A stretch of 64,000 nucleotides of DNA from Candidatus Latescibacterota bacterium (lineage in GTDB: Bacteria; Latescibacterota; UBA2968; UBA8231): positions 1,280,001 through 1,344,000 of the forward strand of contig CBDAOB010000004.1 of assembly GCA_965197905.1 (NCBI GenBank). The letters run 5' to 3'. The notes below the pieces were generated by a model. That model was given only the letters and a program-made list of their open reading frames with translations, made no database searches and was not told the DNA's origin. Below, piece by piece: positions 1-64,000 of the stretch (position 1 is the stretch's first letter; each line of letters opens with the position of its first letter). The position numbers and the translations under genes were made by a program.

Positions 1-864
1 GCGCCTCACGGATGTGGCATCGTCCGGAAGGTAGTCGATTTCGTCGCGGCTAAAGGCGTGGGTGCGGATGGCTTCGATTTCCTGGTGACCGCTGAGTCCC
101 CACTTGTGGAGGCCGACCCAACCGGAATACACCACGTAGGCCATAACCGAACCACCGATGTAGCCGAAGGTGGTGGCCATGGTCAGCATGCGGTGTTTCA
201 CCGCGTCTTCCGGTGCCCATGGGGGGAACTCGGGGAAGTGCCCGAAGTTCAGACTGCCCACCACCGCTTTCACGAAGTCGGGACGCACCATGGCGGTACC
301 GATGATAGTGCCCGTAACCAGAATCGCGCATATCAGCAGCTGTTGTTTTTCGAGGCGCTCGTAAGAGAGCCTGAGACTCAACCCCAGCGCCACCGCGATA
401 AACCCGGAGGCGATCAGGTTTTCCCAGGTCGATTCTGCGAAGAGATCGGGGAGCGGCAACACGTGGTGAAAGAGATCACCGCACGGTTTGGAGATCGCCA
501 CCCAACCCATGGGGGCGGCGAACATCTCCACCACGACGATGGTGATCAGCAGCCACCCCCTTGGACCGGGGAAACGGACGATCCGGTGGCCAATGAACTC
601 ACCGCTGATCGCCGTGTAGCGACCGATTAGATAGGTGACGAAAAGGCCCTTGACCAGACAGCTCAGCAGCACCAACCACAGCAGATCGTATCCAGCCCAG
701 GCGCCGGCGCGCACCACCACGATGGTTTCCCCCGCACCGATGGCCACCGAGGCGACGATGGCGGCGGGCCCGAAGACACCGAGCAGACCGAACAGTTTGC
801 GCAGCGACCAAGGTTCGGCAAAGACACCTTCGAGCTGGGGAATATCGAATTTTTTTGTCGCCAT
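1..864 (-). CDS. Nramp/MntH-like divalent metal transporter family membrane protein, partial (runs off the left edge)
   Basis: Own translation from ATG at 864: MATKKFDIPQ...FGPAAIVASVAIGAGETIVVVRAGAWAGYDLLW, the typical Nramp-like N-terminal motif; many hydrophobic segments; no stop before the window edge. Confidence 0.75.
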   Translation of the reverse strand, partial: MATKKFDIPQLEGVFAEPWSLRKLFGLLGVFGPAAIVASVAIGAGETIVVVRAGAWAGYDLLWLVLLSCLVKGLFVTYLIGRYTAISGEFIGHRIVRFPGPRGWLLITIVVVEMFAAPMGWVAISKPCGDLFHHVLPLPDLFAESTWENLIASGFIAVALGLSLRLSYERLEKQQLLICAILVTGTIIGTAMVRPDFVKAVVGSLNFGHFPEFPPWAPEDAVKHRMLTMATTFGYIGGSVMAYVVYSGWVGLHKWGLSGHQEIEAIRTHAFSRDEIDYLPDDATSVRR

Positions 865-1162
865 CTTGGATCCACTTTTGAAGTTGGCCCGAAGATAACA
901 CTGCTTCTGCCGATTAACAAAATGGGCCCGCGATCCCCAAGGTGTGGCATTGGGGGCAAGATTTTTCTGGTGCAGGCGATAAAAAGTGCATCCGCGAATG
1001 GGTAAGTTGTAATCCGCGTCCCGTGGTGTTGTGGGGCGGACCTTGCATCTGGGCAGGGTGCGCCGAACGATCGCTGCGGGCTATTCTTGACCTCCGGCAC
1101 CGGAGTTCGTACCGTGCCGGAGTGGATATTCTTTCCACGCTTTTACAAAGGAGGCGAACCAG

Positions 1163-1228
1163 ATGCCATCGTTATTGCTCGTGTCGAACATCCAGAGCAT
1201 TGAGCGTCCGTCTCCCGGCACTCCTTAG
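1163..1228 (+). CDS. Candidate 21-aa leader/small peptide MPSLLLVSNIQSIERPSPGTP
   Basis: AAGGAGG RBS 8 nt before ATG; TTGACC...TACCGT promoter-like motif upstream; followed by a hairpin and terminator. Confidence 0.35.
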   Translation: MPSLLLVSNIQSIERPSPGTP

Positions 1229-1294
1229 GGTTCTATTCGCTTCAAATAGTCAGGGTCCGACGATCCTGACCGAATAGGTCTTCCTCTCGAGAAA

Positions 1295-1324
1295 GCCGCA
1301 GGCGGATTATGCCTGCGGTTTTTT
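1295..1324 (+). terminator. Intrinsic terminator upstream of the sigma-region-4 gene
   Basis: GCCGCAGGC-loop-GCCTGCGGT stem followed by a T run. Confidence 0.7.
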
Positions 1325-1359
1325 GGTGGCCACACTTCACCGGAGGAGGATAGGCCTAT

Positions 1360-1731
1360 ATGTACAACTCGGATTTCTGGGAAGTCCGTATTGATCCGAA
1401 CGATTTAGCGCAATTTCCCAACGAAGCGGGTGTATGGTACCAAACACCCTACGACGCCCGGTACGAGCGACGACTCAAGACCCGCCACACCCAGGTGATG
1501 TCGCGGTTGATGGAGCTCATCCGTCGGGATCTAACAGAAAGACAGTTCATGATTCTCGTCCTCTACTTTATGCACCAGAAGACACAGGAGGAGGTGGCGC
1601 AGATCATGGGCATTTCGCGCAGAACAGTCAGTCAACACCTGTTTGGGATATGTAGAAACGGTAAACAAGTGGGCGGCGCCATACGCAAGATTCGCAAGCT
1701 GTGCCGTCGCCGGGGTATCGAACTTCAGTAG
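1360..1731 (+). CDS. Small sigma-70 region 4-like helix-turn-helix protein
   Basis: LTERQFMILVLYFMHQKTQEEVAQIMGISRRTVSQHL matches region 4; no region 2; GGAGG RBS. Confidence 0.75.
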   Translation: MYNSDFWEVRIDPNDLAQFPNEAGVWYQTPYDARYERRLKTRHTQVMSRLMELIRRDLTERQFMILVLYFMHQKTQEEVAQIMGISRRTVSQHLFGICRNGKQVGGAIRKIRKLCRRRGIELQ

Positions 1732-1850
1732 TACCGCCGAAGTGCATCCGTTGGGGTGTCAGGAGTCGGACGCTCTGTCCGATGCTGATCGATCAGTTTA
1801 ACCGGCGCGGGATTACCGGAACCCCGTCGCCATGTCGAAAGGAGGTTTTG

Positions 1851-1883
1851 ATGACTGCTATACTTTGGAGGTGTCGCGTCTGA
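1851..1883 (+). CDS. Candidate 10-aa small peptide MTAILWRCRV
   Basis: AAAGGAGGT RBS just upstream of ATG; followed by a hairpin (1907-1938) and terminator. Confidence 0.4.
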   Translation: MTAILWRCRV

Positions 1884-1946
1884 TTTAATCGGACGTCGAG
1901 CTTCCTGGATGACCTGCCCCCCTTACGGCGGTTCATCCGTTAGAAA

Positions 1947-1980
1947 CCGGGCGCACCAGCATGGTGCGTCCGGCTTTTTT
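1947..1980 (+). terminator. Intrinsic terminator
   Basis: CCGGGCGCACCA-gca-TGGTGCGTCCGG stem then CTTTTTT. Confidence 0.8.
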
Positions 1981-2039
1981 GTATTCTTGACAGGTCCTTG
2001 CGTCCTCTGTACCTTGCGCGCTCGCCGTGGCGAAAAACG

Positions 2040-2630
2040 ATGAAGTGTGCACTCATTGCTCCCGACGACGGGTACCAAACCAGTTTCCTGGAGGGTGCGG
2101 CCGAGTTCAAAGCGCTGGGCCGCCTCGATTCGACCTACGCAGTCTATCTGGGATATAACCTGGATACCCTTCGCGATCGGTTCAGTCAGTTCACCCGGGA
2201 CCTGAACGCGCTCGGCGCTGCGTCCCGAGCAACCAGCGGCTGGTACGTGGATATCGTCCTCTGGCTGGTGGCCGGAAAGAACTATCTCGGCCAGGTTTCG
2301 TTACGACCTGAGCTGAGCACTAACTACCTGATTCAATTCGGAGGCCACATCGGCTACAGCATTCGTCCGTCGATGAGACGCCGCGGGTTTGGCGAGAGGA
2401 TTCTGGCGCTTGCTCTGGACCGAGCGTGCGATTTGGGATTGCACCGGGTGCTTGTAACCTGCGACTCTGACAACGTCGCGTCTCGAAAGATCATCGAGCG
2501 TAATGGAGGCACCTTCGAATACGCCATGCCCATGGACCCACACGCGTTCAGGGCAGAAGGACGCCCCCCCAACGAAGGTGTAACAAAGTTCAGGTACTGG
2601 ATCGACCTGGTCCCGGTCGAGGCAGGGTAA
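2040..2630 (+). CDS. GNAT family N-acetyltransferase
   Basis: GGHIGYSIRPSMRRRGFG and TCDSDNVASRKIIERNGG motifs; TTGACA-N17-TACCTT promoter upstream. Confidence 0.9.
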   Translation: MKCALIAPDDGYQTSFLEGAAEFKALGRLDSTYAVYLGYNLDTLRDRFSQFTRDLNALGAASRATSGWYVDIVLWLVAGKNYLGQVSLRPELSTNYLIQFGGHIGYSIRPSMRRRGFGERILALALDRACDLGLHRVLVTCDSDNVASRKIIERNGGTFEYAMPMDPHAFRAEGRPPNEGVTKFRYWIDLVPVEAG

Positions 2631-2647
2631 GCCCGTTCGCGGGTCGA

Positions 2648-3829
2648 ATGGTTTCGTCCGAAGGTCTTGTGGAGCCGGACTATGCCGGCGGCAGCATCGT
2701 AAATCTGGCCTCCTCCCTGTTCGAGGGCTTCGGTATCGAACCACCCAGCGCCCCCTGCTCGGAGCGCTTCGGACTGCGGGAACCGTTGTCCCGCGCCGGC
2801 GCCATCGTGCTCCTGGTCTGCGATGCGCTCGGCCTGCGTCAGCTGGAGACGGCGCTCGAGCGTGGAGCATTGCCTCGATTGCAGGCGCGGGCCGAGAATT
2901 CTCCCTACGGGATTCAGCAACTGACCTCTGTCTTCCCCGCCACGACAACCGTTGCACTACCTTCACTCACGTCCGGATACCCGCCGTCAAGACACGGAAT
3001 ACTGGGCATGCGTCAGTGGCTGGACCGGTTCGACGCCCTCTGCAACATGCTGCGCTTTCGCACCATCGAGGCACAGGCCCGCGATTTTGCAGAAGAAGAT
3101 CTGCCGGCGGTGGAGACCGTGTTTCGGCGCTTGAGAGCGGCCCACATTCCGTCGTTTGCGATCAGTCCCGCGGAATACGAAGGGACCGCGTTTACCGGAC
3201 TGATCAATAATGGCGCCACCTACGTGGGTTTCCGCGCCCAGTCCGAGATAGCTCATCTTCTGGAGCGGTCGCTGGCGGACTGCGCGGGAAATCGCAGCTT
3301 TCACTACCTCTATTGGCCCATGGTGGACACCGTAGCGCATACCTACGGTCCCCTGTCGGCGGCGTATTACCGGGAATTGGAGTTCGTCGACCTCATGTTC
3401 CAGCAGGTAGCAGAGTGCTGCGCGAATGCAGGCGCCACGCTGCTGTTTACCGCCGACCACGGACAGGCGATGCTGGCGGAAGGGCGCGCGGTGATCATCA
3501 ACAACGAATGTGCCCGCGCATTGAAGCGACCCCCGGGTGGCAACCGGCGAGCCTTGTACCTCACCGAGAAGGAGTTCGGGGAACTGCGCCAGCAGCCGCT
3601 GCTGCGCCAGGAAGATCTGGTGTTAGTGGATGCCGAGGAGGCGATAAACCGAGGCTGGTTCGGGGGGCGCGAGGTCGCCAATCGCTCGGCATTGGGCGAC
3701 CTGATCGTGATGGCGATGAACGACCGGCAACTGCTGTTCGACTACGGCGACGGGATCGGCACCTTCGCCGGAGCCCACGGCAGCTTGACCGAGGATGAGA
3801 TGCTGGTGCCGCTTTTGGTCTTACCCTGA
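2648..3829 (+). CDS. Alkaline phosphatase superfamily / nucleotide pyrophosphatase-phosphodiesterase
   Basis: LLVCDALG, SVFPATT, DTVAH, TADHG, GAHGSLT motifs. Confidence 0.88.
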   Translation: MVSSEGLVEPDYAGGSIVNLASSLFEGFGIEPPSAPCSERFGLREPLSRAGAIVLLVCDALGLRQLETALERGALPRLQARAENSPYGIQQLTSVFPATTTVALPSLTSGYPPSRHGILGMRQWLDRFDALCNMLRFRTIEAQARDFAEEDLPAVETVFRRLRAAHIPSFAISPAEYEGTAFTGLINNGATYVGFRAQSEIAHLLERSLADCAGNRSFHYLYWPMVDTVAHTYGPLSAAYYRELEFVDLMFQQVAECCANAGATLLFTADHGQAMLAEGRAVIINNECARALKRPPGGNRRALYLTEKEFGELRQQPLLRQEDLVLVDAEEAINRGWFGGREVANRSALGDLIVMAMNDRQLLFDYGDGIGTFAGAHGSLTEDEMLVPLLVLP

Positions 3830-4813
3830 TCGGGCTGCGGCTTGCAGTCGCGGGTGATCCAGAACCTCGGCATTGAGTAGATGCGCCGGTGTGCGACCCC
3901 CGAGAGCATCGCGAACCTGGCCGAAGGTACGCCGATCCAACCGCTGAATGGACTCCACGGTCACACCGGCATTGTGATTGGTGCAGATGATCCGCGGATG
4001 GCCCTTGTGAATGGCCCGAGGTCCGTTTACCGGATCGTCGACCACATAATAGAAGAGGCAGTTCTCGTTGACAGCCCGGTTGGCCGCTTCGTCGTCCACC
4101 AGGGTACCCCTGGAGGGATTGATCAGCGACGCATGCGGTTTCATGGCGCTCATCTCGCGATAGGTGACAAGGGTTTCAGCCCCCGCCGTGTGCAGCGAAA
4201 CCGTGTCGCACTCCTCGAATAACCTCATCGGGTCGTCCACTGCCTCGGCACCGAATTGAGCCGCCACCTCGGCGATGTCGGGCCGAATATCATAGACCAG
4301 AAGACGGCCTTGTTCACCCAACAGAGGAACCGCCCGTTCGGCAACAGCTTGACCGATGCGTCCGAGGCCGTACAAGCCCAGCGTTGAACCGGCCGCTTCG
4401 CGGGTTGGCAGTAGTGCGATGTCGCCAACGTGAGCGTTGGCGTTGAGGGTGTAGACCCGTTTGAGCGTCGCCATCCATTGGGCGATGGTGTATTCGGCGA
4501 CGGTCATCATATGCTCCGGGGCGACGGTGACCATTACACCCTGCGCGGTGGCTACTTCGAGACTGGTCTTTTCGTACCCGACGCCCCAGCGCGCGATGAT
4601 GCGCAGATCGGTACCAGCCTCGTAGAAGCTGCCATGGATCTGGTGGCTGTTGGCGATAACAGCAACTACGCCGTCGCTGTGCTTGTCGGTAAGCTCCTCG
4701 TCGTAGTAGTCGATTTCGGCCAGTGTTGCCAGTGCGGCAATCCCTTTCGTTCTCGCCTCCGAAGAGAACTCGTCGTTGGTGAAGTTGGCTTGCGTCAGCA
4801 GAATCTTACCCAT
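3821..4813 (-). CDS. D-isomer-specific 2-hydroxyacid dehydrogenase
   Basis: ARWGVGYE, GLGRIG, INPSRG, HNAG motifs. Confidence 0.88.
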   Translation of the reverse strand: MGKILLTQANFTNDEFSSEARTKGIAALATLAEIDYYDEELTDKHSDGVVAVIANSHQIHGSFYEAGTDLRIIARWGVGYEKTSLEVATAQGVMVTVAPEHMMTVAEYTIAQWMATLKRVYTLNANAHVGDIALLPTREAAGSTLGLYGLGRIGQAVAERAVPLLGEQGRLLVYDIRPDIAEVAAQFGAEAVDDPMRLFEECDTVSLHTAGAETLVTYREMSAMKPHASLINPSRGTLVDDEAANRAVNENCLFYYVVDDPVNGPRAIHKGHPRIICTNHNAGVTVESIQRLDRRTFGQVRDALGGRTPAHLLNAEVLDHPRLQAAARSG

Positions 4814-4839
4814 GGTTTCTCGTCATCGTCCGTTGAGTT

Positions 4840-5727
4840 CTAGATGATTGGATGTTCCCGGTCGGGGGTTTGGCCGACGAGGAGATAGTGGGTTGTGGCG
4901 CCCAGGACGTCGGGGTGTTCGCAATGCTTGCGATGAAATCTGATCCAGGCGTCTCGTCGGACGCCCTGGTTCAGTGGACGGATCTGCTCGTCGCCTAAAA
5001 GACCGATCAAACCCTCCAGGCTGCGCATTCGCATCGTTTCTACCCCACAGCGCTCCATCAACGCTCGCGCCTGAGAAGGCCAGCAGCTGAAAAAATCGTA
5101 CGGCTGCTCAGCGCCGCCAAAATCGACTGCCGTAGAATTGGGTGCGAGTCCCCGCTGATGCAGGTCGTCCATGAAGCGCTCATTGGCAAGCAGCTCTCCG
5201 TCATTCTTGAGCAACCTGGGGAATACGGAGAATGGACTGATGAAGGTGGCAAACAGGTGGCCGCCGGGTTTGAGCAAGCGGATTGCTTGCTCGACGGCGG
5301 CTTGCCGTTCCTCCGGTTCGAGCAGGTGATACAGTGGACCCATGAGCAACACGGCGTCGAAGGAGTGCACGTCGAGCCCGTCGAGCTGCGTAGCACAACC
5401 GGTGCGGGTGAACAGGATCTTCGACGCCTCGCCACTTGGAATCCGCTTGCGGAAGAGCTCCAGCGAACGCGGGGAAAGGTCTACGAGTCCCACTCGGCAG
5501 CGCCGGTCACGCAGCAGAAATTCGGCATATCGACCGGGGCCCGCGCCGACGTCCAAGACCCTCGATGCCGGTGGTATGTACTCTGCTAGGAGCTCTCTGG
5601 CCAGAGCGAACTCCGCCTGCTCGCGCGGCGACTGCAGGAGTCGGTGCTGCTCCGCTTCAGCGCCGCGATCGTAGATTTCAGCAATGAGCGAGCGGTCGGT
5701 CAGTGCGGGCGTCGGCGGCAACAGCAT
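4840..5727 (-). CDS. Class I SAM-dependent methyltransferase
   Basis: VLDVGAGPG motif I; DAVLLMGPLYHL; LLKPGG. Confidence 0.88.
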   Translation of the reverse strand: MLLPPTPALTDRSLIAEIYDRGAEAEQHRLLQSPREQAEFALARELLAEYIPPASRVLDVGAGPGRYAEFLLRDRRCRVGLVDLSPRSLELFRKRIPSGEASKILFTRTGCATQLDGLDVHSFDAVLLMGPLYHLLEPEERQAAVEQAIRLLKPGGHLFATFISPFSVFPRLLKNDGELLANERFMDDLHQRGLAPNSTAVDFGGAEQPYDFFSCWPSQARALMERCGVETMRMRSLEGLIGLLGDEQIRPLNQGVRRDAWIRFHRKHCEHPDVLGATTHYLLVGQTPDREHPII

Positions 5728-5733
5728 GATGGA

Positions 5734-7341
5734 TCAGCCCACTCCCGGGGCGACCGCCAGGAGTTCGGGAGCGTCGGTTTGGTAGGCCGTAAAATGCTCG
5801 TTGAACAAGCACACCAGGTCGGCCGCCTTGCGATCATAGGCGTCGCCGTCCCGCCAGGTTCCGCGCGGTCGCAGGATCTCCGTCGGGACCTCGGGGCAAG
5901 CGGTCGGCACGTCGATCTTGAAGAGCGGATCCGTTTCGAATTGTGCTTTGGCCAACCGGCCCTGAAGAATGGCGCGTATGATGGCTCGGGTGTATTGGAT
6001 CGAGATGCGCTCCCCTTCACCGTACGGCCCGCCGCTCCATCCGGTATTAACGAGCCAGCAGCTGGTCCGGTGCTCGCTCACCTTGGCGCCCAGCTGCTGG
6101 GCATAGTGGATCGGCGGCAGCACCATGAACGGACCGCCGAAACAGGGCGAGAAGGTAGCGGTCGGCTCGGCCACACCCCGCTCGGTGCCGGCCACCTTGG
6201 CGGTGTAGCCAGAAAGAAAATGGTACATCGCCTGAGCGGTGGTGAGGTGGGCGACCGGCGGCAGCACGCCGAAGGCATCGCACGTTAGCATGATCAGGCA
6301 GGTAGGATGATCACCCCTGCCATCGGCGCTGGCGTGCGGGATGAATTCTATCGGATAGGAGGCCCGGGTATTCTCGGTGATGCTGTCATCATCGAGATCG
6401 ACCAGATGAGAAGTGGGATTCATCACCACATTCTCCAGCACGGTTCCGAATCGCCCGGTGGTGCTGTAGATCTCCGGCTCGGCCTCTTCGCTGAGCCGAA
6501 TTACCTTGGCATAGCAGCCGCCCTCGAAATTGAAGATGCCGTTGTCGCTCCAGCCGTGTTCGTCGTCTCCGATCAGAACCCGGTCAGCGCTGGCGGAAAG
6601 GGTCGTCTTGCCCGTTCCCGAAAGCCCGAAGAAGAGCGCCGTTTCGCCGTTGGCCCCCATATTGGCGGAGCAATGCATGCTCAGAATCCCCGCACGCGGC
6701 AAGACGAAATTGAGCACCGAGAAGATCGCCTTCTTCATTTCGCCGCCATAGCTGGTGCCACCTATCAGGATCATCTTGCGTCCGAAATGAAGCACGATGA
6801 ACGCCTCCGATCGGGTGCCGTCGGAAGCCGGGTCGGCGGCGCAGCCCGGGGCGTAGATGACGTGCCACTCCGGATCGAACTCCGTCAGCGACCGTGTCGG
6901 TTCCGCCGGGATGAACATGTTGCGGGCGAACAGGCTGTGCCAAGCCAGCTCGGTTATGGCGCGGAGTGGGATGCGAAACTGAGGATCGGCACCGGCGAAA
7001 CAGTCCTGCACGAAAATCTCCCGTCCCTGCAGGTAACCTCGCATCCGGTAAAGCAGCGATTCGAAATCAGCTTCCTCGAACGGCAGGTTGGTCGCGCTCC
7101 AGCCGACTTCATCCATTGAAGAAGATTCCCGTACGATGAACCGATCCTTGGGTGAGCGGCCTGTATACTTGCCCGTTTCCACCACTAGCGGTCCGTCGAT
7201 GGCCAGGGTTCCCTCACCCCGCCGAACTGCTGCCGCATAAAGTTCGGGACGATTCAGATTGGCCAGCACCGTAGAGACCTGGTCGAATCCGCAGTAGGCT
7301 AGATTCTTCGGGTTCCCTCGCTCCGGAATTAGGGGAGACAT
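5734..7341 (-). CDS. pckA: Phosphoenolpyruvate carboxykinase (ATP)
   Basis: TGRSPKD, FFGLSGTGKTTLS, LIGDDEHGW, NFEGGCYAK signatures. Confidence 0.97.
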   Translation of the reverse strand: MSPLIPERGNPKNLAYCGFDQVSTVLANLNRPELYAAAVRRGEGTLAIDGPLVVETGKYTGRSPKDRFIVRESSSMDEVGWSATNLPFEEADFESLLYRMRGYLQGREIFVQDCFAGADPQFRIPLRAITELAWHSLFARNMFIPAEPTRSLTEFDPEWHVIYAPGCAADPASDGTRSEAFIVLHFGRKMILIGGTSYGGEMKKAIFSVLNFVLPRAGILSMHCSANMGANGETALFFGLSGTGKTTLSASADRVLIGDDEHGWSDNGIFNFEGGCYAKVIRLSEEAEPEIYSTTGRFGTVLENVVMNPTSHLVDLDDDSITENTRASYPIEFIPHASADGRGDHPTCLIMLTCDAFGVLPPVAHLTTAQAMYHFLSGYTAKVAGTERGVAEPTATFSPCFGGPFMVLPPIHYAQQLGAKVSEHRTSCWLVNTGWSGGPYGEGERISIQYTRAIIRAILQGRLAKAQFETDPLFKIDVPTACPEVPTEILRPRGTWRDGDAYDRKAADLVCLFNEHFTAYQTDAPELLAVAPGVG

Positions 7342-7560
7342 CCCATCCTCCGGCTCACGACTTAACCAGCCCTTCAGTATTCATGTGAAACACCAAAGCG
7401 GGACGCCGCGAGAAGATGTCGTTTTGGCAGGCCCGTACTATGGATGGCTGTTTTTGTGCCACAATGGCATGAGTCCGCTTCAGCATGGTTGACAGCATGT
7501 TGCCGTGAAAATAGTACAAACCTTTGTTTTTGTGGCGCTTATAGAACGCATAATTGTCGC

Positions 7561-7575
7561 TGGTACGGGCTTTGC
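7561..7575 (+). promoter_or_regulatory. Sigma54 (-24/-12) promoter upstream of Hsp20
   Basis: TGGTACGGGCTTTGC fits TGGCACG-N4-TTGC (GG-N10-GC); about 70 nt before the start codon. Confidence 0.65.
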
Positions 7576-7647
7576 GAAAGGAATCCTCGTCGAAAGAAAC
7601 GATGCGCAACGCATCAAACATCACAATCCAAAACGGAGGTTATTAAA

Positions 7648-8094
7648 ATGCTAACCAAAACCTTTCTTCCCAGCGTCTTCAAAGGTGCCACACGGAGTCT
7701 GGACCCGTGGTCCGGGTTTGGCGAGTTGGGTCGCGTTTTCGCTGACGATTGGTTCGCCCCGGGCTCAACCTATCCCGCGCTCAATGTATCGAGTACCGAC
7801 GAGGAGGCCGTCGTAACCGCCGATCTCCCCGGATTCGACCCTGCCGACGTCGAATTGTCGGTGGAGGGTACGATACTGAGACTGCGCGGCACCCGCGCCA
7901 AGGACGAAACCGAAAACGGTGAAACCTATTATCGGCGCGAGCGCTGGAGTGGTTCATTCGAGCGCAGCGTGCGCTTGCCTTTCGAGGTGGAAAACGGCAA
8001 GATCGAGGCCAAGTTCAACAAAGGCGAGCTCACCATCACGTTGCCGCGAGCCGAAACCGATCGGCCGAAAAAGATAGAGGTCAAGGCGACCTGA
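7648..8094 (+). CDS. Hsp20/alpha-crystallin small heat-shock protein
   Basis: ADLPG, YYRRERWSGSFERSVRLP, FNKGELTITLP; GGAGG RBS. Confidence 0.93.
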   Translation: MLTKTFLPSVFKGATRSLDPWSGFGELGRVFADDWFAPGSTYPALNVSSTDEEAVVTADLPGFDPADVELSVEGTILRLRGTRAKDETENGETYYRRERWSGSFERSVRLPFEVENGKIEAKFNKGELTITLPRAETDRPKKIEVKAT

Positions 8095-8174
8095 GCAAGG
8101 ATATGCCCAGGGTGAGGATCGAGGCAACGTTTGATCGCTCCCGCGATCCCGGGCAGACCAAACGCGCGTTAAAC

Positions 8175-8211
8175 GAAAAGGCGGGGCCACTGCGAAAGTG
8201 GTCCCGCCTTT
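8175..8211. terminator. Bidirectional hairpin terminator between convergent genes
   Basis: AAAGGCGGGGCCACT...AGTGGTCCCGCCTTT inverted repeat. Confidence 0.7.
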
Positions 8212-8237
8212 GTGCCTGAATGTTTCCAGCTTCCCTT

Positions 8238-8933
8238 TTAGTCGTCCCTGCCACCGAGAAGACCCGCCCGCATAAGAAAGTAGAGCAGCTGAGCGATACT
8301 GGCCGCCGCGGCCGCCACATAGGTCATTGCGGCGGCGTTCAGCACCGAACCGACAGCTGCGTACTCCTGACCGCGAATGATGTTGTATTGTGACAGCAGC
8401 GACTTGGCGCGGCTGGAAGCGTTGAATTCCACTGGCAGGGTCACCAGTTGAAAAAGCACGATGAACGCGAACAGCAAAATCCCCAGCTGGATGAGTCCGA
8501 ACATGTTCATGAAGAACCCGATCAGCAACGCCCAGACGGCGAAGTTGCTGGCGAAGGTTGCCGGTTTGGCCAGCATCTGCCACAGGTTCATGATGGCGTA
8601 ACCCGAGGCGTGCTGGATGGCGTGTCCGGCCTCGTGGGCAGCGATGCCTGCACTGGAGATCGAACGGCCGTTGTACACATCAGACGACAGCCGCAACACC
8701 TTTTCGGTGGGCGAGTAATGATCCGACAGCCACCCGCCCGTCTCCTCAACCGCGACATCGTTGATCCGGTTGGCGCGCAAGATCTGCCGTGCAATCTCGG
8801 CCCCGGTCTGACCCGAGCTCAAACTATATTGGGCAAATTTCTTGTATCTGGACTTGACCATCCATTGGGCCCCGAGGGAAAAGATGAAAACGGGGGCCAT
8901 GATGATCAGGTATTCCATGTCGAAGAACATCAT
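8238..8933 (-). CDS. YugP-like membrane zinc metallopeptidase
   Basis: AAHEAGHAIQH (HEXXH), TLPVEFNASSRA, AAAMTYVAA. Confidence 0.92.
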   Translation of the reverse strand: MMFFDMEYLIIMAPVFIFSLGAQWMVKSRYKKFAQYSLSSGQTGAEIARQILRANRINDVAVEETGGWLSDHYSPTEKVLRLSSDVYNGRSISSAGIAAHEAGHAIQHASGYAIMNLWQMLAKPATFASNFAVWALLIGFFMNMFGLIQLGILLFAFIVLFQLVTLPVEFNASSRAKSLLSQYNIIRGQEYAAVGSVLNAAAMTYVAAAAASIAQLLYFLMRAGLLGGRDD

Positions 8934-9028
8934 CGGCAGTTACTCCTTATCGTCTGTTGCTAAATCTAACCTGCGGCTCACGGTGTTGCCAACTCGCGCC
9001 TACTGCAGATTTCGTGTCAACCGCCGCA

Positions 9029-10111
9029 TTATCCGGCGGCAAAGTCGCCCAGGCGTACCGGCTTACGACGTGCTCCCCACTGACCGGGTGGACCGTCGAA
9101 ACGCCCGGCACACGGGGTGCCGCAAGACAAGCAGCGTCCGTCCGCGCCAAGTTCCCAGTCGCTGAGCACGTACCAGTCTCGAACCACCAGCCTGGTGCCG
9201 CATTGGTGGCAGACCGTCGCCCCCCCGTCCACATCGTGAACATTGCCGGTATAGACGTAACGCAGCCCGTTGCGCAACGCCATGCCGCGGGCGCGCGTCA
9301 GCGTTTCAGGGGGCGTATGTCGATGCTGCCGCATTTTCCAGTCGGGGTGGAACGCGGTGAAATGAAGAGGGACGTCCGGGCCCAGGTGGTCCATGACCCA
9401 GCCGGAAAGCTCGTCCAGTTCGCCGTCGCTATCGTTTTCGCCCGGTATGATGAGATTGGTGATCTCGAACCAGGTGTCTGTCTCTCGCTTCAAATAGACT
9501 AGTGTGTCCAAAACCGGTTGGAGCGCGCCACCGCAAACCTGTCGGTAAAACCGCTCGGTGAACCCCTTCAGATCCACATTCGCCGCATCCATATGACGGA
9601 AGAATTCCACCCGCGGTTCCGGGCATATCTCGCCGGCCGTAACGGCGACGGTCTTGATGTTATGCGCGCGACAGGCTGCCGCCACATCGACGGCGTATTC
9701 GAGAAAAATGACCGGATCGTTGTAGGTGAAAGCGACACTCCTGCATCCGAGTTTTCGCGCCGCCGTGGCGATCGTTTCAGGATCCGCCGCGTCGGCCAGG
9801 GTATCGACCTCCCGCGATTTACTGATGTCCCAGTTCTGGCAGAATTTGCAGGTGAGGTTACACCCCGCGGTTCCGAACGAGAGAACGGCGGTGCCTGGCA
9901 GGAAATGGTTCAGCGGTTTTTTCTCAATGGGGTCGACGCAGAATCCGCTTGAGCGTCCGTAGGTCGTCAGCACGATCTGCTCCCCTTCGCGAGCGCGCAC
10001 GAAGCAAAGCCCGCGTTGCCCATCCCGCAATCTGCAGAACCGAGGACACAGATCGCACTGGAGCTTGCCGTCTCCAAGATCGTGCCAGTAACGCCCGGGT
10101 ACGATGTCCAT
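9029..10111 (-). CDS. amrS: AmmeMemoRadiSam system radical SAM enzyme
   Basis: CDLCPRFC, DPIEKKPLNHFLPG, GCNLTCKFCQNWDIS (CxxxCxxC); start could be 10162. Confidence 0.93.
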   Translation of the reverse strand: MDIVPGRYWHDLGDGKLQCDLCPRFCRLRDGQRGLCFVRAREGEQIVLTTYGRSSGFCVDPIEKKPLNHFLPGTAVLSFGTAGCNLTCKFCQNWDISKSREVDTLADAADPETIATAARKLGCRSVAFTYNDPVIFLEYAVDVAAACRAHNIKTVAVTAGEICPEPRVEFFRHMDAANVDLKGFTERFYRQVCGGALQPVLDTLVYLKRETDTWFEITNLIIPGENDSDGELDELSGWVMDHLGPDVPLHFTAFHPDWKMRQHRHTPPETLTRARGMALRNGLRYVYTGNVHDVDGGATVCHQCGTRLVVRDWYVLSDWELGADGRCLSCGTPCAGRFDGPPGQWGARRKPVRLGDFAAG

Positions 10112-10238
10112 TGAAGGCCCTGCTTCGTTAAATGCCGGCCCATTCGCCTGCTGCGGCCACATTAACGAACGGAATAAGTAAAATAAGGCTTGACTTATCC
10201 ACTTATTTTCTTTATCTTTATAGTAAGTAAAGGGGGAT

Positions 10239-11012
10239 ATGATGAACCTTATAACCGTCTTTCAGAAGTTTCCCGATCAACAAGCTTGCATCGACCACTT
10301 AGAGCATATCCGCTGGCCGGCGATAGCTCTTTGTCCTTTCTGCTTTAGCGATAAGGTGGCACGAAAGGTCGAGGGGAACAAAGTCGGTCGTTGGAATTGC
10401 CATAAATGCACCAACAGCTTCAACGTGCTGTCGGGAACCATATTTCAAGGTACCCATATCCCCCTGCAGAAGTGGTTTCTCGCTATTGCCCTGATGGCCG
10501 ACGCCAAGAAAAGCCTGTCCAGTCACCAGCTAGGGCGCGATCTGAACCTGAACCAGAAGACCGCCTGGAGGATGCAACAGTGTATCCGCTCCGCCATGAC
10601 CTCGGACGAAGGAAAAATGCTCCAGGGAATTATCGAGATGGACGAGACCTACGTCGGCGGCAAACCGCGCTACAGAAACACCGGCAACAAGCGCGGCCGC
10701 GGAACTAGAAAATCCTCAGTAGTCGGAGCCGTCCAGCGTAAAGGCGAAGTCAAAGCCCAAGTGACCAACGATACCAAGGGCCGCACGCTGTTGGAATTTA
10801 TCAAGCAATCCGTTGACACGGCCAAGTCCGCCCTTGTGACCGACGATTACTCAGCCTACCGCAATGCGGGCCGGTTGATGCCCCACGTTGTGATCGACCA
10901 CCGCTACGGCTATGTTTATCCTTACGACCGGAGTATTCACACAAACACCATCGAAGGCTTCTGGAGCCTGATCAAACGCGCCTGGAAACTCCAGCCGAGC
11001 GTCACGGGTTGA
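10239..11012 (+). CDS. IS1595-family transposase, probably C-terminally truncated
   Basis: Zn ribbon CPFC...CHKC, EMDETYVGG, VTDD, HTNTIEGFW; ends soon after this motif without the usual final helices. Confidence 0.9.
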   Translation: MMNLITVFQKFPDQQACIDHLEHIRWPAIALCPFCFSDKVARKVEGNKVGRWNCHKCTNSFNVLSGTIFQGTHIPLQKWFLAIALMADAKKSLSSHQLGRDLNLNQKTAWRMQQCIRSAMTSDEGKMLQGIIEMDETYVGGKPRYRNTGNKRGRGTRKSSVVGAVQRKGEVKAQVTNDTKGRTLLEFIKQSVDTAKSALVTDDYSAYRNAGRLMPHVVIDHRYGYVYPYDRSIHTNTIEGFWSLIKRAWKLQPSVTG

Positions 11013-11066
11013 ACTTATCCCAAAATCTACAGGGCTACCAGTAGGAAGTCAATCTGCTTCCAGCCT

Positions 11067-11522
11067 TCATGGTCTGTAAGGCTCGAACTCCCACCCCTTG
11101 GCAGCCAGGCGGGTTACGTATTCGTCCTGCACGAAAGTCCCGGTAAGGTCCTGGCCTCCGCTTTCGAGGCCGCTGAGGAAGGCCGCAAGGGTGAACTGGT
11201 ACAGCACCATGCGCTGATACCGGGTCTTGGAGTAAAGCTCCTTCACTGTATATTCTGTAAATAACGCGGTCGTGAACTTTCCGTGTTGTTCCTTCAAGGT
11301 CAGGCCGATGGTATGCTTTAGCATGGACGTAGCCTGGTCCATGTCCTGCATATAGTTTTCCGGGTCTTTTTTGATTGCCAGCAAACTTGCCAAGACAATA
11401 CTCGGGAAACTCACGTTGCGGAGAATCTCCGAATCAAGCTCTTGCCGCGCCGCCTGGCGTTCGGAGAAAGCGACAGATGGAATGAGCAACAACAGGATAA
11501 TAGGAACGAACCGCATGGGCAT
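11067..11522 (-). CDS. Passenger hypothetical protein with predicted signal peptide
   Basis: 151-aa ORF inside the IS; MRFVPIILLLLIPSVAFS N-terminus; GGAG RBS. Confidence 0.6.
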   Translation of the reverse strand: MPMRFVPIILLLLIPSVAFSERQAARQELDSEILRNVSFPSIVLASLLAIKKDPENYMQDMDQATSMLKHTIGLTLKEQHGKFTTALFTEYTVKELYSKTRYQRMVLYQFTLAAFLSGLESGGQDLTGTFVQDEYVTRLAAKGWEFEPYRP

Positions 11523-11765
11523 TTCCTCCCCAGCTGGGTAATCCCGCCACCGAAATTGGTGGTCGGGCGGTTGTCCCCAGCTACGCGGTATAGCGCACGG
11601 TCCCGCTTATTTACCTGGAAGGCTGTTGTATTGAGCGAGCCACCCGGCCAGAAAGGCCGCAGTAGCTGAGGACGCAGGGAAGATACCCAATATCAGAAGC
11701 AAATCAAGCCTTATTTTACTTGTTCCGTTAACGAATATAGGGATACGGCCTGGCAAACAAGGAGG

Positions 11766-12560
11766 ATGGTCTTGGCGAGGACGAGAAGAGCGGCGGTAGC
11801 CGGCATGTTTTACCCCGCGGACCCCGAGGAGCTCCGCAGCGCCGTGCAGGAATATGTCGGCGGGGCCGAGGAGACGGCGCCCACCTTGAAGGCAGTCATC
11901 GCCCCACACGCCGGGTACATCTATTCGGGACCCATTGCCGGCGCCGCCTTCGCTCAGATCCCGCCGTACCGAGAAGCAAGACGCCGCGTGCCGATCCTGT
12001 GTCTGGGCCACCGCCTGGCGTTTGCCGGACTTGCCGCCCCCGCCGCGGACCGCTTCGAGACCCCGTTGGGCGAGGTGGCAGTGGACTCGGCTCTGCTCGA
12101 CCGCATCGCCGATCTTCCCCAGGTCCAGATCATCGACGAAGCACACACCCTCGAGCATGGGATAGAAGTGCAGCTGCCTTTTCTACAATACCTGCTTCCC
12201 TCCTTCTCGATCGCTCCGCTCCTGGTGGGATCGGCGGAACCTGAGGAGGTGTGCGAGGTCCTCGATGCCCTCTGGGGTGGAGACGAAACCTTGATCGTGA
12301 TCAGCTCGGACCTGAGCCATTACCACGACTACCCTACCGCCCAACGTTTCGATAGGGAAACCACCAGCTCCATCGAAGAATTGCGGGACGCAGATATACG
12401 CCCGGAGCAGGCCTGCGGCCACCTTGCAATCCGGGGTATGCTCCAGTCAGCGCGCAAACACGGACTGACAGCACGCAACCTCGATCTGCGAAACTCCGGC
12501 GATACCGCCGGCCCCAAAGATCGCGTGGTGGGATACGGCGCCTACGCGTTCACCAGCTAG
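11766..12560 (+). CDS. amrB: AmmeMemoRadiSam system protein B (MEMO1 family)
   Basis: AVAGMFYP, APHAGYIYSG, EHGIEVQLPFLQ, ISSDLSHY, NSGD, VVGY. Confidence 0.93.
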   Translation: MVLARTRRAAVAGMFYPADPEELRSAVQEYVGGAEETAPTLKAVIAPHAGYIYSGPIAGAAFAQIPPYREARRRVPILCLGHRLAFAGLAAPAADRFETPLGEVAVDSALLDRIADLPQVQIIDEAHTLEHGIEVQLPFLQYLLPSFSIAPLLVGSAEPEEVCEVLDALWGGDETLIVISSDLSHYHDYPTAQRFDRETTSSIEELRDADIRPEQACGHLAIRGMLQSARKHGLTARNLDLRNSGDTAGPKDRVVGYGAYAFTS

Positions 12561-12567
12561 TACGCGA

Positions 12568-15500
12568 ATGACCAAACGGAAACTGCTTACCGTTTGTGTC
12601 GCCGGCTTGGTGCTCGGAGTGCTTCTCGTCATTTCCCCAGCGGCACCTTTCCTCGGGGGGAAACTGCTTGCGCCTCTCGCAGCGCAACAGGGCTGGCAGC
12701 TGCGGATCGACACGGTCGGCGGTTCCCTGTTGCACCAGATCGAGCTTCTCGGTGTCGAGCTGGCCGACTCGACTGGATCGACTCGCATACGAATACGAAA
12801 GCTGAAGTACCACCCGTGGTCCGATTCGATAATCGTCGTCGAGCCGCACATCGAGTTGCGCCCGGCGCCCGACGCGCCGGCGGCGGATACCCTGTTCGTG
12901 CTGCCAACCCTTCCCGCCGTGGCCATCCGTAGAGGATCTCTCACCTACCGCGGCGAGGACAGCCTCTCCATCGCCGTCGATTCGATGAAGGCAGCTTACG
13001 CCACCAGGAGCGATTCCACGGGGTTCATAACCCTTTTCCACGGCCGCTATCGCATCGACGCGCCCCGGAAGGTGGCGACTGGCTCGGCATCGGGACAGCT
13101 CCATCTCCGTCCCGGATGGATCGAAGGGTCAGGGCTCCAGATCGCGTTTCGCACCGGCGAAATCGATGGATCCCTGGAACTTGAAGGAACTATCGCGTTG
13201 TTCGGTGAGAGGGAGGCCGATCTTCATGCCGACCTGCGTCTTGCAACGGCCGGAATCAACTGGGAGACCGCATCGGACGTCGGCGGGCGGCTGCGTCCCA
13301 TGGACTTGAAGATGATCTCACGCACCGCCGCAGACCTGGGGAAGTGGGGATCCTCCAGATTTTCCTGGAACCTGGCTGCAAATGATGGGAATGTCTGGGT
13401 CGACTCCCTGAAGGGACACGTTCGGGAAGCGACGATCTCCGGCGGCGCCCACTACGACGTTGGGACCAGGACCCTCGAAACCGAGCTTCACCTGCGCGGC
13501 TTGAAGCTAAGCGAACTTCCAGGCAGCTCGCTCGCGGGCGAGCTGGCCGCCACCGCCACCGCCCACCTTCAACTGAGGGACGAGAACTATCGGGTGGAAT
13601 CCATGGTGTCGGCGCGAGACCTGGACCTGGGCCCGTTGGGAAAAACCGATGCCGTCATCGAGGGACGTTACGACCATGGGCAGGGGATCGATCTGAAGCT
13701 GCGATCCGATCTGGCGCAGCTCACGGCAACTGGCCCCTTTCACTCCCTCGAACACTTTCAGCTGGATCTTGCCGGTCTGCTGCCGCTCGAACCTCTGCTG
13801 GGTCGAGGGTCCCAGCCTTTCACCCTTCGGGGTGTGGCCCACCCCGACTCGATCCAGGTCGACTTGACCAGCGGCGATCTGCGGGTTGCAGGGCAGAGAT
13901 TCGGACCGCTTCAATTGCATCTTGCGATGAAGCAGGACCGTCAGCTGTTCGGCAGGCTCCGGCTCGAAGACGGCCAAGCCAACCTGCAGTTCCACGCCGA
14001 CCTGAACCGAACGCGGCTCGAATCGATGACGGGCCGTTTGCATCCCATGCCGCTGCATCGAATGGTGCCGGGCTTGGCCGGAACGGTACGGGGAACCGTG
14101 GGCAGCCGAGTCGATACGCTGCCGACAGCCAGGGGGATTGCAGCGCGATTTCACCTTCAGGATCTGGTGTATGAAAACTGGCACGTCGGCGCCGTCGACC
14201 TGGAGGCGGAATTCCTCGAAGACCAGCTGCAGATCCGGGCAACGGGAGAGCACCTGAAATCGAGGATGCAGCTGGATATGGAGGGCGGATTTCGGGGCCG
14301 CATGGATGCGGATGGGGTGCTGATAAGGAGGTTCAGTCGAGGCAAGAAGCCAACCCTCCGGGGCGACCTTGCGATGCGAGGAACGCTCGAGATTGCCGGT
14401 CGGCTGGGACAGGCTGAAGACTTCGCCGTCGATCTGTCGGTGAACCAACTCGAATTCAGCCTCGACTCGTTTCACGCCGCCAGCCTGGAACCGTTCGCTG
14501 CCAACGTTGCCGCCGGAGCCGGCGAGATCGAAGAGATGCGGGTCCGCACCTCATTGGGTGAGGCATGGATGGGGGGATACGTCCACCGCGACAGTTTGCG
14601 CCTGACCGCTCGAATCACCGCCCTCGACCTCGGTGGGCTCATCATAGGAGCAAGCTCGACCGGAAGCGCGGCGTTGACGTTGAACGGTTCGATGGAACAA
14701 CCCCAGCTCATGGGCACCTTGGCCGTAACGGATCTGCATTTGGCCAACCGCACCTTTGGTGACATCGAGGCGGAGCTGAGCTGGGGAGACCGCCTGCGAG
14801 CAGATGCCGAGCTGCATCAATACGGCTCGCGTGCCGCCCATCTGGCGGTGGATAGTGATCTGGGGTTGGCGACCTACGCCAGGCAGCTCTCGGATCGACC
14901 CACGAAGGCCCCTACCGCGCACATGCTCCGGCTTCAGCTGGGGGTGGACGACCTGGATCTGGAGGCACCGCTGAGCCAGCTCTTGGATCAGCCGACACGG
15001 GGAGTTACCGACTTCGGGCTCGATCTTTCGATGCCGTTTTCGCGGCACAGCTCAGGCACCCTTTGGCAGAGAGTAAACGGTGAGCTGGCCATCGAACGTC
15101 TCGGTGTGGGAACACAGAAAGCCCGTGTGGAACTGGTGCGGCCGGTAACTTTGGCCGCCAGATCGGGGGCGTGGAAGGTGGACGATCTCGCCTTCCAGTT
15201 TGCCGTTTCCCGCGGTGACAGTAACAGTTATGCCGATGCCGGCCGGGCGCGCTTATCAGGCGAAATAGGTGCTGACGGCGTGTTGGATCTGACAGCTGAC
15301 GTGGAAGGTTTGGATCTGGACGTGTTGGAGGGATCCGGCGCTCCCAGTCTTCCCGAAGGCGCCGCCACAGCTCGCATCCAGGTTGCCGACAGCCTCGCGG
15401 CGCTTCTCGTCGAGGGCACAGTGGACGTCGCGTTGGAGGATCTGGGCGAGGTTACTGGCTCCGTGCTGAGCCGTCGGGGCCACTCCGAAGCCCAGTTGAT

Positions 15501-16917
15501 CTGGAGCACCCCCGTAGGTGACGAGCTGGCCGCAGACGTGCAGATCCCGTGGCCGCCCGACCCCGAGATACCACGCCCGCATGAGGGCAGGTTGCGTTTG
15601 AATTCGGACGGAGTCGACCTCTTCGTATTCCTCGACCAGGCCCCCCAGCTGGAGAATCTGGAGGGCACCCTTGTCATCGATCTCCTCGTGGACGACCTGT
15701 TGAGGAAACCCCGCTTCGCCGGCGCGATCGATCTGTCAGATCTGGAATTCGCGCTAATGGATGTGAGTCCGGCTTACCGGATACCGGCTGGCCATCTTCA
15801 ATTTTCGGACCGCCGCTGGGAGCTGAGCGGGTTTTCGGGAGGACCGACCAAGGGACCGGGCCGGCTCGCACTCGCCGGCAGTATGGGCTTGGGGAAGAAG
15901 GACGAGCTGGATCTCGAGCTGCGCCTCACCACCGCCGATCTCCCCTACAATTACGACGATGTGTTCGAGGTGCCCGCCGTCGATATGGACCTGCGGTTCG
16001 ACAAGACCGGACCCACCTCGCGGCTCTCGGGATATCTGCGACTCGATGAAATCCTGGTGGAGCCGACCCTGATCGATCTCTCGGCGCCGCCAGTGCCTCC
16101 GCCGACGGCGGTGCCGGATGAATCCCTGGTCGAACTGGAGCTGGATATCAGCGTGGACGTTCGCTCGATGCATGTGGAGAACGAGCTCTCCGACCTGGAT
16201 ATGGTGGGCGGCGCCCGGGTGTACGGAAGTTTCTACAAACCGCGGTTTCAGGGCCAGATGGAGGTGGAGCGCGGAAAGGTCTTCCTGCTCAACCGGCAGT
16301 TCGATATTCAGAAAGGGCGCATCACCCTGGATCACCTGGTGCCCACCCATTCCCTGCTCGAGCTGGCCTACGACCCGATGCTGTTGAATCCCGATCTGCA
16401 GGTAGAGGCCAGCACCTCGGTGCAACCGATAGACGCCGAAGAAGCGGAAGAAACCTACGAAGTGCGGCTGACCTTGAGCGGGCCGGCGCGGGTCGTGGCG
16501 CCCCGGTTCGAATGCGGTGGTCTCACCGATGGGCAGATCCTTACCCTCTTGGCGTTCGGCTACCGCTCGGTGAACCAGCTGACCGAAGACGACTACCAGG
16601 GCGCCAAGAGCGCGCTCTACACGGCGGCGGGACAGCTCCTGTTGAGTCGCCAGGTGAAGAAGATCGGCTTCGACGAGTTTCAGATCCTGCCGTCTGGAAC
16701 CGCGCTCGGCACGGTGGGTAAGACTTCGGTACGCCTGGGAAAGTACCTGGGGAAACCGGTACCGCTCTGGTTGCGCTACGAGGCTTCCACCGAAGAACCC
16801 TCATTGGGCGAGATTCGCCTCGAACACAAGCTGGGCTCCTTCCTGACCTTGACCGGGACCGCCCAGAGCGAGTACGAACGGTACGGTCTGGGTATCGGCA
16901 TCAAGAAAGCGTTTTGA
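12568..16917 (+). CDS. tamB: Translocation and assembly module TamB-like protein
   Basis: 1449 aa, N-terminal membrane anchor, beta-rich, DUF490-like C-terminus (VRLGKYLG...LRYE); adjacent to a TamA/BamA gene. Confidence 0.8.
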   Translation: MTKRKLLTVCVAGLVLGVLLVISPAAPFLGGKLLAPLAAQQGWQLRIDTVGGSLLHQIELLGVELADSTGSTRIRIRKLKYHPWSDSIIVVEPHIELRPAPDAPAADTLFVLPTLPAVAIRRGSLTYRGEDSLSIAVDSMKAAYATRSDSTGFITLFHGRYRIDAPRKVATGSASGQLHLRPGWIEGSGLQIAFRTGEIDGSLELEGTIALFGEREADLHADLRLATAGINWETASDVGGRLRPMDLKMISRTAADLGKWGSSRFSWNLAANDGNVWVDSLKGHVREATISGGAHYDVGTRTLETELHLRGLKLSELPGSSLAGELAATATAHLQLRDENYRVESMVSARDLDLGPLGKTDAVIEGRYDHGQGIDLKLRSDLAQLTATGPFHSLEHFQLDLAGLLPLEPLLGRGSQPFTLRGVAHPDSIQVDLTSGDLRVAGQRFGPLQLHLAMKQDRQLFGRLRLEDGQANLQFHADLNRTRLESMTGRLHPMPLHRMVPGLAGTVRGTVGSRVDTLPTARGIAARFHLQDLVYENWHVGAVDLEAEFLEDQLQIRATGEHLKSRMQLDMEGGFRGRMDADGVLIRRFSRGKKPTLRGDLAMRGTLEIAGRLGQAEDFAVDLSVNQLEFSLDSFHAASLEPFAANVAAGAGEIEEMRVRTSLGEAWMGGYVHRDSLRLTARITALDLGGLIIGASSTGSAALTLNGSMEQPQLMGTLAVTDLHLANRTFGDIEAELSWGDRLRADAELHQYGSRAAHLAVDSDLGLATYARQLSDRPTKAPTAHMLRLQLGVDDLDLEAPLSQLLDQPTRGVTDFGLDLSMPFSRHSSGTLWQRVNGELAIERLGVGTQKARVELVRPVTLAARSGAWKVDDLAFQFAVSRGDSNSYADAGRARLSGEIGADGVLDLTADVEGLDLDVLEGSGAPSLPEGAATARIQVADSLAALLVEGTVDVALEDLGEVTGSVLSRRGHSEAQLIWSTPVGDELAADVQIPWPPDPEIPRPHEGRLRLNSDGVDLFVFLDQAPQLENLEGTLVIDLLVDDLLRKPRFAGAIDLSDLEFALMDVSPAYRIPAGHLQFSDRRWELSGFSGGPTKGPGRLALAGSMGLGKKDELDLELRLTTADLPYNYDDVFEVPAVDMDLRFDKTGPTSRLSGYLRLDEILVEPTLIDLSAPPVPPPTAVPDESLVELELDISVDVRSMHVENELSDLDMVGGARVYGSFYKPRFQGQMEVERGKVFLLNRQFDIQKGRITLDHLVPTHSLLELAYDPMLLNPDLQVEASTSVQPIDAEEAEETYEVRLTLSGPARVVAPRFECGGLTDGQILTLLAFGYRSVNQLTEDDYQGAKSALYTAAGQLLLSRQVKKIGFDEFQILPSGTALGTVGKTSVRLGKYLGKPVPLWLRYEASTEEPSLGEIRLEHKLGSFLTLTGTAQSEYERYGLGIGIKKAF

Positions 16918-19004
16918 TGCGCCGTCTGGTCGCGGCGCACCGCCGGCGTGCGATTCTCCTGGTTGCGGTCCTTTCCACGGCGATACTGTTGTGTCTCCCG
17001 GACCAGGGAACGACCCAACTGCAGTCGGTAACCTTGCGCGAGGCGGACGGGGAACAGGTAGGCGCGATTCGGTTCTATCACCTCAAACACAAACCGATTG
17101 TGAACGCCGAACTGCGCGCGGCGATGCGCACCCAGATTGGGGAACCGCTGCAGCGACGGTTTTTCCGCAACGATGTGGAGACCCTGGAAAACCTCTACCG
17201 CAGCAAGGGTTTTATGGACGTCTCCATCCGCGATCGGCGATTGACCATCGACGATAAGGGCAGGGTGCACATCGCCATCGACATACACAGCGGGAGAAAG
17301 TGGAAGGTGGCGGCAGTGGAATTGGTCGTCCGCGACTCGGTCTCGGTGCCGAAGCTGCCAAAGAAGAGGAAGCTGCAACCGGGCAAGACCTTTAGATATG
17401 GGCGGATGCTGCAGGATGAGCGCAAGCTGCAGAGCGCCCTAAATCGACAAGGGTATGCCCATGCTCAGGTAAAAGCCCAGTTGCAGTTGGATTCCAGGAA
17501 ACGCCAGGCCACGGTGCGCTATCACGTCGATCCCGGACGGCGTTACTATTTCGGCTCGGTAGCGGTCAAAGGGATGAAAGGCAACCAGGAGCGTCCGCTC
17601 AAAACGCTCCCCAGCCTCGTAAACCGCTCGCTCACTTTTCGCGAAGGCGACCTTTACAATCCCGCCGAATTAAGCTTGAGTCGCAGCAATCTCGCACGGA
17701 CCGACCTCTTCCGCTCCGTGATTGTGAATACCAAAACAGGTGCCGAAAAGGACAGCCTGCAACATGTGGAGATCGTGCTGGAGGAGCTGAAGTACCTGCA
17801 TCTGGGCGGCCAGTTTACGATGGAGAACAAAGATGCACGGGTCGCGGCCAATATTCAGCACCGCAACTGGCTGGGACGCGGCGGCCGCATCGGACTCGAT
17901 GGCAGCCTCGGTCAACCGAAGCAGGGGGCGACCGCGTACATCTCGGAGCGTCACGTTCTCGGCAGTAGCGCCGATCTTACCCTATCCTCCGGGATTGCGG
18001 AAGAATGGGGACGAACGCAGGTGGGCGTTTCGGAAGACGAAGAGCAGCGAACGATGCTGGAAGCAGCCGATCCGTTGCTGCGGCGTCTTTTGGCGGACGG
18101 TGAATCGGTTGCAGCCGGGCTTTATCTACGCGAGTCGTTCTACCAGTTTCGGTCGATCGAGCGAATCTGGAATGCGAGCGCCATTTTACAGAGGAGCTGG
18201 GCCCGCGCCGAGGGGTTGACCCATTTGTTGCGCCTGTCGTTGCGCTGGACGTTGTCGCGCACCCAGCCCACCGGCAACAGTATCGATTTCAAAACCGCCA
18301 GGCGCGGTGCGGGGGCCGCCGGCGACGCTTTGGGAAACCCGAGTCTGGCGGACCAGTTGGCCACGGATGGAATCCCGGTAGACCGAGCCTGGAAGAATGA
18401 GCTTACCGATGAGTCCCGCACTATCGACCTGAATCTCATCTTGGAACGCGACTCTCGCGACAATCAGATCGCTCCCAGTGAGGGAACCTACCTCAAGGTG
18501 GGCGGGTTGGCGGCGCTCCAGGTGGGCGGGTTGGCGGCGCTCCAGGTTGGCGGTCAGGCCACTCAGGTCCTGGATGGTGTCCTCGAATTCAGGTACTACC
18601 AACCGGTCGGATCTCACCTGGTCTTCGCGCAGGGGTTCACGGTGGTGCAAGCGGCCTCGCTGCGGGCGGACCGTACCCTGCCCCGAACCTATTGGAAGGA
18701 ATCTGGCGGCGAAGGAAGTGTTCGTGGCGTGCCGCGGCAGAGCATTCAGGCGGTGGGCGGAGGTCGCACCGGATTCAATCTGCGCAGCGAGCTTCGATTC
18801 GAGTGGCGCAACCTCGGCGTCGTGAGTTTCTGGGACCGTGCGGATGTGTGGCGTCACACCAGCCAGGCTCAGTGGACGGGCATGACCGACGGATACGGCC
18901 TTGGCCTGCGCTACGCCATCGGATTCCCACTGCGCTTCGACCTCGGCACCGATGATGGCTTCAAGAGCAAAAGGTATTACTTTTCTATCGGGCAGGCGTT
19001 TTGA
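16914..19004 (+). CDS. TamA/BamA (Omp85) family outer-membrane protein with POTRA domains
   Basis: POTRA-like repeats, GGEGSVRG loop motif, C-terminal YFSIGQAF. Confidence 0.88.
18496..18547 (+). repeat. Perfect 24-bp in-frame tandem duplication
   Basis: AGGTGGGCGGGTTGGCGGCGCTCC twice, encoding VGGLAALQ twice. Confidence 0.9.
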
Positions 19005-19042
19005 GCCGGTCCGGCACGGCATTGAGTAGCGGAGGAACAACC

Positions 19043-20905
19043 ATGCAAAATCGCGGTTTTCGCAGCGGCATTACCACCCAGGGTCGACGCATGGCAGGGG
19101 CTCGCGCTCTGTGGCGCGCCACCGGCATGAAGAAGGAAGATTTTCAGAAACCGATCATCGCCATCGCCAATTCGTTTACCCAGTTCGTACCCGGTCACGT
19201 GCATCTGCACCCGGTCGGTCAGAAGGTCAAAGAGGTGATCGACGCCAACGGCGGCTACGGCGTCGAATTCAACACCATCGCGGTGGATGACGGCATCGCC
19301 ATGGGCCACGACGGCATGCTCTACTCACTACCCAGCCGCGAGCTGATCGCCGACAGCGTCGAGTACATGGTACAGGGGCACAAGGCGGACGCACTGATCT
19401 GCATCTCCAACTGCGACAAAATCACGCCGGGGATGTTGCTGGCGGCGCTGCGTTTGAACATCCCGACGATTTTCGTCTCCGGCGGTCCTATGGAAGCGGG
19501 TAAAACACAGCTCTCCAGCGGCGCCGCCAAGCTCGACCTGATCGATTCGATGGTCGCCGCAGGAGATGAAAGTGTTACCGACGACGATGTGGAAGCCATG
19601 GAGGAATCCGCCTGCCCCACCTGCGGGTCTTGCTCCGGGATGTTTACCGCCAACAGCATGAACTGTTTGAACGAAGCGATTGGCCTGGCGCTTCCCGGAA
19701 ACGGCACCATTCTCGCGACTCACGTGTTGCGCTGGCAACTTTTCGAGACCGCCGCCAAACGCATCGTCGAGATGGCGCGCGCCTATTACCTGGAGGGTGA
19801 CAGCTCGGTGCTGCCCCGCAGCATTGCCACCTTCGAGGCGTTCGAGAATGCCATTAGCCTCGACATCGCCATGGGCGGCTCCACCAATACGGTGTTGCAC
19901 CTGCTCGCCATGGCGCGGGAGGCGGAAGTGAACTTCAACATGTCCGACATCGATCGCTTATCGCGCCAGGTCCCGTGTATCTGCAAGGTGGCCCCGGCCA
20001 CCAACGAGTTTCACCTCGAGGATGTCGCGCGCGCCGGAGGCATACCGACGATTTTGGGCTCCCTCTTGCGCGCCGGAAAGTTGAATCCCGATACCCGTAC
20101 CGTTTCCGGCGAGTCGATGGGCGAGGCGATCGCCAACAACGACCTGCGCAGCGGCGGCGAGCTATCCGAGTTTGCCCGCCAGCGGTCCCTGGCGGCGCCC
20201 GGCAACGTGCGCACGAAGGTGGGCTTCTCGCAGGAAGCGTATTACGAAGAACCGGATCTAGATGAAGAGGCGGGGTGCATCCGCGCCGCCGAACATGCCT
20301 ACTCCCAGGACGGGGGTCTGGCCGTACTCCACGGCAATATTGCCGAAGATGGCTGTATCGTGAAAACGGCCGGCGTCGATGCCGCGCTAATGAGGTTCAG
20401 CGGGCCGGCCAAGGTGTTCGAGTCGCAGGAAGCGGCCTGCGAAGGCATTCTTGGAGATCGCGTCGTGGCGGGCGATGTGGTAGTCATTCGTTACGAGGGT
20501 CCCAAAGGTGGACCCGGTATGCAGGAGATGCTCTACCCTACTTCCTACATCAAAGCGAAACATCTGGGCAAGGAATGCGCGCTTATTACCGACGGACGTT
20601 TCAGCGGCGGAACCAGCGGGCTGTCCATCGGCCACATGTCGCCGGAGGCAGCGGAGGGTGGCGCCGTGGCCCTGATCGAGGAAGGCGACATCATCGAGAT
20701 CGACATAACCGAGCGACGTCTCAATGTGAAGCTGAGCGTAGAGCAGCTGCAGGAACGGCGCAAGAGGATGGAAGCGTTGGACGAGGATGCCTACCGGCCG
20801 CTCAAACGCAAGCGCTACGTATCGCAAGCGTTGCAGGCGTATGCTGCGCTCACCACCAGCGCCGCCCAGGGTGCCATCAGGGACGTATCGCAGGTTGGGA
20901 AGTAG
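19043..20905 (+). CDS. ilvD: Dihydroxy-acid dehydratase
   Basis: [53 protein letters not shown]. Confidence 0.97.
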
Positions 20906-20981
20906 GAGACACACCCGAATAAACGCGGATCCAGAACTTCCTTCGAGCGTCGATATAATAGGGTGGTATCGAGGCCCCCAA

Positions 20982-21010
20982 TTGACAGCCTAAAAAGGGC
21001 CGGCTATATT
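20982..21010 (+). promoter_or_regulatory. Sigma70 promoter of ssrA
   Basis: TTGACA-N17-TATATT. Confidence 0.8.
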
Positions 21011-21038
21011 CCACTAACATCTGGTAAAACAAAGTCTT

Positions 21039-21398
21039 GGGGGCGATATGGGTTCGACGGGAATGGCGAAGCCAAGATTGCGTGCCGAGGTCCCCGAAAC
21101 CTCGTTAAACCTTGGGGAAACTTTTAGTTGCCAATAGCGATTACGCTTTGGCTGCCTAAGAATTCTTAGGTAGCCCGCCGGGGCCGATTGAGCCTGCGCG
21201 GCCGGCCCCGACGTCATCTTTAGCAGGCTAGTCTCGGTTCCTGTGTTCGGGGGGGCCGGGGCGAAACTTACTGGACTAGTTCCTTGAGGATCCTGTCAGT
21301 CGGAACCACGGGGGATGAGATTGTAGACTGACTACGCACGTAGGATATCTGGGTAGGATCATTTTCGGACGCGGGTTCAATTCCCGCCGCCTCCACCA
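21039..21398 (+). ncRNA. ssrA: tmRNA; tag (A)ANSDYALAA encoded at 21130-21159
   Basis: 5' GGGGGCG pairs with 3' CGCCTCC-ACCA with a G3:U wobble; T-arm GGTTCAATTCC; tag ORF ending YALAA-stop. Confidence 0.96.
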
Positions 21399-23427
21399 AT
21401 TGTGAAGATACGCAACTCTCTGTTTCTATGGGAGTTGCGTTTTCTTGTTCTGCGCCGACGGCTTGGCGGTACATACTATGTACATAGTTTTCGCCGATTC
21501 TTAGGTGCTCCGCCACTTTGTCGACCGCCTCGGTCAAACGCTCTTCGCGTGTCCTACCGTAGACGTTCATGGTTAACTCAGGAGTAGCGTGACGCGCCTG
21601 GGCCTCCTTGACCGTCACGTCGCCCCGCTCCAAGACCAGATTGATATAGGCCAGTCGGCAGGCGTGGAAGTCCAGCTTTCCCCCAGGTGCGTACTTGGGG
21701 ATATCCGCCGCCTCCAGATCTTTATCCAGGTCACGCGCCGTGTGCGTGGGAACATATAGAAGCGGGTTATCCGGCGTTTCCTGGTGGGCGTCTTTGCGGC
21801 CATAACGACGGTCATAAAGTTGCTTGGCTTCGCCGGTTTTTGCGAACTCACTTAGTCGATCAACGAGCAACGCCGGGATAGAGTGGAATCCGCCCTTTCG
21901 ATTTTTTGTCCAGGCTGCGTCCAGGTGTAGCCCACGGCGTTTAACATCGAGATGGTCGACGGTGAGGTTGCAAAGCTCGTTTGCTCGTAACCCCGACAAG
22001 AATGCGGTCTCGTAGAGGATGCGACGGTACGTGGGCGCAACGTCCAAAAGGCGGTTTATTTCGTCGACGGTCATCGCCCTGCGTTGCGTCAGCGGCGTCG
22101 TGTCAAAGGGAGCCATTGCGGCGAGCGGGTCGTGCCCCAGGTATCCGCGCTTCACACACCAATCGCAGAAGGCCCCCAGAGCCTCCGCATAGTTGGCGAT
22201 CGTCTTGCCGGCCCTCCCCAGCCTCTGCAACTCGCGCAGAGCCTTTTCTACTCTGGGAAGAATACCGGGCATTTCTCCCAATGTCAGGATACCCAAGTTG
22301 TCCTGCCACCATCCGAGATGTCTACGTCGGTTTGCTGCGTGGGTCGGGCTCCAGGGTAAACCGTTTCGCCCACCTTGTGAGTTCCCCCAGGCCAAATATT
22401 CCGATTTGACGTCCTCGACACTCAGGTGGTCGGTTTGGGCGGTATTTTTCTGCTCTTTGCTGATGGTGATATTGCGGCTCCCCGACTTGCATTTTGAAAT
22501 GAGAATGCCCGCATCCTGTAGGTTCGTCCTTACCTCATTAAGACGACGCCCCAAGGCGCTTGGCGACTTCGGCCACATCTTATCTCGGACATCGATTTTC
22601 TGGATTGCCGCCTCCGCCTCCAGCTCATCCAGCAGCGCCGCCGCTTGTCCGTCCCAGTGGCCTTCCTTGTCCATCAAGGCCATGATCGCGGCCGCTACCG
22701 GATGTCCATACACAACCTCATCATTCTGTTCGTCGATGTTTGCCATATACGCGGCCATAAAGCATTCCGGCGAAGAACCAAGGCCGGCAGCGATAGCACA
22801 CCCCCAATTAGCGAAGTCCGCCAAGCGTGGTTTTGAATCAAGCCGCGTGTTGGTCTTGATCGAGATCGCTTTCGACAACGCGTCGAGCATGCCACCCAGT
22901 ATATGCGGGCGCGCCTGGGAAAATTCTGTTTCGAGTCGCTCCTCGTCCCGGCGTTCATTGTTGGCTATGCGATCCAAGCCGATCAATATGGACCTATCCA
23001 GTAGATCTGCTTTGGTCGCCGCGGCGTTAATACCATTCAAAATGATGCAGCGCCGAAAAGAGTAGATGATATCATCGTCGTCGGTGTAAAGTTGGCGTTT
23101 GCTGATACCGTCCCCCGTGCATCCTCGGCATAGCGCATCGGATTGTTGGGACTGAAGCATGTCTACGTTGTCGAAGGGCACCATGTAATGATGGGAGAGA
23201 ATTTGGGCCAACTCGGCCGGGTTTCGGGGAAAACTCAAATTTTCCAGCGACGATGGATCAATCAGTCGGCGCAGCAGCCGCGACATGAATGTTTTCCCAG
23301 ATCCCTGAGGCCCATGGAGCACTAGGATTGGATGGGGGAAGTTGGGGAGCAAACAGAACACCATCCAGGTTTTTAGGCGGTGTAGATCGTGTGGGACATC
23401 CAATGGCGGAATCGCAAACTTCCGCAC
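21268..23427 (-). CDS. Fusion of a P-loop ATPase (primase/helicase C-terminal domain) and a tyrosine integrase; possibly defective
   Basis: N-half GPQGSGKT Walker A; C-half SGLRANEL, DFHACR, ARHATPELTMNVY; frame continues through att into antisense ssrA. Confidence 0.8.
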   Translation of the reverse strand: MRKFAIPPLDVPHDLHRLKTWMVFCLLPNFPHPILVLHGPQGSGKTFMSRLLRRLIDPSSLENLSFPRNPAELAQILSHHYMVPFDNVDMLQSQQSDALCRGCTGDGISKRQLYTDDDDIIYSFRRCIILNGINAAATKADLLDRSILIGLDRIANNERRDEERLETEFSQARPHILGGMLDALSKAISIKTNTRLDSKPRLADFANWGCAIAAGLGSSPECFMAAYMANIDEQNDEVVYGHPVAAAIMALMDKEGHWDGQAAALLDELEAEAAIQKIDVRDKMWPKSPSALGRRLNEVRTNLQDAGILISKCKSGSRNITISKEQKNTAQTDHLSVEDVKSEYLAWGNSQGGRNGLPWSPTHAANRRRHLGWWQDNLGILTLGEMPGILPRVEKALRELQRLGRAGKTIANYAEALGAFCDWCVKRGYLGHDPLAAMAPFDTTPLTQRRAMTVDEINRLLDVAPTYRRILYETAFLSGLRANELCNLTVDHLDVKRRGLHLDAAWTKNRKGGFHSIPALLVDRLSEFAKTGEAKQLYDRRYGRKDAHQETPDNPLLYVPTHTARDLDKDLEAADIPKYAPGGKLDFHACRLAYINLVLERGDVTVKEAQARHATPELTMNVYGRTREERLTEAVDKVAEHLRIGENYVHSMYRQAVGAEQENATPIETESCVSSQLVEAAGIEPASENDPTQISYVRSQSTISSPVVPTDRILKELVQ
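21410..21443 (+). terminator. Island-supplied terminator hairpin after ssrA
   Basis: ACGCAACTCTC...GGGAGTTGCGT then TTT; related stem at 40645-40679. Confidence 0.7.
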
Positions 23428-24475
23428 CGCAGCACTTCATGGTGATCCCCAACGTAAACCTGCGCGTGCGGAACGCGGTGTTGATCATGGAACAGCTTCG
23501 CATGGGAAGCAACCATCTTGGCAAGGCGGGAAGCCTGAGACTCTTTTGCATCACCAGCACCGTCATCCCCGTCTCCGTCAGCAACGCTATCCTCGGTTGG
23601 CTCCCAAGGCTTGGCCTCAGCGAGAATCCGGTCGATGTCGTCACGATTCCACCCTAATCCGTGTACGCCGTCCCAGACATCCCCCGTTTCGGGCAGTGCT
23701 TCGGGAGGCTCGACAATACGGATTGACTTGGCGACGCCTTCCAGGAACCGCCCCACCTGCTCCATATGGCCACGGCCGGCGGTATCGTTGTCGGGCCACA
23801 GAATCGCGTCTTCATTGGCCAAGTAGGCAGTGAGTTCAACGGTCCACCCGCCGGCCCCAAAAGGGTTGGTGGTGGCCCGGAATCCCATAGCCCATAGTGT
23901 GTCAGCCTTAGCCTCCCCCTCCGTGATTACAACCGGACCCTGACCTTTCGTTGTTACGAGATCGTGAAGCCGGTAAGGCAACAACTCAACCCCCTTGCAT
24001 TCCAGATCCAAGCGCCGTTCCCGTCGGGGCGACGGACTGAAAAGTCCTTCCTTCTTCCGTTCTTGCCCGGCTCCTTGCGAACTGTTTGAAATTGCAGATT
24101 GTTGGACTCGTCGGTGTAGCTGAACTCCGCAACGAGCGTTTGCGCTCGATCATTGCTTGGCACGGCGATGCCAAAGTCCTTGATGATTCCTTCCAATACC
24201 ATGGGGAACTGTGCCCGGCAGTCGAGCCCGGTCTGCTGTGCGTAATAGTCGATCGCGTGCCCCCCAGCTTTGCACACCAGACAATAGTGACTACCTGCTT
24301 TTCTTCCCCTAAGAACAAGGTTTCTACTCGGTCTCTGATCATTGTGCGAAAAGCAAATAACATCCGTCGTGTCGCCATTACCCAGATCGGGATGGAAGTG
24401 GGAATAGAAAGGGGTGTAATCTTGACCGAAGTGGTCGAGAATCGCCTTCTTGAGGTCGGGCGTACTGTCGGTCAT
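23373..24475 (-). pseudogene. Frameshifted phage/satellite-type primase (Zn-binding domain 23954-24475, TOPRIM 23373-24011)
   Basis: CFSHNDQRPS...CLVCKAGG Zn finger; VITEGEAKAD and WPDND TOPRIM motifs; overlapping frames that continue into the ATPase frame. Confidence 0.75.
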
Positions 24476-24720
24476 GGCAGTTCGCTTCCATCGGCTCGCT
24501 GATTCCGCACCCCTTGGTCCGCCTGTGCTGAAGTGGATCCTTCGAGCCATTCGGTGATCAGAATCCAGTCGTAAATGACCTTACGCCCCACTTTTAGAAA
24601 TGGAATCTCGCGCCGGCTTGTCTTTTTGCGAATAGTGTTCAAAGCCAGCGGCACCCATTCAGCTAACTCCTCGGCACTCAAAAATCGCTTCGAAGGAACA
24701 CCGCATATCGTGCCAAGCAT
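24472..24720 (-). CDS. Excisionase/AlpA-like helix-turn-helix protein
   Basis: FLSAEELAEW...NTIRKKTSRREIPFLKVGRKVIYD; AAGGAG RBS; stop overlaps the primase start. Confidence 0.8.
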   Translation of the reverse strand: MLGTICGVPSKRFLSAEELAEWVPLALNTIRKKTSRREIPFLKVGRKVIYDWILITEWLEGSTSAQADQGVRNQRADGSELP

Positions 24721-24747
24721 TTCAAAATCTCCTTGGTTGCTGAGCAC

Positions 24748-24782
24748 AAAAAAGGCCCAGGCATTACTGTGTATGCCTGGGC
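24748..24782 (-). terminator. Intrinsic terminator between the activator and xis-like genes
   Basis: GCCCAGGCAT-8nt-ATGCCTGGGC then CTTTTTT on the minus strand. Confidence 0.75.
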
Positions 24783-24786
24783 TTGT

Positions 24787-24802
24787 AGCAAGTGGTATTC
24801 CG
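24787..24802 (-). promoter_or_regulatory. Candidate sigma54 promoter for the xis-primase operon
   Basis: CGGAATACCACTTGCT = GG-N10-GC with a TTGCT -12 box. Confidence 0.45.
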
Positions 24803-24832
24803 AACGACGTAACTATTAGTCGTGAAATATCC

Positions 24833-26299
24833 TTAGGGATCGTGTTCGGGGAGCCGCCCGGCTTCCGAACAGTTTTCCGAATCCCAGCCGGGGATCTCGC
24901 CGTTGGCCTCCAGCACCGTCCAGGCATTGCCGAACTTGGTGCTGGTATCGCTGAGCGTGGACTTGCCGATGCCCAACTCAGCGGCAACCTGGCTTTTCTT
25001 AACGGGTTCGCCGTTCGGGCAGAGCCGTAGTATCGCCCCGAGGACACGGTCCACATGATGGTCATGCACCTTAAGAACCTCAGCCAGATCCCCCTGGCTT
25101 TCTCGGCAAAAGGAGCCAATCTCGTTCCTAATCGTTCTAACGCTCAGACGGTCCTCTTGTCCCCACTGGCGCAATTTTCTCGCAATCTGGAATCGATATT
25201 TGGAAGCCTCCTTGATTCCAGATTGCTGATCCACAAAGTGACGGACAAGGTTGGGTATGTCGGAAACTCGAAAGAGCACGTCAGGAACCTGCACAACATG
25301 TTGGTTGATCCGTTCCAACAAATCCGTTTGGAAACCTTCCAGCGTCGCGAGAGACTGGTTGGAGGTTACAACAATCATTGCACCCGCTCCTGAAATAGGA
25401 TCAACATCGCCAACCTTGGTAAAAGTGCGTTCTTCAAGAACCTGGAGCAGTTTGGGTCGTTGTTTTTCGGCGAGGTAGTTAATGTCGTCGAGTACCAATG
25501 TGCCATTGTTGCTGCACGCCTCGAACCATCCATCCTGATCGTCAGTCGCACCAGTGAAAGCGCCCTTTCTGTGGCCAAAAAGCGCTGATTCGACCAAGTG
25601 TTCGGAAATTGCTGAAACATTAAGTCGGTAAAACCTGCCCTCACGCCCACCCAAATCGTGAATAGCCTTCGCGATGGCGCCCTTCCCTGAACCACGTTCC
25701 CCTTCGATCAGGACGATTGGAGATTCGCCTCCCAATGACAGCTTTGCAATCTGGGCTACGTCGCGGTACAACCCAACCATCGAGAGCGCGTTGCCGACGA
25801 CGCCGAACTGCTGCATTCTCTGGCAAAGACCGTATGCCACTTCATTCGTAAGCCCCAACTCACGCATATAAAAATCCTTGTAGGGGAACGGCTTTTCTGC
25901 AAAATTGCTCCAGCCATCGATCGCTTTCGCCTGGTCGTAGTAGCCTGCCCGCAGGAAACAATCGCGCTGCTCTTCTGGGCCCAAATCACGAACGAGGCGT
26001 TCCAGTTGCTGGAGATCACAAAGCCGGATGATGACGTCTACATCAGGATCGTCTAGTGTAAGTGGTTTGAATTGCGAGAAAGGTTTGATCAACCAATCAA
26101 ACTCGAAGGGCTTGAATAATACCTCCTCGGGCGTCACATCACTATCTTCCATCTTTGAAAACGCCCGTGACAAGAGAGTCGTGAGTTCGACGACGCCCGG
26201 CCCGCCTGGAGCATCCTCCATCTCCCAAATCGGAAGGCCCGTTGGGCGCATCTTCTGCGCGAAGTTTTTGAGGGCGTGCTTCGCGGCTGTCGATTCCAT
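24833..26299 (-). CDS. Sigma54-dependent enhancer-binding AAA+ transcriptional activator
   Basis: GERGSGK Walker A, ESALFGHRKGAFTGA, LVLDDI Walker B, C-terminal HTH; N-terminus is not a recognisable receiver domain. Confidence 0.88.
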   Translation of the reverse strand: MESTAAKHALKNFAQKMRPTGLPIWEMEDAPGGPGVVELTTLLSRAFSKMEDSDVTPEEVLFKPFEFDWLIKPFSQFKPLTLDDPDVDVIIRLCDLQQLERLVRDLGPEEQRDCFLRAGYYDQAKAIDGWSNFAEKPFPYKDFYMRELGLTNEVAYGLCQRMQQFGVVGNALSMVGLYRDVAQIAKLSLGGESPIVLIEGERGSGKGAIAKAIHDLGGREGRFYRLNVSAISEHLVESALFGHRKGAFTGATDDQDGWFEACSNNGTLVLDDINYLAEKQRPKLLQVLEERTFTKVGDVDPISGAGAMIVVTSNQSLATLEGFQTDLLERINQHVVQVPDVLFRVSDIPNLVRHFVDQQSGIKEASKYRFQIARKLRQWGQEDRLSVRTIRNEIGSFCRESQGDLAEVLKVHDHHVDRVLGAILRLCPNGEPVKKSQVAAELGIGKSTLSDTSTKFGNAWTVLEANGEIPGWDSENCSEAGRLPEHDP

Positions 26300-26907
26300 C
26301 TCTCGTATCCTTATGCGGCAAAGGCGGGAAAGTACGGATCCATGCTGGGCACTGGCCAGGACCAGCGATGCTGCACAATTGAACACTTAGGGACTTTTTG
26401 TGCAGGTATTACTAAGGTATATTCTGGGTATGCAGTTGTCCAGAGATGTCCTTGGATGGCTCAGATCGCGGTGTGCAGCAGAAACTTATTCCTAATCTTT
26501 TGTGCTACGCGTTATAAGTCACCGAAAAATGACAACTTAAGACATGCCGAAGAGATGGAAATTAGCCGTTTGCCCCATGCTTGCCCCACAAAAACGGTGT
26601 TGTCTCGTTTTTTCTTCATACCAGATCTTCCCATTCCAGCAGTACCCCACACCGTCCAATTCGACCTGCCATGTAGGGGTTTCCGGCTTCTTCATATCAG
26701 TCTCCGCATGGCCGAAACGTGGGCGAGTAATGTAATGTGTTCCTCCACCAAGCCGCCGTATGATCAAGAAACCAAGTGATCCACCAAGGCCAAGGAGTTC
26801 ACGGAGCTCATGCACCGAACGATAGCGGCGGGGTCGACGGCTTCGGGCTCGCGCCCTTCTCGCCCTCTGTCGGGGGGTGCCGAAAACTTTTTCGACGGAG
26901 AGGATCC

Positions 26908-27891
26908 TTGCGATACATCATCTATGGAGCGGGCGGCATCGGAGGCACGATCGGCGGGCACTTACACCGCGCGGGTCGCCAGGTGGCGCTGGTGGGCAAT
27001 GCCGCCCATGTGGAGTCGATCCGGGCCCGGGGGTTTACCTTCCTGACCGGCGACGGGAGCTATTCTCTGGAGATCCCCGCGTTCGAGACGGCGGGGGGAC
27101 TGGCCCCTTTCCACGACGACGACATCGTCCTGCTTTGCGCCAAATCCCAACACACGGTCCGCTGCATGGGGCAGTTGAAAAACGCCGGCGCACCCCGGTC
27201 GCTCCCTGTCGTATGCTGCCAGAATTCGATCTGGAACGAGGCGGCGGTCACCCGCGTCTTCGACCGGGTCTACGGCGCCGTGATCTCCGTGCGGGCCATC
27301 TTCCTGAAGCCGGGAGAGGTGATCAATCCGGTGTCGGAACGCGCCGGCTATATCGAGGTGGGGTGTTATCCCTCGGGACAGGACGAGGTCTGCGAAGCGG
27401 TGAGCCGCGATCTGTCGGAGGCGAGTTTCTCGGCACACGTCAACGCCGAGGTCATGAAGGCCAAAGGGGCCAAATGCCTGGGCAATCTGGTCAACGCCCT
27501 GCAGGCTATCACCGATGGCAAGGGAGACACGCGAGCCTACTTGGAACAGGTGCAGCGGGAGGCCGAAGCCGTGTGGGCGGCCGCCGGCATCGAATGGGAA
27601 GATCGAGGCTCGTACGGCGAGCGGCGCGCGAGGTCGGGCGAGGTTGCGAAGAAGCCTCCAGGATGTGAAGATGTCAAGGCAGGCGGCTCCTCCTGGCAAA
27701 GCTTGGTGCGAAGCACCGGCTCCATCGAAGCGGAGGAACTGAATGGGGATGTGGTGAAGCTCGGCGCCTATCTTCGAATTCCGGCGCCTTACAATGAACT
27801 CCTCTGGCGGCTGGCAACCGAAATGGCTGCCAATGGCGAACCGCCGGGCAAATATTCGGCCGACGCACTGATGGCGATGATTCCGCAATAG
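26908..27891 (+). CDS. Ketopantoate reductase (ApbA/PanE) family protein
   Basis: IYGAGGIGG, LCAKSQ, CCQN, SSWQSL, ELNG; TTG start after GGAGAGG. Confidence 0.85.
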   Translation: MRYIIYGAGGIGGTIGGHLHRAGRQVALVGNAAHVESIRARGFTFLTGDGSYSLEIPAFETAGGLAPFHDDDIVLLCAKSQHTVRCMGQLKNAGAPRSLPVVCCQNSIWNEAAVTRVFDRVYGAVISVRAIFLKPGEVINPVSERAGYIEVGCYPSGQDEVCEAVSRDLSEASFSAHVNAEVMKAKGAKCLGNLVNALQAITDGKGDTRAYLEQVQREAEAVWAAAGIEWEDRGSYGERRARSGEVAKKPPGCEDVKAGGSSWQSLVRSTGSIEAEELNGDVVKLGAYLRIPAPYNELLWRLATEMAANGEPPGKYSADALMAMIPQ

Positions 27892-28146
27892 AATACCAGC
27901 ATGTCCGCCAAGTTCAAGGTTCAGCGAGTCCTGGCGCCCATGGTTGATGGTCTTGCGCCCTGCGGTTCCAGAGGAGGAATAGCCCTGAAGGCCGGTGGGC
28001 GCAGTCAGATCGGCGTAATCGTCGCCACATCGAATATCAGCGCAGTTTTCGCCACGGCGCTGCTCGCGCCTTATATCACCCGCTTCGCGGTTCGCAAACC
28101 GGCATGACATTGTGCGCCATAGAAGCAAGGGGAGAAGAGTCACGGC

Positions 28147-28483
28147 ATGAAGAAACGAAACTCTTCGTCGGATGCGCTTGTGTCGGTCCACGGTGGACAC
28201 AGCAGAGAATTCGGCGATGCAGATGAGTCCGCCCTTGAAGAAATCGTATGCGCCTACATTCACAAGGGCTTCAAATGGGTGGGTATTACCGAACATATCC
28301 CGCCCGTTTCAGCGGACTTCCTGTGGCCTTGGGACATTGAGAAGGGTCACACGGCACCAGTCGATGCTACGTCGGTTCGAAGAATATTTTTCCGTCGCTC
28401 GCAAGCTCCAGGTGGAGTATCGGGATTCCATTCACATGTTAGTTGAGGCCAGACAATTTTTGGAAAATGCGCCACAATTATGA
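28147..28483 (+). pseudogene. Truncated, frameshifted PHP-domain (histidinol phosphatase-like) fragment
   Basis: SVHGGHS, GITEH motifs; continues in another frame and stops after about 100 codons. Confidence 0.65.
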
Positions 28484-28540
28484 CGTTGGACCGATGAAAG
28501 CAGGAAGGGACAGAGCCTCCGAGCGTCTTCAGTAAACATT

Positions 28541-29302
28541 ATGCGGGAAAGTCAGAAACAATTTAAGAGGCCCCCAAAAAGACATCAGCCGAGGGGGCTT
28601 TCGATTCTCTATGAAGATCGAGATATCCTGGTCGTGGATAAGGTGAGTGGTCTTTTGACAGTGAGTAATGAGAAAGTCAGATGCAATACAGCTTATTATC
28701 TCTTGAATGATTACGTGCGCAAAGGGAATCAGAAATCAAGGCACCGGGTATTTATCGTGCATCGTCTGGATAGAGATACTTCCGGTGTTATCGTGTTTTC
28801 CAAGAATGAGAATGCCAAGCGTTATCTTCAGGAAGAGTGGCAGGGATTTCAAAAGAAGTACTATGCCCTCGTACATGGAACGTTACCGGAGAAGGAGGGT
28901 GTAATTACTTCCTATCTTGCAGAAACCCGTGCTCATAAGATGTATTCTGTTGGTGATCCGAAAGAGGGTAAGCTTGCTAAGACCGGGTATAGAGTTCTGA
29001 GAGAATCACCAAAGTACAGTCTTCTGGAAATAGATCTGTTGACCGGTAGGAAGAACCAGATCCGGGTCCATCTTTCGGACAAGGGCTGTCCTGTGGCTGG
29101 CGACAAAAAGTATGGAGTCAAGGAAAAGGGCATCAAAAGGCTCACACTTCATGCGGCCTCCATTACAATAGTTCATCCGTATTCAAAAGAGAAGATGACC
29201 TTCACAACAAAGGTTCCCGCCTATTTCGAATCACTTATAGAGGGGTCTAAAGGGGCACACAAAAGCTCAGGAAGAAGTGGACCCCAGAATTCGGACAGCT
29301 AG
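28541..29302 (+). CDS. RluA-family RNA pseudouridine synthase
   Basis: VHRLDRDTSG, TGRKNQIRVH, GDKKYG, LHA; visibly more AT-rich than its flanks. Confidence 0.92.
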   Translation: MRESQKQFKRPPKRHQPRGLSILYEDRDILVVDKVSGLLTVSNEKVRCNTAYYLLNDYVRKGNQKSRHRVFIVHRLDRDTSGVIVFSKNENAKRYLQEEWQGFQKKYYALVHGTLPEKEGVITSYLAETRAHKMYSVGDPKEGKLAKTGYRVLRESPKYSLLEIDLLTGRKNQIRVHLSDKGCPVAGDKKYGVKEKGIKRLTLHAASITIVHPYSKEKMTFTTKVPAYFESLIEGSKGAHKSSGRSGPQNSDS

Positions 29303-29609
29303 GTTAGGTGGGCCCAACAGCTGATGCGGAGGATATGGATTTATGACGGGTATCCCTTGGGCATCCGTTCCGTGCCAGACGACACGGCTGATTCCATTCG
29401 GACATCTGACCGGCTTGCCAGTCGCACGATGCGCGGCCAGCGGATAGAGATGTTGATATCCCCCAGATCCCATTCAGTCGGCATGTTGATCTCTTCGGTG
29501 ATCTCACCGGAATCGGTCATCGAAACGACCGGATCGGGCCCGCGCGGGGCGCTCCTGACTCGTGAGACCCATGATCATTTCTAAATCCAAGTACCTGTCT
29601 GGTCTCAAT

Positions 29610-29704
29610 CCGTATTCGGTGAAGCCGATGAGAGCGCGGACAAAGAAGGTAAGCCGGTCGAACTCCTCACTTCGGCGAAAAGAGTCGTCGAACTCCCGTT
29701 GATC
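29610..29704 (-). pseudogene. About 95-bp C-terminal fragment of a paralogue of the 63257-64000 gene
   Basis: Translates REFDDSFRRSEEFDRLTFFVRALIGFTEYG versus KEFDTRFQDVRNFDAWSFFVRALVGFTEYG. Confidence 0.65.
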
Positions 29705-29739
29705 TGAACCGCGAAGCGGATGCCAAAGGACAAGGGCCT

Positions 29740-30015
29740 TCAGGCTTCAACGGCAGATTGGTTCTTGGGATCTATATCGCCGTAGCGTGCCGTTACGACA
29801 TCCTTGATGTTCTCGTAATGTGCTATGGCCGCCAACTCCAGTGTCTCGGGAGAAAGCCGTTCGCGGACCTCTTCTGAAAAGGGCTCGAAAGAGCTGCCCA
29901 CGTTGTACTGCAAGTTGTACCGCATGATCAGAAATCGGCGATCCCGATCCTTGGGAATCCAGTTGAGCACGCCGTGGATGAGGCGTTCCGAGATGATCAC
30001 CACATCACCTGCCCT
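29740..30015 (-). pseudogene. C-terminal fragment of a phytanoyl-CoA dioxygenase-like gene
   Basis: AGDVVIISERLIHG...W...DRRFLIMRY. Confidence 0.6.
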
Positions 30016-30433
30016 AGGAGGTTGGAATCGAAATCGGCAGACGCGGCTGCCCGGAGAAATTGGGGCTTTTAAACAGCAGCTGCCCCTGTGGGTCAAAGAT
30101 GCGGACGAACGTTTCGGTGCCGGGTGATTGTGATTGGAGGTCCTGGTAGGCTGTGACAGGCCAGACGGGAATTCCTTCATCAAAGCTGATTGAGGATAGG
30201 ATGCGGGCCTGGTGCTGCGCCAGGCGACGATCGACACCGTGGTGAACGGCGATGAACATGGCGACAAAGAGAACCAGGAAGATGAATCCCATCAGGACGA
30301 TGAGACTGGCCCCGTACCACAGCGCCAGGCGTGTGGATATAGAGTAGCGTGAGGAAGCGAGTGCCCCTACGAGTTTATAGCGCACGCCACTCAACTCACT
30401 CAGACTCAACCACGAATCGGAATCCGGCGCCAC
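30014..30433 (-). pseudogene. N-terminal fragment of a sensor histidine kinase
   Basis: SISTRLALWY plus a TM helix and a periplasmic part, directly after a response-regulator fragment; no kinase core. Confidence 0.6.
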
Positions 30434-30700
30434 GAACGGTTTCTATGTGGAGGCTCTCAGGCACATCTTCTGCACGGAAGGCCTCTCTGAGATGCTGGCG
30501 CAGCCCAGAAACCGTGACACCAATTACGTTGTCCGTAACCCACGGATTTCCCCAAACCCGCTCTGCAATCACGGTTCGCGAAATAACTGAACCGGGATTT
30601 TGGACCAAAAGAGTCAGCAGGGCGAATTCCTTGCCGCGCAACATCAGGTCGGTACTGCCCAGGGTGGCTTCCCGACGGCTTCGAAAGATGATATCGATCT
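30396..30700 (-). pseudogene. OmpR-type winged-helix fragment (no receiver domain)
   Basis: LRGKEFALLTLLVQNPGSVISRTVIAERVWG...NVIGVTVSGLR...IETVRGAGFRF. Confidence 0.7.
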
Positions 30701-31039
30701 CACTCGGAGAATGGAGGAGGCAGGGCAGCTGATCGGCATCGACGTCATAGATCACGTGATCGTCGGAGCTTCTTGACCAGTACCGGACGGTAGGCGAGGA
30801 GCGCCATGCCGCTACCTCAAAGAAAGCACAAGCTGCCGCTGGTCTCCTGGTCGTCGGTCTCCAACAGCCTTGCCCGCTTCGGTGTTCACGCACCGGGCGG
30901 GCGCTTTTCCGTACTAACTACGTCTACGAAATCAGTCTGTCAAAAGCAAGAGAAAATATTCTTAAGTATGTGTATTTATTAAAGTTTTTGGATCTTGAGA
31001 CGCAATAGCGTACTGTAAAATATACCGGAGGATTCTATA

Positions 31040-31288
31040 ATGGCATCGCTCGCCTACCTAAGGGTTTCCACCGAGGAACAGGCGCGGAGCGGTCTGGGAT
31101 TAGACGCACAGCTGGAGGCCATCGAGAGCAGTCTGGGCAAGCCAACGCAGGTATTCGTGGACGATGGATATAGTGGTAGCGATCCGAAGCGTCCCGCATT
31201 ACTGGAGGCCTTAGGCAACTCGCAGAAAATGATATACCAGCTCAACGGCCCTGATGTTGAATACAGACCTTGCAAACGCACAAAGTAA
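31040..31288 (+). pseudogene. N-terminal fragment of a serine recombinase
   Basis: YLRVSTEEQ, DDGYSGS...RPAL; truncated. Confidence 0.75.
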
Positions 31289-31528
31289 ACCGGGAAGCGA
31301 GTCCTTAACATGATCGCGAATCACCGGTAGTATATTTCTTGCGAGTTCCCTAAGACTCTGCCAAACCTCGAATTTATTTGCCTGCCATAACGCCCTTCTT
31401 TTCTCGCCGAATACATTATTCATTGGGTAAAATATAACACCGATCTCATCCTCCATGAAACGGGTGATGTTTGATGCTTCGGCGACGGCGTACTCAGCGG
31501 CGGAACGGTGGAATTCTCATACGGCCAA

Positions 31529-33508
31529 TTACCACGTGTGTACGATGTGGCCCTTTACCGGGAACCAGATCATATCCACCCACCTCGAAAACACTACTGC
31601 GAGCACATAGCCGATGGCCATCCCGTAGAAAAAGGGCTTCCCCCCCAGGTAGGCCCGCACTCCCCCGTAACGCAAAAGCACCAGCTTGACGGCCCACACC
31701 AGAGACAGACTCAACCAGTAGACCCACACCCCGGTCGTGAACTGAAAGGCCAGCCCCATAGGGTGCAGCGGAAACCAGAGAAAGCGCGCGCGCAAAAACG
31801 CGAGCCCGGCCGCCTCGAAAAACCCGAAGAGCCATACGCCCCACTTCCCCCCATCCGCAACCGTGCGATTGTACATAGCCAGGACCATCTGATCAAAGGT
31901 GGACGTATCACCTGCCGTGAAGACCATGAACCCTCCTTCATAGCCCCGTTCAACGGTCACTACCGCGATCGCGAAAAAACCCACCGGAAAGGCTACCACC
32001 ACCACCGCCGTCACCCACCAGGGCTGCTCCCGCAGCGAAAAGATGCGCAGGTGATGGACCATCGCCGGCCACGCCGGCATGCGGATCGTGCCGAAGAAGG
32101 CCCGGCTGGCAAAGAGCTTGAAGGCGATCAGGCTGCGCGGTGACAGGTGGATCGAACCCACCAGATCAAAGATGAAGGTCTCGCCCTTCATGTGCGAATA
32201 GTTGGGGAGGAGATAGGCAAAGCCGGTGGCCGCCATGAGCTTGGCCGTGACGAAATAGACCAGCGTCATCAGCAGGAACGCGCCTGTGGCCAGGGGCAGG
32301 CTCATCCCCAGGCCCACGCCCCAGTAGATCACATAGGCCGCCGACAGCACCAGACCGGCCAGGGCAAAGCGATAGTGGACGACCTGGCGGCGCTCCCCTT
32401 CCCCGCTGCGCACCTGGTGCCACACCTGCCGCAAATGCCTGCGCGCCAGCCAGATCGACCACAGGGCCAGAAAGATCAGGGCCCCGTAGCTCTCCATGTC
32501 GAGGATCTCCGACCCTACGATCGGCTGGCCACCCATTCCCACCGAAAACCCCACCCGAATTAGGGCCCAGTCCTTGACTACGGCCAGCCAGTAAAAGACG
32601 ATCAGGCTGCCCAGAATGTCCAGCGGGCACAGGTAGGCCACGGCAAACACCATGGGCATCAGCCGCACATATATATTGTCGGAAAGGAGGCCGCGCATGG
32701 GGATCACATGAGGCCGAAAGAAGAGATCCAGCGGCGGCAGGCCCGGGGTGAAATAGGTGACTATTCTGTAGATTAGAGGCAGCAAAACCACCCCCACGCC
32801 AAGCCAGAACAGACCCGAGCGGAAGATCTCGGGCAGGCGCCGCGGCCCATCGAAGCCCCGCGTCAGGTCCAGCGGCAGCTGCGCCAGGGGAAAGGTGAGC
32901 TTCTCGACCTCCACCCACTGGCGCTGGAACAATACGAACAGACAGAAGCCAAAGACCACCAGGCCCATCGACACTCCCAGCCACTGGCCGATCGTTCCCA
33001 GCCAGGCCAGCCATGGCACGGGCGCGCCCTCTTCGGCGCCGAACCAGAATCTGCCGATCGCCTGGGGCGAGGCCGGAACGAACACATGCCAGGGCAGCAA
33101 ATCGAAGAAGGTCTCGGCCCACTGGTTTTCGGGCGTGGCAAAGTAGGACGGCGCCGACACAATCGTGACCCAGTCGTTGATCCAGCCACTGCCGGGCATG
33201 GTGCCCACGATCCAGGTCATGGAGAAGATGGTCAGCAATTCACCCCGGCGCAGGGCCCTTTGCGGGAAGAGCCGTTTGAGACCGGTATTGACAAAGAGCC
33301 ACAGCACAAAGGGCGCGAAACCCGCTATGGTAAAATTGGCCCTGGCACTGATATCCATCCAGTAGAACGTGGCAACAATGGTCAGGACCCCCAGGACCAG
33401 CGCCCGCAGCGTGATGAAAGGCGGCGCTTCGCCAGCCTCTTCTCCGGGGAGAGGGATCTGGCGTCTCCCGGGCGGAGGATCCCGGACTTCTGCTGCTGTG
33501 ATCTGCAT
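31529..33508 (-). CDS. Polytopic membrane protein, DUF6785/DUF6784-like (putative transporter)
   Basis: ITLRALVLG, RQWVEVEKLTFPLAQLP, WFPLHPMG, RYGG...KPFFYG; many TM segments. Confidence 0.75.
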   Translation of the reverse strand: MQITAAEVRDPPPGRRQIPLPGEEAGEAPPFITLRALVLGVLTIVATFYWMDISARANFTIAGFAPFVLWLFVNTGLKRLFPQRALRRGELLTIFSMTWIVGTMPGSGWINDWVTIVSAPSYFATPENQWAETFFDLLPWHVFVPASPQAIGRFWFGAEEGAPVPWLAWLGTIGQWLGVSMGLVVFGFCLFVLFQRQWVEVEKLTFPLAQLPLDLTRGFDGPRRLPEIFRSGLFWLGVGVVLLPLIYRIVTYFTPGLPPLDLFFRPHVIPMRGLLSDNIYVRLMPMVFAVAYLCPLDILGSLIVFYWLAVVKDWALIRVGFSVGMGGQPIVGSEILDMESYGALIFLALWSIWLARRHLRQVWHQVRSGEGERRQVVHYRFALAGLVLSAAYVIYWGVGLGMSLPLATGAFLLMTLVYFVTAKLMAATGFAYLLPNYSHMKGETFIFDLVGSIHLSPRSLIAFKLFASRAFFGTIRMPAWPAMVHHLRIFSLREQPWWVTAVVVVAFPVGFFAIAVVTVERGYEGGFMVFTAGDTSTFDQMVLAMYNRTVADGGKWGVWLFGFFEAAGLAFLRARFLWFPLHPMGLAFQFTTGVWVYWLSLSLVWAVKLVLLRYGGVRAYLGGKPFFYGMAIGYVLAVVFSRWVDMIWFPVKGHIVHTW

Positions 33509-33543
33509 CGAGGGAGAACTGTTGTCTATAAGAGGTAGGCCTG

Positions 33544-33591
33544 GCGTATAGGAAAGATAAACGGCTTGCGTATAGGAAAGGTGAACGGTTT
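33544..33591. repeat. Imperfect 24-bp tandem repeat upstream of the membrane protein gene
   Basis: GCGTATAGGAAAGATAAACGGCTT / GCGTATAGGAAAGGTGAACGGTTT. Confidence 0.7.
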
Positions 33592-33781
33592 TATCGTTGG
33601 TCTGGTCAATGGGCTGAAGCCTTCGGGGTGAGCCCGTAGGGCCGTGGGGACGGTGCGGATGGGCTGCGGCGAGTCGCGTGTCTTGGGGAAAGTGCGGTCT
33701 GATCGGTTGTCGGGGCGTGGTGCGAGCGGGAGTCGGCGCGCAAGGTGGCGCTCAACGGCCTCTTCCCCTGCACCATGCCAC

Positions 33782-33877
33782 AACAGAAAAGGAACTCCCC
33801 TCAACTCTTGCTCTACTGAAAGGAGGTGATTCCGAAAAAGCAGAGCAGCGGAGCCGAAGTGAAGCTCCTTTTCTGTT
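33782..33877 (-). other. Long imperfect hairpin whose loop carries ATCACCTCCTTTC (anti-SD) on the mRNA strand
   Basis: Outer arms AACAGAAAAGGA/TCCTTTTCTGTT, inner arms TGCTCTACT/AGCAGAGCA, loop GAAAGGAGGTGAT on the + strand at 33818-33830. Confidence 0.6.
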
Positions 33878-33884
33878 ATCGGGC

Positions 33885-35771
33885 CTATTTGAGCAGGGTC
33901 ATCGAGTGCGTGGCCATGAAGTCGCCGGCCTGCATCCGATAGAAGTACACCCCGCTCGAGACCAGCTCGCCGCTCTGATCGCGCGCATCCCACGTGGTCT
34001 TGTAGGCGCCCGCGCTCAGGGACTCGTCCGCCAGGCTGGCGATCAGCTGACCAGCGGTGTTGTACACGCCGATCCTAACGTGTTCGTCAACCGGCAGGGA
34101 GAACTCAATGGTGGTCTCCGGGTTGAACGGGTTGGGATAGGCCTCGCCCAGCGAGTAGCTGTCGGGGGTGCCGGCACTCTCGACTTCTTCAGCTACAGTC
34201 GTCACGTCGACGCCCAGGCTGCGGGACTCTACATCCAAGGGGATGTACATCAACGCGCTCGGACCCGCTTTCCCTTCTTCGGGCCTACCAAATTCCCTGA
34301 TTTTCATATTATAATGCCCGCTGGTGTACGCGCCGTCGTACGGCCCATCCTCGTTGAGGATGGTGAGATACCAGCCGAGAATGGGTGTGAAGGGACCGAG
34401 GGTGGGCGACATAATGACGTCCATAAGGCCAGCGCCGTCGCGCCCATACCCGCTAAAGCGCGCGCCCCGCTCGTTGTTGTAAGAACCCATGAAGAGCATT
34501 TCCCCGTGGGCTTGCGTCTGCATGTTGGTGGAAGTGGACCCGCCGCGTGGCATACCGAGCGCGGCCGCTGTCTGGTCGGAGATCTTGTCCCCCCTGTAAT
34601 CGCCATTGCGATTCACCCACAGGAGATCGCCCTGGTGATTCAGGCGCACGATTTCGGGAGCGCCAAAGGAAGAGGCCCAGACCCCGTGGGCATTGACCGC
34701 GATATTCCCCGGCCCCGCGGCATTGGTTACCTCGTTGCCCTCCTCATCGACGCTGGTGCTGACGTAGATGTCGGTCAGGTCGAACTCGCGGGTGATCTCA
34801 CCCGAATTCTTGTCCCACGACTGGATCGAGGGGAACGGCACCTCACCCTTGCTATCGTGCGCCGCGTACATGATGCCCAGAGGCGCCCAGGGTCGGACCA
34901 ACCTTATTGCGTCCTCCCTATTGGGGGCAAAACCGTTTTCGCCAAACGAGGTGTCCCGGTCCCACGACTTGGCCGAACGATTGATGATCATCTTGTAGAT
35001 CCCGCCGAACTCGCCGGACTGATTGGTCGTCCAGAAGATCTCGGTGCTCTCGTCGTCAAGGGTCAGGCCGCCCCTGGTCCGCACCCCTGCGAAACCGTAC
35101 ACGTGGTTGTAGTTCCACCGCTCCCAGGCATTCGGGTTGGCAATGTAGTCCGTGCCCATGGTGCCGTGGATAACATCACCGGCCGTGTACGCCGCCGTAC
35201 TCGATGCGGCCCACTCGCGGTCGTATTCCTGCATCCAGATGTCGGCCGGGTCGAAGCGCGTGTCGATGAGATTGTAGGAATAACCCGACTGGGCGCCGGG
35301 TCCAGCCAGGACCGATAGGTCGCGGTTGTTGACCGCGACCAGGTCGAATTCGTACTGACCGGGGCCTGCGGCATTGCCCTCCCAGTCCTTTCCGTCCCAG
35401 GTGATGGTGTTACGACCCGCGTTACAGGTCTTCCCTGGTGTGAGGGCCACGAATTTGTCCTGCGGTTCCAGTCGCAGCCAGGCGCCAACAGGCCCGGTCA
35501 CTCCGGTCTCGGTGTTGCCCTTCTCGTATATGGCCACCCAGGCCGTGGCGCGCTGGTTGAGGGTGAAGGGGATGCCCACCGAGCCGCTACCGTCCCAGGC
35601 CACGTCCTGGACGGTGATTGCCATGGGATTGAACACCCCGGAAACCTCGGGCTGGGCAAAGATGCCATCCCACTCGCCCAGGGAAGGAAAGGTCTGTTCT
35701 TCGGCCCACACGGCGCCCGTGGCCAGGACGGCCAGGGCCAATCCGATCAAGCTTAAGCGAAGATTTCTCAT
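33885..35771 (-). CDS. Secreted protein with an N-terminal FlgD-Ig-like domain and a C-terminal FlgD-Ig/T9SS-type sorting domain
   Basis: Signal peptide MRNLRLSLIGLALAVLATGAVWA; ITWDGKD; AYPNPFNPETTIEF...WDARDQSGELVSSGVYFYRMQAG...MTLLK; AAGGAG RBS. Confidence 0.85.
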   Translation of the reverse strand: MRNLRLSLIGLALAVLATGAVWAEEQTFPSLGEWDGIFAQPEVSGVFNPMAITVQDVAWDGSGSVGIPFTLNQRATAWVAIYEKGNTETGVTGPVGAWLRLEPQDKFVALTPGKTCNAGRNTITWDGKDWEGNAAGPGQYEFDLVAVNNRDLSVLAGPGAQSGYSYNLIDTRFDPADIWMQEYDREWAASSTAAYTAGDVIHGTMGTDYIANPNAWERWNYNHVYGFAGVRTRGGLTLDDESTEIFWTTNQSGEFGGIYKMIINRSAKSWDRDTSFGENGFAPNREDAIRLVRPWAPLGIMYAAHDSKGEVPFPSIQSWDKNSGEITREFDLTDIYVSTSVDEEGNEVTNAAGPGNIAVNAHGVWASSFGAPEIVRLNHQGDLLWVNRNGDYRGDKISDQTAAALGMPRGGSTSTNMQTQAHGEMLFMGSYNNERGARFSGYGRDGAGLMDVIMSPTLGPFTPILGWYLTILNEDGPYDGAYTSGHYNMKIREFGRPEEGKAGPSALMYIPLDVESRSLGVDVTTVAEEVESAGTPDSYSLGEAYPNPFNPETTIEFSLPVDEHVRIGVYNTAGQLIASLADESLSAGAYKTTWDARDQSGELVSSGVYFYRMQAGDFMATHSMTLLK

Positions 35772-35846
35772 GGTTCTCCTTATCTCCTTGAAAGCGCCGG
35801 TCAAGCCGGCAGAGTGTGTGAATGCAAGTTTCATACGTTGAAGGTG

Positions 35847-35944
<98 letters not shown>

Positions 35945-36086
35945 AATAAAATTCCACAGAGATTCGTTTTAATCTAAGCTCTTTAGAAACAGGGACTTTA
36001 TGCACGTTATTTGATTTTCGAAGACCGCGCGCTCAACTTACATATACCCGATTAAAAGAGGTAAGCATTATGCTTACCTTTGTCAA
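35945..36086 (-). promoter_or_regulatory. rrn-like promoter and leader with a boxA-like element
   Basis: TTGACA (36081-36086)-N17-TACCTC; perfect IR AGGTAAGCAT-T-ATGCTTACCT (36059-36079); GGTCTTCGAAAA boxA-like motif (36015-36026); AT-rich leader. Confidence 0.6.
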
Positions 36087-36360
36087 CGCGAATACTCGTC
36101 CACAAGGCTAGGCAGAGGGGTGAATGGGTCTAACCTCCTGACAAAGGGATGACTTCTGGTGCGCCAGAATCGGGAGGAAGTCTAAGCTCTACTAGATTGG
36201 TGGGTTCTGCGGCGTTGTTCGGAGAAACGTCGTTCTCATGAGATATAGGGGTCTAGTTTCGAGTATTAACCACCCGAGCCAATACCATCTTATTGTCTCT
36301 ACGAATTACCCTAAAAAGTCGATATGCCCTCTATCTCCTGTGATGACCATAACTGTAATC

Positions 36361-36561
36361 ATGTATATTGCCATGAACCGTTTCAGGATCGCCCTCGGCA
36401 GCGAGGTGATCTTCGAAGATCTCTGGCGCCAGCGCGAATCTTATCTCGACGAAACACCTGGCTTTCGCGAGTTCCACCTCTTGCGCGGCTCCACCCACGA
36501 AGACCACACCCTCTATGCATCCCATTCGGTCTGGGATTCGGCCGCTGCTTTTGAGCGGTGA
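36361..36561 (+). pseudogene. Truncated ABM/IsdG-like monooxygenase
   Basis: MYIAMNRFRI...FEDLWRQRESYLDETPGFREFHLLRG...YASHSVWDS; stops early. Confidence 0.7.
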
Positions 36562-36591
36562 TTGCGTCAGGTTGCATTTGCGCTTCTTCGT

Positions 36592-38079
36592 TCAGGTCAC
36601 GCGAAAGGAAAACAGCCTGGCGTCCCTCATGTAGAATCTCAGGCGCACCGGTTGCGACTGAGCCCCCAGCTTCTGCCCGCTTTTCCATCCCACCTTGTGA
36701 TCCAGACCATCCGCCGTGATGGTTGAGCAATCGGCTCGCGAAAAGCCCGCAATCGGTTCACCGTATATCGTCAAAACCTCGACCTCCAACGCGCCCCTTG
36801 CAGCATTCGCATTTATCCGCAGCTCGTCACCACCCTCGAAACGGAACGGATTTGTCGTCAGGGAACCTTCTTCTTCCTGGGCGCTGATCGAGGCGAACCC
36901 GTCCAGCCGCAGCGTGGCCATTCCGAGGGCGTCGCCGATCAGCGTCTGGCCGTTTCGTTCCGTGCCCAGCAGGTCGTTAACGCCGGCGTGAGGTATGTTC
37001 GAGCCACGATAATAGAGCCAGATCTCCTCCTCCTGGACCACGGCATCGTCCAGATAGATTCGCTTCTCGTCCCAGGTGTTGGGGTTGCCCACCATAAAAA
37101 GATGGCGGTTGCCGACGCGAAGCCATTCTCTGCCGTCGCGGCTGAAGGTGAGCTGCACATCGAGGGTGTAGTTGAACCCCTCCATGATCCGTTCGTCGCC
37201 AGTGAACTCGTGGTAGACGTTGAGAAAGCCGATATAACACCCTTCGTAGGGCAGCACCCGCATGTAATAGAATTCGGTGCCATCGCCATCCCGTTCGTCT
37301 GGAGAGATCACTTCCTCGATATCCGTCCAGTTCAGAAAATCGATGCTTTCGCTGCGGCCGATACGCCGGGTGGGAAACGCCGACAAATCGTAGGGCACGC
37401 CCTTCTTGGGCCAGTGGCGCATGACGTGCCGGCCGTTGGGACGCACGTACATCACGTAGCGACCGATCTTTTCGTCCCAGAACGCCCACTGGGAGCCGTC
37501 TCCGGTCGGTGAAAGCACCGGATTGGCTTCGTTGGCGGTCCAGGTCAGTCCGTCGGGCGAGAATGCCACCCCAATGCCACGCTGCGTCCGATCTCCTACA
37601 TAGTAGATCATCTTGTAGCGCCGTTGATCGTCCTCATCGTGATTGTCCTTGAGCACCGTCTTGTCATAGTTAAATCCGTCGGGGAGCCGCACCAGATTGT
37701 TGTCGGTTGATCCCTTGTAATCCACCAAGCCCAGCTTTGGACGCTCGAAGTGGATGCCGTCCTCGGATACCGCGTAACACATGTCCGCTGGGGTCTGGGG
37801 CGCTACGGCGTACCAGAGTTTGTAGATCTTCTCCCCTCGGTCGTACACCAGATCGCAGTAGTGGAATCGCTCTCCCTCCCACGGTTCTTCCATGACGAAT
37901 ACGGGGTTGTCTTTCCGTTTCTCCGGCCGGTGTATAAAGCGCGAGAGGTTGTCCATGATGGCGATGTGGTAGTCGTCCACAAAGAGCTGGCGTTCGCGGC
38001 CGACAGTGCGGATCGGGGGCAATCGGTCAAGTGGGCTGTCGCTGGTGAGGGTGACCCCTCTGGCTGCGTCCGTGGCCAT
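36592..38079 (-). CDS. Five-bladed beta-propeller glycoside hydrolase-like protein
   Basis: QLFVDD, AVSEDGIHFERP, AFSPDGLTW, LRLDGFAS, C-terminal LRFYMRDARLFSF. Confidence 0.75.
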   Translation of the reverse strand: MATDAARGVTLTSDSPLDRLPPIRTVGRERQLFVDDYHIAIMDNLSRFIHRPEKRKDNPVFVMEEPWEGERFHYCDLVYDRGEKIYKLWYAVAPQTPADMCYAVSEDGIHFERPKLGLVDYKGSTDNNLVRLPDGFNYDKTVLKDNHDEDDQRRYKMIYYVGDRTQRGIGVAFSPDGLTWTANEANPVLSPTGDGSQWAFWDEKIGRYVMYVRPNGRHVMRHWPKKGVPYDLSAFPTRRIGRSESIDFLNWTDIEEVISPDERDGDGTEFYYMRVLPYEGCYIGFLNVYHEFTGDERIMEGFNYTLDVQLTFSRDGREWLRVGNRHLFMVGNPNTWDEKRIYLDDAVVQEEEIWLYYRGSNIPHAGVNDLLGTERNGQTLIGDALGMATLRLDGFASISAQEEEGSLTTNPFRFEGGDELRINANAARGALEVEVLTIYGEPIAGFSRADCSTITADGLDHKVGWKSGQKLGAQSQPVRLRFYMRDARLFSFRVT

Positions 38080-38099
38080 GGTCCTCCGTTCGTGTTTTA

Positions 38100-38440
38100 C
38101 GGGTATTCCCCATATCAAAATCAGTTGGGGTTTGGATTGAACTCGACTCTGTTTGATAATAAGGAATGGCCGTCCACTTTGCTCCACGGACAAATTTCTG
38201 CATCAAGAACGGCCTTGTTCTTCCGAATTATCACGATCTCCATGTTCACATTCACCGATTAGAGACAGGTATCCATTGCTTTACTTTAAAAAGTGAAGTT
38301 CTAAACAGAAGAACAACGTAAACGCTTGATTCGGGCCAAGATCTCGGCAAATAACGTCTGGTCTATCGCCACCGCGGCCATCTGAAACGTGGTATACCTA
38401 TTGTGCCTGACCACCTTCGCGCCGATCTTGATCAGCCTTG
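38100..38440 (-). mobile_element. IS1380-family remnant (transposase C-terminus plus right end)
   Basis: RLIKIGAKVVRHNRYTTFQMAAVA...LFAEILARIKRLR; terminal ATGGGGAATACCCG resembles IS1380-family ends. Confidence 0.55.
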
Positions 38441-38576
38441 CCGGGGAGGAGCAGTACGCCTTCGCGGCGATTCTGACGACCAATTTGTCTAGCCAAACAG
38501 TGAGCGTCGGTACCGCGCCGACGCTGCGCGGCTGCCAACTCGGCAAGGTTTCTCTACCCAACAGAATAGGAGCTAC

Positions 38577-39557
38577 ATGCAAGACCGCTTTCGTGATCGG
38601 GACACATTGCAGCTCTATTTCGACGATATCGCCGATTCCAAACCGCTCTCTCGCGAGCGCGAAGTGGAACTTTCGGCCCGCATTCAGGACGGCGACATGC
38701 AGGCTCGAGAGGAATTGGTGCACGCCAATCTTCGCTTCGTGATTGACATTGCTAAAAACTATCAGAATCGCGGTTTGCCAATGGAGGATCTAATCAGTGC
38801 GGGAAATGTCGGGCTGATGACCGCCGCTGATAGATTTGACGGCACCAGGGGGTTCAAATTCATCTCGTATGCCGTGTGGTGGATAAGGCAGTCCATTCTG
38901 CAGACGATTGCCGAACAGGCCCGCACCGTGCGGTTGCCGATGAATAAGGTGAGCCTGCTCAAGGACATTTCGCAAACCTCTCGGCGTCTGGGGCAGGGGC
39001 GCGAAGCGGAACCCGGCATCGAGGAGATCGCCGCGGAGTTAGAGGCGTCCGCGGAGGAGGTGCTCGAAACCATGCTCAGTGCTCGCGCCGTTAGCTCGCT
39101 GGACGAATCCTTCGACGAGGATGACGAACGCAATCTGTTGAACACATTGGCGGACACCACGCAGGTTAATCCGGATGCGGACGTCCTGTATGAATCGGCC
39201 AAAGACCAGTTGGAGAGCGTACTCGACAGTTTGGATCAGCGCGAGTTGCGGATAATCAGACTCTACTACGGTTTGGATGGCGACGAGGCCTTAACCCTGG
39301 AACAGATCGGCGACCTCATGGGCGTGACCCGCGAGCGCGTGCGACAGATCAAGGAACGGGCGCTCAGTCGTCTGCGCCTTCCGTCCCGCCATCGGGTCTT
39401 GCGTGCCCTTGCCGAAGATCTAACCGATGAGGTCGGCGTAGCCCCGGAGCGGGGGAGCGCTTACCCATCTCTCCGCTCCTCCAAAACGCCGAGGTCAATA
39501 CCGCAGTGCCGTTTCCTTCTAACGTACATGTCGCCCGCGAAGGTTCAGAGTAGGTAG
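38577..39557 (+). CDS. RpoD/RpoS-like sigma-70 factor lacking region 1.1
   Basis: ANLRFV, DLISAGNVGL, GFKFISYAVWWIRQSI, TLEQIGDLMGVTRERVRQIKERAL. Confidence 0.92.
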   Translation: MQDRFRDRDTLQLYFDDIADSKPLSREREVELSARIQDGDMQAREELVHANLRFVIDIAKNYQNRGLPMEDLISAGNVGLMTAADRFDGTRGFKFISYAVWWIRQSILQTIAEQARTVRLPMNKVSLLKDISQTSRRLGQGREAEPGIEEIAAELEASAEEVLETMLSARAVSSLDESFDEDDERNLLNTLADTTQVNPDADVLYESAKDQLESVLDSLDQRELRIIRLYYGLDGDEALTLEQIGDLMGVTRERVRQIKERALSRLRLPSRHRVLRALAEDLTDEVGVAPERGSAYPSLRSSKTPRSIPQCRFLLTYMSPAKVQSR

Positions 39558-39845
39558 CGTCATTTCGGGATGACTCTGGACAAAAGGAACCCGCCGTCTT
39601 CAAACGGCATAGAGCGGACGGAGTCTGAAGCCGCTGCCTTACAGGACTAACTGCGCTTGACCCGGGAAGAGGTCGGGGCATCGGATCAGTTGGCGGTGGG
39701 CCAATGAACCGTCTACTAGTCTGAGAATCTGGGTCTGGGCCAACGTGGATGGTTAGCGAAAAGCAGAGGTGACCTATCCACCCACATTAATCTGCTGCTC
39801 AGCAATATTGATCTGCACGTTCACGCACATCAGCTTGGGCAGCTG

Positions 39846-40205
39846 TTAACCAGCATTGACCGCTTCGTCCGAGCCACGTAAAAACTCCGCCTCAATCCTT
39901 CTATGCTCCAACCAATCCATGTAGTCCTTGGCCGCGGGTGGGACATCCGGCGTCGCATACTCGACATTGGTGGCATCGACTCTTTGCTCAACCTGGCGCG
40001 GGAATAGATCACGGAATATTTGGAAGAAGGCCTTCGGATCTTCGTCTCTAAGCCGATCAAGCGCCTCCTGCCCTCCATTCTCGAAGGACGTGATAAAAGC
40101 ATCCTTCAGGCTGGTAAACCTGTTTTTCGCGCCTTGGGGCCGTCCTCCTTGGCCTTTTAGGAAGCGCCCCTTCTGATCCCGTTGTGAGGTCATCTTCGTA
40201 CCCAT
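39846..40205 (-). CDS. Phage-type small protein resembling DUF5681/small terminase N-termini
   Basis: RDQKGRFLKGQGGRPQGAKNR N-terminal motif; located at the island end. Confidence 0.5.
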   Translation of the reverse strand: MGTKMTSQRDQKGRFLKGQGGRPQGAKNRFTSLKDAFITSFENGGQEALDRLRDEDPKAFFQIFRDLFPRQVEQRVDATNVEYATPDVPPAAKDYMDWLEHRRIEAEFLRGSDEAVNAG

Positions 40206-40324
40206 ACTGAGCGATCAGGGCTACCGATGACAGGTGTTGTGGGGCGGCGTCCTTCAGGATCTGGAGGAGCACCTTCTTGGGCGTAATTCGGACCAAATCT
40301 CTCAACTCACTCATAGCCCCTGCC

Positions 40325-40990
40325 TTACACATTGTCGCCTCGAATGACAGCCAGGATGCGCGCTTTGTCCGGTGCCGATAAGCGATCCCATGCTTCCACG
40401 ACCTCGGCCAGATCTTCGGGTGGATTCTCGTACATACATGGTACATACTTTTGCCGCTCAGTTGTGTCTGGCTTGTGTTCGGGATTTGCACGGATTTGTT
40501 TTTTGGGACCTTGAGCCGGATTCGCTATCTTCTTTTTCTGTAATGGTTTTGCAGAGTTCTGCCCGGCTTCTATAGAAGAAGTGTTAGATCCCACAGTACC
40601 TTCGGAACGGGGTTCAATTCCCGCCGCCTCCACCAATTCAGAGGATACGCAATCCTTTCCACGCGAAGGGGTTGCGTATTCGTGTTCTGCCCCGACGGCG
40701 ATTCGGTGCACGCTGGGTGCACACTGAAGGTCATCTGTCGTCTGAATCTTAGACGCAACCCGCTCGACGGCATCAGCCAATCGGTCCTCGCGAGTGCGCC
40801 CGTAGACATTGAGGGTCATTTCCGGTGTCGCATGCCGCGCCAAGGTTTGGGCTTCTTTCACGCTGACGCCCGCCTCCAGGACGAAATTGATGTAGGCTAG
40901 CCGGCAAGCGTGGAAGTCAATCTTCCCTCCCGGTCCATGTTTGTCTATTCCTGCGGCTCGCAGATCCACATCTAGGTCCCCGGCGGCGTG
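40325..40990 (-). pseudogene. C-terminal remnant of a second, related tyrosine integrase reading through att
   Basis: PGGKIDFHACRLAYIN...EAQTLARHATPEMTLNVYGRTRE, closely similar to the first integrase; N-terminal part replaced by unrelated sequence. Confidence 0.8.
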
Positions 40991-41479
40991 GCCGTTTCTG
41001 TATTTTTCTGCTTTTCTTCGGCGATACCCGCAAATTGAATGCCGGCAATGGTCACTCGTCCACTTCTCATAGTAGCATTGCTCCTTAATTCCTGCGATAC
41101 TGAGGTCGCTTGTGCATTGCCGATAACTGGTTGTATCCGAAGTTCGACTTCCGCAAGAATAGCTTCTCGTCAAGTTTTTGCGAAGTTGGGTTCGCAGCGT
41201 TGCGGTATTCAATATACTGACTCCTTCAGCGCACCCGCGCGACCCCAGCCGCAGACTGAATTCGACTACGCCTGATCCTCCGTGGGCGCAGTCTGTCTAC
41301 GTATTTTGAGCGGCTGTATAGAAACGGCGTTCAGGCGCCAAAAATTTGATCCGCGCCAGCCCTTCGCGGCCGTTTCTCATGGCGAGCCGCCCATAAACTG
41401 CGAATGCCCCCCGAAAAACGCGGCATAAGAGCGCCACGGACCGTCGGCGCAACTATCGATAACGGTGTTTATTCTTCCT

Positions 41480-41680
41480 ATACTTTGACGAATTGGCGTG
41501 TAGCACACCGGCGCAAAGTATCTCAGCCAGAAATGAGTAGCCAAAGGACTCATCGGCTCAAAGTCCACAGCGCACCCGCTCATAACCATCTGAGCGCGCC
41601 CGCTCCAATGATTCGTTGAGCAGCGCTGTAGCGATTCCTCTGCGACGGCCGTTATCCGGATCCGCCGCATTGGCCCATTC
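41480..41680 (-). pseudogene. Frameshifted GNAT C-terminal fragment
   Basis: RRRGIATALLNESLERARSDGYER, then CAVDFEPMSPLATHFWLRYF in another frame. Confidence 0.5.
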
Positions 41681-41902
41681 GGGGCAGAACACGCTCCGTT
41701 TTGCCCCGAACGATGGAATCGGCCAACCCGTGAGGAACCCAACGAGCCTACCGCTGTGAATCGCGGCTCCTTCTGGCCCCGCTCCAACGACGCGCATCAG
41801 GGGCGCGGCAGTTTGTCGTAGCCCGCTGGATGCGATGGCTAGAAGCTGATGGTCTTGCCCCGTCTCCCTTCAGAGCCTGTCCCGCGCTGCACGGCGCGCA
41901 CC

Positions 41903-42958
41903 TCAATTCATCTGTCGCTCGAGCGACCTGACCGATACCGCTTCGCCAACACGTTCCGACTCATACGCGGCCATGATGATCGCCAGAGCATGAAGGGCGG
42001 CATCGAGGCCATACGTCGGTTGTCGCCCACCCACTACAGCGGCCGCGAACTCGTCTAACATTCCCGCGTATGTGTCGACAAAACTCAGGCGCCCCTCGGG
42101 TACGAAGTAAGGAGTCCATTCCTCTTTGTCGGCGTCGTGGTGCTCGATGACATTCTGGTCGCCGATTCGGAGACTTCCCGCGCTGCCGTGCACTTCGACG
42201 ACGGCCGGGCTGCCGCCGTGCACGGACCAGCCGATCTGCACAGAGGAGACGCCGCCGCCCTCATGACTCAGTATGGTCAGGGCGAGATCATCGACTTCCC
42301 CGGCCTCAGTTGCGATGGCGCGAGCAACCACACGCTCAACCGGTTGCCCCATGAACAGCTCACTCAGGTAAACACTGTGATAACCGGGATCGATCAGAGC
42401 GCCGCCGCCGCCGCGATTCAGTTTGACCCGCCAGTCCGGGTCGTACCCGGCTGCGCCCGGCCAGTGTCTGCCGCTGAAGAATGATTCGTAGCGAACCAGA
42501 TAGGGGTTGCCAATCAGTCCGGACTTGATGGCCTGGCGGATTGCTGCGTGGTGAGGGAAACAGGTGTAGTTGTGTTGAATGCCGAAAACCACGCCGCTGT
42601 CGCGCACCGCCGCGGCGATCCGCGCGCCGGCGGCAACTGATGTGCAGAGAGGTTTTTCGGCCAGGATATGGCGTCCGGCCCGAGCACAGGCAATCGTCAC
42701 CTCTTCATGCAGGAAATGCGGCAACGCCAGGTCGACGAAATCACAGTCGACAACGTCCAGCATGTTTCGGTAATCGATAAAGCGCTTCTCCTCGGGTACG
42801 CCGAGCGCCGCGCCGACGATCTCAAGGTTCTCAGCCACCGGATCGGACAAGGCAACAACCTTGATCCGATCCTGCGTCGCCCCGAAGCCCAGGACGTGTC
42901 CTACCTGAACCACCCGGCCACAACCGATAATCGCTGCCGTAAGCATGGGTCCCCTCAC
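41903..42958 (-). CDS. Gfo/Idh/MocA family oxidoreductase
   Basis: IIGCG, HILAEKP, GGGALIDPGYH. Confidence 0.9.
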   Translation of the reverse strand: MRGPMLTAAIIGCGRVVQVGHVLGFGATQDRIKVVALSDPVAENLEIVGAALGVPEEKRFIDYRNMLDVVDCDFVDLALPHFLHEEVTIACARAGRHILAEKPLCTSVAAGARIAAAVRDSGVVFGIQHNYTCFPHHAAIRQAIKSGLIGNPYLVRYESFFSGRHWPGAAGYDPDWRVKLNRGGGGALIDPGYHSVYLSELFMGQPVERVVARAIATEAGEVDDLALTILSHEGGGVSSVQIGWSVHGGSPAVVEVHGSAGSLRIGDQNVIEHHDADKEEWTPYFVPEGRLSFVDTYAGMLDEFAAAVVGGRQPTYGLDAALHALAIIMAAYESERVGEAVSVRSLERQMN

Positions 42959-43292
42959 TTCTCCAACTATTGATTGAGTTGCGCGGAATAGGGGTTATCG
43001 GACTCCGAAGCCGGGCATCGCCTTACTTGGCGAGCACAATCAGCCCGACAAAATCCTGTCGTTCAACAGCCGCTAACGTAAAAATGGGAGCGCTGACTCG
43101 ATGCCGGCGATCCTCTCATTTCCTATTCGCCGAAATTGCATTGAAATTACCGTGGGCTAAGTCAGAAGGGCTATCCGTAGCGAACTGCATACTCTCGCAA
43201 GCACAGCCCCGCCAACTAAGAATCAGTATCAACTCCTTCTTGCACAAAAGGAAACGGGCCGGAATGCACATCGTCAATGTGCAGCAGGTCAA

Positions 43293-43640
43293 ATGGGCAG
43301 CACGGATCACGCGAGCATTGACCAGTCCGCTCTGCTAGTGCTGGAGAGAGGGGTTGTTCAGCCACCGCGCTGCCCGAGGAAGGAAATCCGCCTGAATTTC
43401 CAGACTTTGCTCGAGGGATGGATTCGCGTGGAATTGATCGTGCGCCGCAAGATGTGGCCGCCGCAGCTGCAGGGGGGGATTGAGGGATATACTTTCGCCG
43501 ATTGCGATCTCATCCGCGGCCACAGTCTGTCTCACACGGTCACATGGCGCAGCAAGAGCGTTCTGCCGCAGCTGGAGGGGGACGAGGAGCTGGCTCTTCG
43601 CTTCCACCTGTCGCGGGCGAAGTTGTTCGCCATTCATCCT
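43293..43640 (+). pseudogene. C-terminal fragment of a propeller-hydrolase paralogue
   Basis: WIRVEL...IEGYTFADCD.I.G.SL...VTW...LRFHLSRAKLFA, like the C-termini of the three intact paralogues. Confidence 0.55.
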
Positions 43641-43783
43641 GACGCTTCAGCAAGAAGCCGATTGGCGACTTCTGCGCCCTGGTCTGCACGAACGAGCCGG
43701 TGGACGCACCCATTGACGAGTTTGAGGCGGATGCGATTTTGTCCGAAACCGGCAGAGATCGTGTGACAAAGAGGGAGGTCAGC

Positions 43784-45268
43784 GTGAAACAGCTTTTCAT
43801 CGACGACCAAGACCTGGAAGAAGTCGACAACCTGGCACGCAAGCTGCACCGGCCGCAGAAGTTCAAAAAGAATGTGGTGCTGCGAGCCGAAAATCGCTGG
43901 GAGAACAGCGGCGTCATGCTGTGGACGACACCGGCCTGGGTACCGGACGAGGGCGTATTCAAGGTACTCTACTACGCCATGGAGGCATCTTGGGATCGGG
44001 AAGTCAGGCTCGATGTGACGGGCGCGCCGATGGGCGGCCGGACCTTTATCTGCCTGGCCACTTCGGAAGACGGGGTGAACTGGGAGAAGCCGGTGCTGGG
44101 CCTGTGCGACTACAACGAGCTGGTCGGTCGCCGGGAGCCGCAAGTGGGTAAGGAGAACAACATCGTGCCCACGGGCGTGCCGCTGGGACCGATATACGAC
44201 CCGCACGATCCCGATCCGCAGCGCCGCTACAAAGGTATGGGGCTGGGGCCGCCGGCGGTCTCGGCGGACTGTCTGCACTGGGAGTTTCTCGACATACCGC
44301 CGATTCCAAGCTCAGACGAGGCGCACCTGACCTACGATGAGGAGAAGAGGCTCTTCATCGCCACGGTCAAGCATGCCGGGCCTGACGGCAGGTCGCCCTA
44401 TGGTCGGGCCTTTTGCTTGAGCACCAGCGAAGACTTTGAGAGCTGGAGCGATATCGAACTCGTCTTCCACGCCGACCAGATCGACCAGGAAAACGGGGAA
44501 GAGCGGATGAGCAGATTCATCGAGGATCCCGATTATCTCACCCCGGTCTACAACCGGCCGGAGGAGTGGTGTACGGATGTCTACAACTTTCCCGTATTCC
44601 CCTACGAAGGACTCTATCTGGGGATGCCGGTGATGCACCACTGGTCGGGGAAGCACCCACCGATGTACGAAAACGTCGACAGCCGCAAGTCGGTGGAGCT
44701 GGCCTCGAGCCGGGATCTGCGGCAGTGGGACCGGGTGTGTGACCGGGCGCCGTTTATGGAACTGTCCCCGGTGGGGGACCGCAGCGCCTACGATACCGGG
44801 CAGATCGTGATCGCGAATGGGCCTGTCAGGCGCAACAACGAGCTGTGGTTCTACTATCTGGGGGCACGCTCCCGCTCCAAGTCCTTTGCCGACCTGATGG
44901 CCCGTAAGAATCTCGACACCCACGCCGTGGCGCTGGCCAAGCTGCGGGTCGACGGCTTCGTGTCGCTCAAGGGAGGGATTGAATGGGGATCGGTGTTGAC
45001 CAAGCCGATCCAAGTGGAGGGCGGCGAGCTGCACGTCAATGTGGACTCGTGGCGCGGCCGGGTAACCGCAGAGGTGTTGGACGCTGAGGACGGACGGCCG
45101 ATCACAGGATATACAAAGGACGAGAGCATCCCGGCGGTGATAGACAGCATCGATGAGATGCAGAGCTGGAAGGACAGGGCGGATCTCTCCGAGCTGCGCG
45201 GACGGACAGTGCGCCTGCGCTTTTCGCTACTCAGGGCGGAACTTTACTCTTTCTGGTTCGCCGGCTGA
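43784..45268 (+). CDS. Five-bladed beta-propeller glycoside hydrolase-like protein
   Basis: KQLFIDD, ATSEDGVNWEKP, LRVDGFVS, LRFSLLRAELYSFW; GTG start after GGGAGG. Confidence 0.78.
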   Translation: MKQLFIDDQDLEEVDNLARKLHRPQKFKKNVVLRAENRWENSGVMLWTTPAWVPDEGVFKVLYYAMEASWDREVRLDVTGAPMGGRTFICLATSEDGVNWEKPVLGLCDYNELVGRREPQVGKENNIVPTGVPLGPIYDPHDPDPQRRYKGMGLGPPAVSADCLHWEFLDIPPIPSSDEAHLTYDEEKRLFIATVKHAGPDGRSPYGRAFCLSTSEDFESWSDIELVFHADQIDQENGEERMSRFIEDPDYLTPVYNRPEEWCTDVYNFPVFPYEGLYLGMPVMHHWSGKHPPMYENVDSRKSVELASSRDLRQWDRVCDRAPFMELSPVGDRSAYDTGQIVIANGPVRRNNELWFYYLGARSRSKSFADLMARKNLDTHAVALAKLRVDGFVSLKGGIEWGSVLTKPIQVEGGELHVNVDSWRGRVTAEVLDAEDGRPITGYTKDESIPAVIDSIDEMQSWKDRADLSELRGRTVRLRFSLLRAELYSFWFAG

Positions 45269-45437
45269 GCAGCTATCATGTTTGTGCCGTCATTTGTAGG
45301 AGGTTTCGTTCAACTTATGTATGGTCAAGCTACAAATAGGAAAGTGTTGATTGGGATGACACTGTCTTTTCTGTTTGTCACCAGACACTGGATCAAAAGG
45401 ATTTCCGCGAGGAGCATCGTGGCAGGAGTAAGTTACA

Positions 45438-46145
45438 ATGACTGATTCAATAATCGAGCAAGCCAAATCGAGCCTCGCTGAGCAGGGCTATTGCGTCATC
45501 GAGAATCTCCTCGACTCGGCCGAAGCCGAGCGTATCGATGACCTCGGGCGGTCTCTTATATCCCATCAAACTGGGTATGTCAAACTGGAGGGAGCGCTGA
45601 GTCAAATACCGGATCTGGCACCCCTGTGTGTCCATCCAACCGTTCTGGCGATGGTCGAACATTTTCTCGGTGATCCATTCTATCTGGCCAACAATGTCTG
45701 TTTGATGTGGTGCCAACCTGGTGCTCCTGGCGGCGGTCTTCACTTCGACTGGCCGCTCGACCAGGTCCCGGAGCCGTGGCCCAAGTGGCCGTTACTACTT
45801 CAAACTATGTGGATGTTGACGGATTTCACCGCCGACAACGGCGCGACTCATATTGTGCCCGGTAGTCATCGGGCAAGTGGTCCGACGAGGTCAGCCGAGT
45901 GGGACGCCGTCGAAAGGCCGATAACGGGCAAGCGGGGCTCCGTTCTTATGTGGCAAGGGGCCGCGTTGCATCGCAACGGACCAAACACGGCACAATCGCT
46001 GCACCGCATGGGGGCCAATGCGGCTTATATACCCTCGTTTGTGCATCGGCCACCTGCGGGATGGCCATTAGTCCAGCGGAAACAATTCGACCGCTTTCCT
46101 GCGCGCCTCCAAAAACTTTTGGAACGCTCTGTCGAGAGCAAATAG
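45438..46145 (+). CDS. Phytanoyl-CoA dioxygenase (PhyH) family protein
   Basis: LHFD, LTDFTADNGATHIVPGSH, LHRNGPN. Confidence 0.88.
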   Translation: MTDSIIEQAKSSLAEQGYCVIENLLDSAEAERIDDLGRSLISHQTGYVKLEGALSQIPDLAPLCVHPTVLAMVEHFLGDPFYLANNVCLMWCQPGAPGGGLHFDWPLDQVPEPWPKWPLLLQTMWMLTDFTADNGATHIVPGSHRASGPTRSAEWDAVERPITGKRGSVLMWQGAALHRNGPNTAQSLHRMGANAAYIPSFVHRPPAGWPLVQRKQFDRFPARLQKLLERSVESK

Positions 46146-46257
46146 GCCCGCTTGCTCCGGAACACCGATCGAATTGACTGTTCAAGCAAGACGGTGGGTT
46201 GACCTCGTACCGAAACGCTCCAAGACCCAGCGTTTCCCTGCGAATGAGAGGATAACC

Positions 46258-48462
46258 ATGAAACGGAAGCTAAGACTGTGCGCCCTGACCCAGTGCATCC
46301 TTGTGGTGGCGGCGGCCGGGGCCGCCCAAGGCCTTGAGGTGAGCGGGGTTGTGCAGAGGGAGGTGGCGGTGGTCGGGCCGATTACCCGCAAGGTCGGCAT
46401 CGAAGGTGCGGTGATCCGCTTCATCAGCGAGACCAATCCGCACGAGATCTACGAGGACGGCACCGATCTGGAAGGACGCTTTCGAATCGATCTGGACGGG
46501 CCGGACACTGCCGTGGAAACGGCGGGCAATTCCAAGCCGATCTCCTTCGAACTGCATCAGAACTACCCCAATCCATTCAATCCCGGAACCGTTATCTCCT
46601 ACCAGCTTCCGCGCTCTGCGGGCGTGCAGCTGGTCATCTACAACAGCATCGGGCAACGGGTGCGGACCCTGGTGGAAGGCTATCGGGAACTGGGTGCCCA
46701 CTCCACTCTGTGGGACGGGCGCGACGATGACGGCCGGGCTTTGGCGTCCGGTGTTTATGTCTACCGCCTGACCGCCGGTGCCTTCTCCCAGGCGAGGAAG
46801 ATGGTGTTGCTCGACGGTCCCAACTCCGTTCTGCCGGGTGGGGTTTCCGCGCCGGTGGGTGCGCGCTCCGGGGCCTCTGTCGGCACAGAAGAGCTAATTC
46901 CCTTGGCGGACCTGGACCTGGCGGGGGGAATGCCGCCGGCGCTGTGGCCGTCGGGGAAGTTGGCCCAGGCTCGTAGCTTCCGAGTGACCATCGACGCCTA
47001 CAAGATGGTGCCGTTCGAGCAGATGGGGCTTGCAGTTTTCCAGGACACCTCCTTGAACTTTCTGCTGGAAGAGGACACCCGCGAGGGAGTGGTGTTCCTG
47101 AAGGAGGAGCAGCGCCAGCTTTTTCTGGACGACTTCAATATCGAGGAGATGTCAAACCTGACCCGCACCATGCACCGGCCACAGAAGAAGGGGGCGGTCA
47201 TCCGGCCTAACTGGCCGGAGGGGGAGACGAACATCCAGACCCGCAGCGCTGCATTTTGGGACCCCCTGGATGAGGTCTACAAGCTCTGGCTGATCGACGG
47301 CTCCTATCGCATCAGTGTGGACGGGCTGCACTGGACCCACGGTCCCGGAGGGGTCACCCCGGGTTACAGCGTCCTGTACGATCCCCTGGACCCCGATCCG
47401 CAACGGCGCTACAAGTCGTTCCACCCCCGACGAATGGCGGTATCGCCGGACGGCCGCAATTGGTCCACGCTCAAACGGCCCCCCATCCAGAGCTCGGACG
47501 AGTGGAACTTCTCCATCGACCTGGAGAACAGGCGCTACATCGGCACGGTGAAGCAGGGCGGACCATACGGGCGCTCGATCTACCTGACCACCAGTAGCAG
47601 CTTCGACAACTGGTCTTCACCGCGCCTGATCTTCCATGCCGACGAGCAGGACCAGGAGTTGGGGAGACAGCATATCGAGGCGCGCTTCGCCGATGAAACC
47701 AAACACCATCCGCCGTGGGACCCCGACCCCTCCTACTTCAATGTGGATGCCTACAACATGGGCGTATTCCGCTACGAATCGGTCTACATCGGGATGCCCG
47801 CCATGTTCCACTCTGTCGCTCCGGTTCCCAACTATCCCAACACCGACGGCTTCCACCTGATACAACTGGCCGTCAGCCACGATCTCACCACCTGGACACG
47901 GCTGGGCAACCGCCAGGCGTTCCTCGCTCCCTCGCGGACCGAATCAGGCGCCTACGATATGACCCAGCTCATCGGACCGTCAAACGCCGTGGTGCGCGGC
48001 GACGAGCTTTGGTTCTACTACTGGGGTGGCAAGTACCGGGCCGCCGGCTTGATCTACGTCGGCACCTATCCCAACGGGGAATGGATCCAGCGTCCCGGCG
48101 CCGACTTCGACGCAGGTGCCATCAACCTGGCGGTCTTGCGCCGGGACGGGTTCTTTTCGCTCGACGCCGGCACCAGCGAAGGCGTTCTCCTCACCAAGCC
48201 GCTGATCTGGCGCGGTTCCACCCTTTGGGTCAACGTCAATACGCAGGAGGGCGAGGTGCGTGTGGAGGTGCTGGATGCAAACGGGGACCTGCTGCGGGAG
48301 GGGCTGTCGCGCACGCGATCGATGCCGGTGGTTCGCAACAGCGTGCGGCTGGCCGTGGTCTGGCAGGACGAAAGCGATCTCTCGGACTTGCACCAAGAAA
48401 CGGTGCGGTTGCGCTTCTTCGTGCGCGACGCGGAGCTTTATTCCTTCTGGACGGAGCCCTGA
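46258..48462 (+). CDS. Secreted protein with an internal FlgD-Ig/T9SS-like domain followed by a five-bladed propeller hydrolase domain
   Basis: Signal peptide; LHQNYPNPFNP...WDGRDDDGRALASGVYVYRL...KMVLLD in the N-terminal third; QLFLDD...LRRDGFFS...AELYSFW. Confidence 0.8.
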   Translation: MKRKLRLCALTQCILVVAAAGAAQGLEVSGVVQREVAVVGPITRKVGIEGAVIRFISETNPHEIYEDGTDLEGRFRIDLDGPDTAVETAGNSKPISFELHQNYPNPFNPGTVISYQLPRSAGVQLVIYNSIGQRVRTLVEGYRELGAHSTLWDGRDDDGRALASGVYVYRLTAGAFSQARKMVLLDGPNSVLPGGVSAPVGARSGASVGTEELIPLADLDLAGGMPPALWPSGKLAQARSFRVTIDAYKMVPFEQMGLAVFQDTSLNFLLEEDTREGVVFLKEEQRQLFLDDFNIEEMSNLTRTMHRPQKKGAVIRPNWPEGETNIQTRSAAFWDPLDEVYKLWLIDGSYRISVDGLHWTHGPGGVTPGYSVLYDPLDPDPQRRYKSFHPRRMAVSPDGRNWSTLKRPPIQSSDEWNFSIDLENRRYIGTVKQGGPYGRSIYLTTSSSFDNWSSPRLIFHADEQDQELGRQHIEARFADETKHHPPWDPDPSYFNVDAYNMGVFRYESVYIGMPAMFHSVAPVPNYPNTDGFHLIQLAVSHDLTTWTRLGNRQAFLAPSRTESGAYDMTQLIGPSNAVVRGDELWFYYWGGKYRAAGLIYVGTYPNGEWIQRPGADFDAGAINLAVLRRDGFFSLDAGTSEGVLLTKPLIWRGSTLWVNVNTQEGEVRVEVLDANGDLLREGLSRTRSMPVVRNSVRLAVVWQDESDLSDLHQETVRLRFFVRDAELYSFWTEP

Positions 48463-48630
48463 GCGCTTTCTACCCTCCAGCAAATTGGGATTTGACTCCC
48501 AAAGATACCCCCAACTACCCCGAGAGAAACCTTTGGAATTTTCCTCGGTACACGGCGATTATGGGGTGGACGCCGCCTCCACCAAATGAGTAGACGTTAC
48601 CGGACGTAACGGAGTGTATACGGAGACAGA

Positions 48631-48670
48631 AAAGGCCTTGCGGGCGAATATAGCTTGCAGGGCCTTTCTT
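48631..48670 (+). terminator. Hairpin after the third att copy
   Basis: AAAGGCCTTGCGGGC-7nt-GCTTGCAGGGCCTTT. Confidence 0.55.
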
Positions 48671-49429
48671 GCGTCGTCCTCAGGGCAACGGGGGCGCGGA
48701 GACCGGACAAACTCTTTGGCGGACCCGGCCTGAGGGCCGACGGGCAGGCGCAGCAGCCGAGCAGGGTGAGACGAGAGTGCTGGCTCCGTCGGCTCTTGGG
48801 GCCTGGGCAGCGCCTTGAGAAGCCCACAATGCCGAATGTTCTGGGGACCGATCGACTGGGCGGACGTCGAACCGACGCTGCGGGAGCTGTCTACGGTCGC
48901 GGAGTTCGAGGCGGCGGGCACGACATTCGACCAGACGGTCCTGATTTCATCCAGCTCCGCATTTTTGAAAGTGGCGGGGCGCTGTTCCCTCGTAACCCAG
49001 AACGCCCAATGCAGCCTGCGAAGGGCGTTGGAGTCGGTGCAACGACGATTGGATCGTTTTCAGGTATCGCCATCAGCCTCCGAACATCCACACGCAACGT
49101 CCCATAGTCTTTGCGGAAATAGGCGCCCCACTTCAACTCCGTCAGGTATCCGAGCCCAAGACCACCTCACAAAAGACAGATACCGATAACTGGACCAAAA
49201 GACAACAGACCGCTGATAGCGACCGACGCCTGCGGCCTGCGACGACTACGCTCTGTCGGCTCGGAAAACCGACAGAATTTCTCAGATCGTGGCTGCAATC
49301 CCGGGTTCCACGTTGCTCCAGTTGGGGATTCCCGTATTTTTGTCAGATATCACTACAACCGATTCGAGCCCAACCAATTCGAAACAACGTTACGCCATTG
49401 CAAGCGCTAGCGCCAAGAATAGGACGAAG

Positions 49430-49750
49430 AAACCCAGTGAAATCATTCACCAACAGACCGCTTTTGTATCGGTTGGTTCCAAGGGGCTCGGATACGCCTG
49501 CGCCCTGTGCCTGTCGGAAGGTGGCGCCAACGTTTTCCTGGCCGCACCTCCAATGAGGACAGGCTCGAGATCGCGTCCTCGGAAATCAACCGTAAAACCG
49601 GCGTCGCGACCGGGTACTACGCCGCGGATCCGCGCGGGTTGGAAAACTGCATTGCGGCTTCGGAGGCCTTAATCAGGAATCTTGGTAGCTGCCATATCCT
49701 GATCAATTCGGCGGGCGCCACCAAAGGCGGCATTTTCCGGGAGATTGGAC
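49430..49750 (+). pseudogene. Frameshifted SDR N-terminal fragment
   Basis: AFVSVGSKGLGYACA, then HILINSAG in another frame. Confidence 0.6.
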
Positions 49751-49983
49751 CAACCCGACGACGTCGCCGAGCTAGTGGCCTTCCGGTGCAGTCCACAAGC
49801 GCGTCACATACACGGAACGTGAATCGCCCTAGACGAAGGGGGGAGCAAGGGTTACTATTGATGCTCGACGTTACCAGCGCGACCGTTGATGCACAGTCTA
49901 TGAAACAAAGCTCGGAATTCGCTGGCCTTGTGCATGAGCACCGGTGGCTCCGGTGAAATCGCTCATCGGTATGACACTGGAAG

Positions 49984-50713
49984 TTGGAGGGGTCCGTGCC
50001 TAGCAGGCTTTCCGATGCTGAAGTCGATTGGAGCCAGATTCACTCTCGGGAACAAAGCTGGAGAGGGAGGCTGCTTGGCGATTTCGCATCCCGTTTTGCC
50101 GTGCCCCGTTGCACCGAACTGTTTCTCGACGCTTTCGGAGAAGACCGGCACCTGGATTTTCTCGAAGTGGGCGCGGGAAACGGGGAAGTACCCGTGCACA
50201 TCATGCAGTCGAGCCCGGAATGCATCCGCAGTTACTCTTCATCCGAACTGTTCCTCGAAGGCGCGCGCTGGTTGCGCTCGCAGGGACTTACCAGCTGCGT
50301 TGCCGACGCACAGCATCTGCCGTTTTCGGACAACGCATTCGATGCGGTCGTTTCTCCATCACGTGTCGGACCCGCAGCGGATGGCGGACGAAATGGTTCG
50401 CGTTTCGCGCGGTCGACTGCTGTTGACCGAGTCGAACGGCTTGAGTGTCGGCCGCAAGCTGATGGAACTTACTCCCGGCCATCGTCGGGCGGGGGAGCGC
50501 TCGTACGCTCCGTGGGATTACCGGCGATTCTTCGAACATTCCGACTGCCGCCTCGTTCACACCTCTGTGAAGCCATTCTTGTTTCCCCTGCCGGGGGGCG
50601 TCCCTCGATCTCTTCTACGCCCGTTCATCGCCTTCAATAGAGTTGTGGAGCGGGTCCCTTTTCTGCGATGGCAGTGCTCCAACGTCTGCATATCGATCAC
50701 CTTCGAGAAGTGA
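49984..50713 (+). pseudogene. Class I SAM methyltransferase with a frameshift near 50350
   Basis: FLEVGAGNG, DAQHLPFSDNAFD, then LHHVSDPQRMADEMVRV in another frame. Confidence 0.7.
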
Positions 50714-50759
50714 CCTGCGTGTTGCGCCGGCCATGGCGTGAATCGATTTCGCGGCCCCT

Positions 50760-51055
50760 CTAATTCGAAAACTCCGCCATTGCGTGAAACGAGCCATTCA
50801 GTTGCGGGTAGAGCGAACGGTACAAGTCGAATGCGCTATCATATGTCGCATGGGTCTGTCGATTCGGTTCTGTTGAGCCCGTAGCGACGATCGTTGCTGT
50901 CGCAGCTTCAGCCTTGAAGACTCCCGCTCCGATCCCCGCCAACATTGCAGCTCCGAAAGCGGTTCCCTGGGTTGCGTTGGTGGTCACGATCTCGGCATCG
51001 AAGATGTCGGCGAGCATATGTCGCCACAGCTCGCTCTCGGATGCGCCACCTGACG
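50760..51055 (-). pseudogene. C-terminal fragment of an FGGY carbohydrate kinase (xylulokinase-like)
   Basis: SGGASESELWRHMLADIF...GTAFGAAMLAGIGAG...YRSLYPQL. Confidence 0.7.
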
Positions 51056-51058
51056 TAG

Positions 51059-52933
51059 CTACGTCCCGCTTCCGCCGCTGTATCTTCTGATCAGTGACCC
51101 CTGATCCACCTTGAGAAGGACCGAAGTCTCGTCGGCGTAGACTTCCAAGGCGGCATCCCGGAGCGAGTTTCTGACTCTGTCCAGGGTCGGACCTTGGCGT
51201 TCGACGAGCACATAGTCGAGGCGGAATCTGTTAAGTCCATCTACCAACAGAGATTTTGCGCGTTCACGCACTCCTTCGATCGAGATGATGTCATTAGTGG
51301 AGACCGATTCGGGAAGAAGCCCCGTCCCCACGAGTTGATAAAAGACGATTCGGAACCGGGCACCGTGTGGATCCTCTTGGAATCGGCTTCCCAGACGGTT
51401 GAGGTAGGATTTCTGCTCGGAATGCAAAACCAGATAATCCATACGGGTCCAATGAATCGGCAGAGTCATCACAACATCCCAAGCTCGGGCGTTGGCGCGC
51501 AGCCACCGATACGCCCCATCGAAGGGAAAATCCTCATTCTGCGGACGCATCTGCGAGGGCCGGGCTGCATAGCCAACCATTGCCAGCGCGAACAAACCGA
51601 TCGCGCCTGATCGGAGAATGGTGGATCGATCCAGTTCGAGTTTCGTTAGAAGCCAGGTCACTAGGACCAGCAGCGGCAGCAGACCCGATATCAAGACGGA
51701 ATTGTCCAGGTTGGCATAGGTCGAAACAATTCGGGGGAGATAACGAAACCAATTGAGATCTGGGTTTAGAATGAAGGTCAACCCGACCGCTAGCACGCCG
51801 ACCAGCAGGACAGTCCGCGCGCGTCCGTTGAGCCGCTCTTGCAACCTCGGAACCACGATCGAGAACCAACCCGCGAAGGCCAAGAGCTGAATGACAAGAT
51901 AGTAGTACCGGTGTGTAGAGAGTTGATGATCATTCGCAAAAACAACACGGATGTTGGCCAGAACTGGTTCGATCGTGACAAGGCCTAACACTGCGCGTTC
52001 GACAGGGCCCAGCCGACGATTCGTCAGACGGCTGACACCGAAAACGATCACCCAGATAAGAGCGCAGCAAACTGTTGACGGCCAACTGATCGATCTCGAG
52101 GCTTTCTCGCCTCCAAGGGTCAGTTCCAACCATCTGTTTTCGGCCAACAGTGAGGACAGGTAGGCCAGATGGCCGCCGGAGAGTACAGCCAGGATTCCGG
52201 CTGCGATGCCGTATCGTATCCAGTGTCGTCGGCCAGCATAGATCAGTTCCCATGCAGCCCGGAAACCCAGCAGCCAAATGCCCAGGATAGCGTAGAACGG
52301 GGAAATGAGGATCGTTGCGGTGGCGACAGCGGCCAACCAAACTCCTCTAGAGCCCGATAGGTGGCCCGGCGCCAATGCGAGACAAGCCCATAGGGCCCCG
52401 AGCCAAAGAGCATCGCCAGGTCGAGGGAAACGGAATAACGTGAACTGTGCGCTGCCCTGTACGAAGAGAGTGAGCACCAGCAACGCAAGACAGACCAACC
52501 CGGCCTCTGCTGGGCGTCCTCGCCAGAACCTCACCGCGCATAACCAGATAATCAGCCAGGTGAGGAATGGCATGCCGATCTTCCACAATGGAAAGAAAGC
52601 AAGGACCGGAATGCCCAACGCATGTGCAAGGTTTCCCATATTGATGATAGTTGGATTTGTTACGTAAGGGTTTCGTTTGCCTCTTTCTTCCGTGAAGAAC
52701 GGGTTACCGTCGCTTCTGGGAACTTGACGAACACCCTTGGCCATCGACCAATACAGGTATTCATCATCATGGCTCATCACATACCGCCAAGAGCCGGACG
52801 CGGCACGTTCCTTCCCGTAAAAGACCAGGAAACCCGCAGTGAACAGGAGGAAAACGAAGGAAACCAGCACCCAATGCGTCTTGAGCAGTCTGGAAATCCT
52901 ATGTTGTTCCACGGGGTCGAATCGGATCTTCAT
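51059..52933 (-). CDS. Polytopic membrane protein (possibly GT-C-like)
   Basis: 624 aa, many TM helices, HDDEYLY acidic motif after the first helix. Confidence 0.65.
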   Translation of the reverse strand: MKIRFDPVEQHRISRLLKTHWVLVSFVFLLFTAGFLVFYGKERAASGSWRYVMSHDDEYLYWSMAKGVRQVPRSDGNPFFTEERGKRNPYVTNPTIINMGNLAHALGIPVLAFFPLWKIGMPFLTWLIIWLCAVRFWRGRPAEAGLVCLALLVLTLFVQGSAQFTLFRFPRPGDALWLGALWACLALAPGHLSGSRGVWLAAVATATILISPFYAILGIWLLGFRAAWELIYAGRRHWIRYGIAAGILAVLSGGHLAYLSSLLAENRWLELTLGGEKASRSISWPSTVCCALIWVIVFGVSRLTNRRLGPVERAVLGLVTIEPVLANIRVVFANDHQLSTHRYYYLVIQLLAFAGWFSIVVPRLQERLNGRARTVLLVGVLAVGLTFILNPDLNWFRYLPRIVSTYANLDNSVLISGLLPLLVLVTWLLTKLELDRSTILRSGAIGLFALAMVGYAARPSQMRPQNEDFPFDGAYRWLRANARAWDVVMTLPIHWTRMDYLVLHSEQKSYLNRLGSRFQEDPHGARFRIVFYQLVGTGLLPESVSTNDIISIEGVRERAKSLLVDGLNRFRLDYVLVERQGPTLDRVRNSLRDAALEVYADETSVLLKVDQGSLIRRYSGGSGT

Positions 52934-53061
52934 GGTATCTGGAGAAATCTCCCCGGCCTATTCGGGTCAAGTTATTCACCCCAGGCTAACAGAGAGAGGG
53001 TTGTCATTGCTAAACAGCTACCGAAGATGGAAGATAGAGGATTGAGGATTGGAAAGAAGGA

Positions 53062-53270
53062 TTACGCTTTCGTGGCTTCGTGCTCGGCGAGAGCCCTTTT
53101 GAGTCTGTCCCTGCTTTCGTCGAGGTAGGTCGCGTATTCGGGAGTCCCGCAGAAGTCGTGGAGCTTCGCCCGTCTCCGGTAGGGCACGTAGTTCCCGATG
53201 TGCCAGGCGCTAGATCGGTACAGAGCGAAATCACCCGGGTTCAACCGTAGCTGAACGGCTCCCGGATGCC
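53062..53270 (-). pseudogene. C-terminal fragment of a PhyH-like dioxygenase
   Basis: GAVQLRLNPGDFALYRSSAWHIGNY...RAKLH. Confidence 0.55.
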
Positions 53271-53399
53271 GCGCACATGGCTCGTCGGTAGAGGGAGATT
53301 CCGCCCAATCTTCATCGAACTGCTCTCCAAAATCACTTTCAGCTTGTCGACAAAAAAGCTATGTTGAGATCAACAGGAGGTAGAGGATGATAAACATAG

Positions 53400-54377
53400 G
53401 TGTATCACCCCTACGGCGATGATCACTCACGCAACATCCAGTTTTGTGGCGATGCCGACGTCCGTTTCATCATCCACAGCACCGACCTTGTTGCCGGCTC
53501 CGGAAAGATCCCTTCGGCAAACCAGTTGAAACAGCTCGTTGCGGATTATGCCGACAGTGGGGTTTGTGTGGAAGCACTTACGCCACCTCGGTTGTCGAAC
53601 CTCGCGTTCACCGACGACGCGGCGCGCGAACGGGAGCTGGACCAGTTCTGTCGCCTTTTTGACGCGATGGGCGAAGCGGGAATTCCATTGGTCCATTTCT
53701 ATCTGAATGTGACAGAGCCGATCCCCGAGGAATCTGCCGCGCGTCAGGAGGCGTGGAGCGGTATGGTGGAGGTGTATCGCGAACTCGTCCGCTCTGCGGA
53801 GAGCGCCAACGTGCGCATCTCCACGCACCACTATCACCGGCCGGATCGACTCTTGTGGAACTACAAAACGATGTCCACACTGCTGGGCGGGTTAGCCAGC
53901 CCCTGCGCCGGCGTCACCTTTTGCCAGGGAAAATCGCAAATGGCCGGCGACGATCTGGCAGCAGACATCATCAAATACGGCGACGATATATTCCTCTTCC
54001 ACTTCCGCGACATCGTCACACGACGGCTTGAACAGATGAACGACGCCATGGAACAGCGTTTCGCGGATACGGGCTATATCGAAGTGCCGTTTGGCGCAGG
54101 GGAAGTGGATATGGTGGGTTCCATGCGAGCGCTCAAACAGATCGGCTACAGAGGTACGGTCTACCCGGAGCATTACCCGGAGATCGCAGGGGATGCAGCC
54201 GCTGGTCTGGCATGGACGATTGGATACATGCGCGCGTTGGACGACGCGATACAGACACAGTGGCAGGCCGTTACCGCCCGTTATCGGTTGGCAGCGTCCG
54301 CCTTGACCATGCGTGCATCTTCGGCGAGCCCGACGGCAGACTCACGCCTTCGAGGTAAACTGCGGAGCTCAGCGTGA
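53400..54377 (+). CDS. Sugar isomerase/mannonate dehydratase-like TIM barrel
   Basis: FHFRD, FGAGEVDM, YPEHYP, WTIGYMRAL; the RBS-preceded ATG at 53387 is out of frame, so a 5' frameshift is possible. Confidence 0.78.
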   Translation: MYHPYGDDHSRNIQFCGDADVRFIIHSTDLVAGSGKIPSANQLKQLVADYADSGVCVEALTPPRLSNLAFTDDAARERELDQFCRLFDAMGEAGIPLVHFYLNVTEPIPEESAARQEAWSGMVEVYRELVRSAESANVRISTHHYHRPDRLLWNYKTMSTLLGGLASPCAGVTFCQGKSQMAGDDLAADIIKYGDDIFLFHFRDIVTRRLEQMNDAMEQRFADTGYIEVPFGAGEVDMVGSMRALKQIGYRGTVYPEHYPEIAGDAAAGLAWTIGYMRALDDAIQTQWQAVTARYRLAASALTMRASSASPTADSRLRGKLRSSA

Positions 54378-54392
54378 CGCCGGTAGGCCTAC

Positions 54393-54767
54393 CTACCAGA
54401 CTCCTTCCACAAACACTGCTTCATCCTCACCCGGCCATGGCGGTATGGTGACAGCCACAGCAGAAAGTCCCTCGTCGCCTGCGCGAAATTGAAAATGCGT
54501 TCCTACGGGAATCGTGAGGCTGGTTCCGACTAACAATTCTACGATCTCCTCGTTCTCACCACACCTCCGCCACATTTGACCCGATCCGGCCACACAATAC
54601 CAAACCTCGTCGACTGTTCGGTGCGTGATCGCTTTCGATACGACGTCCGGCCCGAGCTCGAAATGCGCCATGCTTCCGCGTTCTGTGCCGACCAGTATGC
54701 GCACATCGCTGCCGTCCGGCGCCTGAACATCCGGTCCATAGGGTAGTTGCTTCGTCTCGAAACTCAA
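54393..54767 (-). CDS. Cupin domain protein
   Basis: APDGSDVR, HRTVDEVWY, IPVGTHFQFR, TIPPWPG. Confidence 0.85.
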   Translation of the reverse strand: MSFETKQLPYGPDVQAPDGSDVRILVGTERGSMAHFELGPDVVSKAITHRTVDEVWYCVAGSGQMWRRCGENEEIVELLVGTSLTIPVGTHFQFRAGDEGLSAVAVTIPPWPGEDEAVFVEGVW

Positions 54768-54824
54768 CCTGGCTCCTCTCAACTCCTGGCCCGCCGACTC
54801 GCCTGATGCTTCTTCAGCTGTAGC

Positions 54825-56048
54825 TCAGCCATTCACCTGACCGGCCACGAAAGGTGTGCGCGGAAATTCCATGAGTTTTTCCGTCCCTTTTGCGCTGACG
54901 TGGCACACATCCCCCAGCGGCACGAACATCTTGCCCGACTCGGGCAGCTCGTAGGAGGCGTGGACCACGAAGGTCATGCCCGGCTCGATCGGGGTTGCGG
55001 TCGTTTCGGCTAAAGCCGGCAGCTCGGCGTAGTCCATGCCCATGCCGTGGCCGTAGCGGCCGCCCTGGATCCCCAGGCCCCGCGGCTCGGCATGGGCGCG
55101 AATGGCCCGGCCAATGGCGCCGATGGGCACGCCGGTTTTGATCTCGGCTAGCCCGGTGTCCTGGGCTTCCCGGGCCAGGGTGCACAACTGGTCCAGCTCG
55201 CGGGAAGGCCGGACCAGCGTGCCGGTGCGGTGGCCGTGGCACCAATAGCCCTTGTAGAGCACGTAGGAGCACGAGGCCATCAGATCACCCTCCTGCAGCA
55301 CGCGCTCGTGGGGCTTGAGGTCCAGCCGGGTGCTTGCCCAGTCGGGCGGCGGGCCCGAGGCCATCCAGTATTTGGCGTGGTCGGCGGCCTGGAGGCGGAC
55401 GGCGCGCTCTATTTCGGCGACAAGCTCGATGCCCTGCATGCCGGGGCGGGCGACCTCGAGCATGGTTTGGAAGCCCAGATCGCTCAAGCGCGCCGCCTGC
55501 CGCATGAGGGCGACCTCGGCAGGGCTTTTGATCGCGCGCAGTTGGGCGACGATATCGGGGATGCGCGCGAAATGGGAGCCCAGTTCGCGGGCGAGGGTTT
55601 CGTAGAAGGGCGCCGACATATGGTCGATCCCAACCACACCGACCCCTTTGCCGTCGAGGCCGTTGTCGCCCAAGTGGGCCCGGGTCTGGCCAGCGAAGGT
55701 GCGGGGGGCGCGGTCCTCGCCGATGGCAGCCACCGCGTGGGGATCCACCGCCTCAACCAGGCGCAGATCGCGGATGCAGGAGACCTCGGCGATCTGCTCC
55801 AGCATATAGGGCATGCCAGCCAATAACAAGGCTGGCTCGCCCCTAGCGGGGACGACTACCGCCGAGTCGACGATGCGGTCGTGATTGTCCCAGCCAGAGA
55901 GGTAGGACACGTGCCCGGTTTGGCCCCACTTGTGCTCTTTGGGCGGCGAGTAGGCCAGAAGGCCGCCCAGGTCCTGCTCCTGGAGGAAGGCCTGCACCCG
56001 GGTCCAGCGTTGTGCGAATTCCGCGGGACTGCATCTTTCGACGGCCAT
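54825..56048 (-). CDS. M24 (Xaa-Pro peptidase/creatinase) family protein
   Basis: LRAIKSPAEVALMR, YGHGMG, IEPGMTFVVH; several metal ligands look substituted. Confidence 0.82.
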   Translation of the reverse strand: MAVERCSPAEFAQRWTRVQAFLQEQDLGGLLAYSPPKEHKWGQTGHVSYLSGWDNHDRIVDSAVVVPARGEPALLLAGMPYMLEQIAEVSCIRDLRLVEAVDPHAVAAIGEDRAPRTFAGQTRAHLGDNGLDGKGVGVVGIDHMSAPFYETLARELGSHFARIPDIVAQLRAIKSPAEVALMRQAARLSDLGFQTMLEVARPGMQGIELVAEIERAVRLQAADHAKYWMASGPPPDWASTRLDLKPHERVLQEGDLMASCSYVLYKGYWCHGHRTGTLVRPSRELDQLCTLAREAQDTGLAEIKTGVPIGAIGRAIRAHAEPRGLGIQGGRYGHGMGMDYAELPALAETTATPIEPGMTFVVHASYELPESGKMFVPLGDVCHVSAKGTEKLMEFPRTPFVAGQVNG

Positions 56049-56194
56049 GATCACCTCCGTCCCCTGTCTGTTGGCACTGCGTTTCGTAGTCCTTAGGTAG
56101 GTATTGGAAAGGTCTGGGAGCACTACACGCGGCGGATGGACATTTTAGCGACAATCGCGGAACAAAGTGACCTACCAAAGGCCGGCTTCAGACA

Positions 56195-56670
56195 CTAGTT
56201 CGTGGTGATCCGAGCAGGTTCCACGTCGAGGACGGCCTTCGAATCTATGTAGTGAGCGATCGGTGTGCAGAATCCGTAGGATAGCGCCATGCCCCAGAAC
56301 GTTCCGAGAAGCGACAGGGCGTTTCCCCGAAGGACATCTGCGTTGGAAAAAGTTGTCGAATCTGCGATTGCCCCCATCACTACCGATCCCAGAATATCAA
56401 TGAGTATTCCGACGCCAATGGATGCCGAGGCCGCCCTTCTCCAGACCTCGGCTGCAAACGACCGCTCCTCTTCGGTCAGCCCTCGGCTGCGTCGCCCCGA
56501 GCTCGTCCATCTTGTAAGCTTGGAAGCTAGTGTCCGGATGTCCACGCTGCAACGGTGACGAATTCACAATGGGGAACGCCTGGCTGCCAATGGCCGCAGT
56601 GAGAACCGGATGCTGCATGTCGTAGAAGTGAACGTGAGCATCGACGAACTCTAGGTTCTCCACAGAGTAC
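56195..56670 (-). pseudogene. Amidohydrolase N-terminal fragment abutting a membrane-protein fragment
   Basis: EFVDAHVHFYD (HxH motif) followed by frameshifts; hydrophobic ORF at 56195-56545. Confidence 0.45.
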
Positions 56671-56788
56671 TCCTTCTTGGGTGCTGACGCGTTTTTCGCT
56701 TGACCGTCCTGGCGAAATGCCCAGGTTTTCAAACCTGGACTCCTTTGCACGAGCCGTCGTCATGATGAAAATCGTATGAGAGGTCGAT

Positions 56789-59700
56789 ATGAGTCGACGT
56801 GATCTTTATTGGATCGTTCTGCTTGCGGTTCTCGGGCTCACGGGATTGGGTACCTACCTCCACTACTACGATGTCGCCTTTCCGATTGCCTCTCTCGATT
56901 TCAAATTGAGCCGCGACGAAGCGCTCGCGAAGGCGCAGGATTACGTGGAAAGGATAGGCCACCGGACAGACGAGTACATGAAGGTTCAGGCCTTCTCCCA
57001 TGACCGCGAAGGTCAGATTTTCCTAGAGCAGACCCTGGAACTGGAAGAGACCAACCGGCTGGCGCGGGAGTGGGTGTCCGTCTGGTTCTGGAAGGTGCGG
57101 TGGTTCAAGCCGCTCGAAAAAGAGGAGCTTCGAGTCCATCTGGATCCAGGTGGTCGCATCGTCAACTTCCAACATCTGATCCTCGAGTCAGCGGAGGGGG
57201 CGAAGCTGGTTCAGGACGATGCCCTGCCGATAGCCGATCGATTCCTTCTGGCAACGCAGGGGTTCGTTTTGAGCGACTACGAGCTGATCGAGCGTTCCAG
57301 TGAGGCGCGTCAGGCTCGGACCGACCACACTTTTACCTACAGAAGGAAGGGGTTTGAGGTGGGGGAGGACGGGCACTATCGAGTGGAGGTCGTGGTCCAG
57401 GGGGATCGGGTCGGTTCGTTCAAGGAATACATAAAGGTGCCTGAGACCTTCAGCCGGCACTACAAAGAGGTTCGTTCCAGAGCGAGCTTACTAACAAACG
57501 TGGCCGGCGTCTTCTGGTTCGTTCTGGGGGCCATGATGCTGGTGGTGCTGGTGCAAAAACACCGACAAAACGCCCTTCACTGGAAGACTGGCCTAATCGT
57601 GGGTGGCGTAGTGTTGGTCGCAACTGCCATCGGACAGGTGAATTCTCTGCCTCTGGTCCGCTTCGGCTACGATACGACCCAGTCCTATAACTCCTTCATC
57701 GTAATGTTCCTCGGTTTCGGGCTTATCGGCGCTGCCTACTCGGGTGGGATCATCTGTCTCGCGGGTACGTCGGCGGGGGCGCTGGGCCGCGAGGTCCTGT
57801 TCGCCGGCCGGCGCAGTCCGTTTGGACACCTGGTCCTGAAACGGATGTTCTCAGGCGGCTTTATGCGCTCGATCTTCGTAGGATACGGCCTCGCGTTCAC
57901 GCAGCTGGGTTTCCTGACCCTGTTCTACATCGTGGGGTCGCGTTATTTCGGCGTCTGGTCCCCGGCCGCTGTGATCGACTACGACAACACCTTCAGCACC
58001 GTCCTCCCCTGGATCTATCCACTTCTGGTCGGCCTGGTGGCCGCCACCATGGAGGAGTTCTTCTTCCGGCTGCTGGCGATATCGCTGTTGCTAAAGTGGC
58101 TGGGAAAGCGGTGGCTCGCCGTCCTGTTCCCGGCGGTGGTCTGGGGGTTTCTACATTCGAACTATCCCATAGAGCCGATCTACACCCGAGGTGTCGAGCT
58201 CACCTTGGTGGGCGTGCTCCTGGGCGTGGTTTTTCTGCGCTTCGGGATTTGGTCGACGATCATCTCCCACTATGTCTATAACGCCTTCGTGGTCGCATTT
58301 CCGATGCTGAAATCGTCCAGCCTCTATTTCCAGGTCTCGGGCGCCGTCGTGGTCGGCGTGTTGCTTCTACTCGCCGTTCCGGCGCTGTTCGGGCTCGTCA
58401 CCGGACGGTATCGGCAGGTCGAGGAGGAGGAAGAAGAGCAGGTTGCCCAAGAGGTTCAGGATAAACCAACACCGTTCGTTGCGGCTGAAACAACAGGGCC
58501 GCACGCGGATAAAACCGTCGATGCCTACCGGCTCGTCCGGAATAAACGGCTGCTCGGAGGACTGTTTGCACTGGTTGGGGTCGGTCTCCTGGCTGGGTTA
58601 CCGGTCGTGCAATTCGGGGAGCGAACCCTAGATCTCTCCGTAACCCGCCAGGAAGCGGTCGAAGCCGCGGCGGAATTCTGCCGGGACCTGGGGCTTGACC
58701 TGGCAAGGTACCGCCGATCCTCCTGGTTCGAGAGCAGTCTGGAGTCGGATCAGTATGTCCATCTGGTTCGCAATGCCGACCTCGCCCATGCCGATACCCT
58801 AGCTTCGGAGGAAACAAATCCCTGGCTCTGGCATGTCCGCTGGATCAAAGCGGAGGAAAAGGAGGAGATCGAGGTCGGGATAGATGCGACAGGCCGAGTG
58901 GTGCGGCTTGATCACCAGATTCCAGAGAACCAGGCCGGCCCACAGCTGGATGCCGACGAAGCCAGGAAAAAAGTCGAGAGGTTCGTTGAGGAAAGATTCG
59001 GACACTCGGTGGCGGACGGCTCCAAGTACAAACTGCTGGAGGAGCGCTCGGAGAAGCGAAAGGAACGCGTCGACCACCACTTCGTCTGGGAGCGGATCGA
59101 TCGAAAGGTTGCCGACGGCGAATTTCGCACCATAGCACGCCTGCAAGGTGAAGACGTCGGGCAAGTCGAACGAGAGTACAAGGCTCCAGAAGAGTTTATT
59201 CGAAAACTGCGGCAACAGGACGTAAAGGATGTGATTGTTTTCATACTCATGGCTCTTCTGATTCTGGCGACGCTGGTACTGGGGGGGATCTACTTCTTCC
59301 AAGCTTCCAAGGCTGGCCAGCTCACTTGGCGTCTGCCCATACGGATCGGTGTCTTGTTGGCAGCGCTGCAGTTGGTCGACCGGGTCAATGGGTTGCCAGA
59401 ATTTTTCCGTGACTACGATACCAGTCAGGCGATGTGGACCTTCCTAGGCATGGAAGCCGTCGGCCTGATGGTGGGCGTGGCATTCACCGGGCTTGCCGCC
59501 GCGATAGTGACAGCACTGGCTCTGGCTCTCTTCCGACAGTTGCATTCGCAGGAGATGGAACCCGATCAATGGATTGGGCAGGTGCCCTCCGGTGGCCACC
59601 GACTGTGGCTGGAAACCCTGCTTCTTGTGGCGGCCCTGATCCTTGTAGACATGGGAGCGGACCGCTTGCAGCTTTTCGTGAAGTACCAATGGTTGACTGA

Positions 59701-60187
59701 GTACCTCAGGCCGGAACACCTGTCGCCCCCTTATCTGAACGGCTATCTGCCGCTATTGGAAGGGGTTAGTGGCGCGCTGAGTGGCGTCCTCGCCCTCTTC
59801 CCGCTCCTGGGAATCTTCTTGATCTGGCAGCGCGCGCTCGTCCGAAGCTGGGTGCTGATCCTCGGGATGGCCGTGGTTTTGGTAATGTTGGCGGTGGTCC
59901 CGGCCGACGATCTATACCACTTCGGTCTTCTGGCCGGGTTGGGACTGATTGAGCTGGCGGCCATGCTCTTCCTAATCGTGCGGCTGGTGCGCTTCAACCT
60001 TTTGGTCTATGCGATATTTCTGTGGGCGGGGCATCTTATTGGCGAGGGCTGGACCTTGACGCAGACGGCGGATCTATTTTATCAGCTCAATGGCGTGGCG
60101 TTGCTGGCGTTTGGCCTGGCGCCGTTGGTCATGCCACTGTTCGCCTATTTCAGAGAAGGACAAGAGGGCGTCAGTTCTCCACCGTGA
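56789..60187 (+). CDS. Large internally duplicated membrane protein with a CPBP (Abi/CAAX) intramembrane protease domain
   Basis: EEFFFR, FLH, SHYVYN motifs; two similar modules (W.VRW.K..EKEE..V..D..GR.V...H; Y.L.E...E....R.DH.F). Confidence 0.85.
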   Translation: MSRRDLYWIVLLAVLGLTGLGTYLHYYDVAFPIASLDFKLSRDEALAKAQDYVERIGHRTDEYMKVQAFSHDREGQIFLEQTLELEETNRLAREWVSVWFWKVRWFKPLEKEELRVHLDPGGRIVNFQHLILESAEGAKLVQDDALPIADRFLLATQGFVLSDYELIERSSEARQARTDHTFTYRRKGFEVGEDGHYRVEVVVQGDRVGSFKEYIKVPETFSRHYKEVRSRASLLTNVAGVFWFVLGAMMLVVLVQKHRQNALHWKTGLIVGGVVLVATAIGQVNSLPLVRFGYDTTQSYNSFIVMFLGFGLIGAAYSGGIICLAGTSAGALGREVLFAGRRSPFGHLVLKRMFSGGFMRSIFVGYGLAFTQLGFLTLFYIVGSRYFGVWSPAAVIDYDNTFSTVLPWIYPLLVGLVAATMEEFFFRLLAISLLLKWLGKRWLAVLFPAVVWGFLHSNYPIEPIYTRGVELTLVGVLLGVVFLRFGIWSTIISHYVYNAFVVAFPMLKSSSLYFQVSGAVVVGVLLLLAVPALFGLVTGRYRQVEEEEEEQVAQEVQDKPTPFVAAETTGPHADKTVDAYRLVRNKRLLGGLFALVGVGLLAGLPVVQFGERTLDLSVTRQEAVEAAAEFCRDLGLDLARYRRSSWFESSLESDQYVHLVRNADLAHADTLASEETNPWLWHVRWIKAEEKEEIEVGIDATGRVVRLDHQIPENQAGPQLDADEARKKVERFVEERFGHSVADGSKYKLLEERSEKRKERVDHHFVWERIDRKVADGEFRTIARLQGEDVGQVEREYKAPEEFIRKLRQQDVKDVIVFILMALLILATLVLGGIYFFQASKAGQLTWRLPIRIGVLLAALQLVDRVNGLPEFFRDYDTSQAMWTFLGMEAVGLMVGVAFTGLAAAIVTALALALFRQLHSQEMEPDQWIGQVPSGGHRLWLETLLLVAALILVDMGADRLQLFVKYQWLTEYLRPEHLSPPYLNGYLPLLEGVSGALSGVLALFPLLGIFLIWQRALVRSWVLILGMAVVLVMLAVVPADDLYHFGLLAGLGLIELAAMLFLIVRLVRFNLLVYAIFLWAGHLIGEGWTLTQTADLFYQLNGVALLAFGLAPLVMPLFAYFREGQEGVSSPP

Positions 60188-60585
60188 CCTTCGCCTTGCG
60201 TGCGGGACGCTCATGGAGATGTCCGCCGGTGCCCGGCAGGGCCATGCCCAGGCGAATCGTCGCCTTCTCCTCTTTGGGGAAGATGTGGTGGAACGTCATG
60301 GCGGGTACATAGATGAAGTCACCGGCCCTGGCGTGAAACGGGATCGTCTTCGCGGCCCTCGATGATCCAGTCGATTTCCCCTTCGAGCACAACCCACCAC
60401 TCGTCGTAGTTGTGACAGTGCCAGTCGTTCTTGTCAAATCCAGGCGGCTGACAGATGACGTTGCCGGCGATGTGGTCTGATACGACGATCCGGCGAGACC
60501 AAGGAGCGGGACCGAGCTCCTGCTTCATCTGTTCGAGGCCGATCTGGTTGAGGGTACTGCTGAGAACCGGATTGTCCAATGGCAT
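60171..60585 (-). pseudogene. Cupin protein with a single frameshift near 60340
   Basis: WHCHNYDEWWVVLEG, then AGDFIYVPAMTFHHI in another frame. Confidence 0.7.
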
Positions 60586-60618
60586 AAGAATCTCCTGCTG
60601 GTGGATACTCGTCCTTCG

Positions 60619-61779
60619 TCAATGCACTTCGGCGATCAACGACTTGAGCTTCTCCTCGTCGTACTCGGCGCCCCACCCCGGCAGGTCGTTGGGCGCGATG
60701 TGACCGTCGACGATGAGGGGGGCGTTCGCCACTCCCCATTGCTCACCCCACTTGCGCAAGCCGTCGCTGCCCTGATGGAAATACTCGTAATAGTCGTTGT
60801 TGTCGATGCAGCAGCCAAGGCGGGCATGGACATGGCCGAAGAGACCGCCGGGCCCGGCGATTTCCACCTGGGTGTCGTGCATCTCAGCGAGGTGGGCGAG
60901 CTTGAGCACGGATGTGACGCCCGCGGCTATGGCGTCGGCACGCACGTAGTCGGTGGCCCCCTGTTTGAGCCACTCGGCGGTGATGCCGACATCGTGCATG
61001 AGGTTCTCCGTGGACATGACGGGCATGTCGAGGGCGTCGCAGAGCTTCTGGTAAGAGCTCATCTTGGCTTCGTACATCGGCTCCTCGAGCCAGATGAAAT
61101 CCAGCTGCTCCATCAGGCGGCCGACCTCGATCGCCTCGCGCAGGTCGTAGGAGCAGACCGGATCGTTGATGAGGTCGTAGTCCGGTCCGACGACTTCGCG
61201 GGTCTTCTCCAGGATCGGCATGTCTGCCTTGCCGCCCTTGTAGGTGTGGAACTTGTAGGCGTTGACGCCGAACTCCTTGCCATGCTCGATGGTGTCGAGG
61301 TAATCCTGCAGGGAGGGGCCTGAACTGGTCAGGTAGACGGGAAAACGGTCGCGCACCTTGCCGATCAGAGCGTGCACGGGAAGGCCGGCCACTTTGCCGG
61401 CGATATCCCAGAGGCAGGTGTCGAGATCGCCGTGCCATCCCTGTTTCTGCCGCAGCCATCGCGTGCCCTTGAACAGCATTTGCCAGATGCGCTCGCGATG
61501 CATCGGGTCTTCGCCGACGACGTGGGCACGCAGTAGTGGAATCTGGGCGGGACCCAGCGTGGATGTGCAACGGCCGGTGATTCCCTCGTCGGTGTGGACT
61601 TCGAGGAAGCTGTGGCGGGGTCTGGTCGGCGGGCCAACCGCTTTCTTCTTGTTGGGGACCGGTCCCGCCGACCACTGAATACGGCGCAGGTTCGGAACCT
61701 GACCCAGCCTCGGCAGGGGAGCAGGCTGCGGCTCTCCGGGCTGTTCGAGAATGAGCAGCTTGATATCGGTGATTTTCAT
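60619..61779 (-). CDS. Mandelate racemase/muconate lactonizing enzyme (enolase superfamily)
   Basis: LWDIAGKVAGLPV, AYKFH, INDP, WLEEP, PGWG. Confidence 0.9.
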   Translation of the reverse strand: MKITDIKLLILEQPGEPQPAPLPRLGQVPNLRRIQWSAGPVPNKKKAVGPPTRPRHSFLEVHTDEGITGRCTSTLGPAQIPLLRAHVVGEDPMHRERIWQMLFKGTRWLRQKQGWHGDLDTCLWDIAGKVAGLPVHALIGKVRDRFPVYLTSSGPSLQDYLDTIEHGKEFGVNAYKFHTYKGGKADMPILEKTREVVGPDYDLINDPVCSYDLREAIEVGRLMEQLDFIWLEEPMYEAKMSSYQKLCDALDMPVMSTENLMHDVGITAEWLKQGATDYVRADAIAAGVTSVLKLAHLAEMHDTQVEIAGPGGLFGHVHARLGCCIDNNDYYEYFHQGSDGLRKWGEQWGVANAPLIVDGHIAPNDLPGWGAEYDEEKLKSLIAEVH

Positions 61780-62213
61780 CGTGAGGCAACCTCCTGGGAA
61801 GGTACGAAGGGCCTCACCGTAACTGAGGTCAAGACGCCAACCCTGTCGCAGCCATTTGCGAGCACGCCATCCGCGTCGACGGCCAGATGAACTGCCGCTA
61901 CAACCGAGGCGAGTGCCTTGGCAGGTATCAGTGACCCGGGTACCGTTTTATGGCGCTGCTTGGGCCGACTCCCGGCGGAAAATGCGCCTTCCCGAATTCA
62001 AATCAGGGATACTGCGTCCCGCGATCCACGACGCGAAAACACCGAGAACAAATTTCGGAATCTTTCGCAGGCAGGGTACTCGACGTCGTTCGAACTTTCT
62101 GGGCGCCCTTATCGAACTCTCTAGCCATGACGTATTGCGTGCTAAGTTATTGTTGCCAAGGCACTATGCAGTATGGGCGCACTTCTAAGCAAAACTAAGA
62201 CAAGTTGGCGATA

Positions 62214-62966
62214 TCAACCGCGCCCGACATACGGCATCTTGGTGGCCATGACCGTCATGAACTGGACATTGGCGTCCAACGCGAGGCTGGCCATGTAGAC
62301 GACCGCTTGCGCCACGTTTTCCACATCCATGGTTGGTTCGACGACCACGTCGCCGTTGGCCTGCGGACTGCCATCCTGCAGGCGCCCGGTCATTTCGGTG
62401 AGGGCGTTGCCGATGTCGATCTGTCCACAGGCGATGTCGTGTTTTCTGCCATCGAGTGACGCGGATTTGGTTAGTCCGGTGATGGCATGTTTGGTCGAGG
62501 TGTACGGGGCCGAGTTGGGGCGGGGTGCGTGTGCTGAGACGGAGCCGTTATTGATGATGCGCCCACCTCGTGGGTTCTGGTCTTTCATTACGCGGAAGGC
62601 TGCCTGTGTGCACAGGAAGGAACCGGTGAGGTTGACATCTACCACGTCGCTCCACTGTTCCAGGCTCAGCTCTTCGCGTGGCACACCAGGCGCTCCGCGG
62701 CCGGCGTTGTTGAAGAGGAGGTCGAGCCGTCCGTAAATCGCCTTGGCTTTGGAGAATAAGGCTTCGACGGAGGCGGGGTCGGTGACATCGGTCGAGATGG
62801 CCGTTGCACGACCATCCGCATCTTCGATGTCCGCAACTGTTGTCTCCAATGGTTCGACGCGCCGTCCAGCGAGCACCACCGCAAAACCTACCCTTGCAAG
62901 AGCCAAGGCGGACTGCCGGCCGATCCCCGTTCCCGCTCCTGTTATGATTGCAACCTTATCGGTCAT
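62214..62966 (-). CDS. Short-chain dehydrogenase/reductase
   Basis: [18 protein letters not shown]. Confidence 0.93.
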
Positions 62967-63256
62967 ACTCGCTCCAATCTGGTAACTGTGATTTCGAATT
63001 CATCAGAACAGTTCGACCACTGCGGGTTTTGTTACTTTGCCTATTCTCATGCTTTGTGTATCTGACGACGTTCGTACCGGGGACGCGGCCTGGTGGTCAT
63101 TCCCGGGTCCCACCCCTCCGAATCAGGGCATCATGTTCGCAAATCACGCGACGACCGGTCGCCGCGGCCATCTAGGGCATGCTTTGGTCGAATACGCGCC
63201 CGGCGAAATTCAGTTCGCTTTGTCGGGGGAAGGCTTCCGTAGCTTTGTGGACCCTG

Positions 63257-64000
63257 CTAGAATATCCGTCCGTACTCGGTAAAGCCCACCAGCGCGCGTA
63301 CAAAAAAGCTCCAGGCATCAAAATTCCTGACATCCTGGAACCGCGTATCAAACTCCTTTTTATCTTTATGGATTCCGACGATCGTCACCAGTTCGTAGCC
63401 GAAATACCGCGAGCGATTCGTCAGCGTCACAAAGGCCGTGCGCTGCTCAAAGCTGTTGCTTTCCGCTGCTTCCGTGGCCCGGTCCTCCAGGCGATACGGC
63501 AGCGGCCCCCAGCCCTGGATGCCCCCCTGCAGCACGGTGCGGCTCATTAGCGGATAGGCGATGCGCATGATCGGGATCGAACGGATCTCCGTGCGCAGGG
63601 CCTGGTTGCGCTCCTGGTCCTTCAGGTGCAGCAACCTGAGCTTGTACTGCGGTGTGACGCTCAATTTGCCCCATCGCCAGCTGTACTCCGTCCCGCTGAC
63701 CCAGGTCCAAAAGTCCAGTCGGCGCTGGCGCTGGAAAACGCCCGGCCGCAACGGGCCGCCCTGCTGCCAGTTGAGTCGCAGGCGCAGCTTCTGCACCAGC
63801 TTGAGCGTGGACCCGGGATTCAACCGGCCCTCCAGGTAGGTCTCGTTGACATAGCTGTCCCGGTAGAGCAGCGCGTCCAGACGAAAAAAGTTCGTAAAAC
63901 GGGGGGGCAGCACCTCGCCGTCATTTCGTACGGAGTGAAAAGTGAGTCCCCAGTCGCCCCAGGCGCCGTCCCGTGTGGGTCTTTCATGGAGCCCCACGAA
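63257..64000 (-). CDS. C-terminal part of a probable outer-membrane beta-barrel-like protein (partial)
   Basis: Open frame to the window edge; alternating amphipathic beta pattern; ends FFVRALVGFTEYGRIF. Confidence 0.55.
   Translation of the reverse strand, partial: FVGLHERPTRDGAWGDWGLTFHSVRNDGEVLPPRFTNFFRLDALLYRDSYVNETYLEGRLNPGSTLKLVQKLRLRLNWQQGGPLRPGVFQRQRRLDFWTWVSGTEYSWRWGKLSVTPQYKLRLLHLKDQERNQALRTEIRSIPIMRIAYPLMSRTVLQGGIQGWGPLPYRLEDRATEAAESNSFEQRTAFVTLTNRSRYFGYELVTIVGIHKDKKEFDTRFQDVRNFDAWSFFVRALVGFTEYGRIF

Follow-up and report, generated by a model that had tools for sequence, protein, structure and literature searches.

In the 64,000-nucleotide stretch of Candidatus Latescibacterota DNA analysed here (the window), the recombination site of an island inserted at the host tmRNA gene sits inside the gene for the island's tyrosine integrase, so excision would add to that integrase (integrase 1) a two-helix domain that is stored 19 kb away. 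Across related islands, integrase genes likewise read through into the target gene, the reading frames at the two element ends match and the domain is under purifying selection. The frame conservation, as read from these sequences, makes this layout a likely built-in switch between free and inserted states; from the same observations we infer that the exchanged C-terminal tail controls the activity or the directionality of the integrase.

The integration target is the host tmRNA gene (21039–21398, forward strand; ARAGORN, tag ANSDYALAA), and an exact 29-nt att core is repeated at 21373–21401, the left junction of element 1, and at 40610–40638, which is both the right junction of element 1 and the left junction of element 2. 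The open reading frame (ORF) of integrase 1 (21268–23427, reverse strand; 719 amino acids) passes through the first copy, read as the peptide LVEAAGIEP at residue 677, and then ends in 34 host-derived, unconserved amino acids (21268–21372) antisense to the tmRNA gene, which the ORF overlaps by 131 nt. A second ORF (40325–41212, reverse strand) contains the same peptide followed by 94 amino acids (40325–40609), which are now fused to a remnant of integrase 2 and would, after excision, end integrase 1 (computed length, 779 amino acids). A preliminary description of this DNA had proposed each of these features (the core within the integrase frame, the 34-residue integrated end and the 94-residue excised end), and all are borne out. 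The tail comprises a polar linker of ~60 amino acids, modelled with low confidence, and a conserved terminal domain of 32 amino acids (40325–40423, reverse strand) with two predicted helices (65–74 and 79–92; pLDDT 90 or more). We assign it to element 1 because the arm-type-like direct repeat GTACATA occurs twice, with 11-nt spacing, at both the left end (21469–21486; copies starting at 21469 and 21480) and the right end of that element (40430–40447; copies starting at 40430 and 40441, with the tail frame reading across them), whereas the left end of element 2 has a different arm-like repeat, GTGCAC (40706–40722; copies starting at 40706 and 40717). The GTACATA repeats are putative integrase arm sites, and cognate ends are alike across 14 pairs. 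Between core and repeat at the left end, within the integrase extension, the element also supplies a hairpin after the tmRNA gene (21405–21446, forward strand; −20.1 kcal/mol, then a U-rich run) that, judging from its sequence, may act as a terminator. A third, 15-nt core copy (48571–48585) is the likely right junction of element 2; its 15-mer had no further copies in a search of the whole genome, and element 2's own tail is absent there, with a stop four codons past the core.

Both integrases in the window are damaged, a point that the preliminary description did not make for integrase 1. The core-binding and catalytic part of integrase 1 (21373–22437, reverse strand) matches PF00589 above the cut-off (E 4e-7) and has all five tyrosine integrase motifs (R-K-HxxR-H/W-Y), with the Tyr motif (621–624) upstream of the core. 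It is missing two residues before the ARH motif that are present in 117 of 119 homologues, as well as the N-terminal ~65 amino acids found in homologues (the first ~65 aligned columns), which are probably the arm-binding region in the family; the N-terminal loss concerns the window copy, not the family. The missing region is replaced by a P-loop helicase piece fused in frame (22450–23427, reverse strand; weak primase PHROG matches), a fusion that likely arose by internal deletion; in four related loci, a gene of its own, lying upstream, encodes the helicase. Beyond it lie primase pieces in different frames (23373–24550, reverse strand; toprim-like, 23373–24011; CHC2 zinc finger, 23954–24550), identical to the letter in independent contigs, and an 82-amino-acid excisionase-like helix–turn–helix (HTH) protein that is a candidate directionality factor (24472–24720, reverse strand; HTH_17, E 0.003; TIGR01764, E 3e-5, below cut-off). 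The integrase 2 remnant (40610–41002, reverse strand) is the C-terminal 135 amino acids, 63% identical to integrase 1 and now continuous in frame with the tail of element 1; it has no SGLR or TKNR motif and retains only the last three of the five catalytic motifs. Assembly error is ruled out as the source of the integrase 1 damage, which is present without gaps in three independent contigs agreeing within 1–2 letters; one contig carries 223 nt of a different flank before the core. The switch in the window is likely a relic, dependent on an integrase provided in trans. No attP or empty-site joint was found among the joints listed from contigs of four sequencing runs, which is no evidence of absence, because contigs lose rare forms. 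No RNA run was listed among those that carry this DNA.

Related islands allowed us to run the refutation test set by the preliminary description (most homologues stopping before att, or an attP-side tail that is usually out of frame or unconserved), and the inference passes it: the integrase ORF reads into the adjoining opposite-strand tRNA or tmRNA gene in 68 of 71 relatives (3 stop earlier), covering 9–83 amino acids inside the target (median 20), and, among 38 candidate matched pairs of element ends (4 of which gave no core), the far-end tail is in frame, stop-free and conserved in 33 of 34, with a single pair (G354:C5) out of frame. The excised form is the longer one in all 33 in-frame pairs, as in the window (94 versus 34 amino acids). 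Among the 27 pairs that could be anchored on the T-loop, all three frames are represented at att (13, 9 and 5 pairs), but every pair has the same frame at both of its ends (27 of 27; 200,000 shuffles gave a mean of 10.2 and a maximum of 22), as do 25 of 25 once hand-added rows and the window are left out. The frame labels are spread across the integrase tree, with 18 changes against 18.7 after shuffling, so an inherited single frame does not explain the matching ends. Within the stretch from the T-loop to the Trp of the domain, 4 of 76 related tails contain a stop when read in the frame of the domain, as against 61 and 72 of them in the two alternative frames. Tandem, non-cognate junctions served as a control and were in frame about as often as expected by chance (9 of 19 distinct junctions, with an open frame in 6); in one tandem array, the elements join in frame to their own tails, each using a different frame, and cross pairing is out of frame. 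The earlier suggestion that tandem integration hands each integrase its neighbour's tail thus describes the junction at 40610–40638, where the recipient is the remnant that lacks the catalytic Arg and Lys motifs, but fails as a rule, and neighbour-tail fusion in tandem is incidental.

The two-helix domain is itself under purifying selection (dN/dS 0.34 over 34 pairs; 201, 123 and 322 mismatches at the three codon positions). Its sequence is hydrophobic and poor in conserved basic residues; it forms a family of 3,698 clusters and occurs with integrases of at least four deep clades. Natural fusions were found (P0065, which is full-length, L015, L046, L047 and L183). Named families gave little: Pfam searches of 108 tails returned no family shared by more than 2 of them, PHROGs and NCBIfam gave nothing credible for the tail, and the domain was absent from 50,697 phage records and present at only 3 loci in viral contigs. 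The best ESM Atlas score (0.88) was to unnamed Planctomycetota clusters, a lead only, and a weak search of 136 candidates yielded no longer proteins matched by the tail query. The domain profile did match residues 61–96 of the regulator C.Csp231I (a weak E of 0.02), with the L/W/L/I pattern aligned; helices 6–7 of that protein form a C-terminal two-helix hairpin with the same Leu, Trp, Leu and Ile spacing, and its helices are described as interleaving to give 75% of the dimer interface (PMC3115060). In C.Csp231I, however, the hairpin is a fixed part of an XRE regulator, attached directly to the HTH, and homology to the integrase tail is putative. The best fold matches of the domain were mostly small dimerisation or oligomerisation hairpins, with Z-scores of at most 3.2; C.Csp231I was not among the listings of this wide fold search, which covered representatives only. 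As the E value is weak and the Z-scores are low, both kinds of match may reflect merely a common two-helix shape.

Exchange of an integrase tail through an att site inside the integrase gene has been described as rare, affecting 'very few integrative elements' (PMC4701971). The preliminary description took as its precedent the repressor of mycobacteriophage BPs, in which attP lies in gene 33 and integration shortens the C-terminus of the protein (PMC4557955); there, the split gene encodes a repressor that loses an ssrA-like degron and is active in its short form, whereas here an integrase loses a folded domain with no AA end. The direct precedent is instead the integrase of Myxococcus xanthus phage Mx8, with attP in a tyrosine integrase gene and 112 amino acids swapped for 13 to give a less active protein (PMC4701971, PMC6070905). 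In both systems, the integrase frame crosses attP past the catalytic domain into tRNA antisense (a layout visible for Mx8 in AF396866; tRNA or tmRNA here) and an element-encoded end of ~100 amino acids gives way to a short host-encoded one. The tails themselves are not homologous (two profiles of our tails give −2.1 and −2.7 bits against Mx8 Int), so the effect measured for Mx8 need not carry over; moreover, the family here has a defined two-helix domain in thousands of clusters and several integrase clades, an att frame that can vary provided that the two ends vary in step, and elements that are primase-bearing islands rather than a described phage. Archaeal suicidal integrases (SSV1, pTN3 and pT26-2) also have att within the integrase gene (PMC8371274), but are cut upstream of the catalytic domain into int(N) and int(C), whereas here all catalytic motifs lie on the N-terminal side of att. 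Streptococcal integrative and conjugative elements that target rumA likewise encode integrases with an internal att site and a C-terminus that changes in length and sequence on integration; these are serine recombinases with a protein-gene target and, in the account given of them, no described conserved tail domain (PMC4701971).

With moderate confidence, we favour a mechanism in which the circle would encode an integrase with a long linker and the domain, the domain probably dimerises and makes the protein an efficient integrator, and insertion swaps the tail for a short, unconserved stretch of tRNA or tmRNA antisense, leaving a weaker enzyme. The tail is predicted to be a helical hairpin on a disordered linker, and self-association through it, suggested by the weak C.Csp231I match, could help to build the attP complex. 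The truncated form would keep all catalytic residues and, by analogy with Mx8, would be less active; it might then excise with the help of the element's excisionase-like protein, making the gene whole again. Since the elements carry an excisionase-like gene, the tail is not required to explain directionality. A broader reading, which we hold more tentatively, is that one portable dimerisation domain, unnamed in Pfam, PHROGs or NCBIfam, is a DNA-switched directionality module for several distant tyrosine integrase clades, which recombination would attach in the circle and remove in the chromosome.

The frame and selection evidence shows that the fusion matters, not its sign, and would equally suit a fused tail that restrains or redirects the enzyme, either by binding the excisionase-like protein, the arm-binding domain or the primase, or by blocking re-excision. 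A hydrophobic domain with so few conserved basic residues could make any such protein contact, but the sole structural leads are homo-oligomer hairpins, and occurrence in at least four deep clades suits a self-contained module over a partner-specific one; we consider restraint possible but rather unlikely. It is improbable that one of the ends is a degradation signal, with integration altering integrase half-life as the BPs repressor (PMC4557955) might suggest and as the preliminary description had envisaged as one option. Such a signal could draw on the non-polar last residue of 28 of 68 integrated ends, or on trimming of an unfolded end by proteases; yet none of 107 tails and none of 68 integrated ends finishes in AA as an ssrA-like tag would, last residues are unconserved, and conservation resides in buried positions of the folded hairpin, at least 18 residues before the stop.

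Two further explanations treat the loss of the tail, or its fusion, as incidental. Integrase mRNA running antisense into an abundant tRNA or tmRNA might be destroyed or stalled, the tail being just the ordinary C-terminus of the enzyme and its loss a side effect, as the 131-nt overlap and the entry of 68 of 71 relatives into the target gene would allow. Such RNA-level control would leave the domain's retention beyond att unexplained. It is highly improbable also because the same in-frame tail persists in at least 4 of 34 matched pairs whose entry into the target is in the sense orientation. The tail could also be a small stand-alone protein initiated at an NTG in the att core, or its frame might be held open by DNA-site constraints: the antisense of CCA is a start codon in the commonest frame, gene callers report proteins of this kind (among 150, 30 start at an att-like motif), and one tail in this genome belongs to an island with no integrase at its left end. 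However, 37 of 76 tails use one or other of the two frames that lack a CCA-antisense start codon, a start codon with a ribosome-binding-like motif is present in only 7 of 76 linkers, and neither version would lead one to expect matching frames in 27 of 27 pairs with the integrase 4–70 kb away. The frame matches largely refute this reading, to which we give almost no weight.

Together, these results make tail exchange the rule in a broad family of elements in Latescibacterota, Planctomycetota and neighbouring phyla, and provide strong evidence of selection, in that frame changes at one element end are matched kilobases away at the other. They give an identity to a hypothetical family of 3,698 clusters, offer the tail domain as a marker for mapping the far ends of islands, and allow a direct test of how an integrase C-terminus sets activity or direction. 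They also bring a caution for engineering, as integrases taken from integrated genomes come without a domain that would be present in the natural integrating form. If the portable-module reading is true, thousands of proteins labelled 'hypothetical' beside tRNA fragments would be detached C-termini of integrases, and the integrases annotated in or mined from integrated genomes of these phyla would systematically be the truncated, weaker isoform.

Recombination would swap the C terminus of the integrase of the 19.2-kb island (element 1) in the tmRNA gene (21039–21398), its integration target. The att core, a 29-nt exact repeat of the tmRNA 3′ end, lies at 21373–21401 and 40610–40638, with a third, 15-nt copy at 48571–48585. 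The preliminary description had placed the core within the integrase frame, with 34 aa following it when integrated and a 94-aa open end at the far copy, and both the placement and the lengths are confirmed: the integrase 1 ORF (719 aa, minus strand, 21268–23427) crosses the first copy and stops 34 aa beyond, and a second minus-strand ORF (40325–41212) crosses the copy at 40610–40638 and stops 94 aa beyond. Since GTACATA repeats with 11-nt spacing occur at both ends of element 1 (21469/21480 and 40430/40441) and differ from the GTGCAC repeat at 40706/40717, the element-encoded end at 40325–40609 (the tail) was assigned to element 1. Among 14 pairs from the closer clade, an element's own left and right arm regions were more alike than those of other elements (means of 15.7 versus 12.6 of 20; none of 100,000 shuffles reached the observed value), and the 11-nt-spaced repeats are presumably arm sites.

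Read-through at att is family-wide and not tied to one frame. The closest named homologues among the matches listed came from Latescibacterota, Planctomycetota and neighbouring phyla; motif patterns placed 61, 22 and 16 of the best 119 of 894 homologues in the three frames of tRNA/tmRNA antisense, leaving 20 unassigned, many of them truncated. An opposite-strand tRNA or tmRNA followed the integrase at 71 of 160 scanned DNA loci (11 target types; tmRNA in 37), and 68 of the 71 ORFs reached it (frames 32/24/11), as expected if homologues stay open into the att region. Stops preceded the target in 3 of the 71 in the integrase frame, versus 67 and 64 in the other two frames; the host-derived end (9–83 aa) was not conserved. 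Four elements (L255, L259, L261 and L070) were inserted in the sense orientation of the target, with the tail still in frame.

Candidate pairs (tail and integrase on one contig and strand, tail upstream) shared an att core of 18–81 nt in 34 of 38 cases, and, when attP was reconstructed as proposed earlier, 33 of these 34 matched pairs join in frame and stop-free (exception, contig G354:C5). Nine rows comprised the window itself and entries taken in once a frame was already known (two tails picked up with a hand-written motif, an inner element of a tandem and, from 15 further 20-kb-scale stretches, the five in which both integrase and target were present); with these nine removed, agreement was 25 of 25. 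For the tandem in genome G495, a non-cognate, out-of-frame cross pairing was replaced in the final table by the cognate, in-frame pairing. Integrase and tail frames were identical in all 27 pairs that could be anchored at the antisense T-loop (13/9/5; shuffled mean 10.2, never above 22 in 200,000). Mapped on a quick maximum-likelihood phylogeny for the 34 integrases, frame labels changed 18 times versus 18.7 when shuffled, which argues that the att frame has shifted repeatedly, the other element end following; spacer lengths either side of the core differ by hundreds of bases.

Sequence comparisons show the tail to be a conserved coding domain. A profile built from 24 tails matched 3,698 clusters (E ≤ 0.001), and Pfam, PHROG and NCBIfam held no name for it. 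Stops interrupted 4 of 76 tails with an upstream T-loop in the domain frame, versus 61 and 72 in other frames, and purifying selection bore out the anticipated conservation (dN/dS 0.34, versus 0.46–2.14 in the five other frames; 34 non-overlapping pairs at 62–97% identity, drawn from 109 tails; linker, 0.62 from 7 pairs only). Within the window's family, 22 of 76 genomes carried the tail, 20 the integrase and 15 both.

The excised integrase–tail fusion is very probably maintained by selection. The tail is predicted to be a helical hairpin on a ~60-aa polar linker (AlphaFold2: confident helices at 65–74 and 79–92, low-confidence linker ahead), which may self-associate; by analogy, we lean slightly towards a self-association or integration-promoting function. 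Fold matches were weak (Z ≤ 3.2), leaning to dimerisation hairpins (for example, the TP901-1 CI and CapH C-terminal domains), and, of the solved structures, only C.Csp231I gave a sequence lead, a weak match (E 0.02) to its residues 61–96; the last two helices of that protein interleave and supply 75% of the dimer interface (PMC3115060). Control of integrase stability, suggested earlier, is not supported in the form of a degron at either end (AA finish in 0 of 107 tails and 0 of 68 integrated ends), and neither is a stand-alone tail gene, only 7 of 76 tails having a start with a ribosome-binding-like motif.

Tail sharing between tandem neighbours, also suggested earlier, was found in part: among 19 distinct adjacent integrase–tail junctions (a control set, mostly tandem as judged by unlike arms), 9 were in frame, 6 of them open, and the remainder out of frame. 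A second tail in the window's genome (L002, G000:C4:512461–512759), 75% identical to the window's and with an identical arm repeat, forms the far end of a 24-kb island inserted in tRNA-Pro (C4:488406–488483) with no integrase at its left end, and may belong to a non-autonomous or decayed element with a changed target. A large serine recombinase (L003:5726–7390, G000:C2) likewise reads into tRNA-Met antisense; a divergent tail copy lies on the opposite strand (L003:12856–13176) and is duplicated on contig C1. Arrays at L283 (G150:C206), L284 (G121:C181) and L285 (G150:C47) hold two or three tails spaced by 1.6–2.8 kb, the intervals containing little or no integrase sequence, and read as tandem islands reduced to their ends. 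At L091 (G187:C1:1093977–1096403), two family integrases converge tail to tail, and no tRNA was called in the space that separates them.

In the window copy the switch is likely a relic, given the damage to both integrases; evidence for function was drawn from relatives. Integrase 1 retains every catalytic motif, lacks the first ~65 aligned columns and two residues kept in 117 of 119 homologues, and is joined to a fragment of a P-loop helicase, with the same letters in contigs from three sequencing runs; four related loci carry the helicase as a gene of its own, upstream of the integrase, so the fusion likely arose through internal deletion. Integrase 2, of the tandem neighbour, is a 135-aa remnant without Arg and Lys motifs. 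Element 1 also carries an excisionase-like HTH gene and a split primase; the primase–helicase (23373–24550, 22450–23427) spreads over three frames, on which independent contigs agree, through either decay or programmed frameshifts. In the island's Sigma-70 gene (38577–39557; close paralogue on contig C5), a single additional base follows 39450 in contigs from three runs, so the odd C terminus of its product may reflect either a mistake in the window sequence or an allelic variant. A 3.6-kb contig from run X6 matches element 1 from the core (21373) on, preceded by 223 nt of another flank, and may stem from a strain in which the element occupies a different position or array.

Mx8 works alike, yet the family is no member by sequence (the Mx8 tail scored below zero bits against both tail profiles). 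In the parts of the sources covered, BPs splits its repressor gene (PMC4557955), whereas here it is the integrase, and archaeal suicidal integrases are cut ahead of the catalytic domain (PMC8371274), unlike those here; Islander makes room for attP-crossing integrases, naming Mx8 and SSV, and Integrase-On-Demand (12 of 16 places) does not treat tail exchange. We found no account of this integrase family or tail domain in the literature searched. Together, the sequence evidence argues that tail exchange is real and family-wide, a putative switch that is a new version of a known but rarely described one.
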